Position numbers and translations under genes: made by a program. A DNA stretch of 56,180 nt from positions 1 through 56,180 of IMG/VR virus record IMGVR_UViG_3300028595_000015; one strand, given 5' to 3'. The notes beneath the pieces were generated by a model. It was not told the DNA's origin. It was given only the letters and a program-made list of their open reading frames with translations, and did not search any database. Below are positions 1 to 56,180 of the stretch, piece after piece (the stretch's first letter is position 1; the number at the start of each line of letters is the position of its first letter). This stretch comes from a virus. Its lineage: Duplodnaviria > Caudoviricetes.

Positions 1-6
1 CCTAAA

Positions 7-24
7 AATTCCCCCGGGGGAATT
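7..24. repeat. Perfect 18-bp GC-rich palindrome AATTCCCCCGGGGGAATT at the left end; candidate cos/terminase-binding element
   Basis: Palindrome read directly; it lies at the window edge upstream of the packaging genes. Confidence 0.6.
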
Positions 25-39
25 ATCGATGAGATGTTT

Positions 40-157
40 TTAAGTATCTACCCAGATATATATGTATCTAGCGCACCTGGGATTTTCTTTCTAAGTTCTC
101 CTTACCTTCTATATTTTTAAATGCGTAAAAGTGCTATATATCTGGTTAGATACTTAA
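40..157. repeat. 23-bp inverted repeat (40-62 / 135-157, one mismatch)
   Basis: TTAAGTATCTACCCAGATATATA versus TATATATCTGGTTAGATACTTAA. Confidence 0.85.
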
Positions 158-184
158 CTATATTACATTGAAAGGAGGGTTAAT

Positions 185-523
185 GTGTCAACAAGTAAAC
201 AAAAAGTAATAAGAACTAATGGTAAAAATATTAGGCCAGCTCTTTCTCCAGAAGCAGAAGAGCAAAAAATGATATCTCTTGCCGTTGACTTAGCAAAAAG
301 ACAGTTAATTGATGGCACGGCCTCCTCACAAGTCATAACACACTATTTACAATTAGGTTCTAGCAAGAAAAAATTGGAAATGGAAAAAATGGAAATAGAA
401 AAACAATTATTAGAAGCAAAAACGAAATCGTATCAGTCTGGCGAGAATGTTGAAAAACTTTACAACGAAGCAATAAAAGCTTTTACTTCTTACTCAGGCA
501 CAATGGATAAAGATTATGAATAG
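185..523 (+). CDS. Phage protein, possible terminase small subunit
   Basis: SD AAAGGAGG, GTG start, helical 112 aa, first gene of the packaging module; function inferred from position only. Confidence 0.45.
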   Translation: MSTSKQKVIRTNGKNIRPALSPEAEEQKMISLAVDLAKRQLIDGTASSQVITHYLQLGSSKKKLEMEKMEIEKQLLEAKTKSYQSGENVEKLYNEAIKAFTSYSGTMDKDYE

Positions 524-944
524 TGGATATTTGCGAACTTACTCTGAACTTTGTACATTGAACTCATATGATGAGCGTTTTGAATATTTGTTGTTAAATG
601 GGAGAGTTGGAGCAGAAACATTTGGATTTGATAGATATCTAAATCAAAAACTATATAAATCAAAAGAATGGCAAAGAGTTAGAAACCATGTAATAATGAG
701 AGATATGGGTTGCGACTTAGGTTTGGAGGGTTATGATATTTTTGGAACAATATATGTTCATCATATGAACCCAATAGGACCAGACGAAATATTAAATGAT
801 CCAGAGTATGTTTTAAATCCAGAATACTTAATATGTGTTACAATGGATACCCATAATGCCATACACTATGGTGATGGGTCTCATTTAAATAGGATGAAGG
901 TCATAGTTAGAAAACCAAATGATCATTGTCCTTGGAAAAAATAA
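516..944 (+). CDS. HNH endonuclease (packaging-associated)
   Basis: W..VR..V..RD.GC, VHHMNP, LICV...HNAIH motifs. Confidence 0.85.
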   Translation: MNSGYLRTYSELCTLNSYDERFEYLLLNGRVGAETFGFDRYLNQKLYKSKEWQRVRNHVIMRDMGCDLGLEGYDIFGTIYVHHMNPIGPDEILNDPEYVLNPEYLICVTMDTHNAIHYGDGSHLNRMKVIVRKPNDHCPWKK

Positions 945-958
945 TAAGGAGAGATAAA

Positions 959-1384
959 ATGCCAAAAAGTAAATCATCTACGAAAAAGAAAGTAGAAAAA
1001 GAAGAAGTATTAGAAGAAGTAGTAGAAGAAGTAGAAGAAGAAGTAGTGGAGTCAGAAGTAGCAGAAGAAGTTGTTGAATTAGAAGGCGGACCAATCGAGG
1101 AGGTTTTTGAAAAAGCACCACACGAAGACGTTGCGCCAGACCCAAAACCTATTAAGAAAAAGGCATTGGGAAAAGTAAGTGGTGTTGTCTTTAATTGCAA
1201 CGCACTAAGACTAAGAGAAGGTGCAAATCTTAAAACAGGAACAATGGCTATCATGGAAAATGGGTCTAAGGTAGTTGTTGATTTAGACAATTCAACAGAG
1301 TCTTTCTATGAGGTTACGTATAACTCAAGTGGTCAAGAGTTGATTGGATATGCCCTTAAAAAGTATATTGAAGTAGTAGGTTAA
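959..1384 (+). CDS. Protein with an acidic low-complexity N-terminus and a C-terminal SH3b-like domain
   Basis: EEVVEE tract, then ALRLREGAN...GSKVVV...FYEV...GYALKKYI; start moved to ATG 959 after SD AAGGAG. Confidence 0.65.
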   Translation: MPKSKSSTKKKVEKEEVLEEVVEEVEEEVVESEVAEEVVELEGGPIEEVFEKAPHEDVAPDPKPIKKKALGKVSGVVFNCNALRLREGANLKTGTMAIMENGSKVVVDLDNSTESFYEVTYNSSGQELIGYALKKYIEVVG

Positions 1385-1388
1385 GATC

Positions 1389-1793
1389 ATGGCAGTTCCT
1401 ATCGTAGGCAACGACGACTCTATCTTAGTACAAGTTAAAAAAATATTAGGAATGAATGAGGCGTATACGGCTTTCGATATCGATATAACATTGCACATAA
1501 ATACAGTTCTTAGCAACCTAACTCAAATGGGGGTTATAAAGGAATCAGGATTTATGGTAACTGGTGTTGATGAAAAATGGTCCGACTTAGGTTTGACAAG
1601 TATTATTAAAACACAACAAATAAAATCTTACATACCTTTAAAAGTAAGGATGATGTTTGACCCACCAACAAATGCTAATGTTAAAAAAGCCATCGACGAG
1701 TCTATAGAAGAGATTGAATTTCGACTATTCGTTGAAGAGGAAAATAATAGATACGATAGCCTTATAGTATCAGAAGAGGAGGAATCGTCATGA
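1389..1793 (+). CDS. Putative head-tail adaptor/connector
   Basis: SIL..VKKILG...FDIDI..HIN..L..L.Q.G and Y..LKV...FDPP pattern typical of gp6/gp15-like connectors. Confidence 0.55.
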   Translation: MAVPIVGNDDSILVQVKKILGMNEAYTAFDIDITLHINTVLSNLTQMGVIKESGFMVTGVDEKWSDLGLTSIIKTQQIKSYIPLKVRMMFDPPTNANVKKAIDESIEEIEFRLFVEEENNRYDSLIVSEEEESS

Positions 1794-2332
1794 TAAAAAA
1801 ATATATTGCGCATAGTGATTTATCTCATGCTGGTATAAAAGGTCAAAAATGGGGAATTCGCCGATATCAAAACGAGGATGGTAGTTTAACCGAAGAGGGT
1901 AAATTACGATATGGTAAAGGCGGAACTCATGAAAAGATAACAACTATCGAAAAAGATTACCATAATGTTAGTACAAAAGCTGCTAAAGAAGGTTTAAAAG
2001 GAGTTTCTGATGCTTCAAAAACTGCTGATAATGCCCTTAGAACAATCGGTACTAATAAATCAAAAGCTGTTAATTATAAAGACTATAGTAAAATTAGTGA
2101 TTCAGAACTAAGAGCAAGAATCAATAGATTGAATATGGAGAGAAGCTACGGCGAATTAACAGGAGATACTAAAAGAGTTAGAACTGGTCAAGACTGGACA
2201 AGAGAAGTGCTTCAAACTGTTGGGGCTGTTGCTGGTATAGGGGCTACTATTGCAGGAACCGCATATACAATTAGTCAACTTAAAATGCCTGGTTTAGATC
2301 CAAGTAAGAAAAAAGGAGGTAAGTCTAAATGA
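1790..2332 (+). CDS. HGIKGQKWG-motif protein 1 (putative internal virion/ejected protein)
   Basis: N-terminal IAHSDLSHAGIKGQKWGIRRYQNEDGSLT; C-terminal Gly/Ala hydrophobic helix. Confidence 0.7.
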   Translation: MIKKYIAHSDLSHAGIKGQKWGIRRYQNEDGSLTEEGKLRYGKGGTHEKITTIEKDYHNVSTKAAKEGLKGVSDASKTADNALRTIGTNKSKAVNYKDYSKISDSELRARINRLNMERSYGELTGDTKRVRTGQDWTREVLQTVGAVAGIGATIAGTAYTISQLKMPGLDPSKKKGGKSK

Positions 2333-2802
2333 TAAAAAAATATATTACTCATGGCGATTTATCACACCACGGTATAAAAGGTCAAAAATGGGGAGTTCGC
2401 CGTTATCAAAATAACGACGGTAGTTTAACAACTAGAGGTCGCGCAAGATATAATGTTAACGAGGATGGTACTGTTAGGCTTAAAAAGAGTTATAGAACCC
2501 GAAAAAACGTTGTTGGGGGTATTAAAACAGTTGCTGGATTAAACAATATTGTTAAAGGTATCTCTGGGATAAGAGCTGCTAAGAAAGTTGGAATCAAAGG
2601 TGATGATGCCAAAAAATTTATGACCAAAAATGTAACATCAATGTTGATAGGGTCTATAGTTGTTGGGTCTGGGGTTAAGAATTTTGTACAAGCCAATAGA
2701 AGAGTTACATTTAATTCCACTGGGATGGGCGATAGTCCTGAGACATTTGTTGGCAAACCTAAAACGAGAAAACAAGTTTTACAGTATCAACAAAGATTGT
2801 AA
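2329..2802 (+). CDS. HGIKGQKWG-motif protein 2
   Basis: ITHGDLSHHGIKGQKWGVRRYQNNDGSLT; basic, with hydrophobic segments. Confidence 0.7.
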   Translation: MIKKYITHGDLSHHGIKGQKWGVRRYQNNDGSLTTRGRARYNVNEDGTVRLKKSYRTRKNVVGGIKTVAGLNNIVKGISGIRAAKKVGIKGDDAKKFMTKNVTSMLIGSIVVGSGVKNFVQANRRVTFNSTGMGDSPETFVGKPKTRKQVLQYQQRL

Positions 2803-2813
2803 GGTGAGATGAT

Positions 2814-4559
2814 ATGGCATTATCTAACACAGCCGTCCCAAAGTATTATGGTGAATTTAGAGATGCCGTACTAAGAGGTGATTTGCCTGTTTGTAGGGAA
2901 ATCTCTATGGAAATGAATAGAATAGATGATCTTATAAAAAATCCAGGAGTTTATTATGATGATTTAGCTATAAATGGTTTTATACTATATAGCGAAAAAG
3001 AGTTAACACTTACAGATGGTTCTGATTTGAAACTACTAGACAGTTTTAAATTATGGGCAGAGCAAGCTTTATCTTGGTTTTACTATGTAGAAAGATCCAT
3101 ATACGTAAAAGATAAAAACTCAAAAAGAGGTCATTATGAAAAACGAATGATTAAAAAAAGATTAACGAATAAACAGTATTTAATAGTTGCCAGGGGTGCT
3201 GCCAAATCTATGTATGCGTCATTATTACAAAGCTATATGCTTAATATAGATCCGCACACAACTTATCAGATAACTACCGCCCCAACAATGAAACAAGCAG
3301 AGGAAGTAATGTCTCCTATAAGAACTTCGATAATAAGGTCAAGAGGACCTCTTTTTAAGTTTTTAACAGAGGGGTCGTTACAAAACACTACTGGGTCAAA
3401 AGCTAATCGTGTAAAATTAGCGTCTACAAAGAAAGGGATTGAAAATTTCTTAACAGGTTCCTCGTTGGAGATTAGACCAATGAGGATAGACAAATTACAA
3501 GGTTTAAGGTGTAAGATGGCTACTGTTGATGAATGGCTTTCTGGTGATGTTAGAGAAGACGTTGTTGGAGCAATAGAACAAGGAGCTTCTAAAGTTGACG
3601 ATTATTTAATAGTTGCGGTTTCTTCAGAAGGTACTGTTAGGAATGGTTCAGGGGACACAATCAAAATGGAATTATTAGACATATTAAAAGGCGAATATGT
3701 TGCGCCGCATGTTTCTATATTCTATTATAGATTGGATAGCGTTGATGAAGTTGCGGATCCAGATATGTGGGTAAAAGCAAATCCAAATATAGGTATAACC
3801 GTATCTTATGAGTCATATCAACTAGATGTAGAAAGGGCTGAAAAAGCTCCTGCGGTTAGAAACGATATATTGGCAAAAAGATTTGGAATACCAATGGAGG
3901 GGTTTACATATTTCTTCACATACGAGGAAACAATCCCGCATAATAGAAAAAGTTTTTGGAATATGCCATGTGCTTTGGGTGTAGACCTATCACAAGGTGA
4001 TGACTTCTGTGCATTCACATTTCTATTCCCTCTTCCAAACGGAAGTTTTGGGATAAAAACTAGAAGCTACATTACTGAATACACCATGATGAAATTACCA
4101 ACGGCCATGAAAATAAAGTATAACGAATTTATTCAAGAAGGTTCTTTAATGGTTATGGTTGGTAATATACTAGACATGCATGAAGTATATGAGGATTTAG
4201 ATGCGTTTATAATAAAAGAAGAATATGATGTTAGATGTATGGGTTTTGATCCTTATAATGCGAAGGAGTTTGTTGAATGGTGGCAGACAGAAAACGGTCC
4301 TTATGGGATAGTTAAAGTAATACAAGGTGCAAAAACAGAGACAGTTCCATTGGGTGAATTGAAAAAACTCGCTGAACAGAGAGCTTTATTGTTCGATGAA
4401 CAATTAATGATGTTCGCTATGGGTAATGCTATAACTTTGGAAGACACTAATGGGAACCGAAAACTTTATAAAAAAAGAAGAGAAGCAAAAATAGATAACG
4501 TAGCAGCCTTAGTGGATGCATTTATTGCGTTTAAACAGAATAAGGAGGCGTTCGAATGA
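2814..4559 (+). CDS. terL: Terminase large subunit
   Basis: Walker A VARGAAKS, Walker B ATVDEW, WVKANPN, nuclease GVDLS, FDPYNA, KIDNVAAL. Confidence 0.95.
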   Translation: MALSNTAVPKYYGEFRDAVLRGDLPVCREISMEMNRIDDLIKNPGVYYDDLAINGFILYSEKELTLTDGSDLKLLDSFKLWAEQALSWFYYVERSIYVKDKNSKRGHYEKRMIKKRLTNKQYLIVARGAAKSMYASLLQSYMLNIDPHTTYQITTAPTMKQAEEVMSPIRTSIIRSRGPLFKFLTEGSLQNTTGSKANRVKLASTKKGIENFLTGSSLEIRPMRIDKLQGLRCKMATVDEWLSGDVREDVVGAIEQGASKVDDYLIVAVSSEGTVRNGSGDTIKMELLDILKGEYVAPHVSIFYYRLDSVDEVADPDMWVKANPNIGITVSYESYQLDVERAEKAPAVRNDILAKRFGIPMEGFTYFFTYEETIPHNRKSFWNMPCALGVDLSQGDDFCAFTFLFPLPNGSFGIKTRSYITEYTMMKLPTAMKIKYNEFIQEGSLMVMVGNILDMHEVYEDLDAFIIKEEYDVRCMGFDPYNAKEFVEWWQTENGPYGIVKVIQGAKTETVPLGELKKLAEQRALLFDEQLMMFAMGNAITLEDTNGNRKLYKKRREAKIDNVAALVDAFIAFKQNKEAFE

Positions 4560-4560
4560 T

Positions 4561-5049
4561 ATGAATAAATATTACATAGCGCATCATGGTATTAAAGGCC
4601 AGAAATGGGGTTTAAGAAGATATCAAAACCCTGATGGGTCGTTGACACCGGAGGGTTTTAAACGTTATGGAACTGTCGAAAATATGGAACGCTCTAGAGA
4701 TAGAAATAAAAAGATTGCTATTGGGGTTGGTGTTGCTGGCGCAGTAGCGGGGGTAGGTTATCTCGCGGTTAAAAACAGTAAACAAAAATCGAAAATAGAG
4801 TCTTATAAGAAAGCGGACCAGGCAAGAGAAGCTAAAAAAGCTGCCGCAAATGCTAAAAGAGCGGCTACTATAGCCTCTAAAAAAGCAAACGGTACTTGGC
4901 GAACAACTAAAAAAATAAGTATACCAAAGGGGTCTGATGTATCTTTAACTACATTTTTTAGAGATAGAGATGGGCTTAGGACTGATATCATCAAAGACGT
5001 AAAAGAGTATTTGAACGTTTTAGGTGGAACAGTTAAGGCAGGAGGGTAA
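4561..5049 (+). CDS. HGIKGQKWG-motif protein 3
   Basis: IAHHGIKGQKWGLRRYQNPDGSLT; TM-like IAIGVGVAGAVAGVGYLAV; start moved to ATG 4561 after SD AAGGAGG. Confidence 0.7.
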   Translation: MNKYYIAHHGIKGQKWGLRRYQNPDGSLTPEGFKRYGTVENMERSRDRNKKIAIGVGVAGAVAGVGYLAVKNSKQKSKIESYKKADQAREAKKAAANAKRAATIASKKANGTWRTTKKISIPKGSDVSLTTFFRDRDGLRTDIIKDVKEYLNVLGGTVKAGG

Positions 5050-5054
5050 TTAAT

Positions 5055-5540
5055 ATGATAAAAACATATATAGCCCACCACGGTATAAAAGGTCAAAAAT
5101 GGGGAATTCGTCGATATCAAAACGAGGATGGTAGTTTAACACCAGCGGGAGTTCGGCGATATCAACGCCTTGACGAACGGTGGGTTAATAAAAAATCCGA
5201 CAAGATATACAAGAAAGCAATTAAAGAATCTAAACCAGAGATGAGAGAATTTGTTAAAGAACTTCAAAAAAATCATCCCACTGCCGGTAAGAGAACCATG
5301 TATAATATGTATAATAAAAAACTAGCAGAAGTGATGAGAACAAAAACAAAAGATATCGAATCGCCGTCTGGAAAAGTAATCGAATGGGTTGCCAAGAGAG
5401 GAACAATAGGCGTGCATATGGCGTTGGCTGATAGAGGATACGATATTAATAATCTTAAGAATGGTGTTTGGGCTGATGGTAGAATAGCCTATAGAGAAAA
5501 CAAAGTTGACATGCAAAATTCAGGAAGGGACGGTAGGTAA
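5055..5540 (+). CDS. HGIKGQKWG-motif protein 4
   Basis: IAHHGIKGQKWGIRRYQNEDGSLT; basic. Confidence 0.7.
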   Translation: MIKTYIAHHGIKGQKWGIRRYQNEDGSLTPAGVRRYQRLDERWVNKKSDKIYKKAIKESKPEMREFVKELQKNHPTAGKRTMYNMYNKKLAEVMRTKTKDIESPSGKVIEWVAKRGTIGVHMALADRGYDINNLKNGVWADGRIAYRENKVDMQNSGRDGR

Positions 5541-5542
5541 AC

Positions 5543-6823
5543 ATGGGAATGATTGATAGATTAAAACACGCTTGGAATTCCTTTGTTAATGAGGAAAGCA
5601 ATCCTAAAATATTCACTCAAAATTTAGGATATTCAACGTCCTACAGACCTGATAGAAGAACATTTACAAGAGGAAACGAGAAATCTATAGTTACGTCAGT
5701 ATATAATAGAATAGCAATAGATTGTTCAACAATGCCTATAAAACATGTTAAATTGGATGATAACGACAGGTATGATAAATTAATAAAATCTAATTTGAAT
5801 TCCTGTTTGACGTTAGAAGCCAATAAAGATCAACATGCTAGAGCATTTATGCAAGATATAGTTATTTCTTTATTTGATGAAGGGGTTGTTGCTGTAGTCC
5901 CCGTTGACACAAGTGTTAGTATAGAAAAAGGGTCTTTCGATATACATAGTATGAGAACTGGTAAGATAATACAATGGTATCCAGATCATGTTAAGGTTGA
6001 AGTGTATAATGATCGTGAAGGTGTAAAACAAAATTTAACACTACCTAAGAATCGAGTTGCTATTATAGAGAATCCATACTATGCTATAATGAATGAGAAA
6101 AACTCAGTATTACAACGTTTAATAACTAAATTGAATTTGCTGGATACGATAGATAATCAATCAGGGTCCGGTAAGTTAGATTTAATTATACAGTTACCAT
6201 ACGCTATAAAAAGTGAGGCTAGGGAAAAACAAGCCGATCTAAGAAAACAGCGTTTGGAACAACAATTAGCGGACTCTAAATACGGTATTGCATATACCGA
6301 TGGTTCAGAGAAGATAACACAACTTAATCGTCCCGTAGATAACAATTTATTAAAGCAAGTCGAATACTTAACGAGTATGCTGTATAGCCAGTTAGGAATA
6401 AGTAATGCGATATTAAATGGTACTGCGAGCGAGACAGAAATGTTAAATTATCTGCACGGTACTGTAGAACCTATTTTATCCGCGATAATTCTTGAGTTCA
6501 ATAGAAAGTTTTTAACAAAAACTGCAAGAACGCAAGGTCAAACATTAAAATACTTTAACGATCCTTTTAGGTTAGTTACAGTTGCTAATTTGGCAGAAGT
6601 TGCGGATAAGTTCACAAGAAATGAGATAATGACATCAAATGAAATCAGACAAATCATAGGTTTAAAACCTGTAAATAATCCTGACGCAGATTCTCTTAGA
6701 AATAAGAATCTTAACAAGGAAAAAGATTCTGGTGATATTAAAAAAGATGGTGAATTTATCAAAGAGAAACAAGTAGAAGAATCAAATTCTGATACTGGAA
6801 ATGGAGAAATTCAAAATGGATAA
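5543..6823 (+). CDS. Portal protein (HK97-like)
   Basis: 426 aa between terL and the protease; V.SVYNRIA, C-terminal IMTSNEIRQIIGLKP. Confidence 0.9.
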   Translation: MGMIDRLKHAWNSFVNEESNPKIFTQNLGYSTSYRPDRRTFTRGNEKSIVTSVYNRIAIDCSTMPIKHVKLDDNDRYDKLIKSNLNSCLTLEANKDQHARAFMQDIVISLFDEGVVAVVPVDTSVSIEKGSFDIHSMRTGKIIQWYPDHVKVEVYNDREGVKQNLTLPKNRVAIIENPYYAIMNEKNSVLQRLITKLNLLDTIDNQSGSGKLDLIIQLPYAIKSEAREKQADLRKQRLEQQLADSKYGIAYTDGSEKITQLNRPVDNNLLKQVEYLTSMLYSQLGISNAILNGTASETEMLNYLHGTVEPILSAIILEFNRKFLTKTARTQGQTLKYFNDPFRLVTVANLAEVADKFTRNEIMTSNEIRQIIGLKPVNNPDADSLRNKNLNKEKDSGDIKKDGEFIKEKQVEESNSDTGNGEIQNG

Positions 6824-8630
6824 TTATGATTTTAAAGGTTGGGCTACTAGACATAATGTTCTATGTAGTGATGGACGTGTTATTAAACCGAACGCGTTCA
6901 AACATAACGACCAACAAACAGTGCCATTAGTTTGGAACCATAACCACAAAGATGCTGATAATGTATTAGGACATGCATTTCTTGAGTATCGTGATGAAGG
7001 TGTTTATGCTTACGGAAAGTTTAATAACACAAGTCAAGGTATGAATGCTAAAGAGTTAGTTAGAAATGGTGATATAACTGCCTTATCTATCTACGCTAAT
7101 AAGCTAAAAGAAGAGTCTAAAAATGTTCTTCACGGAGATATCAGGGAAGTAAGTCTTGTTTTAGCAGGAGCAAACCCTGGAGCGCATATCGTGGATGTAT
7201 TGGCACATGGTGATGATGGCGAAGTAACAGGAGCCGTTATTTGGTTTGAAGAACTTGGAATGAATGATTTATTATCTCATTCCGATGACGACCCTAAGGA
7301 CGACCCTAAGGACGACCCTAAGGACGACCCTAAGGATGACCCTAAGGATGACCCTAAGGATGACCCTAAGGATGACCCTAAGGATGATCCTAAGGATGAC
7401 CCTGATATTAAACATTCTGAGGAGGATAAAAATATGGGCGACAAAGATAAAAAAGTCGAGGAAAAAACAATTCAAGAAGTATTTGACACATTAAACGAAG
7501 AGCAAAAAACAATGGTGTATGCTTTATTAGCAATCGCACAAGATGAAGGAGAGAAAAAAGACATGAAACAAAACGCATTTGAAAAAGACATCGATGTCAA
7601 AGATGAAAATGTATTAACACATGCAGAATTCGAAGCTGCTTTCGCTGACGCGAAAAAAAATGGTTCTATTAGAGATGCTTTCTTAGCACATGGAATCACT
7701 GATGTAGATGTATTATTCCCAGAAGCACAAGCCTTAAATAAAGAACCAGAACTTATTAAAAGAAACGATGGTTGGGTATCTAGAGTAATTAACGCTGTTT
7801 CAAAATCACCATTCTCAAAAGTTAAAACTACAGGAGCTAACATTACTGCAGAAGAAGCAAGAGCAAAAGGTTATGTTAAAGGTGAACAAAAAGTAGAAGG
7901 TGTTATGGCTGCTTTAAAAAGAGTTACAAGCCCTACAACTGTCTATAAATTTGAAAAACTAGATCGTGACGATGTTTTAGACATTGTTGATTTCGACGTA
8001 GTTGTTTATATGAAAAAAGTTATGCGTACTTTATTAGATGAAGAGTTAGCTAGAGCATTCTTAATTGGTGATGGTCGTAGCGCTATTGATGAAAATAAAG
8101 TTAACCCATTAAACATCCGTCCAATTTGGGGAGATAATGCTGTTTATACTGTTAATAGAGTATTAGTACCTACAGAAGGTGCTTCAGCAGCAGTTAAAGC
8201 AAAACAATTCATTCAAGATATGATTCGCGCACGTAAGTTATATAAAGGTTCTGGTAATCCAAGCCTATATACAACTGAAGACGAACTAGTTGAAATGTTA
8301 TTGTTAGAAGACACAAATGGTAGAGTAATTTATGACACTGTTGATAAATTAAAAACTGCTCTTCGTGTTAAAGAGATTATTACAGTAACACCAATGGAAG
8401 GTGTAAATAGAGTTGATGGTGACGATCAATATGACTTATGTGGAATTATTGTAAACTTAGCGGATTACAATGTAGGTGCTGATAAAGGTGGACAAACTAC
8501 AATGTTTGAAGACTTCGATCTAAACTTCAATAAACATGAGTATTTAATTGAAACTCGTGTATCTGGAGCTCTTAAAATTCCTTATTCTGCTCTTACATTT
8601 GAACGTAAAGGCGCAGTAGTAGCTGGATAA
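6816..8630 (+). CDS. Prohead protease - scaffold - major capsid protein fusion (HK97 fold)
   Basis: N-terminal FKGWA...VPLVWNH...LGHA...ALSIYA...IREVSLV..GANPGA (HK97-type protease); C-terminal capsid-like region ending YLIETRVSGAL; ATG 6816 follows GGAG. Confidence 0.9.
   Translation: MDNYDFKGWATRHNVLCSDGRVIKPNAFKHNDQQTVPLVWNHNHKDADNVLGHAFLEYRDEGVYAYGKFNNTSQGMNAKELVRNGDITALSIYANKLKEESKNVLHGDIREVSLVLAGANPGAHIVDVLAHGDDGEVTGAVIWFEELGMNDLLSHSDDDPKDDPKDDPKDDPKDDPKDDPKDDPKDDPKDDPKDDPDIKHSEEDKNMGDKDKKVEEKTIQEVFDTLNEEQKTMVYALLAIAQDEGEKKDMKQNAFEKDIDVKDENVLTHAEFEAAFADAKKNGSIRDAFLAHGITDVDVLFPEAQALNKEPELIKRNDGWVSRVINAVSKSPFSKVKTTGANITAEEARAKGYVKGEQKVEGVMAALKRVTSPTTVYKFEKLDRDDVLDIVDFDVVVYMKKVMRTLLDEELARAFLIGDGRSAIDENKVNPLNIRPIWGDNAVYTVNRVLVPTEGASAAVKAKQFIQDMIRARKLYKGSGNPSLYTTEDELVEMLLLEDTNGRVIYDTVDKLKTALRVKEIITVTPMEGVNRVDGDDQYDLCGIIVNLADYNVGADKGGQTTMFEDFDLNFNKHEYLIETRVSGALKIPYSALTFERKGAVVAG
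7287..7403 (+). repeat. 12-bp tandem repeat GA(C/T)GA(C/T)CCTAAG, 9 full units plus a partial one, encoding (DDPK)9-DDP
   Basis: Read directly; in frame within the protease-capsid linker. Confidence 0.97.
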
Positions 8631-8651
8631 TAGTTTAGGTAAACATTTACT

Positions 8652-8972
8652 ATGGGGAAATATTTCGGCAAAATAGGATATGGTGAAAGTGTTGAGACTG
8701 CCCCGGGTGCGTGGGAAATGCAATTCGTCGAAAAGGAAGTTTATGGAGACGTAATTAAAAACAAACGTACTTTAATCGATGCTGGTGACGTAAATGATGA
8801 TGTAAAAGTATCTATAAAGATTAGTTTTATAGCTGACCCGTTTGCCGTACAAAATTTCCTCTTAATAAAATACGCAACTTATATGGGTACTCTTTGGAAA
8901 GTAACTGACGTAGAAGAAGAGTATCCAAGGTTGCTGTTGACTTTAGGAGGACTGTATAATGATGAACGCTAG
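8652..8972 (+). CDS. Putative head closure/stopper protein
   Basis: Position after the capsid gene; beta-rich, with ISFIADPFA and G..WKV..VE..YPRL.L pattern. Confidence 0.6.
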   Translation: MGKYFGKIGYGESVETAPGAWEMQFVEKEVYGDVIKNKRTLIDAGDVNDDVKVSIKISFIADPFAVQNFLLIKYATYMGTLWKVTDVEEEYPRLLLTLGGLYNDER

Positions 8973-9279
8973 CAGGCTGAAACTGCATGAGGAGCTAAAG
9001 GCTATCCTTGGAACTAACAACGTCTATTTTCAACCACCAGAGTCATTCAAAATGGTTTTACCTTGTATAGTATATACTAGGTCAAACATAAAAAACGAAC
9101 ATGCCGGGGATAATATTTACAAACAATCTTACATTTACGACGTCACTGTTCTTGATAAAAATCCGGATAGTGAAATAGTAGAAAGATTGTCAAAAAAGAA
9201 TTATGCTGTATACGAAAGACGATATGTTTTAAATAACATAGGTCATGATAAGTTTACAGTCACATATAATAAAAACTAA
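8959..9279 (+). CDS. Putative tail terminator/completion protein
   Basis: NVYFQPP...PCIVY motif; lies just before the major tail gene. Confidence 0.65.
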   Translation: MMNASRLKLHEELKAILGTNNVYFQPPESFKMVLPCIVYTRSNIKNEHAGDNIYKQSYIYDVTVLDKNPDSEIVERLSKKNYAVYERRYVLNNIGHDKFTVTYNKN

Positions 9280-9300
9280 TAAAAAAGGAGAAAAGATCTA

Positions 9301-9963
9301 ATGGCAAAAATTATTTGGGATAAAGCTGGAGAAAAACTTTTCGAAACTGGTGTTTCAAAAGGTGTTCTTTACCCTATGTCGTCTCCAGGAGTTTATGGAC
9401 AAGGTGTACCATGGAATGGTTTAACCAATGTTACAAAAAGTCCAAGTGGAGCAGAACCATCTGCAGTTTATGCGGATAATATTAAGTATTTAAATTTAAT
9501 TTCACCGGAAGAGTTAGAAGCGTCTATTGAAGCTTTTACTTATCCTGAGGAATTTGGTCAATGTGATGGGTCTGCAATTGTTGGACCAGTTGACAGTGGT
9601 GTTGAAATTGGACAACAAACGCGTAAACAATTTGCGTTATGTTGGCAAACAAAAGTTGGTAATGACTTAGATCCTGATTTAGGGTATAAGATTCATATCA
9701 TGTACGGTTGTTATGCAGGACCTAGCGAACGTTCTCATGATACAGTAAATGATAGTCCAGAAGCTATGACTTTCAGTTGGGATATTACAACTACTCCAGT
9801 CGAAGTAACTGGGTTTAAACCAACTGCATCAATCGTATTAGATTCTACTAAAGTAGATCCTACAAAACTAGCTGCAATCGAAGATATTCTATACGGTACA
9901 GAGTCAGTTGAGTCTGCTTTAATGTTACCTGATGCGATTATTACAGAATTAAACGCATCATAA
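9301..9963 (+). CDS. Major tail (tube) protein
   Basis: GVSKGVLY, WNGLT, YADNIKY, TVNDSPEA.TFSW; strong SD and a downstream terminator. Confidence 0.85.
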   Translation: MAKIIWDKAGEKLFETGVSKGVLYPMSSPGVYGQGVPWNGLTNVTKSPSGAEPSAVYADNIKYLNLISPEELEASIEAFTYPEEFGQCDGSAIVGPVDSGVEIGQQTRKQFALCWQTKVGNDLDPDLGYKIHIMYGCYAGPSERSHDTVNDSPEAMTFSWDITTTPVEVTGFKPTASIVLDSTKVDPTKLAAIEDILYGTESVESALMLPDAIITELNAS

Positions 9964-9980
9964 TTATTTATTAACTAAAA

Positions 9981-10019
9981 AAAAGGGGTTGCATAAAAAA
10001 CAGCCCCTTTTATTTTTTA
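9981..10019 (+). terminator. Rho-independent terminator after the major tail gene
   Basis: AAAAGGGGTTG / CAGCCCCTTTT stem followed by a T tract. Confidence 0.85.
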
Positions 10020-10058
10020 TTTTTTAACTATACTAAAAAAACAAAGGAGAATTTGGAA

Positions 10059-10433
10059 ATGTTAACAAAAAAAGTAAAATATACCGATTATAAAGGTAAA
10101 GAAAGAGAAGAAGAATTTTTGTTTAACCTAACTCAAGCAGAAGTTGCAGAGTTAGAATTAAGTCATGATGGTGGATTATCTGAAAAAATTAAAAGAATTG
10201 TTGAGGCTGAATCCAACAGTGAAATCATTGTAATCTTTAAAGATATACTTTTACGCTCTTATGGAAAAGTATCTGATGATGGTCGTAGATTTATTAAAAG
10301 TAAAGAATTAAGAGAAGAATTTTCACAAACAGAAGCATACTCTATCTTGTTTATGGAATTAGCAGGAGATGCAGATGCTGCCACAGCATTCATAGAAGGA
10401 ATTACACCAGCGGTTAAAGATATTAAAGCTTAA
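10059..10433 (+). CDS. Tail assembly chaperone 1
   Basis: Position between the tail tube and tape measure genes; acidic and helical; ATG 10059 or TTG 10053 after AAGGAG. Confidence 0.65.
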   Translation: MLTKKVKYTDYKGKEREEEFLFNLTQAEVAELELSHDGGLSEKIKRIVEAESNSEIIVIFKDILLRSYGKVSDDGRRFIKSKELREEFSQTEAYSILFMELAGDADAATAFIEGITPAVKDIKA

Positions 10434-10458
10434 AATAGAAAAAAAGGAGATTTAGGGA

Positions 10459-11040
10459 ATGTTAGAATTATTAATACCAAAAACTAGACTTTGGGACCAA
10501 AAAGCGAATAATGGAAATGGAGAATTCGTATACTCTCAAGAGTGTAGGATTAAATTAGAACATTCCCTAGTTTCTGTTGCTAAATGGGAATCTAAATATC
10601 ATAAACCATTTCTTGATGATAAGGATAAAACAAATGAAGAATTGCTATACTATATAAAATGTATGACGATTACTCAAAACGTTAAAGATATAGTATATTT
10701 AGCTTTAACCAAAGAACACACAAAACAAATAACAGATTATATAAGTAATAAAATGACAGCTACATGGTTTAGTGATGAAAAACAAAAACCTGGTAATAAG
10801 GTCGGAAATAAAAAAGAAACCAAAACAAGCGAGTTGATTTATTACTGGATGATATCGCATCAGATACCTTTCGAATGTCAGAAATGGCATCTTAATAGAC
10901 TTTTAACACTTATTAAAGTTTGTAATGCAAAACAAAAAGCAGCGAATTCTACAAAAGGTGGTAAACACAAAAGGGATTTGCTTCGTGAGAACTATAACAT
11001 AAACGCTGCTAGAAGAAAGGCGATGAACACAACTGGTTAA
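10459..11040 (+). CDS. Tail assembly chaperone 2 / tail-associated protein
   Basis: Own SD AAGGAG; position before the tape measure gene. Confidence 0.55.
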   Translation: MLELLIPKTRLWDQKANNGNGEFVYSQECRIKLEHSLVSVAKWESKYHKPFLDDKDKTNEELLYYIKCMTITQNVKDIVYLALTKEHTKQITDYISNKMTATWFSDEKQKPGNKVGNKKETKTSELIYYWMISHQIPFECQKWHLNRLLTLIKVCNAKQKAANSTKGGKHKRDLLRENYNINAARRKAMNTTG

Positions 11041-11410
11041 ATTTAAAATTAAAGGGTCTTGGAAAAGAACGGATCGATTTTTTAAGAAATCTGTTAGAGT
11101 TAGTAAATTTGAAAACATTACCGAGCTAGGAGAATTAATAGTAACTCGGTTAAAGACAGCCACGCCTAAGGATTCTGGAATAACAGCAGATTCTTGGGAG
11201 TATGAGGTTATAAATGAGAAAAATAGTAAAACGCTCAGAATAATGAATAGTAACACTCAAAATGGTATTAATATAGCTCTTCTTGTTGAATTTGGACACG
11301 CTAGCGTCAATGGAACTTGGGTAGAAGGGATAAGTTATATAGAGCCAGTAGTTAGAGATTCTTATAATGAGGTTTTATCTAAAACATGGAAGGAGTTGAA
11401 TAAACTATGA
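11033..11410 (+). CDS. HK97 gp10-like tail/neck protein, absent from the ORF track (probable CTG start)
   Basis: Manual translation: (M)VKFKIKGSWKRTDRFF...ATPKDSGITADSWEY...IALLVEFGHA...VEGISYIEP...WKELNKL, 125 aa; fills the gap and overlaps the TMP start (ATGA). Confidence 0.8.
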   Translation: MVKFKIKGSWKRTDRFFKKSVRVSKFENITELGELIVTRLKTATPKDSGITADSWEYEVINEKNSKTLRIMNSNTQNGINIALLVEFGHASVNGTWVEGISYIEPVVRDSYNEVLSKTWKELNKL

Positions 11411-14400
11411 GTCGTTTCGTTGATGAAAGAGTTGTTGAAATGTCGTTTGACAATAAAAAATTTGAAAAAAATGTCAAAACAAGCATGGGCACAATAGATA
11501 AATTAAAAAGTAGTTTAGACTTCTCGGGTACATCAAACGCAATAAGTAACGAATTAGGTAGTATAAATGTGAGCGGATTGACTGCCGCCATGTATAGAGC
11601 AAAACAACAATTCACGGCATTAGAAGTTGTAGCAATAACAGCACTAGCAAACATTACAAACAGAATAGTTAATCTTGGAGTAGAGATGGTAAAATCTCTT
11701 AGTACAGATAACATAGCAGCCGGATGGCAAAAACTAGGACAAATTGCTATAAGCGAAGCAACACTACTTGCTCAAGGGTTTGAACAGGATAAAGTAACAG
11801 AAACGTTAGAAAAATTAACGTGGTTTGCAGATGAAACATCATATTCATTAACAGACATGGTTGATAATATGTCAAAGTTTACAGCTTCTGGTAGAGATTT
11901 AGATGAATCTGCAAATGCAATGATGGGTATAGCAAACTGGGCAGCTTTAGCTGGACAAAACTCTACAAAAGCTAGTACAGCAATGTATCAACTATCTCAA
12001 GCATTAGGTAGAGGATATGTTGGTTGGGCTGATTATAAATCTATAGTTAATGCGAATATGGACATGAGAGAATTCAGACAACGCGCGTTAGATATGGCAG
12101 TTCTTAAAGGAGAATTAGTAGCACTTACAGACGGTTCTTATGCTTCAAAAAACGGTGACATATTTAATATTGATAACTTTACTGAATCCCTCTCTACTGG
12201 GCAATGGTTTACTTCAGACGTTTTATTAGCAACACTTAATGAATACGCAGAAGGAGCTAATAAAATATTTCAATTGATAGCAGATGACGATTCTGTAGAT
12301 ACAGCAACTGAAGCTATAAAAAAATATTCAGATGAGATTGATGCATTTCAATTAAAAGCTTTCTTGGCAGCACAAGAGGCTAGAACATTTAGGGACACAA
12401 TACTGGCAGTTCAAGATGCTGTTTCTTCTGGATACATGATGATGTTTACAAAAGTTTTCGGAGCAGTAAGTGAAGCTAAAGTATTCTGGACAGATTTGGC
12501 AAATGAATTATATAATGTATTTATGGATGGTATGTGGAAAAAAATAGACATATTAGACATATGGGCCAATCTAGATGGAAGAGACGATCTTTTTGCTAAC
12601 ACTGAAGAAAATACAGGCGCTTTCTGGAACTTGTTTAATGCTATAGTTGCAATTAAAGATTTGATAAGTGGTGCATGGCAAGACGTGTTTGGATTTTCTG
12701 AAGCGGAAGAATACGGAAAACAAATTAATGAAATAGCTGTAAAATTAAAAGATTTAACCACTAGATTTAAAGAATTTACTTCAAAATTGTTCTTAAATAA
12801 AGAAGCCACTAAGGATTTGAAAAATATTTTTAGAGGGTTATTTAGTATATTAAAAATAGTTGGAAAAACTTTTAAAGCAGTTTATAAAGGGTTGAAACCT
12901 GTATATGAGGTACTTTCTCAAATTACAGGAAATCTTAATTTACTCGGATTCTTTGGCGATATAGGTAATGCAATAGCTAATTTTGCAGACTCAGATGACA
13001 TGTTTGAAAGTATAACAGAATCTATTTCTGGATTCTTAAAAACTATTATAAATTTTATAGAGAAATCAGAAATTATAGAAACAGTCATGACTGGGGCTAC
13101 AATAGCTGTTAGTTGGCTTGGTGATAAACTTAACACTGTGGTGATACCGACAGTAAAGAAAACAGGACTTTTGTTAGGCTGGCTTGGAAAAGAAATCACT
13201 ATATTATTGGATAAAACAGGAGCATTAATTGCCAAATTTATTAATTGGTTTAAAACGAATGAGAGAATTCAAAATGGTTTTGCAAAGTTTAAATCATTAA
13301 TGGTTACTATAGGGGAGTCGTTTAGTTACGCTCGTGATAAAATAGTAGAATTCTTTAAATCGTTTAATAAAGGGGATTCTGATGGATTTTTAGAATTTTC
13401 TGAAGATGCAGAGAAAAGATTAAAGCCGTTTGCTAAATTTGTAGAAGGTTTTGTTACATTATTAGAAGGTTTATGGACTGTAATAAAAAGTGTGTCTAAT
13501 ACAGTAGGACAATTCTTTAAATTTATAGGAGAAAGCCTTACTAAAATAGGTAATAAATTAAAAGAAATTTTTACAAAAGAAAACGGTGATGTAGATTTTG
13601 CAAAATTATTTACTGTAGGTTTTTGGGGGGCTATCGCAGTTGGTGTATATCGATTTGCTGAAGTTCTTCAGTCAATAACTAGTGTTATTAGAGATGCATT
13701 TGAAGGGATGTTTGATTACTTCAATTCTAAAGCAATGCAACAATATATGGAAGCCATAAAAACAATGTCTATAAGTATAATGTTGATGGTTGCTTCTCTT
13801 ATAATACTTGGTTCAATAGATGAGGGCGTTTTAAAAAGGGGTCTTGCCTCTTTAACTGCATTAATCGCATATATAGTAGGAACTATGATACTAATGAAAA
13901 ATTTAGTGAAAGGTTCAAGTACAAAAAGTATAATAAAAGATGGTCGTAAATCAATAAAAGATACAATAGATATGACTTCTAATCTTGTAGGATTGGGTGT
14001 TGCATTTATGGGGCTTGGGGTTGCCGTAATGTTATTGGCAACTTCGATGAAATTGATTAATACCATGGATCCTAAGGAATTGGCTTACGGGTTATTAATA
14101 GTCGGTTCTTTAATGGGGATGTTAACGGTTGTTATGAGATTGGTTTCGTCTAAAGACAAACAGGTCAACAAAGCTGTTAAATCTATGGTTAAAATGGCTT
14201 TATCGATAGCTTTATTAGTTAGACCATTGAAAAGAATAGGAGGCATTGATACAAAAGTTGCAATTAAAGGACTAATTGGGATAGCCTCATTAATGATAAT
14301 AGTTACTGGATATTCTAGATATAGTAAAGTAATGAATAAATCGCAAAAAGCAGTTTATGGTTTGATTGGTATTGCGGTTGCATTAAACTTAATGATTTTA

Positions 14401-16872
14401 CCTTTAACATTAATAGGCATGATGGATATTTTAAAAATAGGTAAGACTCTTTTGTCGTTGGGTGTTTTGTTTGGTCTGGTAACAGCAGCAAGCAAGTCTC
14501 TTAAATTAAAAGATGCCAATAGATTAAAAGTTTTGGCAAAAGAATTAATAAAATTGTCTATTGCTTTATCTTTCTTTGGGACATCAATGTTAATTGTCGG
14601 TCTTAATAGCTGGAACACAATTGCTAAATCAATTGTTTCAATATCAGGTATATTTATTGCAATGGCATATTTAGGTAAGTCATTAACAAAACCAAGAGTC
14701 GCTAATCTTTCTAAATTGATATGGATGTTAATTCCGTTATCTATTGGTTTATTAGCTTTTGGTGCATCTTTGGTTGGAATCTCTTTAATTCCTTGGAAAA
14801 ACATAGGAAAGTCTATGTTGTTGGTAATTGGGATTCTATCAATGTTAACAATATTAACAAAAGTATTAAAATCAGTAGGGTCTGGACCTAAATCATTATT
14901 GATATTAGGTGTTGCGCTTGGTGTTCTTTCTGGCGGACTACTTCTATTTAGTGTAGCTTTAATTGCTTTGGGGAATATACCATTTAAGGTGATCGCAACA
15001 GGACTTTTAGGTATAATGGCATTATTTGGCATTTTAGTTGGCGTTGGATATTTAATAACTCCTATCATACCGTCTTTATTGGCGTTAGCCACAACCATGT
15101 TAATAATGGCCGGTGCAGTAGCTATTTTTGGAGTTGGTGCTGTTCTTTTGGCGAAAGCGTTTGCAATATTTACAGCAGCAGTCGTTGCCGGAGGTGTCGC
15201 ATTTGGTGTAACATTAGGTTTAATGGCTTCTGCAGTATTAGCGGCAATGCCGACCATAATAGCAGCAATAGGCGAATTCGTTAAAGGCCTTATACAGAAA
15301 TGGATTGAAGTTATTCCATTAGTTATAACCAGTTTCAAAGTGTTTATAGTAGAATTTGTTAAAGCACTTGGCGAATTGATACCTGAAATAGGAGCAGTAA
15401 TTGTAACATTAGGGAAAGAATTATTAAACATAATCGATGAGTTAGCACCAACAATAACTAATACAATGTTGAATCTTATGACGTCTATACTAGATGGTCT
15501 AATTAAACACGCGCCAGATTTGGCTACTAAATTGTTAGATTTATACATTGGTATTTTTAATTCATTACAAACAAAGATACCAGAAATAATGGAATCTATG
15601 AGATTGTTTATAACAGAAATAATCATTGCGGCAGTCGATGAGATAACGGCGTTCTATCCAATGTTAGTAGATGAAGGTTTTAGATTAATCATAGGTTTAT
15701 TAGACGGTTTGGGGTTAGCGATAGAAGAGAATTCAAGTAAAATAAATGAAGCAATGAAACGCTTCGGTAATCACATTTTGCAAGCTTTCAAAAACTTCTT
15801 CGGAATAAATTCGCCTTCAACCGTAATGGCTAGTCTTGGAGGTTTCTTAGTACAGGGGCTTATTAAAGGTTTGTGGGATAATTTAGTATATTTACTACAA
15901 TCTATAGGTACTTGGGTAAGAAATATATGGAACACTCTAGTTACAAAATTCCTAGAAGCAATTGACATGGGTAAAACATTGGTCCTTAATATTAAAGATG
16001 GAGCCGCTAGTGCATGGGGTACTATAAAAGAATGGTTTTCGGAAAAAGCTACTTCTATAGTTGACGTATTTAGTAACATTAAAGGCTTTATAAAAAATGC
16101 TGGCCGTGATGTCTTAGGTAATTTTAAAGAAGGATTCAAGAATGCTTGGAATGGAGCTTTGGGTATAGCTAGATGGATTGGCGAGAAAGTTGATTGGATA
16201 AAAGATACGTTTAGGAATTTGCCAGAATCATTTAGAAATATAGGTGGCAACATAATGGACGGTTTAAAAGAAGGCCTTAGAGACACTTGGCATAAGGTAA
16301 AAGAAGTATTAAACACTCTAGTTGGATATTTACCATTATGGGCTCAAGATTTACTTGGTATAGCATCGCCATCAAAGGTATTTAAAGAGATAGGTGGTTA
16401 TGTATCAGAAGGTATGGCCGTCGGTATTGATAGTAACACAAAAATGGTTAAAAAAAGCGCTTTGGATATGGCGGATGGAGCTATAGATAGCGTTGAAAAA
16501 TCTGGTATGAATAATGCACTATCTTCCATTCTAGATATGCTTTCTGGAGAATTTGATAATGAGATAGTTATAAAACCAGTGTTAGATCTTTCAGAAATTC
16601 AAAATGGAAAAAATTTAATGAGTAGTATGTTATCGGGTAATTATGGAATAGATGTGTCAAATTCAATGGCAAATGTTGTAAGAGATAATATTAATAAGCC
16701 CGCTGACAAAAATAACAAAACAAACACCACTTCCTCTGGAGAAAATAATGGTGCAGAAATAATTAACAACACATTTAACATAACAGGAGCAAATCCTAAA
16801 GAAATCGCAGAGGAGGTTTCTAAAGTATTACAAAATCAAGTAGATAGGAGAAAACTTAGATGGGGAGTATAA
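11407..16872 (+). CDS. Tape measure protein
   Basis: 1821 aa; tape-measure domain (L.WFADETSYS...YQLSQA), long hydrophobic central region, FGINSPS/LGIASPSK motifs. Confidence 0.93.
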   Translation: MSRFVDERVVEMSFDNKKFEKNVKTSMGTIDKLKSSLDFSGTSNAISNELGSINVSGLTAAMYRAKQQFTALEVVAITALANITNRIVNLGVEMVKSLSTDNIAAGWQKLGQIAISEATLLAQGFEQDKVTETLEKLTWFADETSYSLTDMVDNMSKFTASGRDLDESANAMMGIANWAALAGQNSTKASTAMYQLSQALGRGYVGWADYKSIVNANMDMREFRQRALDMAVLKGELVALTDGSYASKNGDIFNIDNFTESLSTGQWFTSDVLLATLNEYAEGANKIFQLIADDDSVDTATEAIKKYSDEIDAFQLKAFLAAQEARTFRDTILAVQDAVSSGYMMMFTKVFGAVSEAKVFWTDLANELYNVFMDGMWKKIDILDIWANLDGRDDLFANTEENTGAFWNLFNAIVAIKDLISGAWQDVFGFSEAEEYGKQINEIAVKLKDLTTRFKEFTSKLFLNKEATKDLKNIFRGLFSILKIVGKTFKAVYKGLKPVYEVLSQITGNLNLLGFFGDIGNAIANFADSDDMFESITESISGFLKTIINFIEKSEIIETVMTGATIAVSWLGDKLNTVVIPTVKKTGLLLGWLGKEITILLDKTGALIAKFINWFKTNERIQNGFAKFKSLMVTIGESFSYARDKIVEFFKSFNKGDSDGFLEFSEDAEKRLKPFAKFVEGFVTLLEGLWTVIKSVSNTVGQFFKFIGESLTKIGNKLKEIFTKENGDVDFAKLFTVGFWGAIAVGVYRFAEVLQSITSVIRDAFEGMFDYFNSKAMQQYMEAIKTMSISIMLMVASLIILGSIDEGVLKRGLASLTALIAYIVGTMILMKNLVKGSSTKSIIKDGRKSIKDTIDMTSNLVGLGVAFMGLGVAVMLLATSMKLINTMDPKELAYGLLIVGSLMGMLTVVMRLVSSKDKQVNKAVKSMVKMALSIALLVRPLKRIGGIDTKVAIKGLIGIASLMIIVTGYSRYSKVMNKSQKAVYGLIGIAVALNLMILPLTLIGMMDILKIGKTLLSLGVLFGLVTAASKSLKLKDANRLKVLAKELIKLSIALSFFGTSMLIVGLNSWNTIAKSIVSISGIFIAMAYLGKSLTKPRVANLSKLIWMLIPLSIGLLAFGASLVGISLIPWKNIGKSMLLVIGILSMLTILTKVLKSVGSGPKSLLILGVALGVLSGGLLLFSVALIALGNIPFKVIATGLLGIMALFGILVGVGYLITPIIPSLLALATTMLIMAGAVAIFGVGAVLLAKAFAIFTAAVVAGGVAFGVTLGLMASAVLAAMPTIIAAIGEFVKGLIQKWIEVIPLVITSFKVFIVEFVKALGELIPEIGAVIVTLGKELLNIIDELAPTITNTMLNLMTSILDGLIKHAPDLATKLLDLYIGIFNSLQTKIPEIMESMRLFITEIIIAAVDEITAFYPMLVDEGFRLIIGLLDGLGLAIEENSSKINEAMKRFGNHILQAFKNFFGINSPSTVMASLGGFLVQGLIKGLWDNLVYLLQSIGTWVRNIWNTLVTKFLEAIDMGKTLVLNIKDGAASAWGTIKEWFSEKATSIVDVFSNIKGFIKNAGRDVLGNFKEGFKNAWNGALGIARWIGEKVDWIKDTFRNLPESFRNIGGNIMDGLKEGLRDTWHKVKEVLNTLVGYLPLWAQDLLGIASPSKVFKEIGGYVSEGMAVGIDSNTKMVKKSALDMADGAIDSVEKSGMNNALSSILDMLSGEFDNEIVIKPVLDLSEIQNGKNLMSSMLSGNYGIDVSNSMANVVRDNINKPADKNNKTNTTSSGENNGAEIINNTFNITGANPKEIAEEVSKVLQNQVDRRKLRWGV

Positions 16873-17609
16873 CATTTAATAACATATCTACAAACAGCAT
16901 GGGGGTCGTAGTTCAGGCCCCTCCTGTTTATGAATTTCCAGCTAGGAACATGTCCTCTGCAAGCATTAATGGTCGCAATGGAGATATACTGATAGATAAA
17001 AACTCTTATAAAAACGTAGTTAGAGAGTATAGTTTAGCAGCCGCGTTGGATACGACAGAAGGTGCGTTTGTGGATAAAGTTCGTGAAATAGTTGACTGGT
17101 TATCAACGGTTAATGGTTACGCCAGATTGACTGATACATACGAGCCAGAGTATTTTAGATTGGCTGCTTTTAGATCAGGAGGCGCAATGCCAAACTTTTA
17201 CGACCAAGCAACCGCTATAAAAATAAAGTTTGAGTGTAAACCTCAAAGATTTTTAATATCGGGGGAGGATCCGATAGTAGACAATAACTATCAAGAGGGT
17301 AGATGGATAAATGTCCCAAATCCTACAAAATATATAGCTTTACCAGAAATAACAATCAACGGTGAAGATGTTAATTTAAAATTCTCAGAATCTAATAATG
17401 GTGATATTATTTCTGAGATTAGTATAGACGGAACACTAGTAAACGCCATAATTGATTCTGAATTACAAGATTGTTATGACGAAACACAGTATTTAAATAA
17501 TAACACAGAAACAATAAATGGATTTCCAAAACTATATCCCGGAGACAATTGGATATTCATAAATGAAGGGATAAGCTTATCAATTAAACCAAGATGGTGG
17601 GTGTTATAA
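16860..17609 (+). CDS. Distal tail protein (Dit)
   Basis: Follows TMP; ITFNN.ST, I.GRNGD, F.CKPQRF, FPKL.PG.N, I.PRWW pattern. Confidence 0.8.
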   Translation: MGSITFNNISTNSMGVVVQAPPVYEFPARNMSSASINGRNGDILIDKNSYKNVVREYSLAAALDTTEGAFVDKVREIVDWLSTVNGYARLTDTYEPEYFRLAAFRSGGAMPNFYDQATAIKIKFECKPQRFLISGEDPIVDNNYQEGRWINVPNPTKYIALPEITINGEDVNLKFSESNNGDIISEISIDGTLVNAIIDSELQDCYDETQYLNNNTETINGFPKLYPGDNWIFINEGISLSIKPRWWVL

Positions 17610-20600
17610 ATGATTAGAATATATGATAAGGATGAAACGTCATTCGATAAACTTGGGCTTGGTAGCTTAGATGATACTTTAGCTGCTGTTGTAGTAGAAG
17701 AGTTAAATGGGGAATATGAGCTTGAGATGGAGTACCCATTATCGGGTAGACATTTCGATAAAATAAAGATTCAGAATATTATATTTTGTAAATCAAATGT
17801 TAATTCGGATCCGCAACCTTTTCGTATATACTCTATTACAAAACCTATTGACGGCGTAGTAACAATTAATGCAGAACATATTTCTTATGATATGAATGGT
17901 ATATTAATATTACCAAAAAGAGTGGAGAATTATGTAAGTGTTTATATCATAAGTGATTTAGAAGAGGATAGATACAAAGAGCAATGGCTATCATTGACTG
18001 TTGATGGTAATGCGCTAGATCCAGATTCAGACGCGATTTATATTGTAAAATCTGAAGGAGATTATTATAATAATCTATACGTTTGGGATTATTTACGTAG
18101 TATTTATGAAGAGGTTAATAGTCATGCTTTTCCAATAGCGTCTTATGGAACAAAAGTAACTATTGGTGATGAAGAGGGTTATCAACTAGGAAGTATCATA
18201 GCAGGAATCAATGCAGCAACAGCCCTTCCTTTAAAAAATCCTTTTACAGTTTATAAAGGAAATGATAAGGAAAATGAATTAAAAGAAGAAGGTTTTAAAA
18301 TAAGTAAACCGATGTCTCTAAGACAAGTATTAGGAGGTTCGACAGAGTCTTTGCTTGAAACATTTAAAGGAGAATTGTCTTTTGATGGTTTTAGAGTTTA
18401 CTTAAACAACAAAAGAGGCGTTGATCGCGGGATAACAATTCGTTATGGTAAAAACATGACGGATTTAGAACATGAAGAAGAAGGAACAAGTCTATATACA
18501 GGAATATTTCCTTTTTATTCTAAAGCTTACTCGGAGTCTTTTACAAGTACTAGTCCAGTATTTCAAGAAGCTTATATAGTAGACGGAGCAATAGCATTTA
18601 CCGCTGGATGGTTATCTACAGAGATAGCAGATGCTGATGCATTGACAGGAGGTATTCCTCTAAAACCAATAGTAGAAGCTTCTAGAGTTTTAATTGGCGC
18701 TGTTAATGAAGTGGTAGAAAGATATGCACCAATGATCATTAAAACAGAGGGCGATAATGAAGATAAGATTGTTGTCTTTAAAAAGAATAAAAAAGCAACT
18801 GAAGATGAACCAGCAACATTATTTGATGTTTGGGTAGATTTTGATGTAGTAAATGATTTAGAGGTTGTTTCAAACATTTATAGTAGTATAGATAAAACTC
18901 CAGAAACACTTATGACTCCTGAATTTGGGATGATATACAGAGTTATGGATGAAGAAGCAACAGAATTATTTAGTAAAAATATTATTTACGTTGATTCAGA
19001 AATAGGATTTATCGTGTATGATAGTGATGGGTTTTATCATTTTGCAGAAGATGCAACCAAAGTTAGTGATTCCACACCATTACCTTTAATAATTCCATTG
19101 TATAAAATAAGTTGGAATGAAGTTAATGAAGAATGGGAAAAAGATTTAGATAACGGAAAATACTATGCTAGACCTATCAAACCATCCGTTTCAACAGAGA
19201 GTGTAGAAAAGTATGTTTATGTCGATCTTCAAAGACATCAGGTAGAAGACGGTTCTGATACAATACTTCAAAATGGAATAATATATGTTAATGAAACTTT
19301 AAAAAATAGAGACGTTCAAAACATTTTATCACTTGATTTAACATCTGATATAGATGCAATAGGTGGTTTAAATCCAGAGGATGTCACTAGAGATCACGTG
19401 TTTAATAAAGCAGAGAAATATTTAGAGGATAATGATTTAACAAAAACAAAAGAAACAATAACCATAGCTTTTGCAATGTTATCTGATAGTGCTGAGTATG
19501 AGCATCTTAAAGGGTTAGAAATCGTTGAAATTGGAGATGAAATCGGCGTTGTTTATGAAAATTTAGGAGTTAACGCAAAACACAGGATTATAGCAACAGA
19601 ATATGACGTTTTGACAGACTCTTATATTTCTATAGAATTAGGAGAAAAACAAAAAAGCATAAGTAATAACGTTGTTACTTCTGGTGATAATGTATCTACT
19701 CTTAAAAATGATTCTGAATACACAGACAAAGAATACATAACAAAACTTATTGCGGAGAATGCGGAGATAATAAATGCTGAGATACAAAACGCTTTTATAG
19801 AGACATTGAAAGTTGCCAAGGTAGATGTTACAGGTTTAATTGAAGCAACTAGTGCTTCTATAGATTCGCTAATAGCAAAATTATTGGTTGCAGAAGATGC
19901 AGAAATTAAAAATGCATTAACCGCAGGTGCTTTAAAAGTACGTGGAGATATAGATGTCGATAGTGGTCATATTAAGATAAAAAGAAGAACCGACATAACA
20001 ATTACAAACGTCTACACTAGAGATGGAGAAGAAGCTTACTCATCAACATGGCTAAGCGATTCTTTTGGTGGAACATCATTAATACCTAATGAAAATACTT
20101 CATACCTAATAAAATCAACAGGTAATTATAAAAATATTCTTGTTGGTTGGGATTCAACTAACAGTAGTTACTATAGACTAAGTCAGTATATATTTGAAGT
20201 CGATAGAGAAGGTAATTTAACTGCGCAATCTGTTAATATAGAAGGCGGTATAATAACAATAGGGAATGATATTTTTACAGTTGATCGTAATGGTCTTGTT
20301 AAATCTGAGAATATTTATATAAAAGACGGATATGCTGATAAAATGGACGTTGGAGAAATGAACGTTAATGAAATCACTGTTGATGAGATATTTTTTACAG
20401 ATAGTGACGTTTCGTTAAAAAGAATTTCAGAAGGTAATTTCGAATCGCACGAAGTCAACATCATGGCAAATGGTGTAATAGTTAACAATGTTTTGACGAT
20501 TACAATAACCCCAACGTATAGTTTATATTCCAATAAAGTTATAAAAGTTAGTTATACTTATAAAGATGCATTAGGTAATTTATATCCTGGAATGATTAAT

Positions 20601-20888
20601 ATTACATTAATAGCTGGTGCACCAAACGCGTCGGCTGATATAAATTTAGGACCTGGGACTTGGTTTGTTGAGAACAAATTTAACAGAGTATTTCCAACTA
20701 CTTTTACGGAATCAAGAATTAATGGTAGCAGTGATAGTTTGGTAATAGTTATAAATGGTCAGGAGTACGATATAATAACAGGAATAACGGCCAATGATAA
20801 CGGGCCAATTTCTATAGAAAACGAATTACCAAGCGGAGATGGTATGAGAAATAACTATATGGTATTTGTTTTTAGAGAACAAAGTTAG
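17610..20888 (+). CDS. Tail-associated (Tal/hub) minor structural protein with inserted modules
   Basis: EELNGEYELEMEYP, QPFRIY, AEHISYD, RG.DRG.TIRYGKN.TD, GDEI.V motifs of Firmicute-siphovirus Tal; C-terminal coiled/beta-helical tract. Confidence 0.8.
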   Translation: MIRIYDKDETSFDKLGLGSLDDTLAAVVVEELNGEYELEMEYPLSGRHFDKIKIQNIIFCKSNVNSDPQPFRIYSITKPIDGVVTINAEHISYDMNGILILPKRVENYVSVYIISDLEEDRYKEQWLSLTVDGNALDPDSDAIYIVKSEGDYYNNLYVWDYLRSIYEEVNSHAFPIASYGTKVTIGDEEGYQLGSIIAGINAATALPLKNPFTVYKGNDKENELKEEGFKISKPMSLRQVLGGSTESLLETFKGELSFDGFRVYLNNKRGVDRGITIRYGKNMTDLEHEEEGTSLYTGIFPFYSKAYSESFTSTSPVFQEAYIVDGAIAFTAGWLSTEIADADALTGGIPLKPIVEASRVLIGAVNEVVERYAPMIIKTEGDNEDKIVVFKKNKKATEDEPATLFDVWVDFDVVNDLEVVSNIYSSIDKTPETLMTPEFGMIYRVMDEEATELFSKNIIYVDSEIGFIVYDSDGFYHFAEDATKVSDSTPLPLIIPLYKISWNEVNEEWEKDLDNGKYYARPIKPSVSTESVEKYVYVDLQRHQVEDGSDTILQNGIIYVNETLKNRDVQNILSLDLTSDIDAIGGLNPEDVTRDHVFNKAEKYLEDNDLTKTKETITIAFAMLSDSAEYEHLKGLEIVEIGDEIGVVYENLGVNAKHRIIATEYDVLTDSYISIELGEKQKSISNNVVTSGDNVSTLKNDSEYTDKEYITKLIAENAEIINAEIQNAFIETLKVAKVDVTGLIEATSASIDSLIAKLLVAEDAEIKNALTAGALKVRGDIDVDSGHIKIKRRTDITITNVYTRDGEEAYSSTWLSDSFGGTSLIPNENTSYLIKSTGNYKNILVGWDSTNSSYYRLSQYIFEVDREGNLTAQSVNIEGGIITIGNDIFTVDRNGLVKSENIYIKDGYADKMDVGEMNVNEITVDEIFFTDSDVSLKRISEGNFESHEVNIMANGVIVNNVLTITITPTYSLYSNKVIKVSYTYKDALGNLYPGMINITLIAGAPNASADINLGPGTWFVENKFNRVFPTTFTESRINGSSDSLVIVINGQEYDIITGITANDNGPISIENELPSGDGMRNNYMVFVFREQS

Positions 20889-20914
20889 AAAATTATTTAT
20901 GAGGAGAACTTAAA

Positions 20915-21313
20915 ATGAAAGAAAAAAAACCAGTTTCAAAAATGAATAAACCAGAATTACTAGAAGAAGTAAAAAGACTTAAAGATATCGAAGAACGTTA
21001 TTTTAGGGCAGAAACAAAATTTGAAAATATGAAATCGGCTAGAGAGAGTGATTTATTAGAGGTTGACGAGGCTCGAAAAATTAAGAGAGAATCGAAAGCA
21101 AAAGAACAACTGATGGTAAACGCATATAATAGTCAAATTGAACATCTAAAAAAAACAGTAAAAGAGCAATCAGAATTAATCTTAAGTTTGTTTGATACAA
21201 CAGATAATTTATTTAATCAGCAACGTTTCTTTTATAAAAAATATAAAGGGATTTTTATTTCAGACGAAGAAATAAAAAAGGAAGCGATTGATGATGAAAA
21301 AGTAAAAGAATAA
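20915..21313 (+). CDS. Coiled-coil protein of unknown function
   Basis: SD AGGAG; charged heptads. Confidence 0.6.
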   Translation: MKEKKPVSKMNKPELLEEVKRLKDIEERYFRAETKFENMKSARESDLLEVDEARKIKRESKAKEQLMVNAYNSQIEHLKKTVKEQSELILSLFDTTDNLFNQQRFFYKKYKGIFISDEEIKKEAIDDEKVKE

Positions 21314-21330
21314 TAGGAGGTTAAGCTTAC

Positions 21331-22104
21331 ATGGCTACATATAAAGGATTATTTTATGTCTATAATGAAACAGAAAATGATTTTGATATTTTAAAACCTG
21401 ATATAGACGCGGATAATGTTATTGGCGGAGTATTTCATTTAGATAGAATTCCAGAATTGACGCTGGATAAAATACCAACTTTGGATTCTTCTAAAATACC
21501 AGATTTAAATGCTTCTAAAATCACAGATGGAATTTTAGATCCTGCATTATTCCCAGCAATAGCAATTAGTTCTGTGCATACAGTAACATCAATGGCATCT
21601 TTGTCCGTTATTTATACTGGCTCAGAACTACAGTCTGGGGATGTTGTCATATCAATAAATGAAAACAAGTCATATATTCATAACGGAGGTACTGCAGGGG
21701 ATGCCTCTGATTTCACAGAATTAAAAACCCCTACATCAGGAGTTACATCTGTTAATTCCATGACTGGTGCAGTAACATTGACAAAAGCACACATAGGTCT
21801 AAACAATGTTGACAACACTGCAGATGCTTCTAAAAATGTTTTGAGCGCTTCAAAATGGACTAATTCTAGAAAGTTAACATTAGGAGGAGATGCTACTGGG
21901 GAAGTAACTTTTAATGGTGAAAATGATTTTACATTAACGGTTACCGTTGCTAATAATTCGCATGAACACACTATTAGCAACATTACTAATTTAGGAGATA
22001 CGCTTTTAGCGAAACAGGACAAAATAGACGTTATAACACAAGCGACATTCTCGTCGTTGTCAACAAGTGGATTAAATGACGGTAAAATTGTATTTGTCCA
22101 TTAA
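21331..22104 (+). CDS. Tail fibre-like protein
   Basis: IP.LD.SKI repeats, VTSVN.MTGAVTL, GL.NVDNTAD, L.GDATG.V.F.G, H.HTISNIT.L fibre motifs. Confidence 0.75.
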   Translation: MATYKGLFYVYNETENDFDILKPDIDADNVIGGVFHLDRIPELTLDKIPTLDSSKIPDLNASKITDGILDPALFPAIAISSVHTVTSMASLSVIYTGSELQSGDVVISINENKSYIHNGGTAGDASDFTELKTPTSGVTSVNSMTGAVTLTKAHIGLNNVDNTADASKNVLSASKWTNSRKLTLGGDATGEVTFNGENDFTLTVTVANNSHEHTISNITNLGDTLLAKQDKIDVITQATFSSLSTSGLNDGKIVFVH

Positions 22105-22129
22105 AATAAAGATATAGGAGGTATATAGT

Positions 22130-22429
22130 ATGGCTGCTCTGAAAGGAACTTTAAAAAAATGGACAGTGGCTGATGATGAATGGTCAGACTTGTATCCAAG
22201 AACGGTTTTTGATGAAGTGATGGTAAGTGAATTAGACGCGACAACACTAACATCAGTAATAAATACAATAAACCAGAGTATATCAAATCTTCAAAGCGGA
22301 GGAGCCGCTGCTGAAATAGTTGATGATAACACAGACAATACAACGAATTTTAAAATATGGACAGGACCATATTCGGATTTGCCGTCTACGCCTGATGATA
22401 GGGTAATATATTTGACGGATGTAGATTAG
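22130..22429 (+). CDS. Small tail-tip protein
   Basis: SD AGGAGG; W..LYPRT and KIWTG...D..VIY motifs seen in fibre-associated proteins. Confidence 0.55.
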   Translation: MAALKGTLKKWTVADDEWSDLYPRTVFDEVMVSELDATTLTSVINTINQSISNLQSGGAAAEIVDDNTDNTTNFKIWTGPYSDLPSTPDDRVIYLTDVD

Positions 22430-22443
22430 GAGTTGATTATAGT

Positions 22444-25400
22444 ATGGCAGTAATTATTAAAAATACAAACCCTCAACCAAAAGGACAACAATTATGGGAC
22501 ACGCCTGGTGTTTATACTTTTACAGTACCTGTTGGAGTAACTTCTTTGTCAGGAGTACTCGTGGGCGCTGGAGGCGGTGCTGGTGGTTCTGGTAACAATG
22601 TTGGTGGCGCTGGTGGCGGTGGCGGATGTTTGGCATGGTTTAGAGGTTTAACAGTAACTCCAGGCGAAACTTTTGAAATAAAGGTTGGTGCTGGAGGAGC
22701 TGGAGGAGCTGCTGGTGGTGGAGATGGTTCTCACGGACAATGGGGTTATCTTAAAAGAAATTCTACCGGTGTAAAAATGATTGTCACTAGGTCTGGTAGA
22801 GGCGGCGTTGGAGATGCCGATCAACCAGGAGGAGTTAGCCTATCGGCTACTATAAATACGCCAGACGATTTCGAGGCGTACGATAGATACCTTGGCGGTC
22901 AGGGGGGAGCCTCTGATGGCGGTGCTTGTGGTGGCGCTGGAGGCGGTGCTGGTGGATATTCCGGTAATGGTGGTAAAGGTGGTACATCAAACAGTAATGT
23001 TGGTCAAACTGGTGGTACTGGCGGTGCTGCTGGTGGTGGAGAATCTGATAGTTATGGCGCTGGCGGAGGAGGAGGTACTGGAGTTTATGGCGAAGGTGCA
23101 TCGGGTGCTGCTACTGGTAATTTAGACGGTTCAGAAGGAGCCGGTGGTTATGGCGGTTCTGGTGGTGAAAAAGGCGAAAACGGAGATAATATGGGTGGAA
23201 AAGGTGGATGGCCTGGCGGGGGTGGAGGAGCCCCTGAAGATGACGATTTATTACCTGGTGGAGCAGGAGCTGATGGTGCTTGTCGTTTAATATGGGGAGC
23301 AAATAGGTATTTTCCAGACACTAACACATCAGATGTTGAGGAGAGCGATGATATTTTTGCTAATCTTACACCGAAATCTAAAGATGGAACCTCTTATAGA
23401 GATTTAGCAGCAGTTTATAGAGGAGAAACACTTATATGGCCTGAAGTAAAGAAACCTGTATTAGCTGAAGGAAATACTTACATCGATGGTGCATTCGCTA
23501 TAGATGTAGACAATCCTAATGATTTTCAATGCGGAGTTTATTATGGATTAACAACAGAGAAAGCAAGAACCTATAAAGCTTCTGTATCAGCATTGAGTGA
23601 ATATGGTTTAGATGTTACTGGTCTTAATAATGCTTGGCCATACACTATAAAGGTTAGTCTTAGAAAAGATAATGCATGGTCTACACCAGCATTAATTAAT
23701 GTAATTACTTATGGAGATAGAATTCCTTCTAACTTAGAATTGATTAGATATTGGTTCGATGAAACAAGTATAACAATAAGGGTTAAAAATAAAGACGTAT
23801 TACCAGTATATGTATATTATGAAGAAGATGATTCAACCCCTAATGATAATGCTGGGTTAGTTCAACCAGGAGAAACAGTGGATTGCACAATGTCTGGTCT
23901 TGTAAATGGACAAACTTATGATATTTATGCAAGAGCAAGAGGAGAATCTTTTTGGGGTTCGGATTATTCAGCTGATACGTTACACGTAGTAGTTACAACT
24001 GGTACTCCTACAGAGGAACCAACAATTGTTTACTCTTCAAAAACCCACGATTCAATTAATGTTTTGATAACAAATGAGGATAGTAGAAGCGTTACAATGT
24101 ATGCTGATGAGAATGAAAATCCAACAACATCAGTTGGTACTTTTTCTGCTGGCGAGACTAAGGTAGTAACAATTCCAGGTCTTTCGCCAGAAACAACTTA
24201 TAAAATATATGCAAAAGCTGTATATAATAGTATAGAATCTACTGTTGCAGAAACAATAGATATTACTACAAATACTGCCCCTAGAATACCAACAGAACCA
24301 ATGGTAAATTATGTGAGTAAAGGTATAAATTGGATTTCTGTAAGTGTTATAAATAAAGATATAGAATCCATAACGATATGCGCAGATGTAGATACGGATT
24401 ACCCTACCACCATTAAAGAAAGTGGCGTAGGGTATAATAGCGTTAAAACAATTGTGATTAGTGGGTTAGATGATTACACTTTATACGACGTGGCTGTTAG
24501 GGTTAAAACTTCTGAAAATGCATATTCGACAACGGTTTATATTAATGATGTTAGAACATTATCTAGGATTCCGTCGTCACCTACAATAACATATTTATCA
24601 AAGACAAACAACACAATAGAAGTAAGCGTTACTAATAATGATTCGGAAAGTGTTACATTATATTCAGATGAATTAGCGACGCCTGTTACGAACAGGGGTG
24701 TTTTAAGTTCTGTTCCACCTGGAGATACAGTGGTATTTGATGTGGAGAACTTAGAACCGTCTGCGACATATAGGATAAGAGCTAGAGTAAAGTTGAATGA
24801 TGTGTACTCTAGTACGGTTGAAACATCCGAAATAACAACTTATAGAGTACCAGCTATTCCTGAAATAATTTCTGGGAGTGTTACGGTTACTGCAAACACA
24901 ATAACGCTTATTGTTAAAAATAATGATCTAGAGACTTGTTATATTTGCGTTGACCACGATGATCCAACCCCAGGCACTTCATATGGAGAAGTTGCTTCGG
25001 GTCAAACAAAATCAATAACAATACTTGTGCCTAACTCAAATACTTTCTATGATGTTTATGCGTGCGCAAGATTAAATGGAGTTCATGGTTTGAGTGATAG
25101 TGTAGTTAATATTAAGACACTAGAAAGAGTGCCTGAGATGCCTGCGTTTAATGGGTACACAGCAACTTCTGATAGCATAACCCTTAATGTACACAATATG
25201 GATGATGAGACTGTTGAGTTATACTGTTCATTGGTTTCTGATGCAGGTGATACAACTAATTTATATTTACAACCTAATGGTGACGCTAGTGGTGGCGATT
25301 ACTTAAATTATACGATAGACGGTCTCAATCCAAATACTAGTTACACTGTCTATATAAAAGTTAAACTTGGTACAATGTTCTCACCAATTAATTCAACCAA

Positions 25401-26505
25401 TATGATAACAGACCCAAGGGTACCAGTGTCTCCAACGATTTCTTTAAGCTCTGTTGATACCACATCAATAACTGTTAAGGTTACTAATAAAGATCAAGAG
25501 GATGTTGCCATTTATGTAGAGGAAAACGATTCAACACCAAACGATATTAAGTATTCTGGAGTTGGTTATAATGTTTTGAAATACTGTACCGTAGGAGGCC
25601 TACAACCTAACACATATTATGATATTTATGCAAGGGTTTTATTGGATGGAGTTTACTCGCCTTCTGTTAAGTTAGATAACGTTAAAACAGACTATTCTGT
25701 ACCTAGTAACCCGACCATAACTTTTGTTTCAAAAACAGAGAACTCGATAACTGTAAATGTTAAGAATATTGATTCTAGGACCGTTGATGTTTATTGTGGT
25801 ACATCTTCTTCTCCTGGAGATAGTGGGGTTAATTTGAATGGCGGGGATGATGCAGACATAACTATATCAGGTTTAAGCGCCTACTCGTACTATACAATAT
25901 ATTCTAAGGTGAGATACTTGTCTAAGTACTCAGGGGTAGTCGATACAGGAGCAATTCAAACAGATCCGAGAACCCCGAATGAACCTACTATAACTTTTGA
26001 CTCTAAAACAACTACTACTATTACGGTTTTGGTTGATAATGAGGATTTAGAAGGTGTTTCTTTATATGTAGATACTTCAAGTAACCCAACGGTTTATAGG
26101 GGGACTATGATATCTATGGAGGATGATAAGTCTGTCATGCTATCTGGTTTATCTCCAAATACTAGTTATACTATATATGCTAGGGTAAAATTAAATGGTG
26201 TTTACTCATCTTCGGATTCAGTAAATGTTACTACACTTAAAGTCGATGCTGCCACGCCTACGATAGAGGATGTTAGTACGGTAACATATAAATATAAGGT
26301 AAAAAATAATGACTCTGAAACAGCCGAGATATTCGCAGAACACGGCGATACAACACCGGATGTATCGAGAGGTAATGTTGCATCAGGTAGTTATACTTCA
26401 GTCGTTGATACGGGTATACCGTCTAATTTAGGGACTTTAAATGTTTATGCGCAGGCTAAAGTTTCCGGTAAAAATGATAGTGATGTAGCTAGTATAGTAA
26501 TATAA
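22444..26505 (+). CDS. Glycine-rich domain plus ~10 fibronectin type III-like repeats (putative adhesin/receptor-binding protein)
   Basis: TFTVP.GVT...VGAGGGAGG Gly-rich N-terminus; repeated P..PTI...T..SI.V.V.N.D...GL.P.T.Y.IYAR units. Confidence 0.85.
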   Translation: MAVIIKNTNPQPKGQQLWDTPGVYTFTVPVGVTSLSGVLVGAGGGAGGSGNNVGGAGGGGGCLAWFRGLTVTPGETFEIKVGAGGAGGAAGGGDGSHGQWGYLKRNSTGVKMIVTRSGRGGVGDADQPGGVSLSATINTPDDFEAYDRYLGGQGGASDGGACGGAGGGAGGYSGNGGKGGTSNSNVGQTGGTGGAAGGGESDSYGAGGGGGTGVYGEGASGAATGNLDGSEGAGGYGGSGGEKGENGDNMGGKGGWPGGGGGAPEDDDLLPGGAGADGACRLIWGANRYFPDTNTSDVEESDDIFANLTPKSKDGTSYRDLAAVYRGETLIWPEVKKPVLAEGNTYIDGAFAIDVDNPNDFQCGVYYGLTTEKARTYKASVSALSEYGLDVTGLNNAWPYTIKVSLRKDNAWSTPALINVITYGDRIPSNLELIRYWFDETSITIRVKNKDVLPVYVYYEEDDSTPNDNAGLVQPGETVDCTMSGLVNGQTYDIYARARGESFWGSDYSADTLHVVVTTGTPTEEPTIVYSSKTHDSINVLITNEDSRSVTMYADENENPTTSVGTFSAGETKVVTIPGLSPETTYKIYAKAVYNSIESTVAETIDITTNTAPRIPTEPMVNYVSKGINWISVSVINKDIESITICADVDTDYPTTIKESGVGYNSVKTIVISGLDDYTLYDVAVRVKTSENAYSTTVYINDVRTLSRIPSSPTITYLSKTNNTIEVSVTNNDSESVTLYSDELATPVTNRGVLSSVPPGDTVVFDVENLEPSATYRIRARVKLNDVYSSTVETSEITTYRVPAIPEIISGSVTVTANTITLIVKNNDLETCYICVDHDDPTPGTSYGEVASGQTKSITILVPNSNTFYDVYACARLNGVHGLSDSVVNIKTLERVPEMPAFNGYTATSDSITLNVHNMDDETVELYCSLVSDAGDTTNLYLQPNGDASGGDYLNYTIDGLNPNTSYTVYIKVKLGTMFSPINSTNMITDPRVPVSPTISLSSVDTTSITVKVTNKDQEDVAIYVEENDSTPNDIKYSGVGYNVLKYCTVGGLQPNTYYDIYARVLLDGVYSPSVKLDNVKTDYSVPSNPTITFVSKTENSITVNVKNIDSRTVDVYCGTSSSPGDSGVNLNGGDDADITISGLSAYSYYTIYSKVRYLSKYSGVVDTGAIQTDPRTPNEPTITFDSKTTTTITVLVDNEDLEGVSLYVDTSSNPTVYRGTMISMEDDKSVMLSGLSPNTSYTIYARVKLNGVYSSSDSVNVTTLKVDAATPTIEDVSTVTYKYKVKNNDSETAEIFAEHGDTTPDVSRGNVASGSYTSVVDTGIPSNLGTLNVYAQAKVSGKNDSDVASIVI

Positions 26506-26520
26506 TAAGGGGGTTCTATT

Positions 26521-26751
26521 GTGGATAAACAGTACCTACTCGATTCTATAGAAGAGTGGAATGGGATCGGGATTATAGAGTTTGATGAGATATTGAACGG
26601 TGGAATTAGAAACCACAGACGCATGCTATGTGGTAAGAAAAAGACTATAGAATTTATAGAAAGATATTTTGATGATGATCTTTATGGTCATTTTGGCGAT
26701 AATGTCATGACAACAATTATTAAATATTACATCAAGGAGGATAATACGTAA
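26521..26751 (+). CDS. Hypothetical protein
   Basis: SD-like AAGGGGG, GTG start, translationally coupled to the next gene. Confidence 0.55.
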   Translation: MDKQYLLDSIEEWNGIGIIEFDEILNGGIRNHRRMLCGKKKTIEFIERYFDDDLYGHFGDNVMTTIIKYYIKEDNT

Positions 26752-27311
26752 TGTCAATTTGGCAAATTATAGGGTGGATTTTAGCAGCTATTGTATTCAG
26801 TGCAAGTGTATTGGATTCGATTATACGTTGGTATAGGGCTTATAGAGATGCTAAAAAATCAGCAAACAAAGCAGTAGATGATCATATAAAAGAGGTCATT
26901 AAAGAGGATAGAGAATTTAATTGTCCAGCAATTATTACTCGAGAGAGGGACCTTTTAGATAGGCGTGCTGAGACAGATTCAATTAAGGAATTTATAACTA
27001 GTGAGATTCGTCCGATAAAAGAATCTTTAACCGATATAAAAGATTGGAATAAGAAAATGCATCATTCTATAATGGACGACCTGCAGATAAAACTTAGGGC
27101 TATTTATAAAAGATTTGAGCGCAAAGGAACTTTATCCGAAGTAGACCAAACGAACTGGGATAAATATTACTCAGGATATAAGAATTTAGGCGGGAATAGC
27201 GATATAAAAAGAATGGATGAAATTATTCAAAAGACTAGACTCGAGATTAGTATTGGTAAAGCAAAAAATAAAAAAAGTAGTCAGGAGGACGACGATGAAT
27301 CAAATGATTAA
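26751..27311 (+). CDS. Membrane protein of the lysis region (N-terminal TM)
   Basis: WQIIGWILAAIVF TM; Y..Y..LGGN motif common in holin-adjacent genes. Confidence 0.6.
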   Translation: MSIWQIIGWILAAIVFSASVLDSIIRWYRAYRDAKKSANKAVDDHIKEVIKEDREFNCPAIITRERDLLDRRAETDSIKEFITSEIRPIKESLTDIKDWNKKMHHSIMDDLQIKLRAIYKRFERKGTLSEVDQTNWDKYYSGYKNLGGNSDIKRMDEIIQKTRLEISIGKAKNKKSSQEDDDESND

Positions 27312-27699
27312 AAGAATCACGGCAGCATTAGTGTTCTTAACAGGTTTTGTGTTTGCTCTTTTAGGTTTATTTGGAATTAATGTAACCGTGAACCAGACAG
27401 ACGTAAACAATGTTATATTTGGATTGGGTGTGATAGTGGGAGTCATTATCGAATTTGCTCCTATGATTTACGATTTAGTTAAGGACAAAAACTATAAAGA
27501 GTTACTGTCGATTGTTAGTGATGTAGTAAAGGCAGTTGAGGAATCTTCAGAAGGTCTTAGTGGACAAGAGAAGAAGGATAAAGCAATGAATGCAATTAGG
27601 ATTATTTGCGAGAAGCGTGATATTCCATTTGATGTCGAAAAAGTTTCTCATATGATCGAATCCATCATTGCAATTTATAATACAGTAGTTAAACAATAA
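27295..27699 (+). CDS. Holin-like protein
   Basis: Two TM helices, then V.AVE...G.EKK..A...IES.. (LL-H-holin-like); ATG 27295 after AGGAGG. Confidence 0.65.
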   Translation: MNQMIKRITAALVFLTGFVFALLGLFGINVTVNQTDVNNVIFGLGVIVGVIIEFAPMIYDLVKDKNYKELLSIVSDVVKAVEESSEGLSGQEKKDKAMNAIRIICEKRDIPFDVEKVSHMIESIIAIYNTVVKQ

Positions 27700-27714
27700 T
27701 AGGAGGAAAGAAAA

Positions 27715-27969
27715 ATGAAAAAACAAGCAGTAATTGAGTTTGAAGCATCAAAAGGTTCATCAGAACCAGTAAAAGCTGAAGTTGAAATGGAGTTAGTAGA
27801 AGTTCCTGACTACTCTGAATTAGCTAACGGCAATTATAAGTTGAGCGTTACTGATGGAGTTGCAACTTGGGTCGAGGTAATTGAATTACCTGATCATTCC
27901 GAATTAGCTAATGGCGACTATAAGTTGACTATGGTTGATGGTACTGCAACTTGGGAATTAATCGTTTAA
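27715..27969 (+). CDS. Small acidic protein with two ~28-aa internal repeats
   Basis: EVPDYSELANGNYKLSVTDGVATW / ELPDHSELANGDYKLTMVDGTATW; strong SD. Confidence 0.7.
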   Translation: MKKQAVIEFEASKGSSEPVKAEVEMELVEVPDYSELANGNYKLSVTDGVATWVEVIELPDHSELANGDYKLTMVDGTATWELIV

Positions 27970-27980
27970 TGTGATTTATT

Positions 27981-28026
27981 AAAAACCAATGACCTTTGTA
28001 TATTTTACATGGGTTCTTGGTTTTTT
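27981..28026 (+). terminator. Terminator ending the late operon
   Basis: AAAAACCAA..ACC / GGT..TTGGTTTTT long imperfect stem plus T tract. Confidence 0.75.
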
Positions 28027-28041
28027 ATTGTTTACCTAAAC

Positions 28042-28070
28042 ACGCATAATTAACATACCTCTTTATAGAA
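28042..28070 (+). promoter_or_regulatory. 29-bp conserved motif copy 1 (putative phage promoter)
   Basis: ACGCATAATTAACATACCTCTTTATAGAA. Confidence 0.75.
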
Positions 28071-28103
28071 ATAACTATATATAATATAAGGAGGATATTA
28101 GTA

Positions 28104-28385
28104 ATGGTTAATGTTTTAAAAGATAAAATTTATTTATGGGATTTCCATAAGAACGAGTTGATTAATATGAACTATCATAGTTTATATTGTTGTAATCGTT
28201 TGGGTTGGGAACCAGTACTTAAAGATTTTGCTGAAAGCATTAAAGTTAGTAATGACGATTTAGATTTTATTACGGTTGAACAAAAAGAAAGAGTAGATGA
28301 ATACTATAGAAATAGAGAAGATTATGATATGACATATATACAAGTGGTCGATTATATACAGGCTTTAGATAAGGGTATTTTATAA
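28104..28385 (+). CDS. Cassette gene 1, hypothetical soluble protein
   Basis: Motif + AAGGAGG + ORF + hairpin/T tract at 28371-28398. Confidence 0.75.
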   Translation: MVNVLKDKIYLWDFHKNELINMNYHSLYCCNRLGWEPVLKDFAESIKVSNDDLDFITVEQKERVDEYYRNREDYDMTYIQVVDYIQALDKGIL

Positions 28386-28416
28386 TACTCTTTTTTTTAT
28401 TTTTGTTTAGGTAAAC

Positions 28417-28445
28417 ACGCATAATATGCATAGCTCTTTATAGAA
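28417..28445 (+). promoter_or_regulatory. 29-bp motif copy 2
   Basis: ACGCATAATATGCATAGCTCTTTATAGAA. Confidence 0.75.
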
Positions 28446-28465
28446 AATAAAAGGAGGAATTTTTA

Positions 28466-28660
28466 ATGAAATTGTTTTGGAAAATTGCTGGGGTTAGTAT
28501 CCTTGCTAGTATTCTTACGAATACAGCGGTGAACACTGCTAGTAGAATCAGAAGAAGTAAAATTGAAGATGATGACTATGAGGAAAAATTAAAAGAAAAG
28601 AGAGAAATGAAACGTCAACAAAAATTAGATAAGAAAAAATCTAAAAAAGTTGAGGAATAA
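28466..28660 (+). CDS. Cassette gene 2, small protein with N-terminal hydrophobic helix and basic tail
   Basis: Motif + SD; GAGGAA/TTCCTC hairpin at 28652-28677. Confidence 0.75.
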   Translation: MKLFWKIAGVSILASILTNTAVNTASRIRRSKIEDDDYEEKLKEKREMKRQQKLDKKKSKKVEE

Positions 28661-28708
28661 ACATTTCCTCTTTCTTTATATTAAAAAAAAGAAGGAGAAC
28701 TTAGAAAA

Positions 28709-28981
28709 ATGAAAGAAAAAAACAAAACAGAAGGAATTATAAACTTTAGAAAACAAAGAAGAAAATTCAGAGTAACATTCCTTGCCGAAGTATATTATGA
28801 GGATGGGAGTGAATCTTTAGTACCTATGAATCGTAATTGTATTATTGATGGTGTAAATAGAGGAGAGACAGAAACATTTGAACAATTGAGTAAGAAGCTG
28901 GAAGACCGTCTAGATGAGCTTTTACCAAATAATACATGTGTTAATTATATTCAGGACGCGGAATATGTTGGTGTTGCGTAA
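28709..28981 (+). CDS. Hypothetical protein
   Basis: SD AAGGAG; coupled to the next gene. Confidence 0.65.
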   Translation: MKEKNKTEGIINFRKQRRKFRVTFLAEVYYEDGSESLVPMNRNCIIDGVNRGETETFEQLSKKLEDRLDELLPNNTCVNYIQDAEYVGVA

Positions 28982-29451
28982 TGTTTAAGAAAAATTTAAA
29001 ATACAGAACGTTTAGCGTATATTCGGCAGTTGTTGGGGAAGAAATTGTAATAAAAAATGATATTTGGAAGGTTTTAGCAATAACTGGTGAGGAGATTATA
29101 AGCCATGGTTATGGAGGAACAATTAAAAAAGTGGTATATTGTGAGCATCAGTGTACTATATTAGAAAGAATGAGAGAAGAAATTAAAGACCTACAAGATA
29201 AAGTCCTTTTTATTGAAAAGGATATACCTAATCGTCCAGGGGTTCTTGAAAAACCTCCTTTAAGTATTTCGCCATTGTCTGAAGATGATGGAAAAGAACC
29301 CCGACGATTAAAAGCAAACTGTGGAGTTTGTGGAGCTATGTTATATGAGGCAGATAGTATTTATACATTCAAAGAGGTTTTTGACGTAGAAAGACCGTAT
29401 TGTTTTCACTGTGGTAACAGGATTCAGTTTAGAAATAGGATTGTAAAATAG
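28981..29451 (+). CDS. Hypothetical protein with C-terminal zinc ribbon
   Basis: CGVC...CFHCG. Confidence 0.65.
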   Translation: MFKKNLKYRTFSVYSAVVGEEIVIKNDIWKVLAITGEEIISHGYGGTIKKVVYCEHQCTILERMREEIKDLQDKVLFIEKDIPNRPGVLEKPPLSISPLSEDDGKEPRRLKANCGVCGAMLYEADSIYTFKEVFDVERPYCFHCGNRIQFRNRIVK

Positions 29452-29480
29452 TCGCATTAATTGCATACTCCTATATAGGA
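29452..29480 (+). promoter_or_regulatory. 29-bp motif copy 3 (overlaps the SD)
   Basis: TCGCATTAATTGCATACTCCTATATAGGA. Confidence 0.7.
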
Positions 29481-29489
29481 GGAGATATT

Positions 29490-29732
29490 ATGAAAATATT
29501 ATTTGGTTGGACTACCATATTTAGATGGAACCCTGTAACCAGAATTAAAAGATCAACAAAAGTAATAGACGCCATATATGAAGTATTAGTTATTGATGTT
29601 TTATTAGGTGCTATAACTGGATTAGCTAGAGCTTTTAGATGGTTATTCTGGGTAATGTGGACAATATTGGGAGTCGATTGGAAAAAAGTTTATTATAATA
29701 TTAAAGAAAAATTAGAGGCAGTTTTTACGTAG
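29490..29732 (+). CDS. Cassette gene 3, small membrane protein
   Basis: Hydrophobic, Trp-rich core; AGAGGC/GCCTCT hairpin + T tract at 29714-29744. Confidence 0.75.
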   Translation: MKILFGWTTIFRWNPVTRIKRSTKVIDAIYEVLVIDVLLGAITGLARAFRWLFWVMWTILGVDWKKVYYNIKEKLEAVFT

Positions 29733-29779
29733 CCTCTTCTTTTTCGAAGTTTAGGCAAAAAAATAGGAGGGATACGAAG

Positions 29780-30145
29780 ATGTCACAGAAACTTTATACA
29801 GTTGTATGTGTTTTTTATAACACAGATGGTATAGTTGAAAAAGATTTATATGAAGTTTTAAAAGATCTTCGTATAAATGACATTAGTGATTATATGAAAG
29901 TCGTATATGATCACGTTTATTCTGGTCAGGCTGTTCAGTACAAGATTAAATTAGTATATCGTGATATTTTAATAAATGAAGAAACTTCTAAATTCTATTC
30001 TAAAATAGAACCTTATTTTTTAGGGTATACCGCATATTTAGATTTAAAAGAAGTGGATAGAATGAATCGGATGACTATAGAAGCTAGATTAACAATGTCT
30101 GATTTTGATTTTAATTATATTTTTGGAGGTAAAAATGAGAAATAA
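29780..30145 (+). CDS. Hypothetical protein
   Basis: SD AGGAGG. Confidence 0.65.
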   Translation: MSQKLYTVVCVFYNTDGIVEKDLYEVLKDLRINDISDYMKVVYDHVYSGQAVQYKIKLVYRDILINEETSKFYSKIEPYFLGYTAYLDLKEVDRMNRMTIEARLTMSDFDFNYIFGGKNEK

Positions 30146-30371
30146 AAAAGTATTAATAGCTGGTGCAGTAGTTAGTTTAATAACAAGTTCTTTTATTGTT
30201 GGTTTTAGGGTTGGATTAAAAAGTTCTGAAAAAAATACGAAGTACGCAGGCGTTCTTAGCATAGCCCCCGATGAAAATGGCGATGATCTGTTATATGTAT
30301 CTTTAGATGAACATCCCAAAAATTTATACGGTCTATCGAACGTTGTATTTAAGGTTAATAAATTAGCATAA
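30135..30371 (+). CDS. Small membrane-anchored protein
   Basis: GGAGG then ATG 30135; N-terminal TM. Confidence 0.65.
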   Translation: MRNKKVLIAGAVVSLITSSFIVGFRVGLKSSEKNTKYAGVLSIAPDENGDDLLYVSLDEHPKNLYGLSNVVFKVNKLA

Positions 30372-30392
30372 TTTACATACTGTATAATAGGA
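30364..30392 (+). promoter_or_regulatory. 29-bp motif copy 4 (degenerate)
   Basis: TAGCATAATTTACATACTGTATAATAGGA. Confidence 0.6.
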
Positions 30393-30420
30393 AAAATACT
30401 TAAAAATAGGAGGAAAGAAA

Positions 30421-30987
30421 GTGAAAAAAGACATTAAGGATAATCTTAATAATTTAGTATTAGACGTTTCTAAAGATTATGGGACGGCTACACCAAATGA
30501 GAAAAATGATTTATTTAATCGAATTATTAAAGGTGTTAGTACTGTAAAAGAAGTTGAAGGTCAATCTGTTGAGAATTCAGTTAAACGTAAACAAGTTAAA
30601 CTAGAAGAAAGCAAACAAGAGTTAGAGCGAGATAAGTTAGAATTAGAGCGTAGTAAAGTGAATAATGATATTCGAAAAATAGGGCTTGAAGAGAGCAAAA
30701 TTAATTTTGAGATGAAAAGATTTGAAGCTACTATGAATAATGAAACTTTAAAACTAGAACTAGAGAATGCGAAATTCGGTTTTGAAAAACTAAAATACGA
30801 ACATGAATTATCGAAAGAGAAATCTGACAGACGTTACAATACTATCATAAAATGTATTGAGATTGGATTACCATTATTCGTATATGGAGGCCTGTCTATA
30901 CTATCGTTAAAAGCGATCTATAAAGATGATGAGAGAATTCCTAGTGATACTTGGAACTTCATTAAAGGTGTTTTGAGAAAAAAATAA
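30421..30987 (+). CDS. Cassette gene 4, coiled-coil protein with C-terminal TM
   Basis: LE..K heptads; IGLPLFVYGGLSILSL; hairpin AATAAGGGT/ACCCTTATT at 30983-31007. Confidence 0.75.
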   Translation: MKKDIKDNLNNLVLDVSKDYGTATPNEKNDLFNRIIKGVSTVKEVEGQSVENSVKRKQVKLEESKQELERDKLELERSKVNNDIRKIGLEESKINFEMKRFEATMNNETLKLELENAKFGFEKLKYEHELSKEKSDRRYNTIIKCIEIGLPLFVYGGLSILSLKAIYKDDERIPSDTWNFIKGVLRKK

Positions 30988-31034
30988 GGGTTACACATAC
31001 CCTTATTATTTATATTTAGAAGGAGGAACTTAGG

Positions 31035-31286
31035 TTGTTATTTAAAAAAACATTGGAAAAAGTACACTCAGTAGTAAGTGAGGGTAGTGATAAATTAGAA
31101 AGTTTAGTTTCTAAAGCAGAAGGTTTCGTAGAACAAACAGAAGCTTTAGTTAAAGTAAGCGACAATACAATTAAGATATTAGCTGGTTTTGTTATCGCTT
31201 CAATGGCTATGCAGACATTGGTGTCATACACACAACTACGAGTTAATATTAAGATGTTAAATATTTTAAAGGAGTATAAAAGATAA
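31035..31286 (+). CDS. Small protein with a hydrophobic helix
   Basis: AAGGAGG + TTG start. Confidence 0.6.
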   Translation: MLFKKTLEKVHSVVSEGSDKLESLVSKAEGFVEQTEALVKVSDNTIKILAGFVIASMAMQTLVSYTQLRVNIKMLNILKEYKR

Positions 31287-31528
31287 TGAGACATAGGATT
31301 AATAATAATCAGAACGAACTATCTATTCGTAATCGTAGTATATATGAGGAACGGGTAGGTGGGGCAATGGTTATAGAGTTGTCCGACAAGTATGGACTAT
31401 CTATACCTAGGATACACAGAATTTGTCAACAAGAAGAGCTTAAAGAGCTTAGAGAAACAAATATTAGATTGGAAAATCGTGTAAATTCTTGTGAGAATAT
31501 ACTGCAACATAAAAGGAAAGAAAAGTAA
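31286..31528 (+). CDS. Small helix-turn-helix protein (Mor/sigma region 4-like) with C-terminal coiled coil
   Basis: RNRSIY....G....ELSDKYGLS..RIHRIC. Confidence 0.7.
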   Translation: MRHRINNNQNELSIRNRSIYEERVGGAMVIELSDKYGLSIPRIHRICQQEELKELRETNIRLENRVNSCENILQHKRKEK

Positions 31529-31556
31529 CGCGTTTTTTACATATAATTATATAGAA
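31528..31556 (+). promoter_or_regulatory. 29-bp motif copy 5
   Basis: ACGCGTTTTTTACATATAATTATATAGAA. Confidence 0.75.
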
Positions 31557-31585
31557 TCATAAAACTATAAGGAGGATTTAAAGTT

Positions 31586-31951
31586 ATGAAAAAAGAAATT
31601 GTTAAAGGTTTATTAAAGAAAGCTGATGGTGTAATAGTAGCAACCTTAACCGGTTTAGCAACCGGCGGAGGATTGTATATTGCGTTAGTAGGCTTAGATA
31701 AAAGAGGACCTAGGGCTATTTCTAGAGCTGCAAATTTGGCTGTATATCATGGTTTAAAAGAAGGAGACATTCAGGAAGTCTTACTATTTGATTATGGCAT
31801 TCCATTTATCGAAGGTAAAACAGCTACTTGCGTTGCAATGTATAAAGTTAAAAAGATTAAAGATAACGGGAAATACAAAATGCAATATGTAGCCGAAAGA
31901 ACTTTTACAAAAGATGAAGTAGAAGATGCTGTAATGGTTGGATTTTTGTAA
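31586..31951 (+). CDS. Cassette gene 5, protein with N-terminal Gly-rich TM
   Basis: VIVATLTGLATGGGLYIALVGL; hairpin + T tract at 31950-31980. Confidence 0.75.
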   Translation: MKKEIVKGLLKKADGVIVATLTGLATGGGLYIALVGLDKRGPRAISRAANLAVYHGLKEGDIQEVLLFDYGIPFIEGKTATCVAMYKVKKIKDNGKYKMQYVAERTFTKDEVEDAVMVGFL

Positions 31952-31995
31952 GGAAGAGCGTTTGCTCTCCTTTTTATTTTTATAGGTATATTCTT

Positions 31996-32355
31996 ATGGG
32001 AAAAAAGAGTAAGTATATAGTTCATAGTTTATCTCCTAGATGGTCATTTTTAGATGGATATTCTTGTAACTCTTTAGATGAAGGGCATTTTATAAGACAT
32101 TTAGGTTATCGATTTAAAAATTATTGTGCTATGCATGAAATAAATGTAGCCAAAGATAACTTGGAAATAGCTATAGAGAAATGCAAAAAGAAAACAAGTA
32201 ATGTTAAATCAAGACCAATGAAAAAGTATTACTTGGTCGATGAATATTGGGGAGATTATGGATATATTATAGTTGTTAGGTATGGCGATACTGAATTGAA
32301 AAAGCAGTTTGTCTCTGATTCAGAAGCATTACAGTGGATGTCGGAAAATTGCTAA
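31996..32355 (+). CDS. Hypothetical protein
   Basis: ORF fills the gap; weak SD AGGT. Confidence 0.55.
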   Translation: MGKKSKYIVHSLSPRWSFLDGYSCNSLDEGHFIRHLGYRFKNYCAMHEINVAKDNLEIAIEKCKKKTSNVKSRPMKKYYLVDEYWGDYGYIIVVRYGDTELKKQFVSDSEALQWMSENC

Positions 32356-32358
32356 GCT

Positions 32359-32387
32359 ACGCAAATTATACATGCCCCTTTATAGAA
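32359..32387 (+). promoter_or_regulatory. 29-bp motif copy 6
   Basis: ACGCAAATTATACATGCCCCTTTATAGAA. Confidence 0.75.
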
Positions 32388-32417
32388 AGTATTAAAAATA
32401 AAAGGAGGATTTTTAGA

Positions 32418-32627
32418 ATGAATTCATTAACAAAAATTACATTAGTAACTGGGATTGCTAGTTTAGCAGTGTCAATTGGTTTTGGTATTATGGATGTACG
32501 TGATGCACGAAAGGGTAAGAAACGTATGCACAAGGAAGACATTAGTCAATTGGCTGCTGAGATTGCTTTATTCCAGACTGTAATTAACAGTTCGAATTCT
32601 GTAGAAGAAAAAGAACCTAAGAAATGA
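32418..32627 (+). CDS. Cassette gene 6, small membrane protein
   Basis: AAAGGAGG then ATG 32418; ITLVTGIASLAVSIGFGI; 13-bp stem at 32639-32674. Confidence 0.75.
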   Translation: MNSLTKITLVTGIASLAVSIGFGIMDVRDARKGKKRMHKEDISQLAAEIALFQTVINSSNSVEEKEPKK

Positions 32628-32709
32628 TATTTTTAATTAAGTATTAGTGTTATAAACAAACACTGATACTTTTTATTAATAAAAAAAATAAATTAGAAGG
32701 AGACTTAGA

Positions 32710-33576
32710 GTGAATATTAGAACTAAACAAAATTTTGCTATCACCCTAGCGTTATTAAGCGCTGTTGGAACTGTCGCTACTGGATATTTGACTAGGGAAG
32801 CTGCAAAGAAAGAAGTAAAAACTTATAATGGCGTGTTGCCTTATAAGAAAGGAAACTTTATAGATATAATTAAAATCTATAAATACCCATTATTAGTAGG
32901 TGGAGTAACTGTGTCATCTATAATCGGTTCTACTATTATGAGTAGAAAAGCAGAGGCATCTTTGCTTAGTATGGCGGTAATGGCCGACCAAGGATGGCGT
33001 CGATATAAACATCAGGTAAAAGATGCATTAGGCATTGAAGCTCATGAAAATATCGTAAAAGGAATTGCTAAGAAAAATCCTCCAAAAATAAAAAGTGGCG
33101 GGGATGATGATTTGACTCTCTATTACGATGAGATAATAGGATATTTTCAAGCAAAACCAGAAGATATGATGTATGCATATGCTACAATGAATGAGATGCT
33201 TACAACGTCTTTTGGAGATTCTTCCGTTAACAAGTATGGTGGTATAACATTGATGGATTTTGTTAGATTGTCTAAAGCAAGGTTAGTAAATGATGTTGAT
33301 GAAGAAATTTTAACTTCTTGGGGTTGGGGAATGGATTATCTAAATGAATGTTATGGTGAAATTTGGATACATATGGGATTCTCCCCTGAAAAAACAGATG
33401 ATGATGTTATAGACATTGTTGCGATAACTTGGTTAGAAGAACCAGTTTTAATAATGGATTATGATGATAATCTTGATGCTAAATTTTCTCATGAGGAAAC
33501 AAGAAAATTGGTTTTTAATGATTATATCGAAGATGGTGTTTTAAAAGATACTTCAGTAAAAAGAAATAAGAAATAG
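32710..33576 (+). CDS. Paralogous family protein A (DUF6353-like)
   Basis: Two hydrophobic N-terminal helices; shares architecture with 33581 and 35472. Confidence 0.6.
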   Translation: MNIRTKQNFAITLALLSAVGTVATGYLTREAAKKEVKTYNGVLPYKKGNFIDIIKIYKYPLLVGGVTVSSIIGSTIMSRKAEASLLSMAVMADQGWRRYKHQVKDALGIEAHENIVKGIAKKNPPKIKSGGDDDLTLYYDEIIGYFQAKPEDMMYAYATMNEMLTTSFGDSSVNKYGGITLMDFVRLSKARLVNDVDEEILTSWGWGMDYLNECYGEIWIHMGFSPEKTDDDVIDIVAITWLEEPVLIMDYDDNLDAKFSHEETRKLVFNDYIEDGVLKDTSVKRNKK

Positions 33577-33580
33577 AGGT

Positions 33581-34360
33581 GTGCCGAAAATGAAGAATAA
33601 CTTACTTAAATCAATAAAACCCTTTGTGGTTAGACATGAGCCTGAGGTTTTAATAACTATGGGTATTATGGGAATGATATTTTCAACCGTATGGGGTGTT
33701 AGAGCTACTGAAAAAGCGGTGCGAAAGTTGGATATTAAAAAGAAAGAGTTAGATAAGGACAAACTTACATTACCAGAAGTACTTAATGAAACATGGAAAT
33801 TATATTTACCTGTTGTTATAAGTACGGCGGTATCTATTCCTTGTATAATAGCAAGTAATCGGGTTTCGAATAACAGAAATGTTGCTTTGGCTGCTGCTTA
33901 TACTGTAACAGAAACAGCCTTACAAGAGTATCAGGATAAGACAAAAGAAGTTATTGGAGATTCTAATTATGAGAAGATTCAAGAAGCTTTATCGGACGAT
34001 AAAGTTAAAAATAATTACGCTCAAGGCAATGTTATTATGATAGGCGATGGTGACGCAATGTTTTATGAACCAATCTCTAATAGATATTTTAAATCTAACT
34101 GGAATAGAATATCTAAGGCTGCTAACGAATTAAACGCATCAGCAATAAGCGATATGTGTGGCGAAGTTACGCTTAATGATTGGTATGATATTTTAGGTTT
34201 ACCTCCGATTTATGGCGGAGATGGTAATGAACGTGGTTGGACCATTATTGATGGTAAGGATGGACTGATTGATATTTCAATCGATGCTGTTCTAACACCG
34301 AAGGACGAACCATGTGGCGCAATAAGATATAACGTATTGCCTAAACACCTTGGTAAGTAA
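33581..34360 (+). CDS. Paralogous family protein B (DUF6353-like)
   Basis: PEVL..G......AV.AT.KA, ALAAAYT, TLNDWYDILGL, GW. Confidence 0.65.
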   Translation: MPKMKNNLLKSIKPFVVRHEPEVLITMGIMGMIFSTVWGVRATEKAVRKLDIKKKELDKDKLTLPEVLNETWKLYLPVVISTAVSIPCIIASNRVSNNRNVALAAAYTVTETALQEYQDKTKEVIGDSNYEKIQEALSDDKVKNNYAQGNVIMIGDGDAMFYEPISNRYFKSNWNRISKAANELNASAISDMCGEVTLNDWYDILGLPPIYGGDGNERGWTIIDGKDGLIDISIDAVLTPKDEPCGAIRYNVLPKHLGK

Positions 34361-34381
34361 GGTTATTAGGTTTCTATATTC

Positions 34382-34476
34382 TCCAATGGTATGGTGTAAA
34401 AAATAACTGTGTTGAGTCGCGTTCGCTGAATGATAAATTCTTAAATATGCGCTGTATTCAACATGGTTACGTTGGA
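34382..34476 (+). ncRNA. Candidate structured non-coding RNA (long imperfect hairpin)
   Basis: Nested pairings 34382-87/34471-76, 34404-17/34456-69 and 34418-22/34447-51 with several G-U pairs; intergenic. Confidence 0.45.
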
Positions 34477-34490
34477 ACACATATCTTTAA

Positions 34491-34519
34491 ACGCGTTTTT
34501 TACAAAGGTTATAATGAGG
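34491..34519 (+). promoter_or_regulatory. 29-bp motif copy 7 (degenerate)
   Basis: ACGCGTTTTTTACAAAGGTTATAATGAGG. Confidence 0.6.
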
Positions 34520-34561
34520 GAAACCTTATTTTATAAAAATAATGAAGAAGGAGATTTAATT

Positions 34562-34753
34562 ATGGACAAAAATGAAGTTTTAGCAGAAGTTGCAGAAGCA
34601 ACGGTAGAACAAGCTAGTATTGTTAAGAAAGCTGCTCCTGTAGTATTACCAGCGGTAGTATTATTTGGATTAGGATTTTTAGGATTCAGAGTTTGGAAAA
34701 ACCGTAAAGCTAAAAAGAACGTTTTAGAAGTAAATCCACCTGTCAGTGAATAG
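34562..34753 (+). CDS. Cassette gene 7, small single-pass membrane protein
   Basis: AAGGAG then ATG 34562; VVLPAVVLFGLGFLGF followed by a basic tail; 13-bp stem at 34775-34816. Confidence 0.75.
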   Translation: MDKNEVLAEVAEATVEQASIVKKAAPVVLPAVVLFGLGFLGFRVWKNRKAKKNVLEVNPPVSE

Positions 34754-34848
34754 ATAGTTGGGCCCCTTAAGGATTATAAAGGATGGTATTGAAAACACCG
34801 TCCTTTATATTTTTTTAACAAAATTAAATATATTAGATAGGAGTTATT

Positions 34849-35460
34849 ATGAATAGATTTGAAGGTAATTCCAATGCGAATAAAAAAGAACCTGAGAAAA
34901 GGAAAAAATTAGATACGGTTACAACTAATGTTGCTGTAAAAAAAGAATCTGAGTTTAAGAAGTTTAAACAGAATTTTTTCGCTGAGGATGCAAAAACAGT
35001 TAAAGGGCAAGTGTTTACTGGTGTTATTATACCTGGGATACAGAGGTTAATAACTGATATGGTTAAGACTGGTATAGATGTTCTTATCTATGGAGGAAGA
35101 GCCAAAGATAGTAAAAGCAGAAGTAGTCATATAAGTTATTCTGGGTATTATCAAGATAGAAATAACAATTATAACTATAACAAAATACCGGGCGGAACAT
35201 CATATGCTAGAAGAGATATATTCTCTTTTAATGAGGTTTCTTTTTATGATAGAGTAGAAGCTGAAGAGGTATTAATTAATTTAAATGAACAAATAGAATC
35301 ATACGGAATGGTTTCGGTTGCTGATTTTTATGACATGATAGGTCAATCAGCACCTTATACGGCAAATAAGTATGGTTGGAGAGATTTACGAGATGTTGCG
35401 ATAATTAGTGTGAGAGGTGGATATTCCATAGACTTGCCTAAGGCACATCCATTAGATTAG
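34849..35460 (+). CDS. Conserved-type phage protein sharing the C-terminal motif of the paralogous family
   Basis: YG.VSVADFYDMIG.......YGW.DL. Confidence 0.65.
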   Translation: MNRFEGNSNANKKEPEKRKKLDTVTTNVAVKKESEFKKFKQNFFAEDAKTVKGQVFTGVIIPGIQRLITDMVKTGIDVLIYGGRAKDSKSRSSHISYSGYYQDRNNNYNYNKIPGGTSYARRDIFSFNEVSFYDRVEAEEVLINLNEQIESYGMVSVADFYDMIGQSAPYTANKYGWRDLRDVAIISVRGGYSIDLPKAHPLD

Positions 35461-35471
35461 GAGGATTTTAT

Positions 35472-36458
35472 ATGAACAAATTTGGAATGATATTTAACAG
35501 AGCTAGTTTTTTAGTAAAGAAAAAATCACCAGAATTATTGGTGATAAGTAGTATTGTAGCAGCTGCAGGAAGTATTGTTTTGGCAATTAAAGCTACACCT
35601 AAAGCACAAAATATTCTATCGGACGCTAATAAAAATATTGATCGTATCAAAAGTGACATGACTGATTACAATAAGTTAACAAACGACCAATACTCTGTTA
35701 GTTTAGGCAAAAAAGAATTAACGAAAGAATATGCTTTAACTGTTGTTAAATTAGGTAAAGTTTATGCACCGACTATTATTGGTTTTGGGTTAACTGTTGG
35801 AGGAATCCTTGGTTCTCATAAAATTATGAAGGGTCGTCAAGTTGCCTTAGCAGCTGCCTATACAACTTTAGAAAATGGTTATCGTTCTTATAGAGAGCGT
35901 GTTGCTGATAAGGTTGGAGAAAAAGTTGAGAATGATATTTTCAGAAATGTTTATTCTGAAAAGAAAGATGTTATAGAAATTGATAAGGATGGTAATGAGG
36001 TTGTGAAATCTAAGAATGTAAAATGTCCTCATGTAGAAGCGGACAAGGACTTTACAGTTATATTTGATCATAATGCTCCTGATTGGATGAGGGACACAAA
36101 TGCCACCTTAAACCTTTTGGCAATGAAACAGAAATACCTAAACCAAAAATTGGCTTATTCTGGAGCTTTATTCTTACATGAGGTTTATGAGGAAATAGGC
36201 ATTGATATTGCAACATTAGGTGATCGTAAGGCCCAGGCTTCTAGAGTTTTGGGATGGTTATATGACCCGGAAGATCCTACAAGAGATAGCTTTATTTCTT
36301 TAGGGTTATTCGATCAAATGGGGAATAAAAATGAGTATGCAATGAATGCTCTTAGAAGTAACGCACAAGAATTAATTCTTGAGTTTAATGTGGATGGAGA
36401 TATTTTAACTGGAGATAACGGTAATAAAATGTTCGCCAACTATAGAAAGGTGATTTAA
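35472..36458 (+). CDS. Paralogous family protein C (DUF6353-like)
   Basis: KK.SPELL, KATPKA, ALAAAYT, YR.RV, LFLHEVYEEIG, LGW, L.FNVDG. Confidence 0.7.
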   Translation: MNKFGMIFNRASFLVKKKSPELLVISSIVAAAGSIVLAIKATPKAQNILSDANKNIDRIKSDMTDYNKLTNDQYSVSLGKKELTKEYALTVVKLGKVYAPTIIGFGLTVGGILGSHKIMKGRQVALAAAYTTLENGYRSYRERVADKVGEKVENDIFRNVYSEKKDVIEIDKDGNEVVKSKNVKCPHVEADKDFTVIFDHNAPDWMRDTNATLNLLAMKQKYLNQKLAYSGALFLHEVYEEIGIDIATLGDRKAQASRVLGWLYDPEDPTRDSFISLGLFDQMGNKNEYAMNALRSNAQELILEFNVDGDILTGDNGNKMFANYRKVI

Positions 36459-36459
36459 T

Positions 36460-37095
36460 ATGACTAAAAAAATTATTAATTCATTAGTAATTGTGTTGGT
36501 GGGCCTCTCTGGTTATAAAATTGGAGAGGTTTTAACTTCCAGAAAATATGAGAAGCGAATAAATAAGGAAATAAATGATATTCGGTCTTATTATAAAATT
36601 CGTTTGAATAAACTTTACGGAGTTAAAGAAGAAAAAGAGGAAAAAGAGGAAAAAGAAATCGTAAACAATAAAAGAATTACCGATGATTTAAAGAATCCAA
36701 AAAAGAATGAGAAAGACTCTATACGTACTGATGCAATTGATTATTCTAAACCATACAGAACTAATACGCCAGATAGAGTCGTTGGCGAACCTGGTGAAAC
36801 AAAAGTCGCTATTGAAGAAGATTATGTGGACACGACAAAACCTCATATAATTACTCCTGAAGAGTATGGTCTTAGTGAATATCAGACAGTTACACTATTC
36901 TATACGGTTGATAAGGTTCTAACGGACGACGATTTTAATCAAATTGATAACGTTGGAATAGTTGGAGGGTATGTGTTATTAGACCAAATTGGTATTTACG
37001 ACGCAGATTGTCTTTATATTCGCGATATTAATAAAGGTATCGATTATGAGATACTTCTAGAAGAGAGGGAGTTTTCTAAGCTTCAACAGCTTTAA
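36460..37095 (+). CDS. Membrane-anchored hypothetical protein
   Basis: N-terminal TM, charged linker, PHIITPEEY...LYIR.....DYEI C-terminal domain. Confidence 0.65.
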   Translation: MTKKIINSLVIVLVGLSGYKIGEVLTSRKYEKRINKEINDIRSYYKIRLNKLYGVKEEKEEKEEKEIVNNKRITDDLKNPKKNEKDSIRTDAIDYSKPYRTNTPDRVVGEPGETKVAIEEDYVDTTKPHIITPEEYGLSEYQTVTLFYTVDKVLTDDDFNQIDNVGIVGGYVLLDQIGIYDADCLYIRDINKGIDYEILLEEREFSKLQQL

Positions 37096-37108
37096 AACTC
37101 ATTAATAG

Positions 37109-37651
37109 ATGTTTTCATTAGAAGGTACTTATTTAGAATGGGTAGCCAGTAAGATAATGCCGTCTATTTATGATAGGCGTAATTACAGCAATTTGATTGA
37201 CCTGTTACATTCTTTTATATTTAGGTATAAACTCCCGATGGACGAAAATCGTATGCTCGATGGAATTGACTTGCGTTATCGGTTTGCGTATGAGAATGGA
37301 TATTCTAATGACGAAGTTAGTTCTATTGGCTACCGTAACTCTTGTAGTGTTTTAGAAATGATGGTTGCGTTATCTATAAAAGGTGACGAGCGTATTTTAT
37401 ATGACTATGAAACAGGAGAGAAAGCAGACTTTATATTTATGTCAATGCTTAGGTCGTTGGAATTAGATGGGATGGTTAATGATGTATTCGACAATGAACG
37501 TGTTAGTTCTGTAGTAGAGGATATGCTCGATCGAGAGTATTGTCCTAATGGAAAGGGTGGATTATTTACCGTTGATTCACCTAGAAAAGATATGAGAGAT
37601 GTTGATATTTGGTACCAAATGAATTGGTACATTCAGCAAATATTAGAATAG
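37109..37651 (+). CDS. Hypothetical protein upstream of the replicase
   Basis: DENR..DG.DLR, CSVLEMMVAL, G.GGLF, IWYQM. Confidence 0.65.
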   Translation: MFSLEGTYLEWVASKIMPSIYDRRNYSNLIDLLHSFIFRYKLPMDENRMLDGIDLRYRFAYENGYSNDEVSSIGYRNSCSVLEMMVALSIKGDERILYDYETGEKADFIFMSMLRSLELDGMVNDVFDNERVSSVVEDMLDREYCPNGKGGLFTVDSPRKDMRDVDIWYQMNWYIQQILE

Positions 37652-37671
37652 AGAAAAGGAGAATTTAGATT

Positions 37672-37851
37672 ATGATTAGATTACTATTGGAAAGACACCC
37701 TTTTTTAACTGGAGTAGCGGTTGGAATGTTTGGTAGTCGCGCACTTAGAAGAAAATTGAATACGTTTCTGGATAAAAACGTTACTTTCATAAGCGTTAAA
37801 ATGGAAAAACCAGATACTGAAAAAGAATCTAATGAAATAAAAGAAGATTAA
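37672..37851 (+). CDS. 59-aa protein below the ORF-track cutoff
   Basis: SD AAAGGAG; MIRLLLERHPFLTGVAVGMFGSRAL...; fills the gap exactly. Confidence 0.6.
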   Translation: MIRLLLERHPFLTGVAVGMFGSRALRRKLNTFLDKNVTFISVKMEKPDTEKESNEIKED

Positions 37852-37863
37852 GTAGGTATTACT

Positions 37864-40800
37864 ATGCTTGATTTTCTGATAATTTCAACCAGAACAAGAA
37901 AAGGTGTTGTGGAAATATATCCGAAATTCAAAATAACTAGTAAAAGTAAGGACTTAATGACTCGTGGTGGCGATTTTTATGCCATATGGATAGAACAACT
38001 AGGTCTTTGGTCGACGAATGAAGATGATGCTCTAATCCTTATAGATGGATATTTAGATGATTTTGCTCAAAAGAATAAACATCGATATGGGGAAGACAAT
38101 GTCCATATATTATATATGTGGGATTCAGATTCTAACATGATTGATAAATGGCATAAGTATTGTCAGAAGCAGATGCGGACGAACTGGAGACAACTAAATG
38201 ATAATCTTGTTTTCTTGAATCAAGTAGCTAAAAGAGAAGACTATGCAACTACCAGATTAAATTATTCTTTAGATGAGGTTGGTAGTCGTGATAATTGGGA
38301 TGAGTTGGTTGGCACTCTATACAAACCAAATGATCGTCATAAAATAGAGTGGTGCATAGGCGCTATTCTAAATGGTGACTCTAAATGGATCCAAAAATTT
38401 GCAGTTTTTTATGGTCCTCCAGGTAGTGGTAAATCTACTATTCTTGACGTTATTGATAAACTATTTGAAGGCTACGCGAAGACTTTTAAAGCTTCGTCTT
38501 TGGGGTCTTCTCAGGATTTATTTGCTTTGGAACAATTTAAGGAGAATCCTCTTGTTGCTATAAGTCATGATGACGATTTGTCTAGAATTGACTCAAACAC
38601 TAGAATTAATAGTTTAGTATCTCACGAGAAGATGATAGTTAACGAAAAACATAAATCATTATATGAAATGCGATTTCGGTCATTCTTGTTCATGGGGACC
38701 AATACTCCTGTAAAGATAACAAATGCAAAATCAGGATTGCTTCGTAGGCTAATTGATATTTACCCATCTGGTAACACGATTCCTTTAAAGCGATATAATC
38801 GTTTAATTGAAAGAGTTAACTTTGAGCTTGGGGCTATTGCATATCATTGCCTTAGTGTTTATGAGGAAAACAAACATGCTTATGACGAATATAGACCAAC
38901 ACTAATGATTAGTGAGTCAAATGACTTCTATAATTTTGTAGCGGATAGTTATACTGTATTCAATAAGGATAATAGTACAACTTTGAAAGCGTCTTGGGAG
39001 ATGTATAAAATTTATTGCGACCAAGCCAGAGTCCCTTATCCAATGTCTATGCGAGTTTTCAAAAATGAATTAAGAAATTATTTTAAAAATTATGAAGAAA
39101 GAGCAAGAATCGATGGTAACTACGTTCGTTCGTATTATTCTGACTTTAGAAATGATATTTTCGATGAAAAAAAAGAAGATGTCAAACCAAAAGATAAGAA
39201 GATCGAAGACACTTATGAATTAATAAAATTTGGAGAACACCCATCAATCCTTGATATTCATGCTGCTAATTGGGATGCACAATATAGTACGAGATCTGGT
39301 GTCCCTACTAAAAAATGGGCAGAATGTACCACAACATTAAAAGAATTGGATACTTCAAGATTACATTATCTTAAGGTTCCAGAGAATCATATCGTTATTG
39401 ACTTTGATATTCAAGGGGATGACGGTAAAAAAGACTTCAAAAAGAATTTAGAAGAGGCTAGTAAATGGCCGACGACATATGCTGAGTTAAGTAAATCTGG
39501 TGGGGGAATTCATCTACATTATATTTATGAAGGCGATCCAACTCTCCTAAGCAGAGTATATGCGGATAACATTGAGATTAAAGTTTTCACTGGGAATAGT
39601 TCCCTCAGAAGACAATTAACAAAGTGTAATGAAGAAGAGATTAGCACAATCAATTCTGGATTACCTTTACGGGAGGTTGGCCGAGTGATAAACTTCACAA
39701 GCGTTAAAAATGAAAAAGCAATACGAACTATGATTAGAAATAATATTAATAAAAAGTACCACTCAGGAACAAAACCATCTATAGACTTTATATTTAAGAT
39801 TTTAGATGAGGCGTATAATAGTGGGGTTAAATATGATGTCAGTGATTTATATGGTACAGTTATAGCTTTTGCAGCAAGTAGTACCAATCAATCTGACTAT
39901 TGTTTAAACTTAGTTCCGAAAATGAAATTTAAATCGGAAGAACCATCTATAAACGTAGAAAATGATGATAAACCTATAGCTTTTTATGACATTGAAGTGT
40001 TTCCTAATTTATTGATAATTAACTGGAAACTAAGGGGGGTTGGGCGACCTGTAACAAGAATGATTAATCCAAATCCTCATGAAATAGAAATGTTATTAAA
40101 CTATAGACTTGTGGGCTTCAATTGTAGACGTTATGATAATCATATAATATACGGAGCATTACTTGGATATTCTAATATGAAGTTATTTGAGCTTAGTCAA
40201 AAAATAATTCAAGATAAGAAAGGCTTCTTTAATGAAGCTTATAACATCAGCTATACAGATGTTTATGATTATTCAAGAGAGAAAATGTCACTTAAAAAGT
40301 GGCAAATTAAATTAAAAATTAAACATAAAGAGTTAGGGTTACCTTGGGATCAACCAGTTCCAGAAGATAAATGGATTGAAGTTGCTGAGTACTGTGATAA
40401 TGATGTTATAGCAACTGAGGCTGTATTTGATTACACGCAAGGAGATTTCAGGGCTAGACAAATGTTGGTCGCTTTGGTTAAAAACTTTAGAAAGATTAAT
40501 GTTTGCGTAAACGACACTACGAATAGTCTAACAACTAAATTGATATTTGGGTGGGAAAAGAATCCTAAACTTAATTATGTAGATTTATCGAAAGAATTTC
40601 CGGGTTATGAATTCGTTAAAACTTGGAATAATAAAACACGAAGATACGATAAGTTTAATATGTATCGAGGTGTTGATTTAAAATTTGGTGGGTACGTTTA
40701 TGCCGAGCCTGGCATATATACTAATGTTGGTTTACTAGATATTACAAGCATGCATCCAAATTCGGCAATTATTATGAACTATTTTGGCGAATATACAGAG

Positions 40801-41709
40801 ATATACAAATCATTGGTGGTTGCAAGGGTTTATATTAAAGAAGGAAATTTAGATGCGGCGAAAGAACTGTTTGATAGGGTTTTAGAACCTTTCTTAAATG
40901 ACCCATCTTTAGCAGACGATGTGGCTGGAGCTTTAAAAATAGCTATTAACGCTGTATATGGTTTAACTTCTGCAAGATTTAAAAATCCTTTTAAAGACCC
41001 TATGAATGAAAATAATATTGTTGCTCTTCGTGGAGCTCTATTCATGAAGACCTTACAAGATGCTTTAAATGAAAAAGGTGTTAAGGTTATCCATATAAAA
41101 ACAGATTCAATTAAGATACCTGACATCACCGATGATATTATTAACTTCTGTCACAAATTTGCCAAGAAGTACGGATATGAATTTAACCATGAGGCGACGT
41201 ATGATAGAATATGTCTTGTCAATGACGCAGTTTATGTTGCAAGATATGATTCTGAAGGAATGAGAGACAAAAAAGGCAAGAATGCTAATAAGTGGACTGC
41301 AACAGGTACACAATTCAAAGTTCCGTATGTATTTAAGAAACTTTTTAGTAAAGAAAAAATAGAGTTTGAAGACCTATCAGAGGTAAAACAAGTCAAGTCA
41401 GCTTTATATTTAAATATGAATGAGTCAACTGGTAAAGATGACTTAAAATTTATTGGAAGAGTTGGTAACTTTTCACCCGTTGTTTCTGGAGCTGGCGGAG
41501 GTTTACTTGTTAAGCCTGTTGTAAAAAATGATGGGAGTACATCGTACGATGCTGTAACGGGTACAAAAGGTTACAGATGGTTAGAAGCGGAAGTAGTAGA
41601 AGAATTAGATCTAAAAGACTCAATTGACTATTCTTATTACAATAAGATGGTAGATGATGCAGTATCATCTATTAATAAGTATGGTGATTTCGAATGGTTT
41701 ACGAGTTAA
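37864..41709 (+). CDS. Fused SF3/D5-like helicase - AEP-type primase - family B-like DNA polymerase
   Basis: GPPGSGKST and GTN (helicase); VIDFD and ELSKSGGGIHLHY (AEP); exo FYDIE, GFN..YD, YC.ND; pol D..SMHPN, KIAINAVYG, KTDS. Confidence 0.88.
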   Translation: MLDFLIISTRTRKGVVEIYPKFKITSKSKDLMTRGGDFYAIWIEQLGLWSTNEDDALILIDGYLDDFAQKNKHRYGEDNVHILYMWDSDSNMIDKWHKYCQKQMRTNWRQLNDNLVFLNQVAKREDYATTRLNYSLDEVGSRDNWDELVGTLYKPNDRHKIEWCIGAILNGDSKWIQKFAVFYGPPGSGKSTILDVIDKLFEGYAKTFKASSLGSSQDLFALEQFKENPLVAISHDDDLSRIDSNTRINSLVSHEKMIVNEKHKSLYEMRFRSFLFMGTNTPVKITNAKSGLLRRLIDIYPSGNTIPLKRYNRLIERVNFELGAIAYHCLSVYEENKHAYDEYRPTLMISESNDFYNFVADSYTVFNKDNSTTLKASWEMYKIYCDQARVPYPMSMRVFKNELRNYFKNYEERARIDGNYVRSYYSDFRNDIFDEKKEDVKPKDKKIEDTYELIKFGEHPSILDIHAANWDAQYSTRSGVPTKKWAECTTTLKELDTSRLHYLKVPENHIVIDFDIQGDDGKKDFKKNLEEASKWPTTYAELSKSGGGIHLHYIYEGDPTLLSRVYADNIEIKVFTGNSSLRRQLTKCNEEEISTINSGLPLREVGRVINFTSVKNEKAIRTMIRNNINKKYHSGTKPSIDFIFKILDEAYNSGVKYDVSDLYGTVIAFAASSTNQSDYCLNLVPKMKFKSEEPSINVENDDKPIAFYDIEVFPNLLIINWKLRGVGRPVTRMINPNPHEIEMLLNYRLVGFNCRRYDNHIIYGALLGYSNMKLFELSQKIIQDKKGFFNEAYNISYTDVYDYSREKMSLKKWQIKLKIKHKELGLPWDQPVPEDKWIEVAEYCDNDVIATEAVFDYTQGDFRARQMLVALVKNFRKINVCVNDTTNSLTTKLIFGWEKNPKLNYVDLSKEFPGYEFVKTWNNKTRRYDKFNMYRGVDLKFGGYVYAEPGIYTNVGLLDITSMHPNSAIIMNYFGEYTEIYKSLVVARVYIKEGNLDAAKELFDRVLEPFLNDPSLADDVAGALKIAINAVYGLTSARFKNPFKDPMNENNIVALRGALFMKTLQDALNEKGVKVIHIKTDSIKIPDITDDIINFCHKFAKKYGYEFNHEATYDRICLVNDAVYVARYDSEGMRDKKGKNANKWTATGTQFKVPYVFKKLFSKEKIEFEDLSEVKQVKSALYLNMNESTGKDDLKFIGRVGNFSPVVSGAGGGLLVKPVVKNDGSTSYDAVTGTKGYRWLEAEVVEELDLKDSIDYSYYNKMVDDAVSSINKYGDFEWFTS

Positions 41710-41735
41710 AAAAAATAAAAAGGAGAACTTAAAAA

Positions 41736-42329
41736 ATGAGTAATGTTATTGAACAAGGTTTAGAAAAAGTTCGAGACACCCATTTTATATTTAATGAGCG
41801 TGGTGGATTCGAGATAAGAAATGCTTATATTTTCTGGACAAATTTCAGAGGAGAAAGAGACCAATTTGGGAATGACGCAAGAAATTTTAATGTTGCCGTT
41901 CCTGAAGAAGTTGGGGTTGAGCTTTTAAAAAGAGGTTGGAGAGTAAGAGAACGTGCCTCTTATGATGATGAAAGTAGAGTCTTATATTTCATCAATATTA
42001 AAGTACGAATGGAGAGTAAAAATCCTCCAATTATTAGTTTATATTCTGAGTTTAGAGGTAAAAGAACAAAAAGAGCATTAGATATTAATACTATCGGAGA
42101 ACTTGATAGATTAGATTTGATGCAGTGTGACTTATCAGTAAATGCTTATGAATCACCTATGTATCCTGGTAAAATAACTGGATATTTAGGCAAATTGAAT
42201 GCTATTCAAACACCTAACATTGAGTTTGGTGGAAAGTATGACGATTGGTTAGACGAGGAGCACGATTGTTTAGCGGATGGCTCTTGTACATTAGAAGAGT
42301 GGACAGAGATGAATAAGAAAGATGAGTAA
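41736..42329 (+). CDS. Putative single-stranded DNA-binding protein
   Basis: Follows the polymerase; aromatic beta-rich core (NFRG....N..RNF) and an acidic tail. Confidence 0.55.
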   Translation: MSNVIEQGLEKVRDTHFIFNERGGFEIRNAYIFWTNFRGERDQFGNDARNFNVAVPEEVGVELLKRGWRVRERASYDDESRVLYFINIKVRMESKNPPIISLYSEFRGKRTKRALDINTIGELDRLDLMQCDLSVNAYESPMYPGKITGYLGKLNAIQTPNIEFGGKYDDWLDEEHDCLADGSCTLEEWTEMNKKDE

Positions 42330-42579
42330 CGAAAAAATTATATTTGACGACGAAGAGGTTGAAAAATACCTCACCGTCGCTGAAGCAGACATACTTCACG
42401 TACTACATCAAAAAATTATGGATTGTAAAAGGGACAGTATGGATATTCCAAAATTGATTAAAGACCGCGTTGGAAAAATGGTAAATCAAAAAGGGCAATA
42501 CTTACTTAACTGTGGATACAATTCTTTAGAGGTTATTGATATTGATCAATCTAATCTTAAAATAACTATAAATGACTAA
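42322..42579 (+). CDS. Hypothetical protein
   Basis: Coupled ORF. Confidence 0.55.
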   Translation: MSNEKIIFDDEEVEKYLTVAEADILHVLHQKIMDCKRDSMDIPKLIKDRVGKMVNQKGQYLLNCGYNSLEVIDIDQSNLKITIND

Positions 42580-42599
42580 AAAGTTGGGAGGTAACTACT

Positions 42600-42929
42600 T
42601 TGCAGCAGGACAAACTTTACTTATTTGAAAGTAGTAAATTAGAAATACTTAAGAAGCATGGTAATCTTGTATTATCCTTAAAGACTTTTAAAAAGAGTTT
42701 GAGGTATATGGGAGAAGAGATATTACAAATAAAAACTAAAAAGATTTTAAGAGGTACGCCTGATAAAATGGGCGAAGACCAAAAGAAACAATATGATGAG
42801 TTAGTTAATTTAGTACTCGTCGAATTAGAAGCTGTTACTGGTTTTAAAAAATTAGTTTGTAGATTTTTACCAGTTGAGGAAGATGCATCAATGAATGATC
42901 AACCTTGTGTAATTATCGAACAAGCTTAA
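42600..42929 (+). CDS. Hypothetical protein
   Basis: GGAGG + TTG start. Confidence 0.6.
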   Translation: MQQDKLYLFESSKLEILKKHGNLVLSLKTFKKSLRYMGEEILQIKTKKILRGTPDKMGEDQKKQYDELVNLVLVELEAVTGFKKLVCRFLPVEEDASMNDQPCVIIEQA

Positions 42930-42942
42930 AAGAGGTGTATTT

Positions 42943-44253
42943 ATGGCAGGAGTACAGTTAAGAGATTATCAATACGATGCGGTAATGAAAATGCGGAATG
43001 GTTGTATTTTAGCTGGTGGTGTTGGGGTTGGTAAATCCCGCACCGTGCTTGCCTATTATTATATTCTTAATGGGGGCGAAGTAAATACGCCTACTTATAT
43101 GAAAATGCATCACTCCCCGAAAGATATTTACATAATAACTACCGCATTAAAAAGAGATAAAAAAGAGTGGGAATTAGAATTACTTAATTTTAAAATGTCA
43201 CCCGATCCGAAAGAATCCAGGTATAGACATAATATAGTAATCGATAGTTGGAATAATATAAAAAAGTATGTGGATGTTAAAGATGCTTTTTTTATATTTG
43301 ATGAGCAGCGTGTTATAGGTTATGGAACTTGGACAAAATCTTTTTTGGCAATAGCAAAAAATAATGAGTGGGTATTACTATCAGCAACACCTGGAGATAC
43401 ATGGTCTGATTATATGCCGGTGTTTATAGCTAATGGTTGGTATAAAAATAAAACAGATTTTAATAGAAAGCATGCCGTATTCTCTAGATGGACAAAGTAT
43501 CCAAAAATAGAAAGATGGGTAAACGAAGGTCGACTAATACGTTTAAGGAAACATATTTTGATAGAGATGAATATGATTCGGTCGACGGTAAGAAATCACG
43601 AATATATAACAGTTGATTATGATAGGGTATTATATGCGGAGACTGCTAAAAAAAGATGGAATCCATATCTTGATAGACCTATAGAAAATGCTACGGAGTT
43701 TTGTTATACTCTTAGAAAGATTGTTAACAGCGATCCATCAAGACTTTATGCACTAATGGATATTTTAAAGAAGAAAAAAAAAGCTATAATTTTTTATAAT
43801 TTTGATTATGAGTTAGAGTTATTGCGTAAGCTTTTTGGTGATAGTCACTCTATTACAGAAAAAAACAAAGAGAAAGATGATCCTATAATTAAAGAAGATA
43901 TTCCATGGTTGCACCTTGTTGATGAGCGTATAGCTAAGGCCGAATGGAATGGTCATAGACATGAAGATGTCCCGACTGATGATTATTGGGCGTATTTAGT
44001 TCAATATACGGCTGGGTCTGAGGGGTGGAATTGTATAACCACTGACACTATAATATTCTTTTCTATGACTTATTCTTTCAGAGTGCTTGAACAGGCTAGC
44101 GGACGTATTGATAGAATGAACACTGATTATACGGATTTATATTACTTTCATTTTAGAAGTAATAGTAAGATTGATTTAGCAATAAGACAGGCGCAGAAAA
44201 GAAAGAAAAGATTTAATGAAAAAAATTTCGCGCCATTATTCGAGGAGGAATAA
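42943..44253 (+). CDS. Superfamily 2 (SNF2-like) helicase
   Basis: LRDYQ, GVGVGKS, FIFDEQ, LSATPG, SEGWN, QASGRIDR. Confidence 0.9.
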   Translation: MAGVQLRDYQYDAVMKMRNGCILAGGVGVGKSRTVLAYYYILNGGEVNTPTYMKMHHSPKDIYIITTALKRDKKEWELELLNFKMSPDPKESRYRHNIVIDSWNNIKKYVDVKDAFFIFDEQRVIGYGTWTKSFLAIAKNNEWVLLSATPGDTWSDYMPVFIANGWYKNKTDFNRKHAVFSRWTKYPKIERWVNEGRLIRLRKHILIEMNMIRSTVRNHEYITVDYDRVLYAETAKKRWNPYLDRPIENATEFCYTLRKIVNSDPSRLYALMDILKKKKKAIIFYNFDYELELLRKLFGDSHSITEKNKEKDDPIIKEDIPWLHLVDERIAKAEWNGHRHEDVPTDDYWAYLVQYTAGSEGWNCITTDTIIFFSMTYSFRVLEQASGRIDRMNTDYTDLYYFHFRSNSKIDLAIRQAQKRKKRFNEKNFAPLFEEE

Positions 44254-44260
44254 AAGTATT

Positions 44261-44770
44261 ATGAAAAATTTTATTAATGAAGTAGGGAAGTATATATCCA
44301 AACACAAAGTACTATATTATATCCTTAATTTTACTTGGGGGTTGCCATTAACGATTGTTGGATATTTTCTAATGTTGGTGTTAAGTCCTTGGGCAAAGAT
44401 TAAGAAATATGGATATATTTACTACATCGAGATCCAATCAAATGCAAGTTGGGGACTTAGTATGGGTACCACATTTATTACAGGTTTAAGAGGTAGTTCA
44501 AGCTATGGGTTAAAAGAACATGAGTTTGGACACACTGTACAGAATGCTATATTCGGACCTTTTATGATTTTTATTGTGTCTATTCCAAGTTTTATTAGAT
44601 GTAATTATAGGAGTTTTATTAGAACAATAAATCCTAATTTAGTAAAAGGCGCTTATTATGATATTTGGTTTGAATCAACTGCGTCTACAATTGGAGAATG
44701 GTATGAGTCAATTAGGTATATAATGGCAGATGTTAAAACAACAAAAGAAGCAATGAATAGATTCAAATAA
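44261..44770 (+). CDS. Membrane protein with an HExxH motif (putative zinc metallopeptidase)
   Basis: TM segments; EHEFGHTVQ; downstream WFE..A; ATG 44261 after GAGGAGG. Confidence 0.65.
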   Translation: MKNFINEVGKYISKHKVLYYILNFTWGLPLTIVGYFLMLVLSPWAKIKKYGYIYYIEIQSNASWGLSMGTTFITGLRGSSSYGLKEHEFGHTVQNAIFGPFMIFIVSIPSFIRCNYRSFIRTINPNLVKGAYYDIWFESTASTIGEWYESIRYIMADVKTTKEAMNRFK

Positions 44771-44795
44771 CGTAAACTCTTAAATTTAATTGTTT

Positions 44796-44824
44796 GCGCA
44801 AATTATACATACTCCTTTATAAGG
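44796..44824 (+). promoter_or_regulatory. 29-bp motif copy 8 (overlaps the SD)
   Basis: GCGCAAATTATACATACTCCTTTATAAGG. Confidence 0.72.
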
Positions 44825-44836
44825 AGGAATGATAAA

Positions 44837-45178
44837 ATGTTAGTAATTTATATTATTGGATCAAGCAGGTTTAGTGTTGTAAAAGAAGATTTATACAATT
44901 TTTTAAACGGGATTGATAGTGTTGCTCCACTAGCGGTGGGCATTAGTGAAATATATAAGAATTCACTAAATGACAAAAATTATGAGGAGTTACATTACTT
45001 AGAAGATAGAAGTATGGACGAGGCTAATTTTGTTATATTGGTTGATTCTGATTATACGGATTCAAAAGTTCATGTTGGTGAAGACACTCAACGAGAGTTA
45101 AATTATTGTGTTGAAAACAATATTACTGTTTTGAAAAATGATATTAATATTTTAAAAACTTTATTGAAGAAGGGTTAA
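44837..45178 (+). CDS. Cassette gene 8, nucleoside 2-deoxyribosyltransferase-like (flavodoxin-fold) protein
   Basis: VIYIIGS...MDEANFVILV...VGEDTQRELNYC...ITV; 12-bp stem at 45166-45200. Confidence 0.55.
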   Translation: MLVIYIIGSSRFSVVKEDLYNFLNGIDSVAPLAVGISEIYKNSLNDKNYEELHYLEDRSMDEANFVILVDSDYTDSKVHVGEDTQRELNYCVENNITVLKNDINILKTLLKKG

Positions 45179-45228
45179 CAATGACTCTTCTTCTTTATTT
45201 TATATTTTAGAAGGAGGAACTTAGAAAA

Positions 45229-46182
45229 ATGAAAAAAGTATTTATAACAAAAACGCCCAGTGCTGACACACGTTCTGCTACTGGATTAATGTCTGTTGAG
45301 GAAGTAACACGTGATACTAATCAGCATATTAAAGATGTTAAGAGTATTATATATTCTTTGGCAGAGGAAATGATGTTAAAAGCATCTAATCATGACCATA
45401 CTAAATTAGAAAATATTGAAGAGTTTACAGAGGCTCTTAATAAAGGTTTTATTGGTGAACAAAAAATCAAAGATAGCCTTTGGTGGACAAAACATTTGGT
45501 TGAAAGACACCATTTAAATGATAGTGTTCCTGCAGATGTAACGTTATTAGATGTTATTGAGATGATTGCGGACGGTGTTGCTGCTGGTAAAGCTCGTACA
45601 GGAGATGTTTATGATATAGAGTTACCTAGTGATATTCTACAAGAAGCTTTGATAAACACTCAGCATTACATAATGGAAAACGCTGAAATAGTAGGTAATG
45701 ACAGTGACGAATGTTGTGAATCTAGTGGATTGGAAAGTGTAAAAAGCGTATTCGAACGTTATAGAGCAATTAACGAAGTAAAATATGATAACCCGGATGC
45801 TTTCGACGTATACTATCAAGATCCAGATACTAGAGAAATAATCAAAGGGCCTAATATATTACCTCATGAACCAGATTACTTTCTTATAGACCATTTGATA
45901 TATATTGGTAATAAGAAAACTTATGATAAGTTTAGCGGTGAATTAGGAATTGATGAGTTTTATTCTTACACTTATAGTCGTTCTAGGGTAGCTATTGTAG
46001 GTAAAAATAGTAAGACTGGAGAATGGTTTGGATGGAGTCATAGAGGATATGGAAAATTTTACCCTGGATATGTCGTAAAAGAGGGTAGTATGTTGTCTAA
46101 AAAGTTTGTAGCTGGATATTCTCCTCAGACCGACGAACAGCTTAGATTGGTCGCAGAAGTATTTGCGGATTTGATGGATTAG
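45229..46182 (+). CDS. HD-like (DUF5662-type) domain fused to an unknown C-terminal domain
   Basis: H..., HDHTKL, H...RHH, DVIEMIAD. Confidence 0.6.
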   Translation: MKKVFITKTPSADTRSATGLMSVEEVTRDTNQHIKDVKSIIYSLAEEMMLKASNHDHTKLENIEEFTEALNKGFIGEQKIKDSLWWTKHLVERHHLNDSVPADVTLLDVIEMIADGVAAGKARTGDVYDIELPSDILQEALINTQHYIMENAEIVGNDSDECCESSGLESVKSVFERYRAINEVKYDNPDAFDVYYQDPDTREIIKGPNILPHEPDYFLIDHLIYIGNKKTYDKFSGELGIDEFYSYTYSRSRVAIVGKNSKTGEWFGWSHRGYGKFYPGYVVKEGSMLSKKFVAGYSPQTDEQLRLVAEVFADLMD

Positions 46183-46186
46183 TCTT

Positions 46187-46633
46187 ATGGATATATTAAA
46201 TTACAAAGACATAGATGATGTTATTATATCTTCTGATTTAAGTACTAGTGATAACATCATGACTACTACAATATCTGTTGTTAAAAAAGACGGTTCTATG
46301 ATGGTTGTTTACCAGGAGAAGAATAATATTAAATATGATATTCCTCCAATATCTATTAAAAATGCAAATCTTAGACTTTCAAAATCGCTTTTATCTCAAA
46401 AATACACTCATGATTATAAGGGGGATTCTCTTATTAATATGGGATTTACGGTTACGGTTAATGAATTTAATTCTCAAATTTATTATGTTGGAAAGTATAG
46501 AGGAGAGCGTTGTGTAATTTTGTTTTATCCTTTAGCTAAAACATACCGTGTCGATACAGATTATGTGATAGATGAAGAATTAGATAATGCGATAAATATT
46601 CAGAAAAATAAAATATTTAGGGGGAGTATTTAA
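46187..46633 (+). CDS. Hypothetical protein
   Basis: Coupled ORF. Confidence 0.55.
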   Translation: MDILNYKDIDDVIISSDLSTSDNIMTTTISVVKKDGSMMVVYQEKNNIKYDIPPISIKNANLRLSKSLLSQKYTHDYKGDSLINMGFTVTVNEFNSQIYYVGKYRGERCVILFYPLAKTYRVDTDYVIDEELDNAINIQKNKIFRGSI

Positions 46634-47349
46634 TGAACGATGAAAAAAATGATAAAAAAATAAAAGAGGTATTTAAAATTTCCGGTGAAAGTAAGTTTGG
46701 AAGTCTTGGCACTACTCTAATACTTAATGGTCCAAAACCTAAAAAGAGTACCTTAGAGTTGATGGGCGAGTCAACTATTGATTTGAAAAAACCAGGTATT
46801 ATAATTGCAGTATATCCTGGTATGGGTCAAGAAGTCTATTCAAAATTTTATGATAACTATTTTCATTTAGAATCTTACCCTTACTATACTAAAAAAATGC
46901 CTAGAGGTAAAAGCCAGGGAATGATGTATGCCCTTGACGCTATTAACAAAGTCCAACAAGAGGATTATGATATTTGTTTTGTCGATGCTCATACGGACGT
47001 TTTAAATTATTTAAAAGGGTTAAATCAAGATTTTATTATATTTTATCCAACCCCAACGCAAAAAAAAGAAGTTGTTTTGGAGAGGATTGCTAGGATTTAT
47101 AGTAATAGGATGAGTTTATATTCAGCAGGATTACTTGTTTATGTTACAAAAAATCATGTTAAGAAAATTAATGACCTCAGAATGTATCCTAATTCTATAG
47201 CTTCTTCAAAAGGTATTTTAAACGAAGAGTTACTATTAGAAATCTCTAGAGCCACCCCTTTAGAAAGAAGAAAAATAATAGAAGTATTTTCGGAGATGAA
47301 AAAAACAACCAATATAGTACCTCCGAAGGATCCAAAAAAAGAGGTTTAA
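46633..47349 (+). CDS. Possible degenerate P-loop kinase-like protein
   Basis: IIIAVYPGMGQ (Walker A-like but lacking Lys), DICFVD, IIFYP. Confidence 0.4.
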   Translation: MNDEKNDKKIKEVFKISGESKFGSLGTTLILNGPKPKKSTLELMGESTIDLKKPGIIIAVYPGMGQEVYSKFYDNYFHLESYPYYTKKMPRGKSQGMMYALDAINKVQQEDYDICFVDAHTDVLNYLKGLNQDFIIFYPTPTQKKEVVLERIARIYSNRMSLYSAGLLVYVTKNHVKKINDLRMYPNSIASSKGILNEELLLEISRATPLERRKIIEVFSEMKKTTNIVPPKDPKKEV

Positions 47350-47350
47350 A

Positions 47351-47632
47351 ATGGATACTTCTAAATTAACTGAGAAGATGTATAAGGCGATGACTTCGAA
47401 TAACATTGGCGTTGTTAAGGATTTATCGGACGAGTTCGCAGAGCAATTTGATTTATACTATTTTACAACTCAAAACGTTACTAGTGTGGACAATGGATTT
47501 ATTGCTGGTTGTATAGAAATGGGAGAACTAATGTTGGCTCTTAACTTCTTAAAGAATGTGTATAAGATGAGTTTAACAGATTCTATAATCCATGTAATTA
47601 AAGTATTAAGAAAGGAGGTTACTATTGTATAA
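47351..47632 (+). CDS. Hypothetical protein
   Basis: GAGG SD; coupled. Confidence 0.6.
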   Translation: MDTSKLTEKMYKAMTSNNIGVVKDLSDEFAEQFDLYYFTTQNVTSVDNGFIAGCIEMGELMLALNFLKNVYKMSLTDSIIHVIKVLRKEVTIV

Positions 47633-48282
47633 TGAGTAAGAGAAGAAAATTAAGAACTTATGACGATGTTCGTCGGTCTGGAAAATACAAAGACGCTATT
47701 ATTATTGATAATTGGAAGCATCTTCGATCTTGGTATTCTAAACACGGACCTTCTAAAACTCACGAAATAGTATTTACAGAGTACGCCGCTCACATTAAAT
47801 TACGTAGAGATATTCCAGAAAGAGATAAAAAAGATGCTACTTGCTTCTATTACCTTTCAACTCATGCTTTCTATGGTAAGAGATCTTGGTTATGGTCAAC
47901 AGAAGCTTTATATTCTTGTGGTTTTACAGGAATAATAATTCGTAACTGGGATGCTGAAGAAGAAGGAGAAGAGTGGCCTGAAGAAACTTGGGAAAGTGCG
48001 TTAGCAACTAATGAAAAATTAGAGGTATCGAGAGTAATTCAAAGAGAGTCGTTGGCTACAGAATATGGGTTTAACGATAAAGATACATTAGTACCTGAGA
48101 ATTTAGTAGAGAAACTTAATGAGCTTGATTATATTTCCACAGAAGATTTAACAAGAGTGGACAGTAGATACTGGATGACAACTTCTAATGAGGGTACAAC
48201 AGTGGTTTATTGGGACATAGGTAACAATTGGTGCGTGATAAGTTGTATAGTCCCACCAGAAGAAATTGATTTGTTTACCTAA
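47632..48282 (+). CDS. Hypothetical protein
   Basis: AAGGAGG SD. Confidence 0.65.
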   Translation: MSKRRKLRTYDDVRRSGKYKDAIIIDNWKHLRSWYSKHGPSKTHEIVFTEYAAHIKLRRDIPERDKKDATCFYYLSTHAFYGKRSWLWSTEALYSCGFTGIIIRNWDAEEEGEEWPEETWESALATNEKLEVSRVIQRESLATEYGFNDKDTLVPENLVEKLNELDYISTEDLTRVDSRYWMTTSNEGTTVVYWDIGNNWCVISCIVPPEEIDLFT

Positions 48283-48342
48283 ACAATATTTACCTAAAAC
48301 TTTTATTAGTTTGCCAAAAAAAAGATAAGGAGAACTTAGAAA

Positions 48343-48720
48343 ATGAAAAAAATTTTATTAATTATTGTGTTTTTATTATTCGTAATCGGATTATTTGGTT
48401 GCGAAAATAGTGAGGTTCCTATTAAAACAGATGAACCTTTAACAACTGATATTTCAGAAGATACTGAAGTAGAAGATGTTGTTTTAGAAAAACCATCAAC
48501 TATGACTTGTTCATTTGATGATAATATTATAGTTTACACCTATGATGACGATGAGATATTTAGTGTTGTTAAAAATAGCGAAGAGATTGAAACTGGTTTA
48601 CATTGGACGACTATTATTGATAATTCATATGATGGCAATGTTAGTGCGTTCATAACAGAAATGCAAGAGTGGTATTTAAACGAGGATATTTATACTGACT
48701 CTTGGTGCGAATTTAAATAA
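48343..48720 (+). CDS. Acidic lipoprotein
   Basis: MKK + hydrophobic core + lipobox LFGC. Confidence 0.8.
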   Translation: MKKILLIIVFLLFVIGLFGCENSEVPIKTDEPLTTDISEDTEVEDVVLEKPSTMTCSFDDNIIVYTYDDDEIFSVVKNSEEIETGLHWTTIIDNSYDGNVSAFITEMQEWYLNEDIYTDSWCEFK

Positions 48721-48736
48721 AAAGGAGAACTTAAAA

Positions 48737-49297
48737 ATGAGTAAAATTAAAAAAGTGATGATGGACCCAGAGAACCATCCAGATACTCTTAATCGCGTAT
48801 ACCTAGTAGGCGATAAAAAGGTAGATAGAGAAACATTTATTAAATCGTTAGCGTATGGTCTTTTTGAATATGTTGATATTGAGATGGAACCGGATTTTCA
48901 AGAAAGTAATGTTTATGACATTAGAGCCATGATTCACGAATTTATCACCGCAGGCAGTCAAGCTAGTTTAAAAATAGATGGTGTAATCTATTCATCTTAT
49001 TATGAGTTTGTAGAGAAGAAGGAATACTCTTTAAAGAGATATAATGTCAGTTTTGATATTTTAGTTCGTCCGGCTTTGAAATTTCATAGTAGAGATAAGT
49101 GGAAAAGAGACAGTGTTGAACAAATCGCTTACAGTTATGCGGACGCTCGAGAAAAATTTAAAAAAGGTTTTAAAGATTTAAATCCAGATCGTAAAATTAA
49201 AAGGGTTAAAGTAGAATTAATCGAAGATATAAAGCCTTTAGATGTTCCTGTTAAAACAGACCCTGATAATCCTGAAAATGAGTTAAAAAATGCTTAA
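48737..49297 (+). CDS. Hypothetical protein
   Basis: AAAGGAG SD. Confidence 0.65.
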   Translation: MSKIKKVMMDPENHPDTLNRVYLVGDKKVDRETFIKSLAYGLFEYVDIEMEPDFQESNVYDIRAMIHEFITAGSQASLKIDGVIYSSYYEFVEKKEYSLKRYNVSFDILVRPALKFHSRDKWKRDSVEQIAYSYADAREKFKKGFKDLNPDRKIKRVKVELIEDIKPLDVPVKTDPDNPENELKNA

Positions 49298-49619
49298 AAA
49301 ATGGTGGGGGGATTTTAAATATGACTTCACATGCACTTGGTATGATTTAAAGGGTGACTGGAAAGAATTTTTAGAAGAGATTATTTCTGTTTGGAAAGAT
49401 TACAACCTTGATGATTATAATGTTTTAGGAAAGATAGTGGGATTTATAATAACAACATTTATAAATATCGTATACACATTATCCTTATTTGTGGCGTTGG
49501 TCTTTACATCTATTATGTTAATAGTTATACTATTGTTTCTAGCGATTTTAGGGCCACCACTAGGATTTATATTCTCTTTCATGTGGCATGTAATTATGAA
49601 AATAATAAAAAAAAAATAA
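49290..49619 (+). CDS. Membrane protein (two TM)
   Basis: Long hydrophobic C-terminal half. Confidence 0.65.
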   Translation: MLKKWWGDFKYDFTCTWYDLKGDWKEFLEEIISVWKDYNLDDYNVLGKIVGFIITTFINIVYTLSLFVALVFTSIMLIVILLFLAILGPPLGFIFSFMWHVIMKIIKKK

Positions 49620-49744
49620 TAAAGGCGGTGGTGGACAGTGACAGCATTCTTATAAGCACTATTTATAAACTTATAAAAATTAAACTTAATTATGAAAATC
49701 CTACGATTGAGCCAGTAGGTACTTTGAGAAAATTATATAAAAAA

Positions 49745-49794
49745 AGAAGGGTTTTATCGTACGCTTATTACGCATAGCCTTTCTTTTTTTTTTT
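49745..49794 (+). terminator. Terminator-like hairpin preceding the tandem cassette array
   Basis: AGAAGGGTT / AGCCTTTCT followed by a long T run. Confidence 0.6.
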
Positions 49795-49795
49795 C

Positions 49796-49824
49796 ACGCG
49801 TTTAAAACATAGTCATTTATAGAA
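49796..49824 (+). promoter_or_regulatory. 29-bp motif copy 9
   Basis: ACGCGTTTAAAACATAGTCATTTATAGAA. Confidence 0.8.
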
Positions 49825-49853
49825 AAACTAAAAACTAAAGGAGGAATTTTATA

Positions 49854-50093
49854 ATGAGTTTGAATGAAAAATTAATTATTGGAGGATTCGCGATCTTATC
49901 GTTTTCTACTTTGGGTTTATGGCAAAGAACAAGAGAGCATAGAGGGGCTATATCAGTCCATCAAGAAGCTATCGAGTTACTTGCTGATAACCAGGTAGAT
50001 ACTGTAAGTGCATTAAGAGAAAGCGCGAATGTTCATACAATTCATGAGAGTAGAATCAAATCATTAGAGAATTTGAAAAAAAAAAGTTTATAG
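49854..50093 (+). CDS. Cassette gene 9, N-terminal TM plus coiled coil
   Basis: LIIGGFAILSFSTLGLW; hairpin + T tract at 50095-50137. Confidence 0.75.
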   Translation: MSLNEKLIIGGFAILSFSTLGLWQRTREHRGAISVHQEAIELLADNQVDTVSALRESANVHTIHESRIKSLENLKKKSL

Positions 50094-50137
50094 TAAGGAG
50101 GAGTAGGATATACATATATCCTTTCCTTTTGTTTTTT

Positions 50138-50166
50138 ACGCGTTTAAAACATAGCGCATTATAGAA
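50138..50166 (+). promoter_or_regulatory. 29-bp motif copy 10
   Basis: ACGCGTTTAAAACATAGCGCATTATAGAA. Confidence 0.8.
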
Positions 50167-50186
50167 AATAAAAGGAGGATTTTATA

Positions 50187-50528
50187 ATGAAAGAAGTATT
50201 TAAAATTGTAGATGTTAGTTTAGCAGATCCGAATAAGTCAATATATGTTAAATATATTAACGGTGAGATTTCTAAGAACGCTTTGGAGTTTGTTAGTAGT
50301 GAAGCAGCAGATAAGTCAATGGGGGTTTTAACAGCCACTGTTGGAGATTGGGTTGAAACAGCTACTAGGATATCTGTAGTAAAAGGAGCTAAGAAAGGAT
50401 TTAGCGTTGGTATGGGAGTTGGTGTATTATTGACAATGACGGCTTTAGTTGGCACATCTGTATTTTTAACTTACAGAGATGTTAAAAGGGACGAAAGTCA
50501 TCCTAATATTAAAGTTAAGGGTAAATAA
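50187..50528 (+). CDS. Cassette gene 10, C-terminal GxxxG TM protein
   Basis: GFSVGMGVGVLLTMTALVG; AAGGGTA/TACCCTT hairpin at 50517-50554. Confidence 0.75.
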   Translation: MKEVFKIVDVSLADPNKSIYVKYINGEISKNALEFVSSEAADKSMGVLTATVGDWVETATRISVVKGAKKGFSVGMGVGVLLTMTALVGTSVFLTYRDVKRDESHPNIKVKGK

Positions 50529-50554
50529 CATATACCCTTTTCTTTTTTTTTTTT

Positions 50555-50583
50555 ACGCGTTAAAAACATAGTCATTTATAGAA
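50555..50583 (+). promoter_or_regulatory. 29-bp motif copy 11
   Basis: ACGCGTTAAAAACATAGTCATTTATAGAA. Confidence 0.8.
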
Positions 50584-50601
50584 AATAAAGGAGGATATTT
50601 A

Positions 50602-50913
50602 ATGAAAAATTTACTTGGAAAAGGTGTTTTAATATTGGGATATACTGTCGGTATTGGTTATGTGTTTAAGATTTGCACTGCGTTTAGCGATGTAGCGTTA
50701 GTTAATAAGCATTTGAAAAAATCAAAAGGGATGACCACCGATGAAATAATAACAATACTAAATGCAAGAATGAGTAGTAAGGAATTAGATGAATATTTTC
50801 GTATGAAAGCAAAAGAGCTTAGAGGTAGAAAACTTAAAGATGGAGAACTTAAAAAACTTTTAAGATATGATTCAATCGTATCAGAGTGTTATAAGAGTGT
50901 TCCAGTTAGTTAA
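50602..50913 (+). CDS. Cassette gene 11, membrane-anchored protein (paralog of 50990)
   Basis: GKGV..LGY, KAKELRGRKL, KKLLRYDSI; AAGAGC/GCTCTT hairpin at 50912-50940. Confidence 0.78.
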   Translation: MKNLLGKGVLILGYTVGIGYVFKICTAFSDVALVNKHLKKSKGMTTDEIITILNARMSSKELDEYFRMKAKELRGRKLKDGELKKLLRYDSIVSECYKSVPVS

Positions 50914-50941
50914 GAGCTACATATGCTCTTTTCTTTTTTTT

Positions 50942-50970
50942 ACGCGTTAAAAACATAGCTCTTTATAGAA
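50942..50970 (+). promoter_or_regulatory. 29-bp motif copy 12
   Basis: ACGCGTTAAAAACATAGCTCTTTATAGAA. Confidence 0.8.
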
Positions 50971-50989
50971 AAACAAAGGAGGATTTTAT

Positions 50990-51298
50990 ATGAACAAATT
51001 TGGTAAAGGTGTTACACTTTTGGGATATTTTATTGGTATGAATTTCTTAATTGATGTTTGCAAAGATGTTAGAGACGTTATGTTAGTCACTAGATATTTG
51101 ATGAACTCAAAAGGAATAACCAAAGAAATGATCACAAAAATAAGTGACGCAAAAATGGAAGATGGTCAAATGAATGATTACTATAAGTTGAAAGCAAGAG
51201 AGCTTAGAGGTAGAAGACTTACTAATAAGGAATCTAAAAAATTATTAAAGTATGATTCGATCATATTAGGTAGTTTTGAAGATATTCCAATTAGTTAA
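50990..51298 (+). CDS. Cassette gene 12, membrane-anchored protein (paralog of 50602)
   Basis: GKGV.LLGY, KARELRGRRL, KKLLKYDSI; AAGAGC/GCTCTT hairpin at 51297-51326. Confidence 0.78.
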   Translation: MNKFGKGVTLLGYFIGMNFLIDVCKDVRDVMLVTRYLMNSKGITKEMITKISDAKMEDGQMNDYYKLKARELRGRRLTNKESKKLLKYDSIILGSFEDIPIS

Positions 51299-51360
51299 GA
51301 GCTACTAATGCTCTTTTCTTTTTTTTAGGTAAACACTTTATATTTACATATACTTTTCGT

Positions 51361-51685
51361 TTTTACATGTTGTGTCACTTTTGAAAATGTTTTTGACACA
51401 TATTTTAATTTTTTTGACACAAATGAATAAAATGACGTTGTTGATATTACACATAAGCGTTTTGTGTCACTTTTGTGTCACTTTTGTGTCACTTTTGACA
51501 TATGTTTTTGACACACTTTTTAAGAGTTTTTAAATGATATTTGGGTAAACCCTGGTTATTATTGCCTAAATAATTGGTGTTTTTTATGATTTGTGTCACT
51601 TGTGTCACTTTTTTTATATACTTTATATTAAATAAAAATATATATATAAAATAAACTACAAATATTTTTTGACATTTGGCACAAA
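51361..51685. repeat. Iteron-like TGTGTCA repeats in both orientations plus an AT-rich tract; probable replication origin
   Basis: TGTGTCAC at 51371, 51463, 51474, 51485, 51592 and 51601; TGACACA at 51394, 51415 and 51509; longest non-coding region. Confidence 0.65.
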
Positions 51686-51693
51686 TAGTGTTC

Positions 51694-51722
51694 ACGCATT
51701 AAAAACATAGACTTATATAGAG
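51694..51722 (+). promoter_or_regulatory. 29-bp motif copy 13, upstream of the nuclease-RNAP operon
   Basis: ACGCATTAAAAACATAGACTTATATAGAG. Confidence 0.72.
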
Positions 51723-51798
51723 AGAATAGGTAACATTGCCTAAAAAAATTTATTCACACACTTTATTTTTTTTATATTTAGAAGGAAGGTAATGTATA

Positions 51799-52119
51799 AT
51801 GAGAGAAACAGGTAGAAATGGTTATATGGGTAAGGTTAAAAAGAAGATAAGAAAAGAATTTCCACAATGTGAAGTGAGAAGGTTAGATCCAAATGAGTAT
51901 CAAGGAAGCCCCGACTTACTTATTATGTGTCCGGTAACATGGGCGACTTTGGAAGTTAAAAATTCTGAAAAAGCAAAAAAACAACCAAACCAAGAAAACT
52001 ACGTCAATAAACACGATGATATGAGTTTCTCAAGTTTTATATTTCCACAAAATGAAAAAGAAGTTTTTAATAGTCTGCATAGACATATTGAATCTTTCAG
52101 CAAAGGAGAACGAAAATGA
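51799..52119 (+). CDS. VRR-NUC/Holliday junction resolvase-like PD-(D/E)xK nuclease
   Basis: QGSPDLLI...LEVK......QPNQ. Confidence 0.82.
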   Translation: MRETGRNGYMGKVKKKIRKEFPQCEVRRLDPNEYQGSPDLLIMCPVTWATLEVKNSEKAKKQPNQENYVNKHDDMSFSSFIFPQNEKEVFNSLHRHIESFSKGERK

Positions 52120-52751
52120 TATTTAATAAGCATGAAACATTAGAAGGTAAGCATGCTTTTCTTGGAGCAAGCACATATCACTGGTTAAGATGGGATGAAA
52201 TGACTTTGGAACAAAGATACTATAGTCAGTACGCCCAAACCATAGGAACTATAATACACGAGCTAGCGGAAGATTTAATTAGAAACAAAATTAAGCTCGC
52301 TAAAAGTGATAAGAAAATTATAGACATAACTTTGTCTAGAATGGGTGTTCATAGAGCAGCGTATAATTCGGATGAAATTCTAAGTAATTTAATGCCATTT
52401 GTTAATGATGCAATAGGATATAGAATGGAACCTGAAGTTTTACTATATTATTCCAATAATTGTTTTGGAACATCTGATGCAATAGGACTTGATGAATACA
52501 ATAAAATTCTTAGGATACATGATTATAAGAATGGTAAAACACCATGTAAGATGGATCAATTGATGATTTATGCCGCACTGTTCTATTTAGAGTATAAATT
52601 AAAACCAATAAACTATACTACCGAATTAAGAATATATCAAAATGGGGAAACTATTATATTTGTACCAGAACCTAATGAAATAGATTATGTTATGAATAGA
52701 ATAGTGGAATCAGATAAATATATAAAAAAACATCTTGAAAGGGGAATATAA
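52116..52751 (+). CDS. PD-(D/E)xK exonuclease-like protein (Cas4/RecB-like fold, no Fe-S cysteines evident)
   Basis: HA.L.AS...W, GT..HELA, E..L, GTSDAI, IHDYKNG, QL..YA. Confidence 0.78.
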   Translation: MIFNKHETLEGKHAFLGASTYHWLRWDEMTLEQRYYSQYAQTIGTIIHELAEDLIRNKIKLAKSDKKIIDITLSRMGVHRAAYNSDEILSNLMPFVNDAIGYRMEPEVLLYYSNNCFGTSDAIGLDEYNKILRIHDYKNGKTPCKMDQLMIYAALFYLEYKLKPINYTTELRIYQNGETIIFVPEPNEIDYVMNRIVESDKYIKKHLERGI

Positions 52752-52754
52752 TGT

Positions 52755-55724
52755 ATGGATAATCACAAGTTTGATGATATTAGTGATATAAAAGAAGAAG
52801 AACTAATGCATTATGGTACCCCTAGGCATTCTGGTAGATATCCTTGGGGTAGCGGTGACACCCCTTATCAAAGAAGTGGTGATTTCTTATCTAGAGTTGA
52901 ATATTTAAAAAAAGAGGGCATGACGGAATCACAAATAAGTAAATCAATGGATATATCATCTACTAGATTAAGAGCTTTAGTGGCATTAGCTGGTAGAGAA
53001 CGAAGAGCAGATTTATATTCTAAGGCTAAAACTTTAGAAGAAGAAGGTATGAGCAGACCTAAGATAGCTGAAAAATTAGGATTAAAAGGTGAGTCATCGG
53101 TTAGATCATTATTAAATCAAGACTCTAAAGCAAGAATGAATATAGCAGTTGATTTGGCTGACAATCTTAGAGTTTTGGTTGATAAAAAAGGAATGCTTGA
53201 TATTGGTGCAGGAGTGCCTAGACAATTAAAAGTTTCAAGAGAAAAGATGAATCAGGCTGTTGAAATTTTAAAAATGGAAGGGTATGTTGTATATAATAAT
53301 AAAGTACCACAAGTTACAAACAAGGGGAATCTTACCAATTTAAAAGTTTTATGTAAACCTGGTACTGAATACAAGGAAGTTTATAATTTTGAAAACATTG
53401 GTACAGTTAACGACTTAACCTCATACGATGGCGGTAAAACATTTAAAAAATCTTTTCAATATCCAGCTAGCCTAGACTCTGATAGAATTAAAGTCAGATA
53501 TTCAGAAGAAGGTGGTGATAAAAAAGATGGTGTTATAGAACTTCGTAGAGGTGTTGATGATATTTCATTAGGAACTTCTAACTATGCACAAGTTCGTATA
53601 TTGGTCGACGGCACACATTATTTAAAAGGCATGGCTGTTTACAGTGATAACATGCCAGATGGCATTGATGTTATATTTAATACTAATAAGAGTAACAAAA
53701 TAAGTAAAATGGACACTATGAAAAAAATAAAAGACGACCCAGAGAACCCATTTGGTTCAACCATTAAAGAAAATGGAGGTCAGTCTACTTATATTGATAA
53801 AAATGGTGTTGAAAGACTCACTGTTATTAATAAAAGGTCTGATGAAGGTGATTGGGGTGATTGGTCAAGGGAAATATCAGCACAATTCCTTTCTAAACAA
53901 CCACAAAAATTAATAAAAAGACAAATCGCCTTATCTATGAAAGAAAAAAATGACGAATATAACGAGATAATGTCTTTGACAAATCCTACTGTTAAGAGAG
54001 CTCTTTTAGAAGCTTACGCCGATGATTGTGATGCTACATCAGTGAGTTTAAAAGCGGCTGGATTACCAGGAGCAAGGTATAAAGTAATATTACCAGTAAC
54101 ATCTTTAAAGGATACTGAAGTATATGCTCCTCATTTAGATGATGGTAGTGAAGTTGCGCTTGTTAGATATCCTCATGGTGGAACTTTTGAAATTCCAACA
54201 CTAACTGTAAATAATAGGAATAGAGAAGGCGTCAAACTTATGGGGAAACAAGCAGTTGACGCTATAGGTATTAATGCAAATGTCGCCAACATACTATCAG
54301 GCGCTGATTTTGATGGTGATACTGTAATGGTAATACCTATGAATGACAGAATTAAAATTAAATCACAACCACCATTAGAAGATCTTAAAGATTTTGATAC
54401 TGTTTTAAATTATGGTTATGATGATACTAAAATTGTTAATGGTGAGGAACGGTATTATAGAGGTGGTCGCGAATATTCAATAATGGATGAAGGCGCCACA
54501 CAAATACAAATGGGTACCATATCAAACCTGATAACGGATATGACGCTTATAGGGGCAACAAATAAGGAATTGGCTAGAGCTGTAAAACATTCGATGGTTA
54601 TTATAGATGCTAATAAACATAAATTAGACTATAAACAATCAGAAAAAGATAATGGTATTAGAGCGTTACATACCAAATACCAGTCACAAGTTGGGCCAAC
54701 AGGTAGAACTCACAAAGGAGCTGCTACTTTAATTTCAAAATCAAAGGGTAGACAAATAGTTAATGAACGTAAACTTGGGAAGTATGTACACAAGGATACA
54801 GGTAATGAATTAGTTCTATTTGATCCTGAAAATCAGATCTACTTAGATCCTAAAAGAAACACATTTCATACAAAAAATGAAAAGAAAACCCAATATATAG
54901 ACCCAGAGACAGGTGTAAAGTTATACAGATACACTGGTCGTGAATATATTAAGACTAGTTATAAAACGGCTTCTGGTAAAAACAAAACAGTTCCTGTCAT
55001 AGTAAAAGATGAAAAGTTGTTTTATAAGGATGAGAATGGTGAGTACATTCAAGTTACTAATGAACCAATAAAAAAATTTAAAGCAACAATGAACTCTACC
55101 AAGATGGCGGAAGTAGATGATGCACATAAATTGTCTTCTGGTACGCCACAAGAAGAAGCATACGCTGACTACGCAAACCAATTAAAAGGGTTGGCTAACA
55201 AAGCTAGAAAAAATACACTAACAATAATAGACAATCCAACATCTCTATCAGCGAAGAAATCGTATGACACAGAAGTTAAATCATTGGTACATAAGATAAG
55301 CATATCATTATTAAATGCTCCTAAAGAAAGACACGCCCAGATGATAGCAAATTCATTAGTTAGAGCTAAAAAACTAAGTAATCCTAGAATGACTTCTGAA
55401 GAACTTAGAAAAGTAGAACAACAAGCTCTAAGTAGGGCGCGTGTTCAAGCAGGTGCTGCAAGAAGAGAAATAGAGATAACTCAAAAAGAATGGGACGCTA
55501 TTCAAGCTGGTGCAATAAGTACAAACAGATTAAAACAAATAATGGCCCATGCTAATATGGACATTCTTAGACAATATGCAATGCCTAGAGCAACTACAAC
55601 TCTTAGTCCTAATAAGATTAGAAGAATAAAAAACATGGCTGCTTCAGGGTATACAACTGCGGAAATAGCTCGTTCATTGGGTATAAGTACAACCACTGTA
55701 ACTAGAACATTGAAAGGAGAATAA
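52755..55724 (+). CDS. Putative single-subunit two-barrel (DPBB) RNA polymerase with N- and C-terminal HTH domains
   Basis: LSGADFDGD (nt ~54300-54320), upstream VRYP, KDG, QVR...LKG, downstream MGTISN and LA....HSMVIIDANK; HTHs near both ends. Confidence 0.8.
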   Translation: MDNHKFDDISDIKEEELMHYGTPRHSGRYPWGSGDTPYQRSGDFLSRVEYLKKEGMTESQISKSMDISSTRLRALVALAGRERRADLYSKAKTLEEEGMSRPKIAEKLGLKGESSVRSLLNQDSKARMNIAVDLADNLRVLVDKKGMLDIGAGVPRQLKVSREKMNQAVEILKMEGYVVYNNKVPQVTNKGNLTNLKVLCKPGTEYKEVYNFENIGTVNDLTSYDGGKTFKKSFQYPASLDSDRIKVRYSEEGGDKKDGVIELRRGVDDISLGTSNYAQVRILVDGTHYLKGMAVYSDNMPDGIDVIFNTNKSNKISKMDTMKKIKDDPENPFGSTIKENGGQSTYIDKNGVERLTVINKRSDEGDWGDWSREISAQFLSKQPQKLIKRQIALSMKEKNDEYNEIMSLTNPTVKRALLEAYADDCDATSVSLKAAGLPGARYKVILPVTSLKDTEVYAPHLDDGSEVALVRYPHGGTFEIPTLTVNNRNREGVKLMGKQAVDAIGINANVANILSGADFDGDTVMVIPMNDRIKIKSQPPLEDLKDFDTVLNYGYDDTKIVNGEERYYRGGREYSIMDEGATQIQMGTISNLITDMTLIGATNKELARAVKHSMVIIDANKHKLDYKQSEKDNGIRALHTKYQSQVGPTGRTHKGAATLISKSKGRQIVNERKLGKYVHKDTGNELVLFDPENQIYLDPKRNTFHTKNEKKTQYIDPETGVKLYRYTGREYIKTSYKTASGKNKTVPVIVKDEKLFYKDENGEYIQVTNEPIKKFKATMNSTKMAEVDDAHKLSSGTPQEEAYADYANQLKGLANKARKNTLTIIDNPTSLSAKKSYDTEVKSLVHKISISLLNAPKERHAQMIANSLVRAKKLSNPRMTSEELRKVEQQALSRARVQAGAARREIEITQKEWDAIQAGAISTNRLKQIMAHANMDILRQYAMPRATTTLSPNKIRRIKNMAASGYTTAEIARSLGISTTTVTRTLKGE

Positions 55725-55728
55725 TGGA

Positions 55729-56010
55729 ATGAATAATAATAAAACAATAAGATTAACCTCTATAGACAATCCTTATGATCCTTTTACACACTGGGAACAA
55801 TGGTATTTATTTGACATGAATGCTGGGTACAATACATGTGGTAGATTAGCTTCTGTTACATTCTTAAGCGAATCAATGACCAATAAAGAACAGAATGAAG
55901 CATTAGAAGAAGGTATGGAACTATTGATTAAAACAGGATGTATTTCTAAAAATGGAAATGTGGTTGAATACAAAAAAGTAATAAAAAATGTTCAGACCCC
56001 ATTGTATTAG
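55729..56010 (+). CDS. Small protein downstream of the RNAP gene
   Basis: AAAGGAG SD; LTSIDNPYDPF..W..W..FD...GY.TC..LA. Confidence 0.7.
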   Translation: MNNNKTIRLTSIDNPYDPFTHWEQWYLFDMNAGYNTCGRLASVTFLSESMTNKEQNEALEEGMELLIKTGCISKNGNVVEYKKVIKNVQTPLY

Positions 56011-56135
56011 GAAAAATTTAGAGAGAATAACTCTAATAATATTGAAAAAAATACATCATCTAGGAAATTATTAGACTTACAATGAGCAAATAGCTGCTCT
56101 AGATAGGTGAAACCATCATGTTATATGACATGTTG

Positions 56136-56179
56136 AGCTACATAGGGGGGAGGTCCCAAAAATTACACCCCCTACAGCT
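56136..56179. repeat. GC-rich inverted repeat at the right end
   Basis: TAGGGGG (56143-49) / CCCCCTA (56168-74), flanked by AGCT/AGCT. Confidence 0.6.
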
Positions 56180-56180
56180 T

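Follow-up and report, generated by a model that had tools for sequence, protein, structure and literature searches.

The closest described systems are viruses that encode an RNA polymerase of their own. For the gp96 and gp64 polymerases of Thermus phage P23-45, short conserved motifs have been described upstream of mapped transcription starts, and among the relatives described there, a motif was present only where the matching enzyme was encoded (bioRxiv 10.1101/2022.12.01.518664). YonO of the Bacillus prophage SPbeta is a single-chain two-barrel polymerase that transcribes the phage late genes as a single long operon with one mapped start; the promoter sequence is given in that account as not known (PMC5467207). 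Late promoters of vaccinia and other poxviruses are described as TAAAT followed by G, overlapping the start codon (PMC11980589).

The DNA analysed here, referred to below as the window, is a stretch of 56,180 nucleotides (IMGVR_UViG_3300028595_000015:1-56180) from a siphophage of the Lactococcus 1706 / Faecalibacterium FP_oengus / actinophage supercluster. The hallmark of this supercluster is a single-chain two-barrel RNA polymerase with fused HTH modules, and the polymerase has been presented as the signature gene of the phage family (bioRxiv 10.1101/842583). The features of the window that bear on the repeated word TCAAAATGG are collected in Table 1.

Table 1. Copies of TCAAAATGG in the window and the genes relevant to them
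Feature	Coordinates	Strand	Frame	Context
Motif copy	3661..3669	+	xKM	Inside large terminase (TerL) gene, codon 283, Ile-Lys-Met
Motif copy	6811..6819	+	xKM (capsid-gene frame)	Capsid-protease fusion gene probably starts at its ATG (6816)
Motif copy	9047..9055	+	xKM	Inside tail-terminator-like gene 8959-9279, codon 30
Motif copy	11257..11265	+	QNG	Small ORF 11243-11410; tape-measure gene 150 nt downstream
Motif copy	13269..13277	+	QNG	Inside tape-measure gene, codon 621
Motif copy	16599..16607	+	QNG	Tape-measure gene near 3' end, codon 1731, IQNG
Motif copy	19268..19276	+	QNG	Inside Tal-like tail gene 17610-20888, codon 553
Motif copy	21850..21858	+	SKW	Inside tail-fibre-like gene 21331-22104
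Motif copy	52637..52645	+	QNG	Isolated copy in Cas4/RecB-like exonuclease gene; 118 nt upstream of polymerase gene
Structural-gene block	2814..22104	+		Terminase to tail fibre; holds 8/9 copies (gene calls, PHROG)
RNA polymerase gene	52755..55724	+		Predicted single-chain two-barrel enzyme; two N-terminal and one C-terminal HTH modules
HNH endonuclease	516-944
Endonuclease	51799-52119

The word occurs nine times on the plus strand of the window and not once on the minus strand. A preliminary description of this DNA had listed these positions, with gaps of 3150, 2236, 2210, 2012, 3330, 2669, and 2582 bp between the first eight, had seen no copies between about 22 and 52 kb, had assigned the copies to three reading frames (xKM, QNG, and SKW), and had put the expectation from composition at about one copy per strand. 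The recount reproduced all coordinates, the strand, and the gaps exactly, and the frames agreed. An exact search of the window returned zero copies in 21858-52637, and Markov models of order 0-5 gave expectations of 0.50-1.02 on the plus strand and 0.10-0.31 on the minus strand. Dinucleotide shuffles of the window contained 0.77 copies on average and at most 3 (nine or more in 0 of 100 shuffles), whereas shuffling of synonymous codons with all proteins kept gave means of 2.4-2.8 and a maximum of 7 (nine or more in 0 of 1000). The word ranked twelfth among the over-represented 9-mers of the window (order-3 Markov, p = 2.4e-7), and its count in the window alone is of borderline significance after correction for all 9-mers; it is the replication in relatives that settles the reality of the motif. 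The recurrence of the word on one strand is real. No paper describing the motif was found. A second strand-biased word of the window, GATATT, was mostly in-frame GAT-ATT and represents a coding artefact.

The motif is a trait of the whole phage family and not an oddity of the window. In 80 related loci, the coding strand carried 346 copies of TCAAAATGG and the opposite strand a single one, against 17.0 and 7.1 copies expected, so that the antisense strand is depleted of it. The 8-mer core TCAAAATG was one-stranded and enriched in all ten further family genomes (90 vs 1), in which the reversed-word controls gave 14 vs 19; these comprised phages of Lactococcus, Curtobacterium, Gordonia, Streptomyces, Microbacterium, Arthrobacter, and Rhodococcus and an oral phage. 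The word is kept across phages whose hosts belong to two phyla and whose G+C content ranges from 29 to 61%. Outside the family, it was not enriched in five unrelated phages of the same host genera (5 vs 4), nor was TCAAAATG in SPbeta (5 vs 9; controls 2 vs 6). Five prophage-carrying host chromosomes (2.7-6.9 Mb) contained only 33-114 copies, on both strands, without enrichment, at about 1.2-2.0 times the reversed-word control (23-61 copies). In the two hosts with listed hit positions, G006 and G010, some of these copies formed one-stranded clusters, and both clusters of G010 are prophages of the window's phage family. The absence of enrichment from the host chromosomes and the five unrelated phages indicates that the reader of the motif is phage-encoded and not a host factor.

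Within the family, the position in TerL is the most conserved one and is occupied in 69 of the TerL-assigned sites. The copy at 6811 is preceded by GGAG and shares bases with the end of the portal gene; the start of the capsid gene carries the motif in 32-35 related loci as well as in HotFries, Mudcat, and Schwartz33. The position homologous to the copy at 11257 is filled in 29-32 related loci, and the one equivalent to the copy at 16599, which lies 261 nt upstream of the Dit gene, is filled in relatives G001, G003, and G004. The copies at 9047 and 21850 lie 254 nt upstream of the major tail protein gene and 280 nt upstream of the next gene, respectively. Placement within the tape-measure genes differs from relative to relative. 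Copies in the exonuclease gene were found at three sites in all loci studied, one of them in a second prophage of G010, and they occupy three different codons and phases; such variation in position ahead of the polymerase gene suggests that the placement is convergent.

The word's own ATG is a called start codon in 149 of 366 copies (~41%), and a Shine-Dalgarno sequence precedes 138 of the 151 start-like copies. The copies that are not on start codons are internal to genes in all three frames (69, 107, and 72 by phase), many of them deep in long genes. Per genome, the word marks the start of about 3 of some 25 late genes, and internal copies make up more than half. The region 15-100 nt upstream of gene starts was not enriched in the motif (ratio to random 0.5-1.1). 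In five genomes, 8/9, 7/7, 12/17, 7/8, and 3/3 of the copies (71-100%) lie within the block from TerL to the lysis genes, which forms 36-46% of each genome (45% in the window); in FP_oengus, four copies lie in the early region. Spacing is even: the seven gaps between the first eight copies of the window have a coefficient of variation of 0.19 (p ~1e-4 with the six inner sites placed at random), and the median spacing across the family is 1.9 kb. A gap below 500 bp occurred in 3% of 29 distinct site maps vs 55% under random placement, with a Fano factor of 0.33.

Several results show that selection acts on the nucleotides. Fourteen protein contexts in the window could encode the word synonymously, and it is spelled out in 8 of 9 within 3.6-22 kb vs 1 of 5 elsewhere. 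At the TerL site, 84% of sequences use ATC and 88% use AAA; at the other conserved columns, the corresponding shares are 11-44% (Ile) and 24-76% (Lys). Since three frames are used and the synonymous codons of TerL are constrained, it is the nucleic acid, not the protein, that is under constraint, as the preliminary description had supposed. None of the refuting outcomes it had named was observed: the codon-shuffled null was exceeded, the minus strand was empty, and relatives showed the same enrichment, partly at non-homologous positions. Almost no conservation was found in the sequences flanking the word, and no RNA structure around it (MFE -24.0 vs -25.9 kcal/mol in 227 sites and 222 controls); the word itself pairs slightly less than control positions do (0.52 vs 0.45).

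The product of gene 52755-55724 is predicted to be a single-chain two-barrel RNA polymerase of the YonO / QDE-1 / P23-45 gp64 kind. The gene was assigned to PHROG 4291 (E = 0), with C-terminal sigma-r4/HTH Pfam matches, and the DxDGD metal-binding loop is present as GADFDGD at residues 516-522. Its AlphaFold model (pLDDT 74) matched QDE-1, RDR2, and the Thermus-phage polymerase entries 8f72 and 8f5m, and 8h2m weakly; the Foldseek E-values were 4e-7 for QDE-1, 1e-6 for RDR2, and 1.4e-5 for phage P32 gp64, with low TM-scores of 0.21-0.37. No sequence-level match between YonO and the window polymerase was found in the phage collection. In 24 sequences, each of the three HTH modules has at least two (nearly) invariant residues within the predicted recognition helix or next to it, and S114 and R117 of the second HTH are invariant. 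The ES[ST]VR recognition helix, also found in 1706 and HotFries, is invariant from phages of Actinobacteria to those of Firmicutes, and the C-terminal HTH recognition helix is variable among motif-carrying phages. Of the 80 loci, 47 have the polymerase gene in their upstream flank; where this flank spans the full 10 kb, the gene is present in 35 of 36 loci, and the 36th carries it at another place in its genome. In the genomes compared, which were polymerase-carrying family members and five unrelated phages of the same hosts, motif presence follows this gene: the word was enriched in all family genomes tested and in none of the unrelated phages. Phage MT835495 is devoid of the DNA polymerase, helicase, and annealing protein of the window and keeps the RNA polymerase and 11 motif copies; therefore, a primase was excluded as the reader of the motif.

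We tentatively interpret TCAAAATG(G) as a cis-acting transcription signal, most probably the late promoter or initiator of the phage's single-chain two-barrel RNA polymerase, and give this interpretation slightly less than even credence. It is supported by the strictly uniform orientation of the copies relative to the genes (9 vs 0, 346 vs 1, and 90 vs 1), the evidence for a phage-encoded reader, the polymerase as the signature gene of the family, the concentration of copies in the TerL-to-lysis block, the selection on nucleotides, the conserved HTH residues, the precedents in P23-45 and vaccinia, and the counts of sigma-70-like sites and terminator-like hairpins given below. We infer that the polymerase reads the motif and starts transcription there, and likewise where the start would lie. 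Of the three functions put forward in the preliminary description, a late-promoter core would be the best fit; a signal for stepwise DNA packaging or ejection would have nothing in its favour beyond polarity, and the antitermination or processivity site is considered below. In the proposed mechanism, the polymerase gene at the right end of the early/middle region would be expressed first, and its product would recognise the word via the fused, conserved HTH modules. It would then initiate rightward at copies that recur at steps of ~2 kb between the terminase gene and the tail-fibre genes, and transcription would be re-seeded along the ~20-kb block, in which host-type promoters and terminators are not in excess. 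As ATG is part of the word, it would be accommodated at the least costly places, namely at start codons (portal, capsid, and connector) and at tolerant tripeptides (I/F-K-M, Q-N-G, and S-K-W) in long genes. Sigma-70-like sites were at chance level in every third of the window. Terminator-like hairpins numbered 6 vs 8.0 expected by chance in 1-20 kb and 5 vs 4.7 in 40-56 kb, and they were above chance in 20-40 kb (16 vs 6.9).

A narrower version is more doubtful: TCAAAATG(G) may be a self-sufficient initiator-type promoter read by the fused HTH with the ES[ST]VR helix, with transcription starting in the A-run, at or just before the AUG as in the late genes of poxviruses, and with even ~2 kb copies re-seeding a terminator-poor 20-kb late block. 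If true, this large polymerase family would gain its first defined promoter, one that predates, without change, the split of the lineages that infect the two phyla. Several observations count against a promoter. As 149 of 366 copies are on a start codon, a transcription start downstream of the word would truncate that gene, and even spacing is not usual for promoters. Copies occur deep in long genes, and none were found in the first genes past the left end (185-2802) or in the genes from 22130 to 27969. The variability of the C-terminal HTH helix, the absence of enrichment in SPbeta and upstream of gene starts, and the early copies of FP_oengus also count against it. RNA-library contigs over a related prophage region did not end at motif sites, although contigs cannot show starts.

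Among the alternatives, it is unlikely that one of the conserved family nucleases (HNH, endonuclease, or Cas4/RecB-like) nicks one strand specifically at the word or places another DNA-level mark there, in the manner of the one-strand interruptions of phage T5 and Pseudomonas phage tf. An exact, short word on one strand only, with almost unconserved flanks, would suit a nick site, all three nucleases have homologues in G001, MT835495, FP_oengus, 1706, and HotFries, and the density of nick sites in phage tf is reportedly similar to that of the word (~1 per 2-3 kb). However, the copies are mostly restricted to the structural-gene block and not spread genome-wide, their orientation follows the genes, and copies in the reverse orientation are rarer than expected, a depletion not required of a harmless nick site; besides, an HNH gene next to the terminase is a common arrangement in cos phages. 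Rather unlikely, too, is a signal for elongation control in the non-template strand or the nascent RNA (pausing, anti-termination, or processivity re-loading), with a logic like that of ops/RfaH. It would agree with the restriction to the sense strand, the copies within genes that show no preference for promoter-like upstream positions, the even spacing, and the concentration in a long co-directional block; however, known sites of this type number one or few per operon, near its start, no cofactor gene is evident, and start-codon enrichment is explained no better than by a promoter. The word could also act in the mRNA, as an endoribonuclease cleavage site at which a long late transcript is divided into units or as a special AUG initiation context, to which we assign a low probability. 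Its sense-strand location, the AUG that so often serves as the called start codon behind a Shine-Dalgarno sequence, and the slightly lower base pairing speak for this role. Nevertheless, the internal copies are distributed over three phases, their out-of-frame AUGs open just 2-30 codons, flanking RNA structure is absent, and 21 other gene starts of the window are unlike the word (2-6 mismatches). Moreover, the gene of the abundant major tail protein has a start copy in just one site in all loci studied, and the reader would have to be shared between Actinobacteria and Firmicutes, although the word is not enriched in host genomes.

The remaining explanations have far lower probabilities. Orientation-dependent repressor sites that block elongation, like the stoperators of cluster A mycobacteriophages, are very unlikely: 1706 and the actinophage clusters, which are described as virulent or lytic, keep the word. 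Stoperators are described as asymmetric sites spread over the phage genome (PMC9283540), and FP_oengus has an integrase, but no repressor gene is common to the family, and neither an integrase nor a repressor was found in the gene annotation of the window (PHROG). A host polar motif (Chi-, KOPS-, or DNA-uptake-like) accumulated by the phage is highly improbable and, as far as the counts allow, refuted. Polar words of 8-9 letters exist in bacteria, and the uniform orientation would fit one; however, the host counts given above, the retention of the word in phages of two host phyla with widely differing G+C content, and its lack of enrichment in unrelated phages of the same hosts argue against it. 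Finally, chance or a coding by-product (a favoured peptide or codon pair) has a negligible probability. The borderline count in the window and the precedent of GATATT could be cited for it, but it is refuted by the codon-shuffle null, the use of three frames, the constraint on synonymous codons, and the replication of the enrichment in every family genome tested.

Exact short polar words at kilobase spacing, as the word is, are also found in the T5 and tf nick sites, Chi, and KOPS; unlike Chi and KOPS, the word has no host-wide enrichment, and unlike the nick sites, its copies are mostly confined to one gene block. Stoperators keep one orientation relative to transcription, but they are repressor sites of temperate phages, whereas family members that lack lysogeny genes retain the word. 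The T4 late promoter TATAAATA and the T7 class II/III promoters are short or phage-specific, co-oriented with the genes, often overlap the upstream coding sequence, and occur about once per 2 kb, all of which holds for the word; unlike it, they precede genes that have a leader. The T4 promoters are served by the host core enzyme together with phage factors, and those of T7 by a right-hand single-subunit enzyme with a 23-bp site. SPbeta differs from the window's family in that TCAAAATG is not enriched, though YonO is the best-studied enzyme of this kind. P23-45 has the same enzyme class, as judged from the matches of the window polymerase model, but its motif sequences are unrelated to the word, and transcription starts and polymerase occupancy were measured there, whereas the word is known from sequence alone. 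In addition, the P23-45 motifs lie upstream of pre-early and early genes, whereas the word lies in late structural genes, often in coding sequences or on a start codon, and is evenly spaced. The poxvirus late element, as described in the source cited above, precedes each late gene, whereas the word is found at about 3 of some 25 late gene starts and is internal in more than half of its copies; the two are alike in the A-run followed by TG, in the ATG that is commonly the start codon, in the late class of the genes, and in the virus-encoded two-barrel polymerase.

The word TCAAAATG was found nine times on the + strand of the window, at 3661, 6811, 9047, 11257, 13269, 16599, 19268, 21850, and 52637, as reported in the preliminary description, and a check of the minus strand revealed zero copies. 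The copies occupied three reading frames (xKM, QNG, and SKW), as had also been claimed, and their number exceeded a codon-shuffle null in which every protein was kept (mean, 2.4–2.8; maximum, 7; none of 1000 shuffles with nine or more copies). The expected word count in the window was 0.77 according to dinucleotide shuffles and 0.5–1.0 according to Markov models. The full word accounted for nine of the 11 + strand occurrences of CAAAATG; therefore, all nine letters matter. Within the window alone, the word ranked merely 12th among the over-represented 9-mers, and its seven gaps had a coefficient of variation of 0.19 (P ~1e-4 under random placement). That the word is a product of chance is hardly credible.

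The window is a complete virus record of 56,180 bases with a completeness rating of 93%. The gene calls placed all of its genes on the + strand, and the PHROG and Pfam scans revealed a siphophage gene layout.

Annotated features of the window
Feature	Coordinates	Strand	Basis
HNH endonuclease	516–944	+	PHROG/Pfam
Large terminase	2814–4559	+	PHROG/Pfam
Portal	5543–6823	+	PHROG/Pfam
Capsid-protease fusion	6801–8630	+	PHROG/Pfam
Major tail protein	9301–9963	+	PHROG/Pfam
Tail assembly chaperone	10053–10433	+	PHROG/Pfam
Tape measure	11407–16872	+	PHROG/Pfam
Dit	16860–17609	+	PHROG/Pfam
Tal-like	17610–20888	+	PHROG/Pfam
Fibre-like	21331–22104	+	PHROG/Pfam
Holin	27217–27699	+	PHROG/Pfam
Small-gene region	after holin	+	
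Primase-polymerase	37864–41709	+	PHROG/Pfam
Helicase	42943–44253	+	PHROG/Pfam
Cas4/RecB-like exonuclease	52116–52751	+	PHROG/Pfam
989-residue polymerase	52755–55724	+	PHROG 4291

Within the capsid-protease fusion gene, 8–9 tandem 12-base repeats (GACCCTAAGGAT-like) at 7287–7400 encode a short acidic/basic peptide repeat, which is probably a linker joining the two capsid-protease domains. The gene at 22444–26505 encodes a 1353-residue protein with fibronectin-III-like domains; it lies in a stretch with a G+C content of 42%, compared with 33% for the genome, a G+C rise being observed at 22–24 kb, and carries zero motif copies despite its location in the structural block. The protein encoded at 45229–46182 matched Pfam Tad6, a Thoeris inhibitor (E = 6e-12), and DUF5662, and is a candidate anti-defence protein. 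An extended ribosome-site context, GGAGAACTTA followed by 1–5 bases (mostly A) and ATG, was present at five starts (20903, 28694, 41722, 48329, and 48724), and three more window copies of GGAGAACTT were intragenic. Near-identical terminator-like hairpins (AAGAGCTAC.TATGCTCTT, then a T-run) at 50912–50930 and 51297–51315 were located 385 bases apart, downstream of two small genes. The intergenic stretch 51370–51610, which sits between two twin terminator-like hairpins, contained six direct TTGTGTCAC(TT) copies and inverted TTTTTGACACA copies; these words were also clustered in the IMG/VR relative G001 (12929–13148), and the cluster looks like an origin or operator array.

The relatives of the window comprised Arthrobacter, Gordonia, Streptomyces, Rhodococcus, Microbacterium, and Curtobacterium phages, Lactococcus phage 1706, and Faecalibacterium phage FP_oengus, a supercluster corresponding to the group described in a preprint (bioRxiv 10.1101/842583). 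The accessible portion of that text gives an HTH-bearing polymerase homologue, the activity of which is inferred only, as the signature gene, counts ~250 sequenced phages and many gut prophages in the supercluster, and contains neither the term “promoter” nor the term “repeat.”

The preliminary description had named a lack of enrichment in relatives as a refuting outcome; enrichment was present on the coding strand of the family genomes. The IMG/VR relatives G001–G005 carried seven, three, nine, six, and two coding-strand copies, respectively, MT835495 carried 11, and none of them had a copy on the opposite strand; G003 and G004 have a G+C content of 43% and a capsid identity to the window of just 41%. 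In FP_oengus (50% G+C), the counts were 17 and 1. The surroundings of terminase genes from bacterial assemblies and MAGs (80 loci; 1.256 Mb; 29–53% G+C) contained 346 coding-strand copies (17.0 expected) versus a single copy on the opposite strand (7.1 expected), with at least one coding-strand copy in all 80 loci. Phage 1706 kept the first eight letters of the word but not the ninth (8-mer sites at 7198, 9036, 11418, 12767, 15486, 18762, and 21231, and also at 36935); position 9 is not retained in Lactococcus phages. The high-G+C actinophages retained the word at a few sites (HotFries, three; Schwartz33, five; Mudcat, four in its first 50 kb). Ten further genomes of the family all showed the 8-mer as one-stranded, with 90 forward copies and 1 reverse copy in total; the reversed-word controls gave 14 and 19.

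Five host genomes bearing prophages of the family contained 33–114 copies over both strands, compared with 23–61 for the reversed-word control. Some copies formed one-stranded clusters in the two host genomes with listed positions (G006 and G010), and the second cluster of G010 proved to be another family prophage with 10 copies on a single strand. Across five phages that infect Lactococcus, Streptomyces, Mycobacterium, and Faecalibacterium and are unrelated to the family, five copies were forward and four were reverse, and SPbeta had five and nine on its two strands. The host-genome counts and the unrelated phages of these hosts thus excluded, almost to certainty, the word as a host motif.

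The terminase-to-lysis block, which constitutes 36–46% of each genome, held eight of the nine window copies, all seven in G001, 12 of 17 in FP_oengus, seven of the eight 8-mers in 1706, and all three in HotFries. The median of 307 gaps was 1908 bases, and only 10 gaps were shorter than 750 bases, versus ~89 under an exponential distribution; 29 loci with distinct site maps had 3–7 copies per 11.7 kb (Fano factor, 0.33), and 3% of these maps had any gap below 500 bases, versus 55% under random placement, all these spacing figures being inflated by the shared ancestry of the loci. The site maps varied among loci, and neighbours tended to accompany lost sites. For example, the SKW site of the window was lost (GCT AAA TGG), with a copy 680 bases farther along.

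A comparison of flanks showed that the nine letters alone are fixed. The Firmicutes phages had a weak A-run from -5 to -2, T at -1, and A at +9, and no conserved pattern was found around the word in actinophages. The ATG of the word was the likely start codon in 151 of 399 copies, 138 of which had a Shine-Dalgarno sequence; the 248 internal copies were distributed over the three phases as 69, 107, and 72. A second gene caller placed 149 of 366 copies on a start codon and revealed no enrichment 15–100 nt upstream of starts. Ordinary gene starts in the window had 2–6 mismatches to the word. Recurrent positions were terminase codon 283 (69 sites), codon ~40 of the homologue of gene 10459–11040 (SKW; 47–49), the portal start (39), the capsid start (32–35), the start of the gene next after the capsid gene (35), and a small ORF ahead of the tape measure (29–32). 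The positions varied in the tape-measure, tail, and exonuclease genes, and the start of the major tail protein bore the word in one site only. Judging from these sequences, the word positions are in part ancient. At the terminase site, Ile was encoded by ATC in 84% of 76 genes, versus 11–44% at 18 other conserved Ile columns, and Lys by AAA in 88% of 80 genes, versus 24–76% at 20 other conserved Lys columns. The word represents strong selection on synonymous sites and amino-acid choice within conserved structural genes, maintained across very deep divergence and 29–61% G+C.

Whatever reads the word has to be encoded by the phage and conserved across both actinophages and Firmicutes phages. MT835495.1 (L026/L027; 69.8 kb) kept the structural genes, nucleases, RNA polymerase, and 11 motif copies and had no homologue of the DNA polymerase, helicase, or annealing protein of the window; either its replication module was exchanged or the scaffold is chimeric. 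The presence of the motif in this genome leaves, besides the structural proteins and the RNA polymerase, three nucleases and two small proteins as candidate readers, and a primase site was rejected, since MT835495 has no primase-polymerase. We infer that the polymerase is most likely the reader. The 989-residue protein matched PHROG 4291 (“RNA-dependent RNA polymerase,” E = 0) and contained GADFDGD; its predicted model (pLDDT 74) resembled the two-barrel QDE-1, RDR2, and Thermus-phage entries 8f72 and 8f5m, and a sequence comparison with solved structures gave zero significant matches. Of the 80 loci, 47 carried the gene in their flank; among the 36 loci with full flanks, 35 did so, and the remaining locus had it elsewhere within its genome. 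The protein has two N-terminal HTH modules and one C-terminal module. Two residues of the second module, S114 and R117, were invariant among 24 sequences, and its helix ES[ST]VR was also present in 1706 and HotFries. The C-terminal HTH, with its more variable helix, was dropped because the recognition helix varies among motif-bearing phages; preferring the conserved N-terminal HTH is only a guess. The four DUF7211 paralogous genes that flank the terminase gene (1790–2332, 2329–2802, 4516–5049, and 5055–5540) were rejected as readers, since they are confined to the Firmicutes subclade, whereas actinophages retain the word. These paralogs have a common N-terminal HHGIKGQKWGIRRYQNEDGSLT motif, and the polymerase N-terminus (52755–52900) has a comparable HYGTPRHSGRYPWGSGD stretch that is kept in 24 sequences; both could be a common targeting or processing signal, in which case the question of polymerase packaging arises.

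The most likely function of the word is that of a late promoter or initiator, a reading that we hold tentatively, at somewhat short of even odds. Counter to it, the copies lie on start codons and within genes rather than upstream of genes, the late block has no copies ahead of the terminase gene or beyond 21858, and FP_oengus has four copies in its early region. In addition, the even spacing suits re-loading, pausing, or nicking equally well. An elongation-control site, a nick or other DNA mark, and an action at the RNA level are each considered unlikely. No RNA structure was found around the word. A stoperator-like site is very improbable, and the residual probability is reserved for explanations yet unimagined.

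Transcripts were checked in assembled contigs from four RNA libraries of one study (X1, X2, X4, and X5) on the Ruminococcus torques prophage region L069:10500–20499. The contigs covered this region at a depth of 0.2–12, with DNA carry-over possible, and contig ends (e.g., 16072/16101 and 17856), which cannot show starts, were off the motif sites 10848, 11760, 13974, 16214, and 18543. The libraries contained 83–91% of the structural-region words of this prophage at low depth; transcription or induction of the prophage during culture is possible, as is DNA carry-over. The sigma-70 promoter and terminator scans were uninformative in this A+T-rich genome, with terminator-like hairpins enriched only in 20–40 kb. 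GATATT/TGATATTT, which resembled a companion signal for the non-structural part of the genome, was rejected and attributed to a coding effect: its strand bias (window, 96 vs. 11; G001, 118 vs. 12; FP_oengus, 69 vs. 9) was absent in MT835495 and 1706, and 66–85% of the copies were in-frame GAT-ATT (Asp-Ile). GATATT was likewise strand-biased in G003, HotFries, and Schwartz33.

No mention of the word was found in the literature on the family phages, 1706, YonO, and ReqiPepy6/ReqiPoco6, supplements excluded. The word may serve as a simple metagenome marker of the phage family and of late-gene orientation. An invariant word of 8–9 letters with a full position list offers a concrete and cheap test of how single-chain two-barrel RNA polymerases find start sites; for one of them, YonO, the promoter is explicitly called unknown in one report (PMC5467207). 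The word makes promoter recognition by this polymerase class directly testable, and family members can be cultured on laboratory strains of Lactococcus, Arthrobacter, Gordonia, and Streptomyces. Two precedents support the promoter reading: Thermus phage P23-45 has two single-chain two-barrel polymerases, whose mapped starts carry short motifs (10.1101/2022.12.01.518664), and in poxviruses the start codon is overlapped by the late element TAAAT(G) (PMC11980589).

Follow-up and report, generated by a model that had tools for sequence, protein, structure and literature searches.

Twelve motif-led small-protein units in a complete siphovirus genome: a probable phage-specific regulon with leaky terminators

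We wanted to understand why a phage genome carries a series of short units that look alike, each with the same upstream motif, one small gene and a hairpin at its end. The window, that is the whole stretch of DNA analysed here (56,180 nucleotides), is a complete 56-kb siphovirus genome of the 1706 / FP_oengus / Arthrobacter-Streptomyces supergroup. Unit conservation was assessed against three relatives of the same clade (g1, g2 and g3), and unit statistics were compared with 37 other genes of the window, 17 of which form a small-gene subset. The original prediction described monocistronic, immediate-early cassettes that are exchangeable and resemble an integron. We found that the units are real and regular, that their products are mostly hydrophobic and that some of them vary, but immediate-early expression, insulation, exchangeability as a class and the integron likeness were not supported. 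In the reading that we consider probable from the sequence, the twelve units form a phage-specific regulon of ancestral design, with the motif as promoter and with leaky terminators.

The motif spans 26 nt and consists of a CGC box, an A/T run, ACAT, 5-6 nt and TTATAG. We searched the window with this 26-nt pattern at a mismatch limit of 3 or 2 and took the expectation from shuffled sequences. There were 16 matches with up to 3 mismatches (2.05 expected) and 12 with up to 2 mismatches, every one on the forward strand (Table 1). A PWM scan of the window gave 12 forward and 0 reverse sites; as the matrix was derived from the same sites, its evidence is limited to the strand asymmetry and the score gap. 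Twelve copies had been counted at the heads of the units. Eleven of them are canonical, while the one at 34492 is a variant with spacing 3 nt shorter and the 3' end TATAATGA. This copy was missed in the window by both the 26-nt pattern and the PWM, and it is the sole match to the variant pattern with 0 mismatches. A further canonical copy, at 51695, is the thirteenth. The short-spacing variant of the motif terminates in TATAAT. Measured from CGC to the end of TATAG, copies at orthologous positions fall into two spacing classes, 26 and 23 nt, and a single rigid mode of recognition would not easily account for this. The best-conserved positions, in terms of information content, are the CGC and ACA boxes. 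Placement is fixed as well: each copy lies between genes or reaches back into the final codons of the gene before it. Units had been said often to abut the upstream stop codon, and this holds for 29453, 30365 (overlap), 31529, 32360 and 44797.

Table 1. Features of the window. Motifs of the units are canonical (up to 2 mismatches) except in unit 7.
Feature	Position	Strand	Motif	ORF	Product or remark	Terminator
Terminator before unit 1	27981..28025	+			strong; ends structural and lysis gene block, directly 5' of unit 1; fold scan	27981-28025, -18.1 kcal/mol
Unit 1	28043..28392	+	28043-28068	28104-28385	93 aa, no hydrophobic segment	28371-28392, hairpin and T tract
Unit 2	28418..28670	+	28418-28443	28466-28660	64 aa, weak N-terminal hydrophobic segment	28652-28670
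Unit 3	29453..29737	+	29453-29478, 2 nt past upstream stop	29490-29732	80 aa, hydrophobic	29714-29737
Unit 4	30365..31007	+	30365-30390, overlapping upstream stop	30421-30987	188 aa, coiled coil and conserved C-terminal hydrophobic region	30983-31007
Unit 5	31529..31972	+	31529-31554	31586-31951	121 aa, hydrophobic	31950-31972
Unit 6	32360..32671	+	32360-32385	32418-32627	69 aa, N-terminal TM-like segment; matches phrog_3913	32639-32671
Unit 7	34492..34809	+	34492-34517, variant	34562-34753	63 aa, TM-like	34775-34809
Unit 8	44797..45193	+	44797-44822	44837-45178	113 aa, no hydrophobic segment	45166-45193
Unit 9	49797..50128	+	49797-49822	49854-50093	79 aa, sub-threshold hydrophobic segment	50098-50128
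Unit 10	50139..50545	+	50139-50164	50187-50528	113 aa, C-terminal TM-like	50511-50545
Unit 11	50556..50934	+	50556-50581	50602-50913	103 aa, N-terminal hydrophobic	50908-50934
Unit 12	50943..51319	+	50943-50968	50990-51298	102 aa	51293-51319
13th motif copy, canonical	51695..51720	+	51695-51720		about 80 nt 5' of VRR-Nuc / exonuclease / RNA polymerase operon (51799-56010)	
RNA polymerase, candidate motif reader	52755..55724	+		52755-55724	989 aa, single-chain two-barrel; phrog_4291, E = 0	

The relatives g1, g2 and g3 have 10-11 forward copies of the motif each and 0 reverse, and the structural-gene half contains zero copies in all four genomes. The same architecture (CGC box, A/T run, ACA, TATAG or TATAAT) was found, on the coding strand only, in these relatives and in distant phages; the distant carriers share the polymerase, and their hosts are Faecalibacterium, Lactococcus, Streptomyces and Arthrobacter, from two phyla. 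We counted 10 forward copies in FP_oengus, 11 in 1706, 5 in HotFries and 7 true copies of 9 regex matches in Mudcat, with 0 reverse in each of these four, and a single copy in L012. One small ORF and then a hairpin with a T tract stand behind 10 of the 11 motif copies listed for FP_oengus and behind about 8 of the 11 in 1706. The copy 5' of the VRR-Nuc/exonuclease/polymerase operon is present in the window, g1, g2, g3, FP_oengus and Mudcat.

The proposed order of motif, SD, ORF and terminator was confirmed in all 12 units: a strong AGGAG-type SD lies 0-30 nt past the 3' end of each motif and is followed by a single ORF of 63-188 aa and by a hairpin with a T tract. In a crude Kyte-Doolittle scan (19-residue window, threshold 1.6), a hydrophobic segment was detected in 8/12 unit products and in 13/37 other genes (p = 0.09). 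A 17-residue window adds 28466 (1.57), 49854 (1.86) and 50990 (1.71), but not 28104 and 44837, and the earlier figure of 10/12 hydrophobic products is therefore reasonable. As for the role of these small proteins, our guess is membrane-directed host takeover, exclusion or lysis timing.

By fold scan, the hairpin and T tract lie at or near the stop codon in 12/12 units (-6.3 to -15.0 kcal/mol), within a few bases of the positions first given; a stricter scan recovered 7/12. Among the 37 non-unit genes, the fold scan gave plausible terminators only after 27715 and 33581, a third one, after 49583 (T11 run), was seen by eye only, and four more weak matches look spurious. Terminators thus counted follow 12/12 units and about 3/37 neighbouring genes (Fisher p = 5e-9). 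The units had also been taken to be insulated and monocistronic. However, seven gene blocks begin 20-45 nt past a unit terminator (28709, 29780, 31035, 31996, 32710, 34849 and 45229), among them the 10-kb replication block 34849-44770 behind unit 7, and no promoter of their own was identified for these seven blocks. Since the 1-11 genes that follow a terminator are without their own promoter, read-through is required and the terminators must leak. They are probably attenuators and not complete stops.

Which polymerase would read the motif? It might be an early promoter for the unmodified host RNA polymerase, and the units would then be immediate-early, expressed before any phage protein, as originally proposed. 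The units occupy the non-structural half of the genome, their SD sites are very strong and their hairpins with T tracts are of the kind that a bacterial polymerase obeys. Further, TATAAT, the 3' end of the short-spacing variants, equals the host -10 consensus, and the polymerase operon needs a first round of transcription. However, no -35/-10 pair with 16-18 nt spacing fits the motif at any copy by inspection, neither with the TATAG nor with the TATAAT box, and the region shows no excess of sigma-70-like sites (86 vs 92.5 expected; 72 vs 62.8 expected). Conservation is highest in the CGC and ACA boxes, elements that play no part in sigma-70 promoters, and both are kept in Lactococcus, Faecalibacterium, Streptomyces and Arthrobacter phages. 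The motif is not a sigma-70 promoter. The claim of immediate-early expression was not upheld, as the phage polymerase operon itself carries the motif and no second, virion-type polymerase was found in the window. On balance we regard reading by the unmodified host enzyme as unlikely. Because the polymerase operon bears the motif, the first polymerase must come by some other route, perhaps a host promoter within 51326-51690 or a virion-carried protein. The best sigma-70-like candidate in that interval is TTGCCT-17-TATGAT (51562-51590, 9/12 match). A separate repeat, TTGTGTCA, has 7 of its 8 window copies inside 51370-51607.

The 989-aa protein of the polymerase operon contains GADFDGD at residues 516-522, and SGAD.DGD is invariant in an alignment of 41 sequences. 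Its AF2 model (pLDDT 84) matched QDE-1 (E = 2e-8), RDR2 and the phage polymerases P74 gp62 and P32 gp64 (P23-45-type) in Foldseek, with low TM-scores (0.22-0.27) though with probability 1.0. The C-terminus, approximately residues 950-987, is an HTH / sigma-70 region-4-like domain (Pfam HTH_23, Sigma70_r4_2), which also matches ECF sigma models. To our knowledge, no promoter has been described for this unusual phage RNA polymerase. We infer that the motif is probably read by it.

A host core polymerase redirected by a phage factor (a sigma-like protein, an appropriator or the HTH end of the 989-aa protein) could read the motif instead, with the 989-aa enzyme not transcribing. The sigma-like matches of the C-terminal domain agree with this, the TATAAT variants suit the host -10 and intrinsic terminators suit a bacterial polymerase. 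Nevertheless, a protein with the invariant catalytic SGAD.DGD and a two-barrel polymerase fold is very unlikely to be a DNA-binding factor alone, and no separate sigma factor was found with Pfam or PHROGs among the 50 window proteins scanned, a set outside which the small structural-region ORFs lie. We consider this redirection quite unlikely.

Conservation of the units was uneven. Units 28466, 30421, 32418 and 34562 are syntenic, promoters included, in g1, g2 and g3, and orthologous units retain their predicted promoters at approximately 70% protein identity. The promoter of unit 6 in g3 is the short-spacing TATAAT variant, and the variant promoter of unit 7 is also present in g3. For the unit 4 protein, 16 homologues were found elsewhere, and the C-terminus is strongly conserved among them. 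Unit 5 (31586) has an ortholog with promoter in g2 only, while unit 3 (29490) has a weak tblastn match in g1 only, with similar-looking units seen by eye at the corresponding site of g2 and g3. No homologue of units 28104, 44837, 49854, 50602 and 50990 was found in the three relatives. The promoter segment of unit 8 is 80-89% identical at the nucleotide level to the promoter at the same place in g1, g2 and g3, but the ORF differs, and the number of units after the helicase is 1, 4, 2 and 2 across the four genomes. Unit 10 clusters with units immediately 5' of the polymerase operon in g1 and g2. Units 11 and 12 duplicate one another in tandem over the whole unit (50556-50942 and 50943-51326; identity 91% in the 5' part, 74% in the ORF and 88% in the 3' part).

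The exchangeable character claimed for the cassettes was supported for some units, namely the five unique ones, the tandem duplicate and the kept post-helicase promoter with differing ORF, but not for the class. Present in all three relatives were 4/12 unit genes vs 22/37 others (p = 0.18), with 7/17 for the other small genes; missing from all of them were 5/12 vs 5/37 (p = 0.05) and vs 4/17 small genes (not significant). The variability of unit genes is not significantly above that of other small genes. The motif and terminator might still serve mainly as homology for gain, loss and shuffling of cassettes, with expression control secondary. The duplicate would fit this, as would the 5' segments of units 9-12, which are 77-91% identical while unrelated ORFs are at the 51-60% background, and the decayed motif copy at 51326-51360. 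In variable regions, nucleotide similarity to g1-g3 is limited to islands of 40-95 nt (T run, motif, SD), and after the helicase ORF and unit number vary behind a kept promoter. On the other hand, the conserved islands need no explanation beyond functional constraint on promoters, synteny is stable for four units and non-unit genes vary about equally; the relatives g1-g3 are too distant for base-level placement of breakpoints. As a main function, shuffling seems decidedly improbable to us. Since integron cassettes are promoterless and these units carry promoter-like signals, the integron analogy fails on its defining feature.

It is hardly credible that the motif is no promoter and is instead the operator of a phage repressor or activator, or acts in RNA to direct processing or stability. 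Its repetition, conservation and strand-specificity would suit such a role, as would the spacing of its three conserved boxes, about one helical turn apart. However, by inspection it has no dyad symmetry or hairpin potential, it stands always just 5' of an SD and often right behind a terminator, where a new transcript must begin, and the real operator or iteron set seems to be the TTGTGTCA repeat.

In the regulon that we propose, the polymerase, which carries a built-in sigma-region-4-like HTH, would recognise the motif and would start at or just past TATAG, giving a 20-35 nt leader with a strong SD. Each transcript would yield one small protein, usually membrane-anchored, and the hairpin with T tract would end most transcripts, so that the small protein is made in excess. 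The leak past the terminator would feed the downstream genes, including primase/polymerase and helicase, and attenuating terminators would adjust how strongly the genes of one long co-directional array are expressed relative to each other. The thirteenth copy would drive the polymerase operon and, with no terminator, transcription would continue across the cos junction into the structural genes. Some units are conserved core genes, and others lie at three hot spots of duplication, loss or replacement: behind the lysis genes, behind the helicase and ahead of the polymerase operon. The unit design would be ancestral to the whole polymerase-bearing siphovirus supergroup.

The polymerase of the window is of the QDE-1/YonO-like single-chain two-barrel type. 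In the discussion of the YonO paper, the flap domain is described as controlling hairpin-dependent termination in multisubunit polymerases (PMC5467207); a minimal polymerase without a flap might therefore ignore hairpin terminators, in which case the hairpins would have another role. Phage P23-45 offers a precedent for a two-barrel polymerase with a dedicated promoter motif: TSS sequencing assigned a separate conserved motif to each of its two-barrel polymerases (PMC10770324).

We analyzed twelve units, each named by the start of its ORF and composed of a 26-nt motif, a Shine-Dalgarno sequence (SD), one small ORF and a hairpin with a T tract. As the original prediction had claimed, 12/12 motif copies were followed by an SD of the AGGAG type and then by a single ORF of 63-188 aa. 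The hairpin and T tract claimed for the units were also found in place in 12/12 of them, compared with about 3/37 other genes (two from the fold scan; the third, after 49583, by eye), and a stricter terminator scan recovered 7/12 units. The units thus carry the sequence signature of an intrinsic terminator, a stable hairpin directly followed by a T tract. The claim that ten products contain a hydrophobic helix was reasonable: 8/12 passed a strict Kyte-Doolittle cut and three more a lenient cut, and 28104 and 44837 had none, as predicted.

The motif consists of CGC, an A/T run, ACA(T) and TATAG or TATAAT. By information content, its best-conserved boxes were CGC, ACAT and TTATAG. With up to 3 mismatches allowed, the motif pattern matched the window 16 times, where 2.05 matches were expected; with up to 2 mismatches it matched 12 times, on the + strand every time; a PWM scan gave 12 forward and 0 reverse copies. 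The copy at 34492, originally counted as the seventh, is a variant with a spacing shorter by 3 nt and the end TATAATGA. We identified a thirteenth, canonical copy at 51695, ahead of the polymerase operon. The position of the motif was fixed, just upstream of the SD (0-30 nt downstream) and often directly behind the T run of the preceding terminator. This T run was rejected as a part of the motif, since it was absent from copies not preceded by a terminator. No dyad symmetry was found in the motif, and there were no copies in the structural half of the window or of three clade relatives, g1, g2 and g3. A decayed copy at 51326-51360 shares the AGGTAAACAC upstream flank with units 1 and 2, and its CGC and TATAG boxes are gone; it may be what is left of a unit since lost.

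The window is a complete IMG/VR virus record of 56,180 bp with an estimated completeness of 93%, a GC content of approximately 33% and all long ORFs on the + strand. Rfam gave no matches at gathering thresholds and ARAGORN detected no tRNAs. By tblastn, the phage belongs to the supergroup of Lactococcus phage 1706 and Faecalibacterium phage FP_oengus (38-55% protein identity), which also takes in about 200 Arthrobacter, Gordonia and Streptomyces phages and is the group treated in preprint 10.1101/842583. The record ends inside a G/C-rich inverted-repeat region (56011-56180 and 1-184) that is unbroken in relatives. Because the relatives' sequence runs on across both ends of the window, we place these ends at or near a cos-like site. 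In a circular or concatemeric form, the sequence would put the polymerase operon directly upstream of the structural genes.

Features of the window and their positions
Feature	Position	Remark
Structural genes (terminase, portal, protease/capsid, 1821-aa tape measure, tail)	1-27 kb	
Holin-like gene	27217-27699	
Primase/polymerase, 1281 aa	37864-41709	Replication
Annealing protein	41736-42329	Replication
Helicase	42943-44253	Replication
Right-end operon (VRR-Nuc-like nuclease, Cas4-type exonuclease, 989-aa phrog_4291 protein annotated 'RNA-dependent RNA polymerase')		
Starts of promoterless blocks	28709, 29780, 31035, 31996, 32710, 34849, 45229	20-45 nt past terminator stem
Extended ribosome-binding site	28691, 31019, 32696, 45210	
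Paralogous membrane-anchored phrog_2152 proteins	32710-33576, 33581-34360, 35472-36458	

The genome order was regular: promoter, small ORF, terminator and then 1-11 motif-free genes. The block starting at 34849 contains all core replication genes. An extended ribosome-binding site, GAAGGAG(0-2 nt)ACTTAG, occurred in 4 copies where 0 were expected, each directly after a unit terminator and opening a promoterless block, and similar segments recur in relatives. A hidden promoter between the terminator and the next block was rejected, as the gap is just 20-45 nt and holds this conserved site. Since the blocks past the terminators have no promoter of their own, the terminators must leak or be overridden. 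They could act as attenuators, which would allow strong expression of the small protein and weaker expression of the genes behind it. Downstream of the 51695 copy we found no terminator before 27981-28025 (-18 kcal/mol), past the structural and lysis genes, and thus none that separates the polymerase operon from the first structural genes. With the genome ends joined, the 51695 promoter may therefore also serve late transcription; we infer this role, like attenuation, from the layout.

A non-coding region of about 370 nt (51326-51700) separates unit 12 from the thirteenth copy. It is dense in TTGTGTCA / TGACAC repeats in both orientations (7/8 window copies lie in 51370-51607), with two TGACA half-sites immediately preceding the 51695 promoter. 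Starting at 51590, it is 74-77% identical in g1 and g2. The region is probably either a replication origin or a set of operators or iterons that controls the polymerase operon.

Compared with PDB sequences, the 989-aa protein had only chance-level matches, so a fold search was needed, and the Pfam RdRP model scored 15.2 bits, under its cut-off. The AlphaFold model (pLDDT 84, pTM 0.73) matched QDE-1, plant RDR2 and the P23-45-like two-barrel polymerases of Thermus phages (Foldseek E 2e-8 to 1e-5), with low TM-scores throughout. The match to QDE-1 had E = 2e-8 and probability 1.0, but a TM of only 0.22-0.27. We observed that the GADFDGD of the protein was invariant across an alignment of 41 family members. 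The protein therefore combines the catalytic DxDGD loop and the double-psi beta-barrel fold of two-barrel polymerases. Residues 950-987 matched HTH and sigma-70 region-4 models. The family comprised 2411 cluster representatives at E <= 0.001; the label 'YonO-like' comes from the PHROG annotation and preprint 10.1101/842583. A further polymerase of the virion type, joined to the tape measure as it is in P23-45, was rejected, since the three forward frames held only one DFDGD and the N-terminal part of the tape measure was unremarkable.

The same motif was detected in g1, g2 and g3, whose polymerases are about 72% identical, with 10-11 forward and 0 reverse copies each. In more distant phages with this polymerase, we found a motif built in the same way and confined to the coding strand. 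FP_oengus had 10 forward and 0 reverse copies (CGCG, an A-rich run and CAG, then CTTTATGG), 1706 of Lactococcus 11 and 0 (TTTTACAT, then CTATAGTAG) and HotFries of Streptomyces 5 and 0. Mudcat of Arthrobacter had 7 true copies among 9 regex matches and 0 reverse (CGCGTAAA, ACA, GGGCTATAATG), and the metagenomic contig L012 carried 1 copy. The motif was thus present in 9/9 genomes or contigs examined, all of them polymerase-bearing, and a copy stood ahead of the nuclease-polymerase operon in the window, g1, g2, g3, FP_oengus and Mudcat. The distance from CGC to the end of TATAG fell into two classes, 26 nt (window clade, FP_oengus) and 23 nt (1706, HotFries, Mudcat and the 34492 copy of the window). 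Both classes occur together in one genome (window 34492; g3 39978 and 42154), and they swap at orthologous positions, the window copy at 32360 being long and its g3 ortholog short.

FP_oengus and 1706 show the unit design again, likewise with numerous small hydrophobic products, among them those of micro-ORFs that lack annotation. In 1706, the stretch 24731-25380 contains two motif copies, then short ORFs for hydrophobic peptides and then T-rich terminators; public annotation seems to have missed these units. A 21-aa ORF is kept between two relatives (10001-10066 of contig L014 for g1; 54933-54998 in g3). Having its own motif promoter, SD and terminator, it likely encodes a real micro-protein.

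The original prediction called the products immediate-early. On inspection, no -35/-10 pair 16-18 nt apart was seen in any motif copy, and sigma-70-like sites were not enriched in the region. The motif therefore lacks the layout of a sigma-70 or sigma-A host promoter; this promoter type argues against the host polymerase and leaves the immediate-early claim unsupported. The motif is strand-specific and near genes, the phage has its own RNA polymerase, and the motif travels with that polymerase whatever the host. Since it persists alongside one signature enzyme in phages whose hosts span two bacterial phyla, it is best explained as the promoter of this enzyme. We consider that the units probably form a regulon under the two-barrel RNA polymerase that the phage encodes, which is the best reading of our data. 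A fuller version is more tentative, and we would hesitate to call it probable. It holds that a very widespread, biochemically untouched group of single-chain two-barrel polymerases with their own sigma-4-like promoter-recognition domain has the motif as its cognate promoter. The HTH would read CGC, the enzyme would open the DNA and start transcription at TATAG/TATAAT, a flexible linker would accommodate the two spacings, the units would be the regulon, and their shared ends would serve as substrates for duplication and replacement of membrane effectors.

The units had also been predicted to be exchangeable morons. By tblastn and clustering, 28466, 30421, 32418 and 34562 (4/12) were present with their promoters in g1, g2 and g3, 29490, 31586 and 50187 (3/12) were patchy, and 28104, 44837, 49854, 50602 and 50990 (5/12) were found in the window only, relative to genomes that share only about 70% protein identity with it. 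Variation gathered in three hot spots: behind the lysis genes, behind the helicase and ahead of the polymerase operon. Behind the helicase, the four genomes had 1, 4, 2 and 2 units, in which the promoter segment was 80-89% identical and the ORFs differed. Units 50602 and 50990 form a tandem pair in which the entire unit is duplicated, with ends better conserved than the ORF. These results speak in part for cassette turnover. Four units, however, were syntenic. Against a special cassette status, non-unit genes in the same regions were about equally variable, and function by itself would keep promoter islands conserved. Near-identical relatives were not found (megablast matched nothing among phage records, and scanning IMG/VR for the exact motif gave 0 hits), and protein-seeded scans of IMG/VR and JGI metagenomes yielded nothing beyond short contigs and relatives at about 72% protein identity. 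No relative was close enough for breakpoints to be placed.

Pfam matched 0/10 of the unit products scanned (all but 50602 and 50990), and PHROGs gave two weak matches of unassigned function. The 188-aa product of 30421 had 16 homologues and its C-terminal 40 residues were almost invariant; for it, the ESM Atlas gave nothing more than clusters without a name and unspecific helical matches. Outside the units, the three phrog_2152 paralogues, whose FP_oengus counterparts are annotated DUF6353, form a conserved core beside the replication genes. The 317-aa protein at 45229-46182, directly after the unit 8 terminator, matched Pfam Tad6, a Type I Thoeris inhibitor (E = 6e-12, 46 bits, cut-off 27), and also DUF5662. 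It is a candidate anti-defence gene by sequence, with a homologue in g3 for its N-terminal half only.

A full-text literature search, with most subscription journals outside its scope, found no description of these promoters. The only paper found on the supergroup polymerase (10.1101/842583) calls it 'putative' and, in its accessible part, never mentions a promoter. If true, the fuller version of our reading would provide a first consensus for promoters of this lineage of polymerases, and a natural set of orthogonal expression parts. The comparison yields a testable consensus, kept from Lactococcus to Streptomyces phages, with cultivable systems. The repeating design of putative promoter, small membrane protein and probably leaky terminator organises the non-structural half of these genomes; it would explain many unannotated micro-ORFs and points to many small membrane proteins. 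RNA polymerases of the single-chain two-barrel type are viewed as models for the ancestral enzyme of transcription.

We compared the window with known systems. Integron cassettes are promoterless, carry attC sites and are moved by the integron integrase, whereas the units have their own promoter-like motif and neither attC nor an attC-like imperfect palindrome, which makes the integron analogy of the original prediction weak. Morons, known from lambdoid phages, are single extra genes that bring a promoter and a terminator of their own and sit between genes that are direct neighbours in relatives. The 28104 and 44837 units resemble them in lying between such genes, but many units are conserved core genes and their promoter would be part of the phage's own lytic programme. 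Phages of the T7 group have one promoter of 20-30 nt in about 10-17 same-strand copies, with a TATA-type box and then a purine start; it is read by the phage polymerase, whose gene is expressed first. The window shares the repeated one-strand arrangement, with a candidate promoter that has a TATA-type box. It differs in its polymerase, a two-barrel fold unrelated to the Pol I-like enzyme of T7, in its many intrinsic terminators (one main terminator in T7) and in having the polymerase gene itself behind the motif.

Early genes of SPO1 reportedly use host sigma-A promoters. The SPO1 host-takeover module may be the nearest functional analogy for the small products, although any function is a guess. 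As described in PMC6873191, its genes are expressed early in infection and several products are toxic to the host. In that description, the module and the window are alike in dense small genes, in promoters and ribosome-binding sites typical of high expression and in many short operons. In contrast, the window promoter is not sigma-70-like, and the units are scattered over the replication region, whereas the SPO1 module lies in the terminal repeat.

For YonO of the Bacillus prophage SPbeta, PMC5467207 reports one mapped start site and a promoter sequence still undetermined. Both enzymes are single-polypeptide polymerases with a DxDGD loop; YonO transcribes phage genes, as the window enzyme presumably does. 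What is described for YonO can be likened to the terminator-free run in the window, which leads from the 51695 copy through the polymerase operon into the structural genes. Unlike YonO as described there, the window has 13 candidate promoters, mostly before small non-structural genes.

The P23-45 polymerases, gp96 (virion) and gp64 (non-virion), provide a precedent with mapped promoters, according to PMC10770324. On that account, both phages pair a two-barrel polymerase with a motif that is strongly conserved and precedes many small genes (early ones in P23-45), the motif occurs in enzyme-bearing relatives, and terminators are many (mapped in P23-45, predicted here). The window differs in having one polymerase gene that is not fused to the tape measure, a C-terminal sigma-4-like HTH and promoters predicted from sequence. 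Its enzyme belongs to another subfamily, at about 12-16% identity in structural alignment, and is closest to QDE-1; the model of the window polymerase nevertheless matches the structures of P74 gp62, P32 gp64 and gp96.
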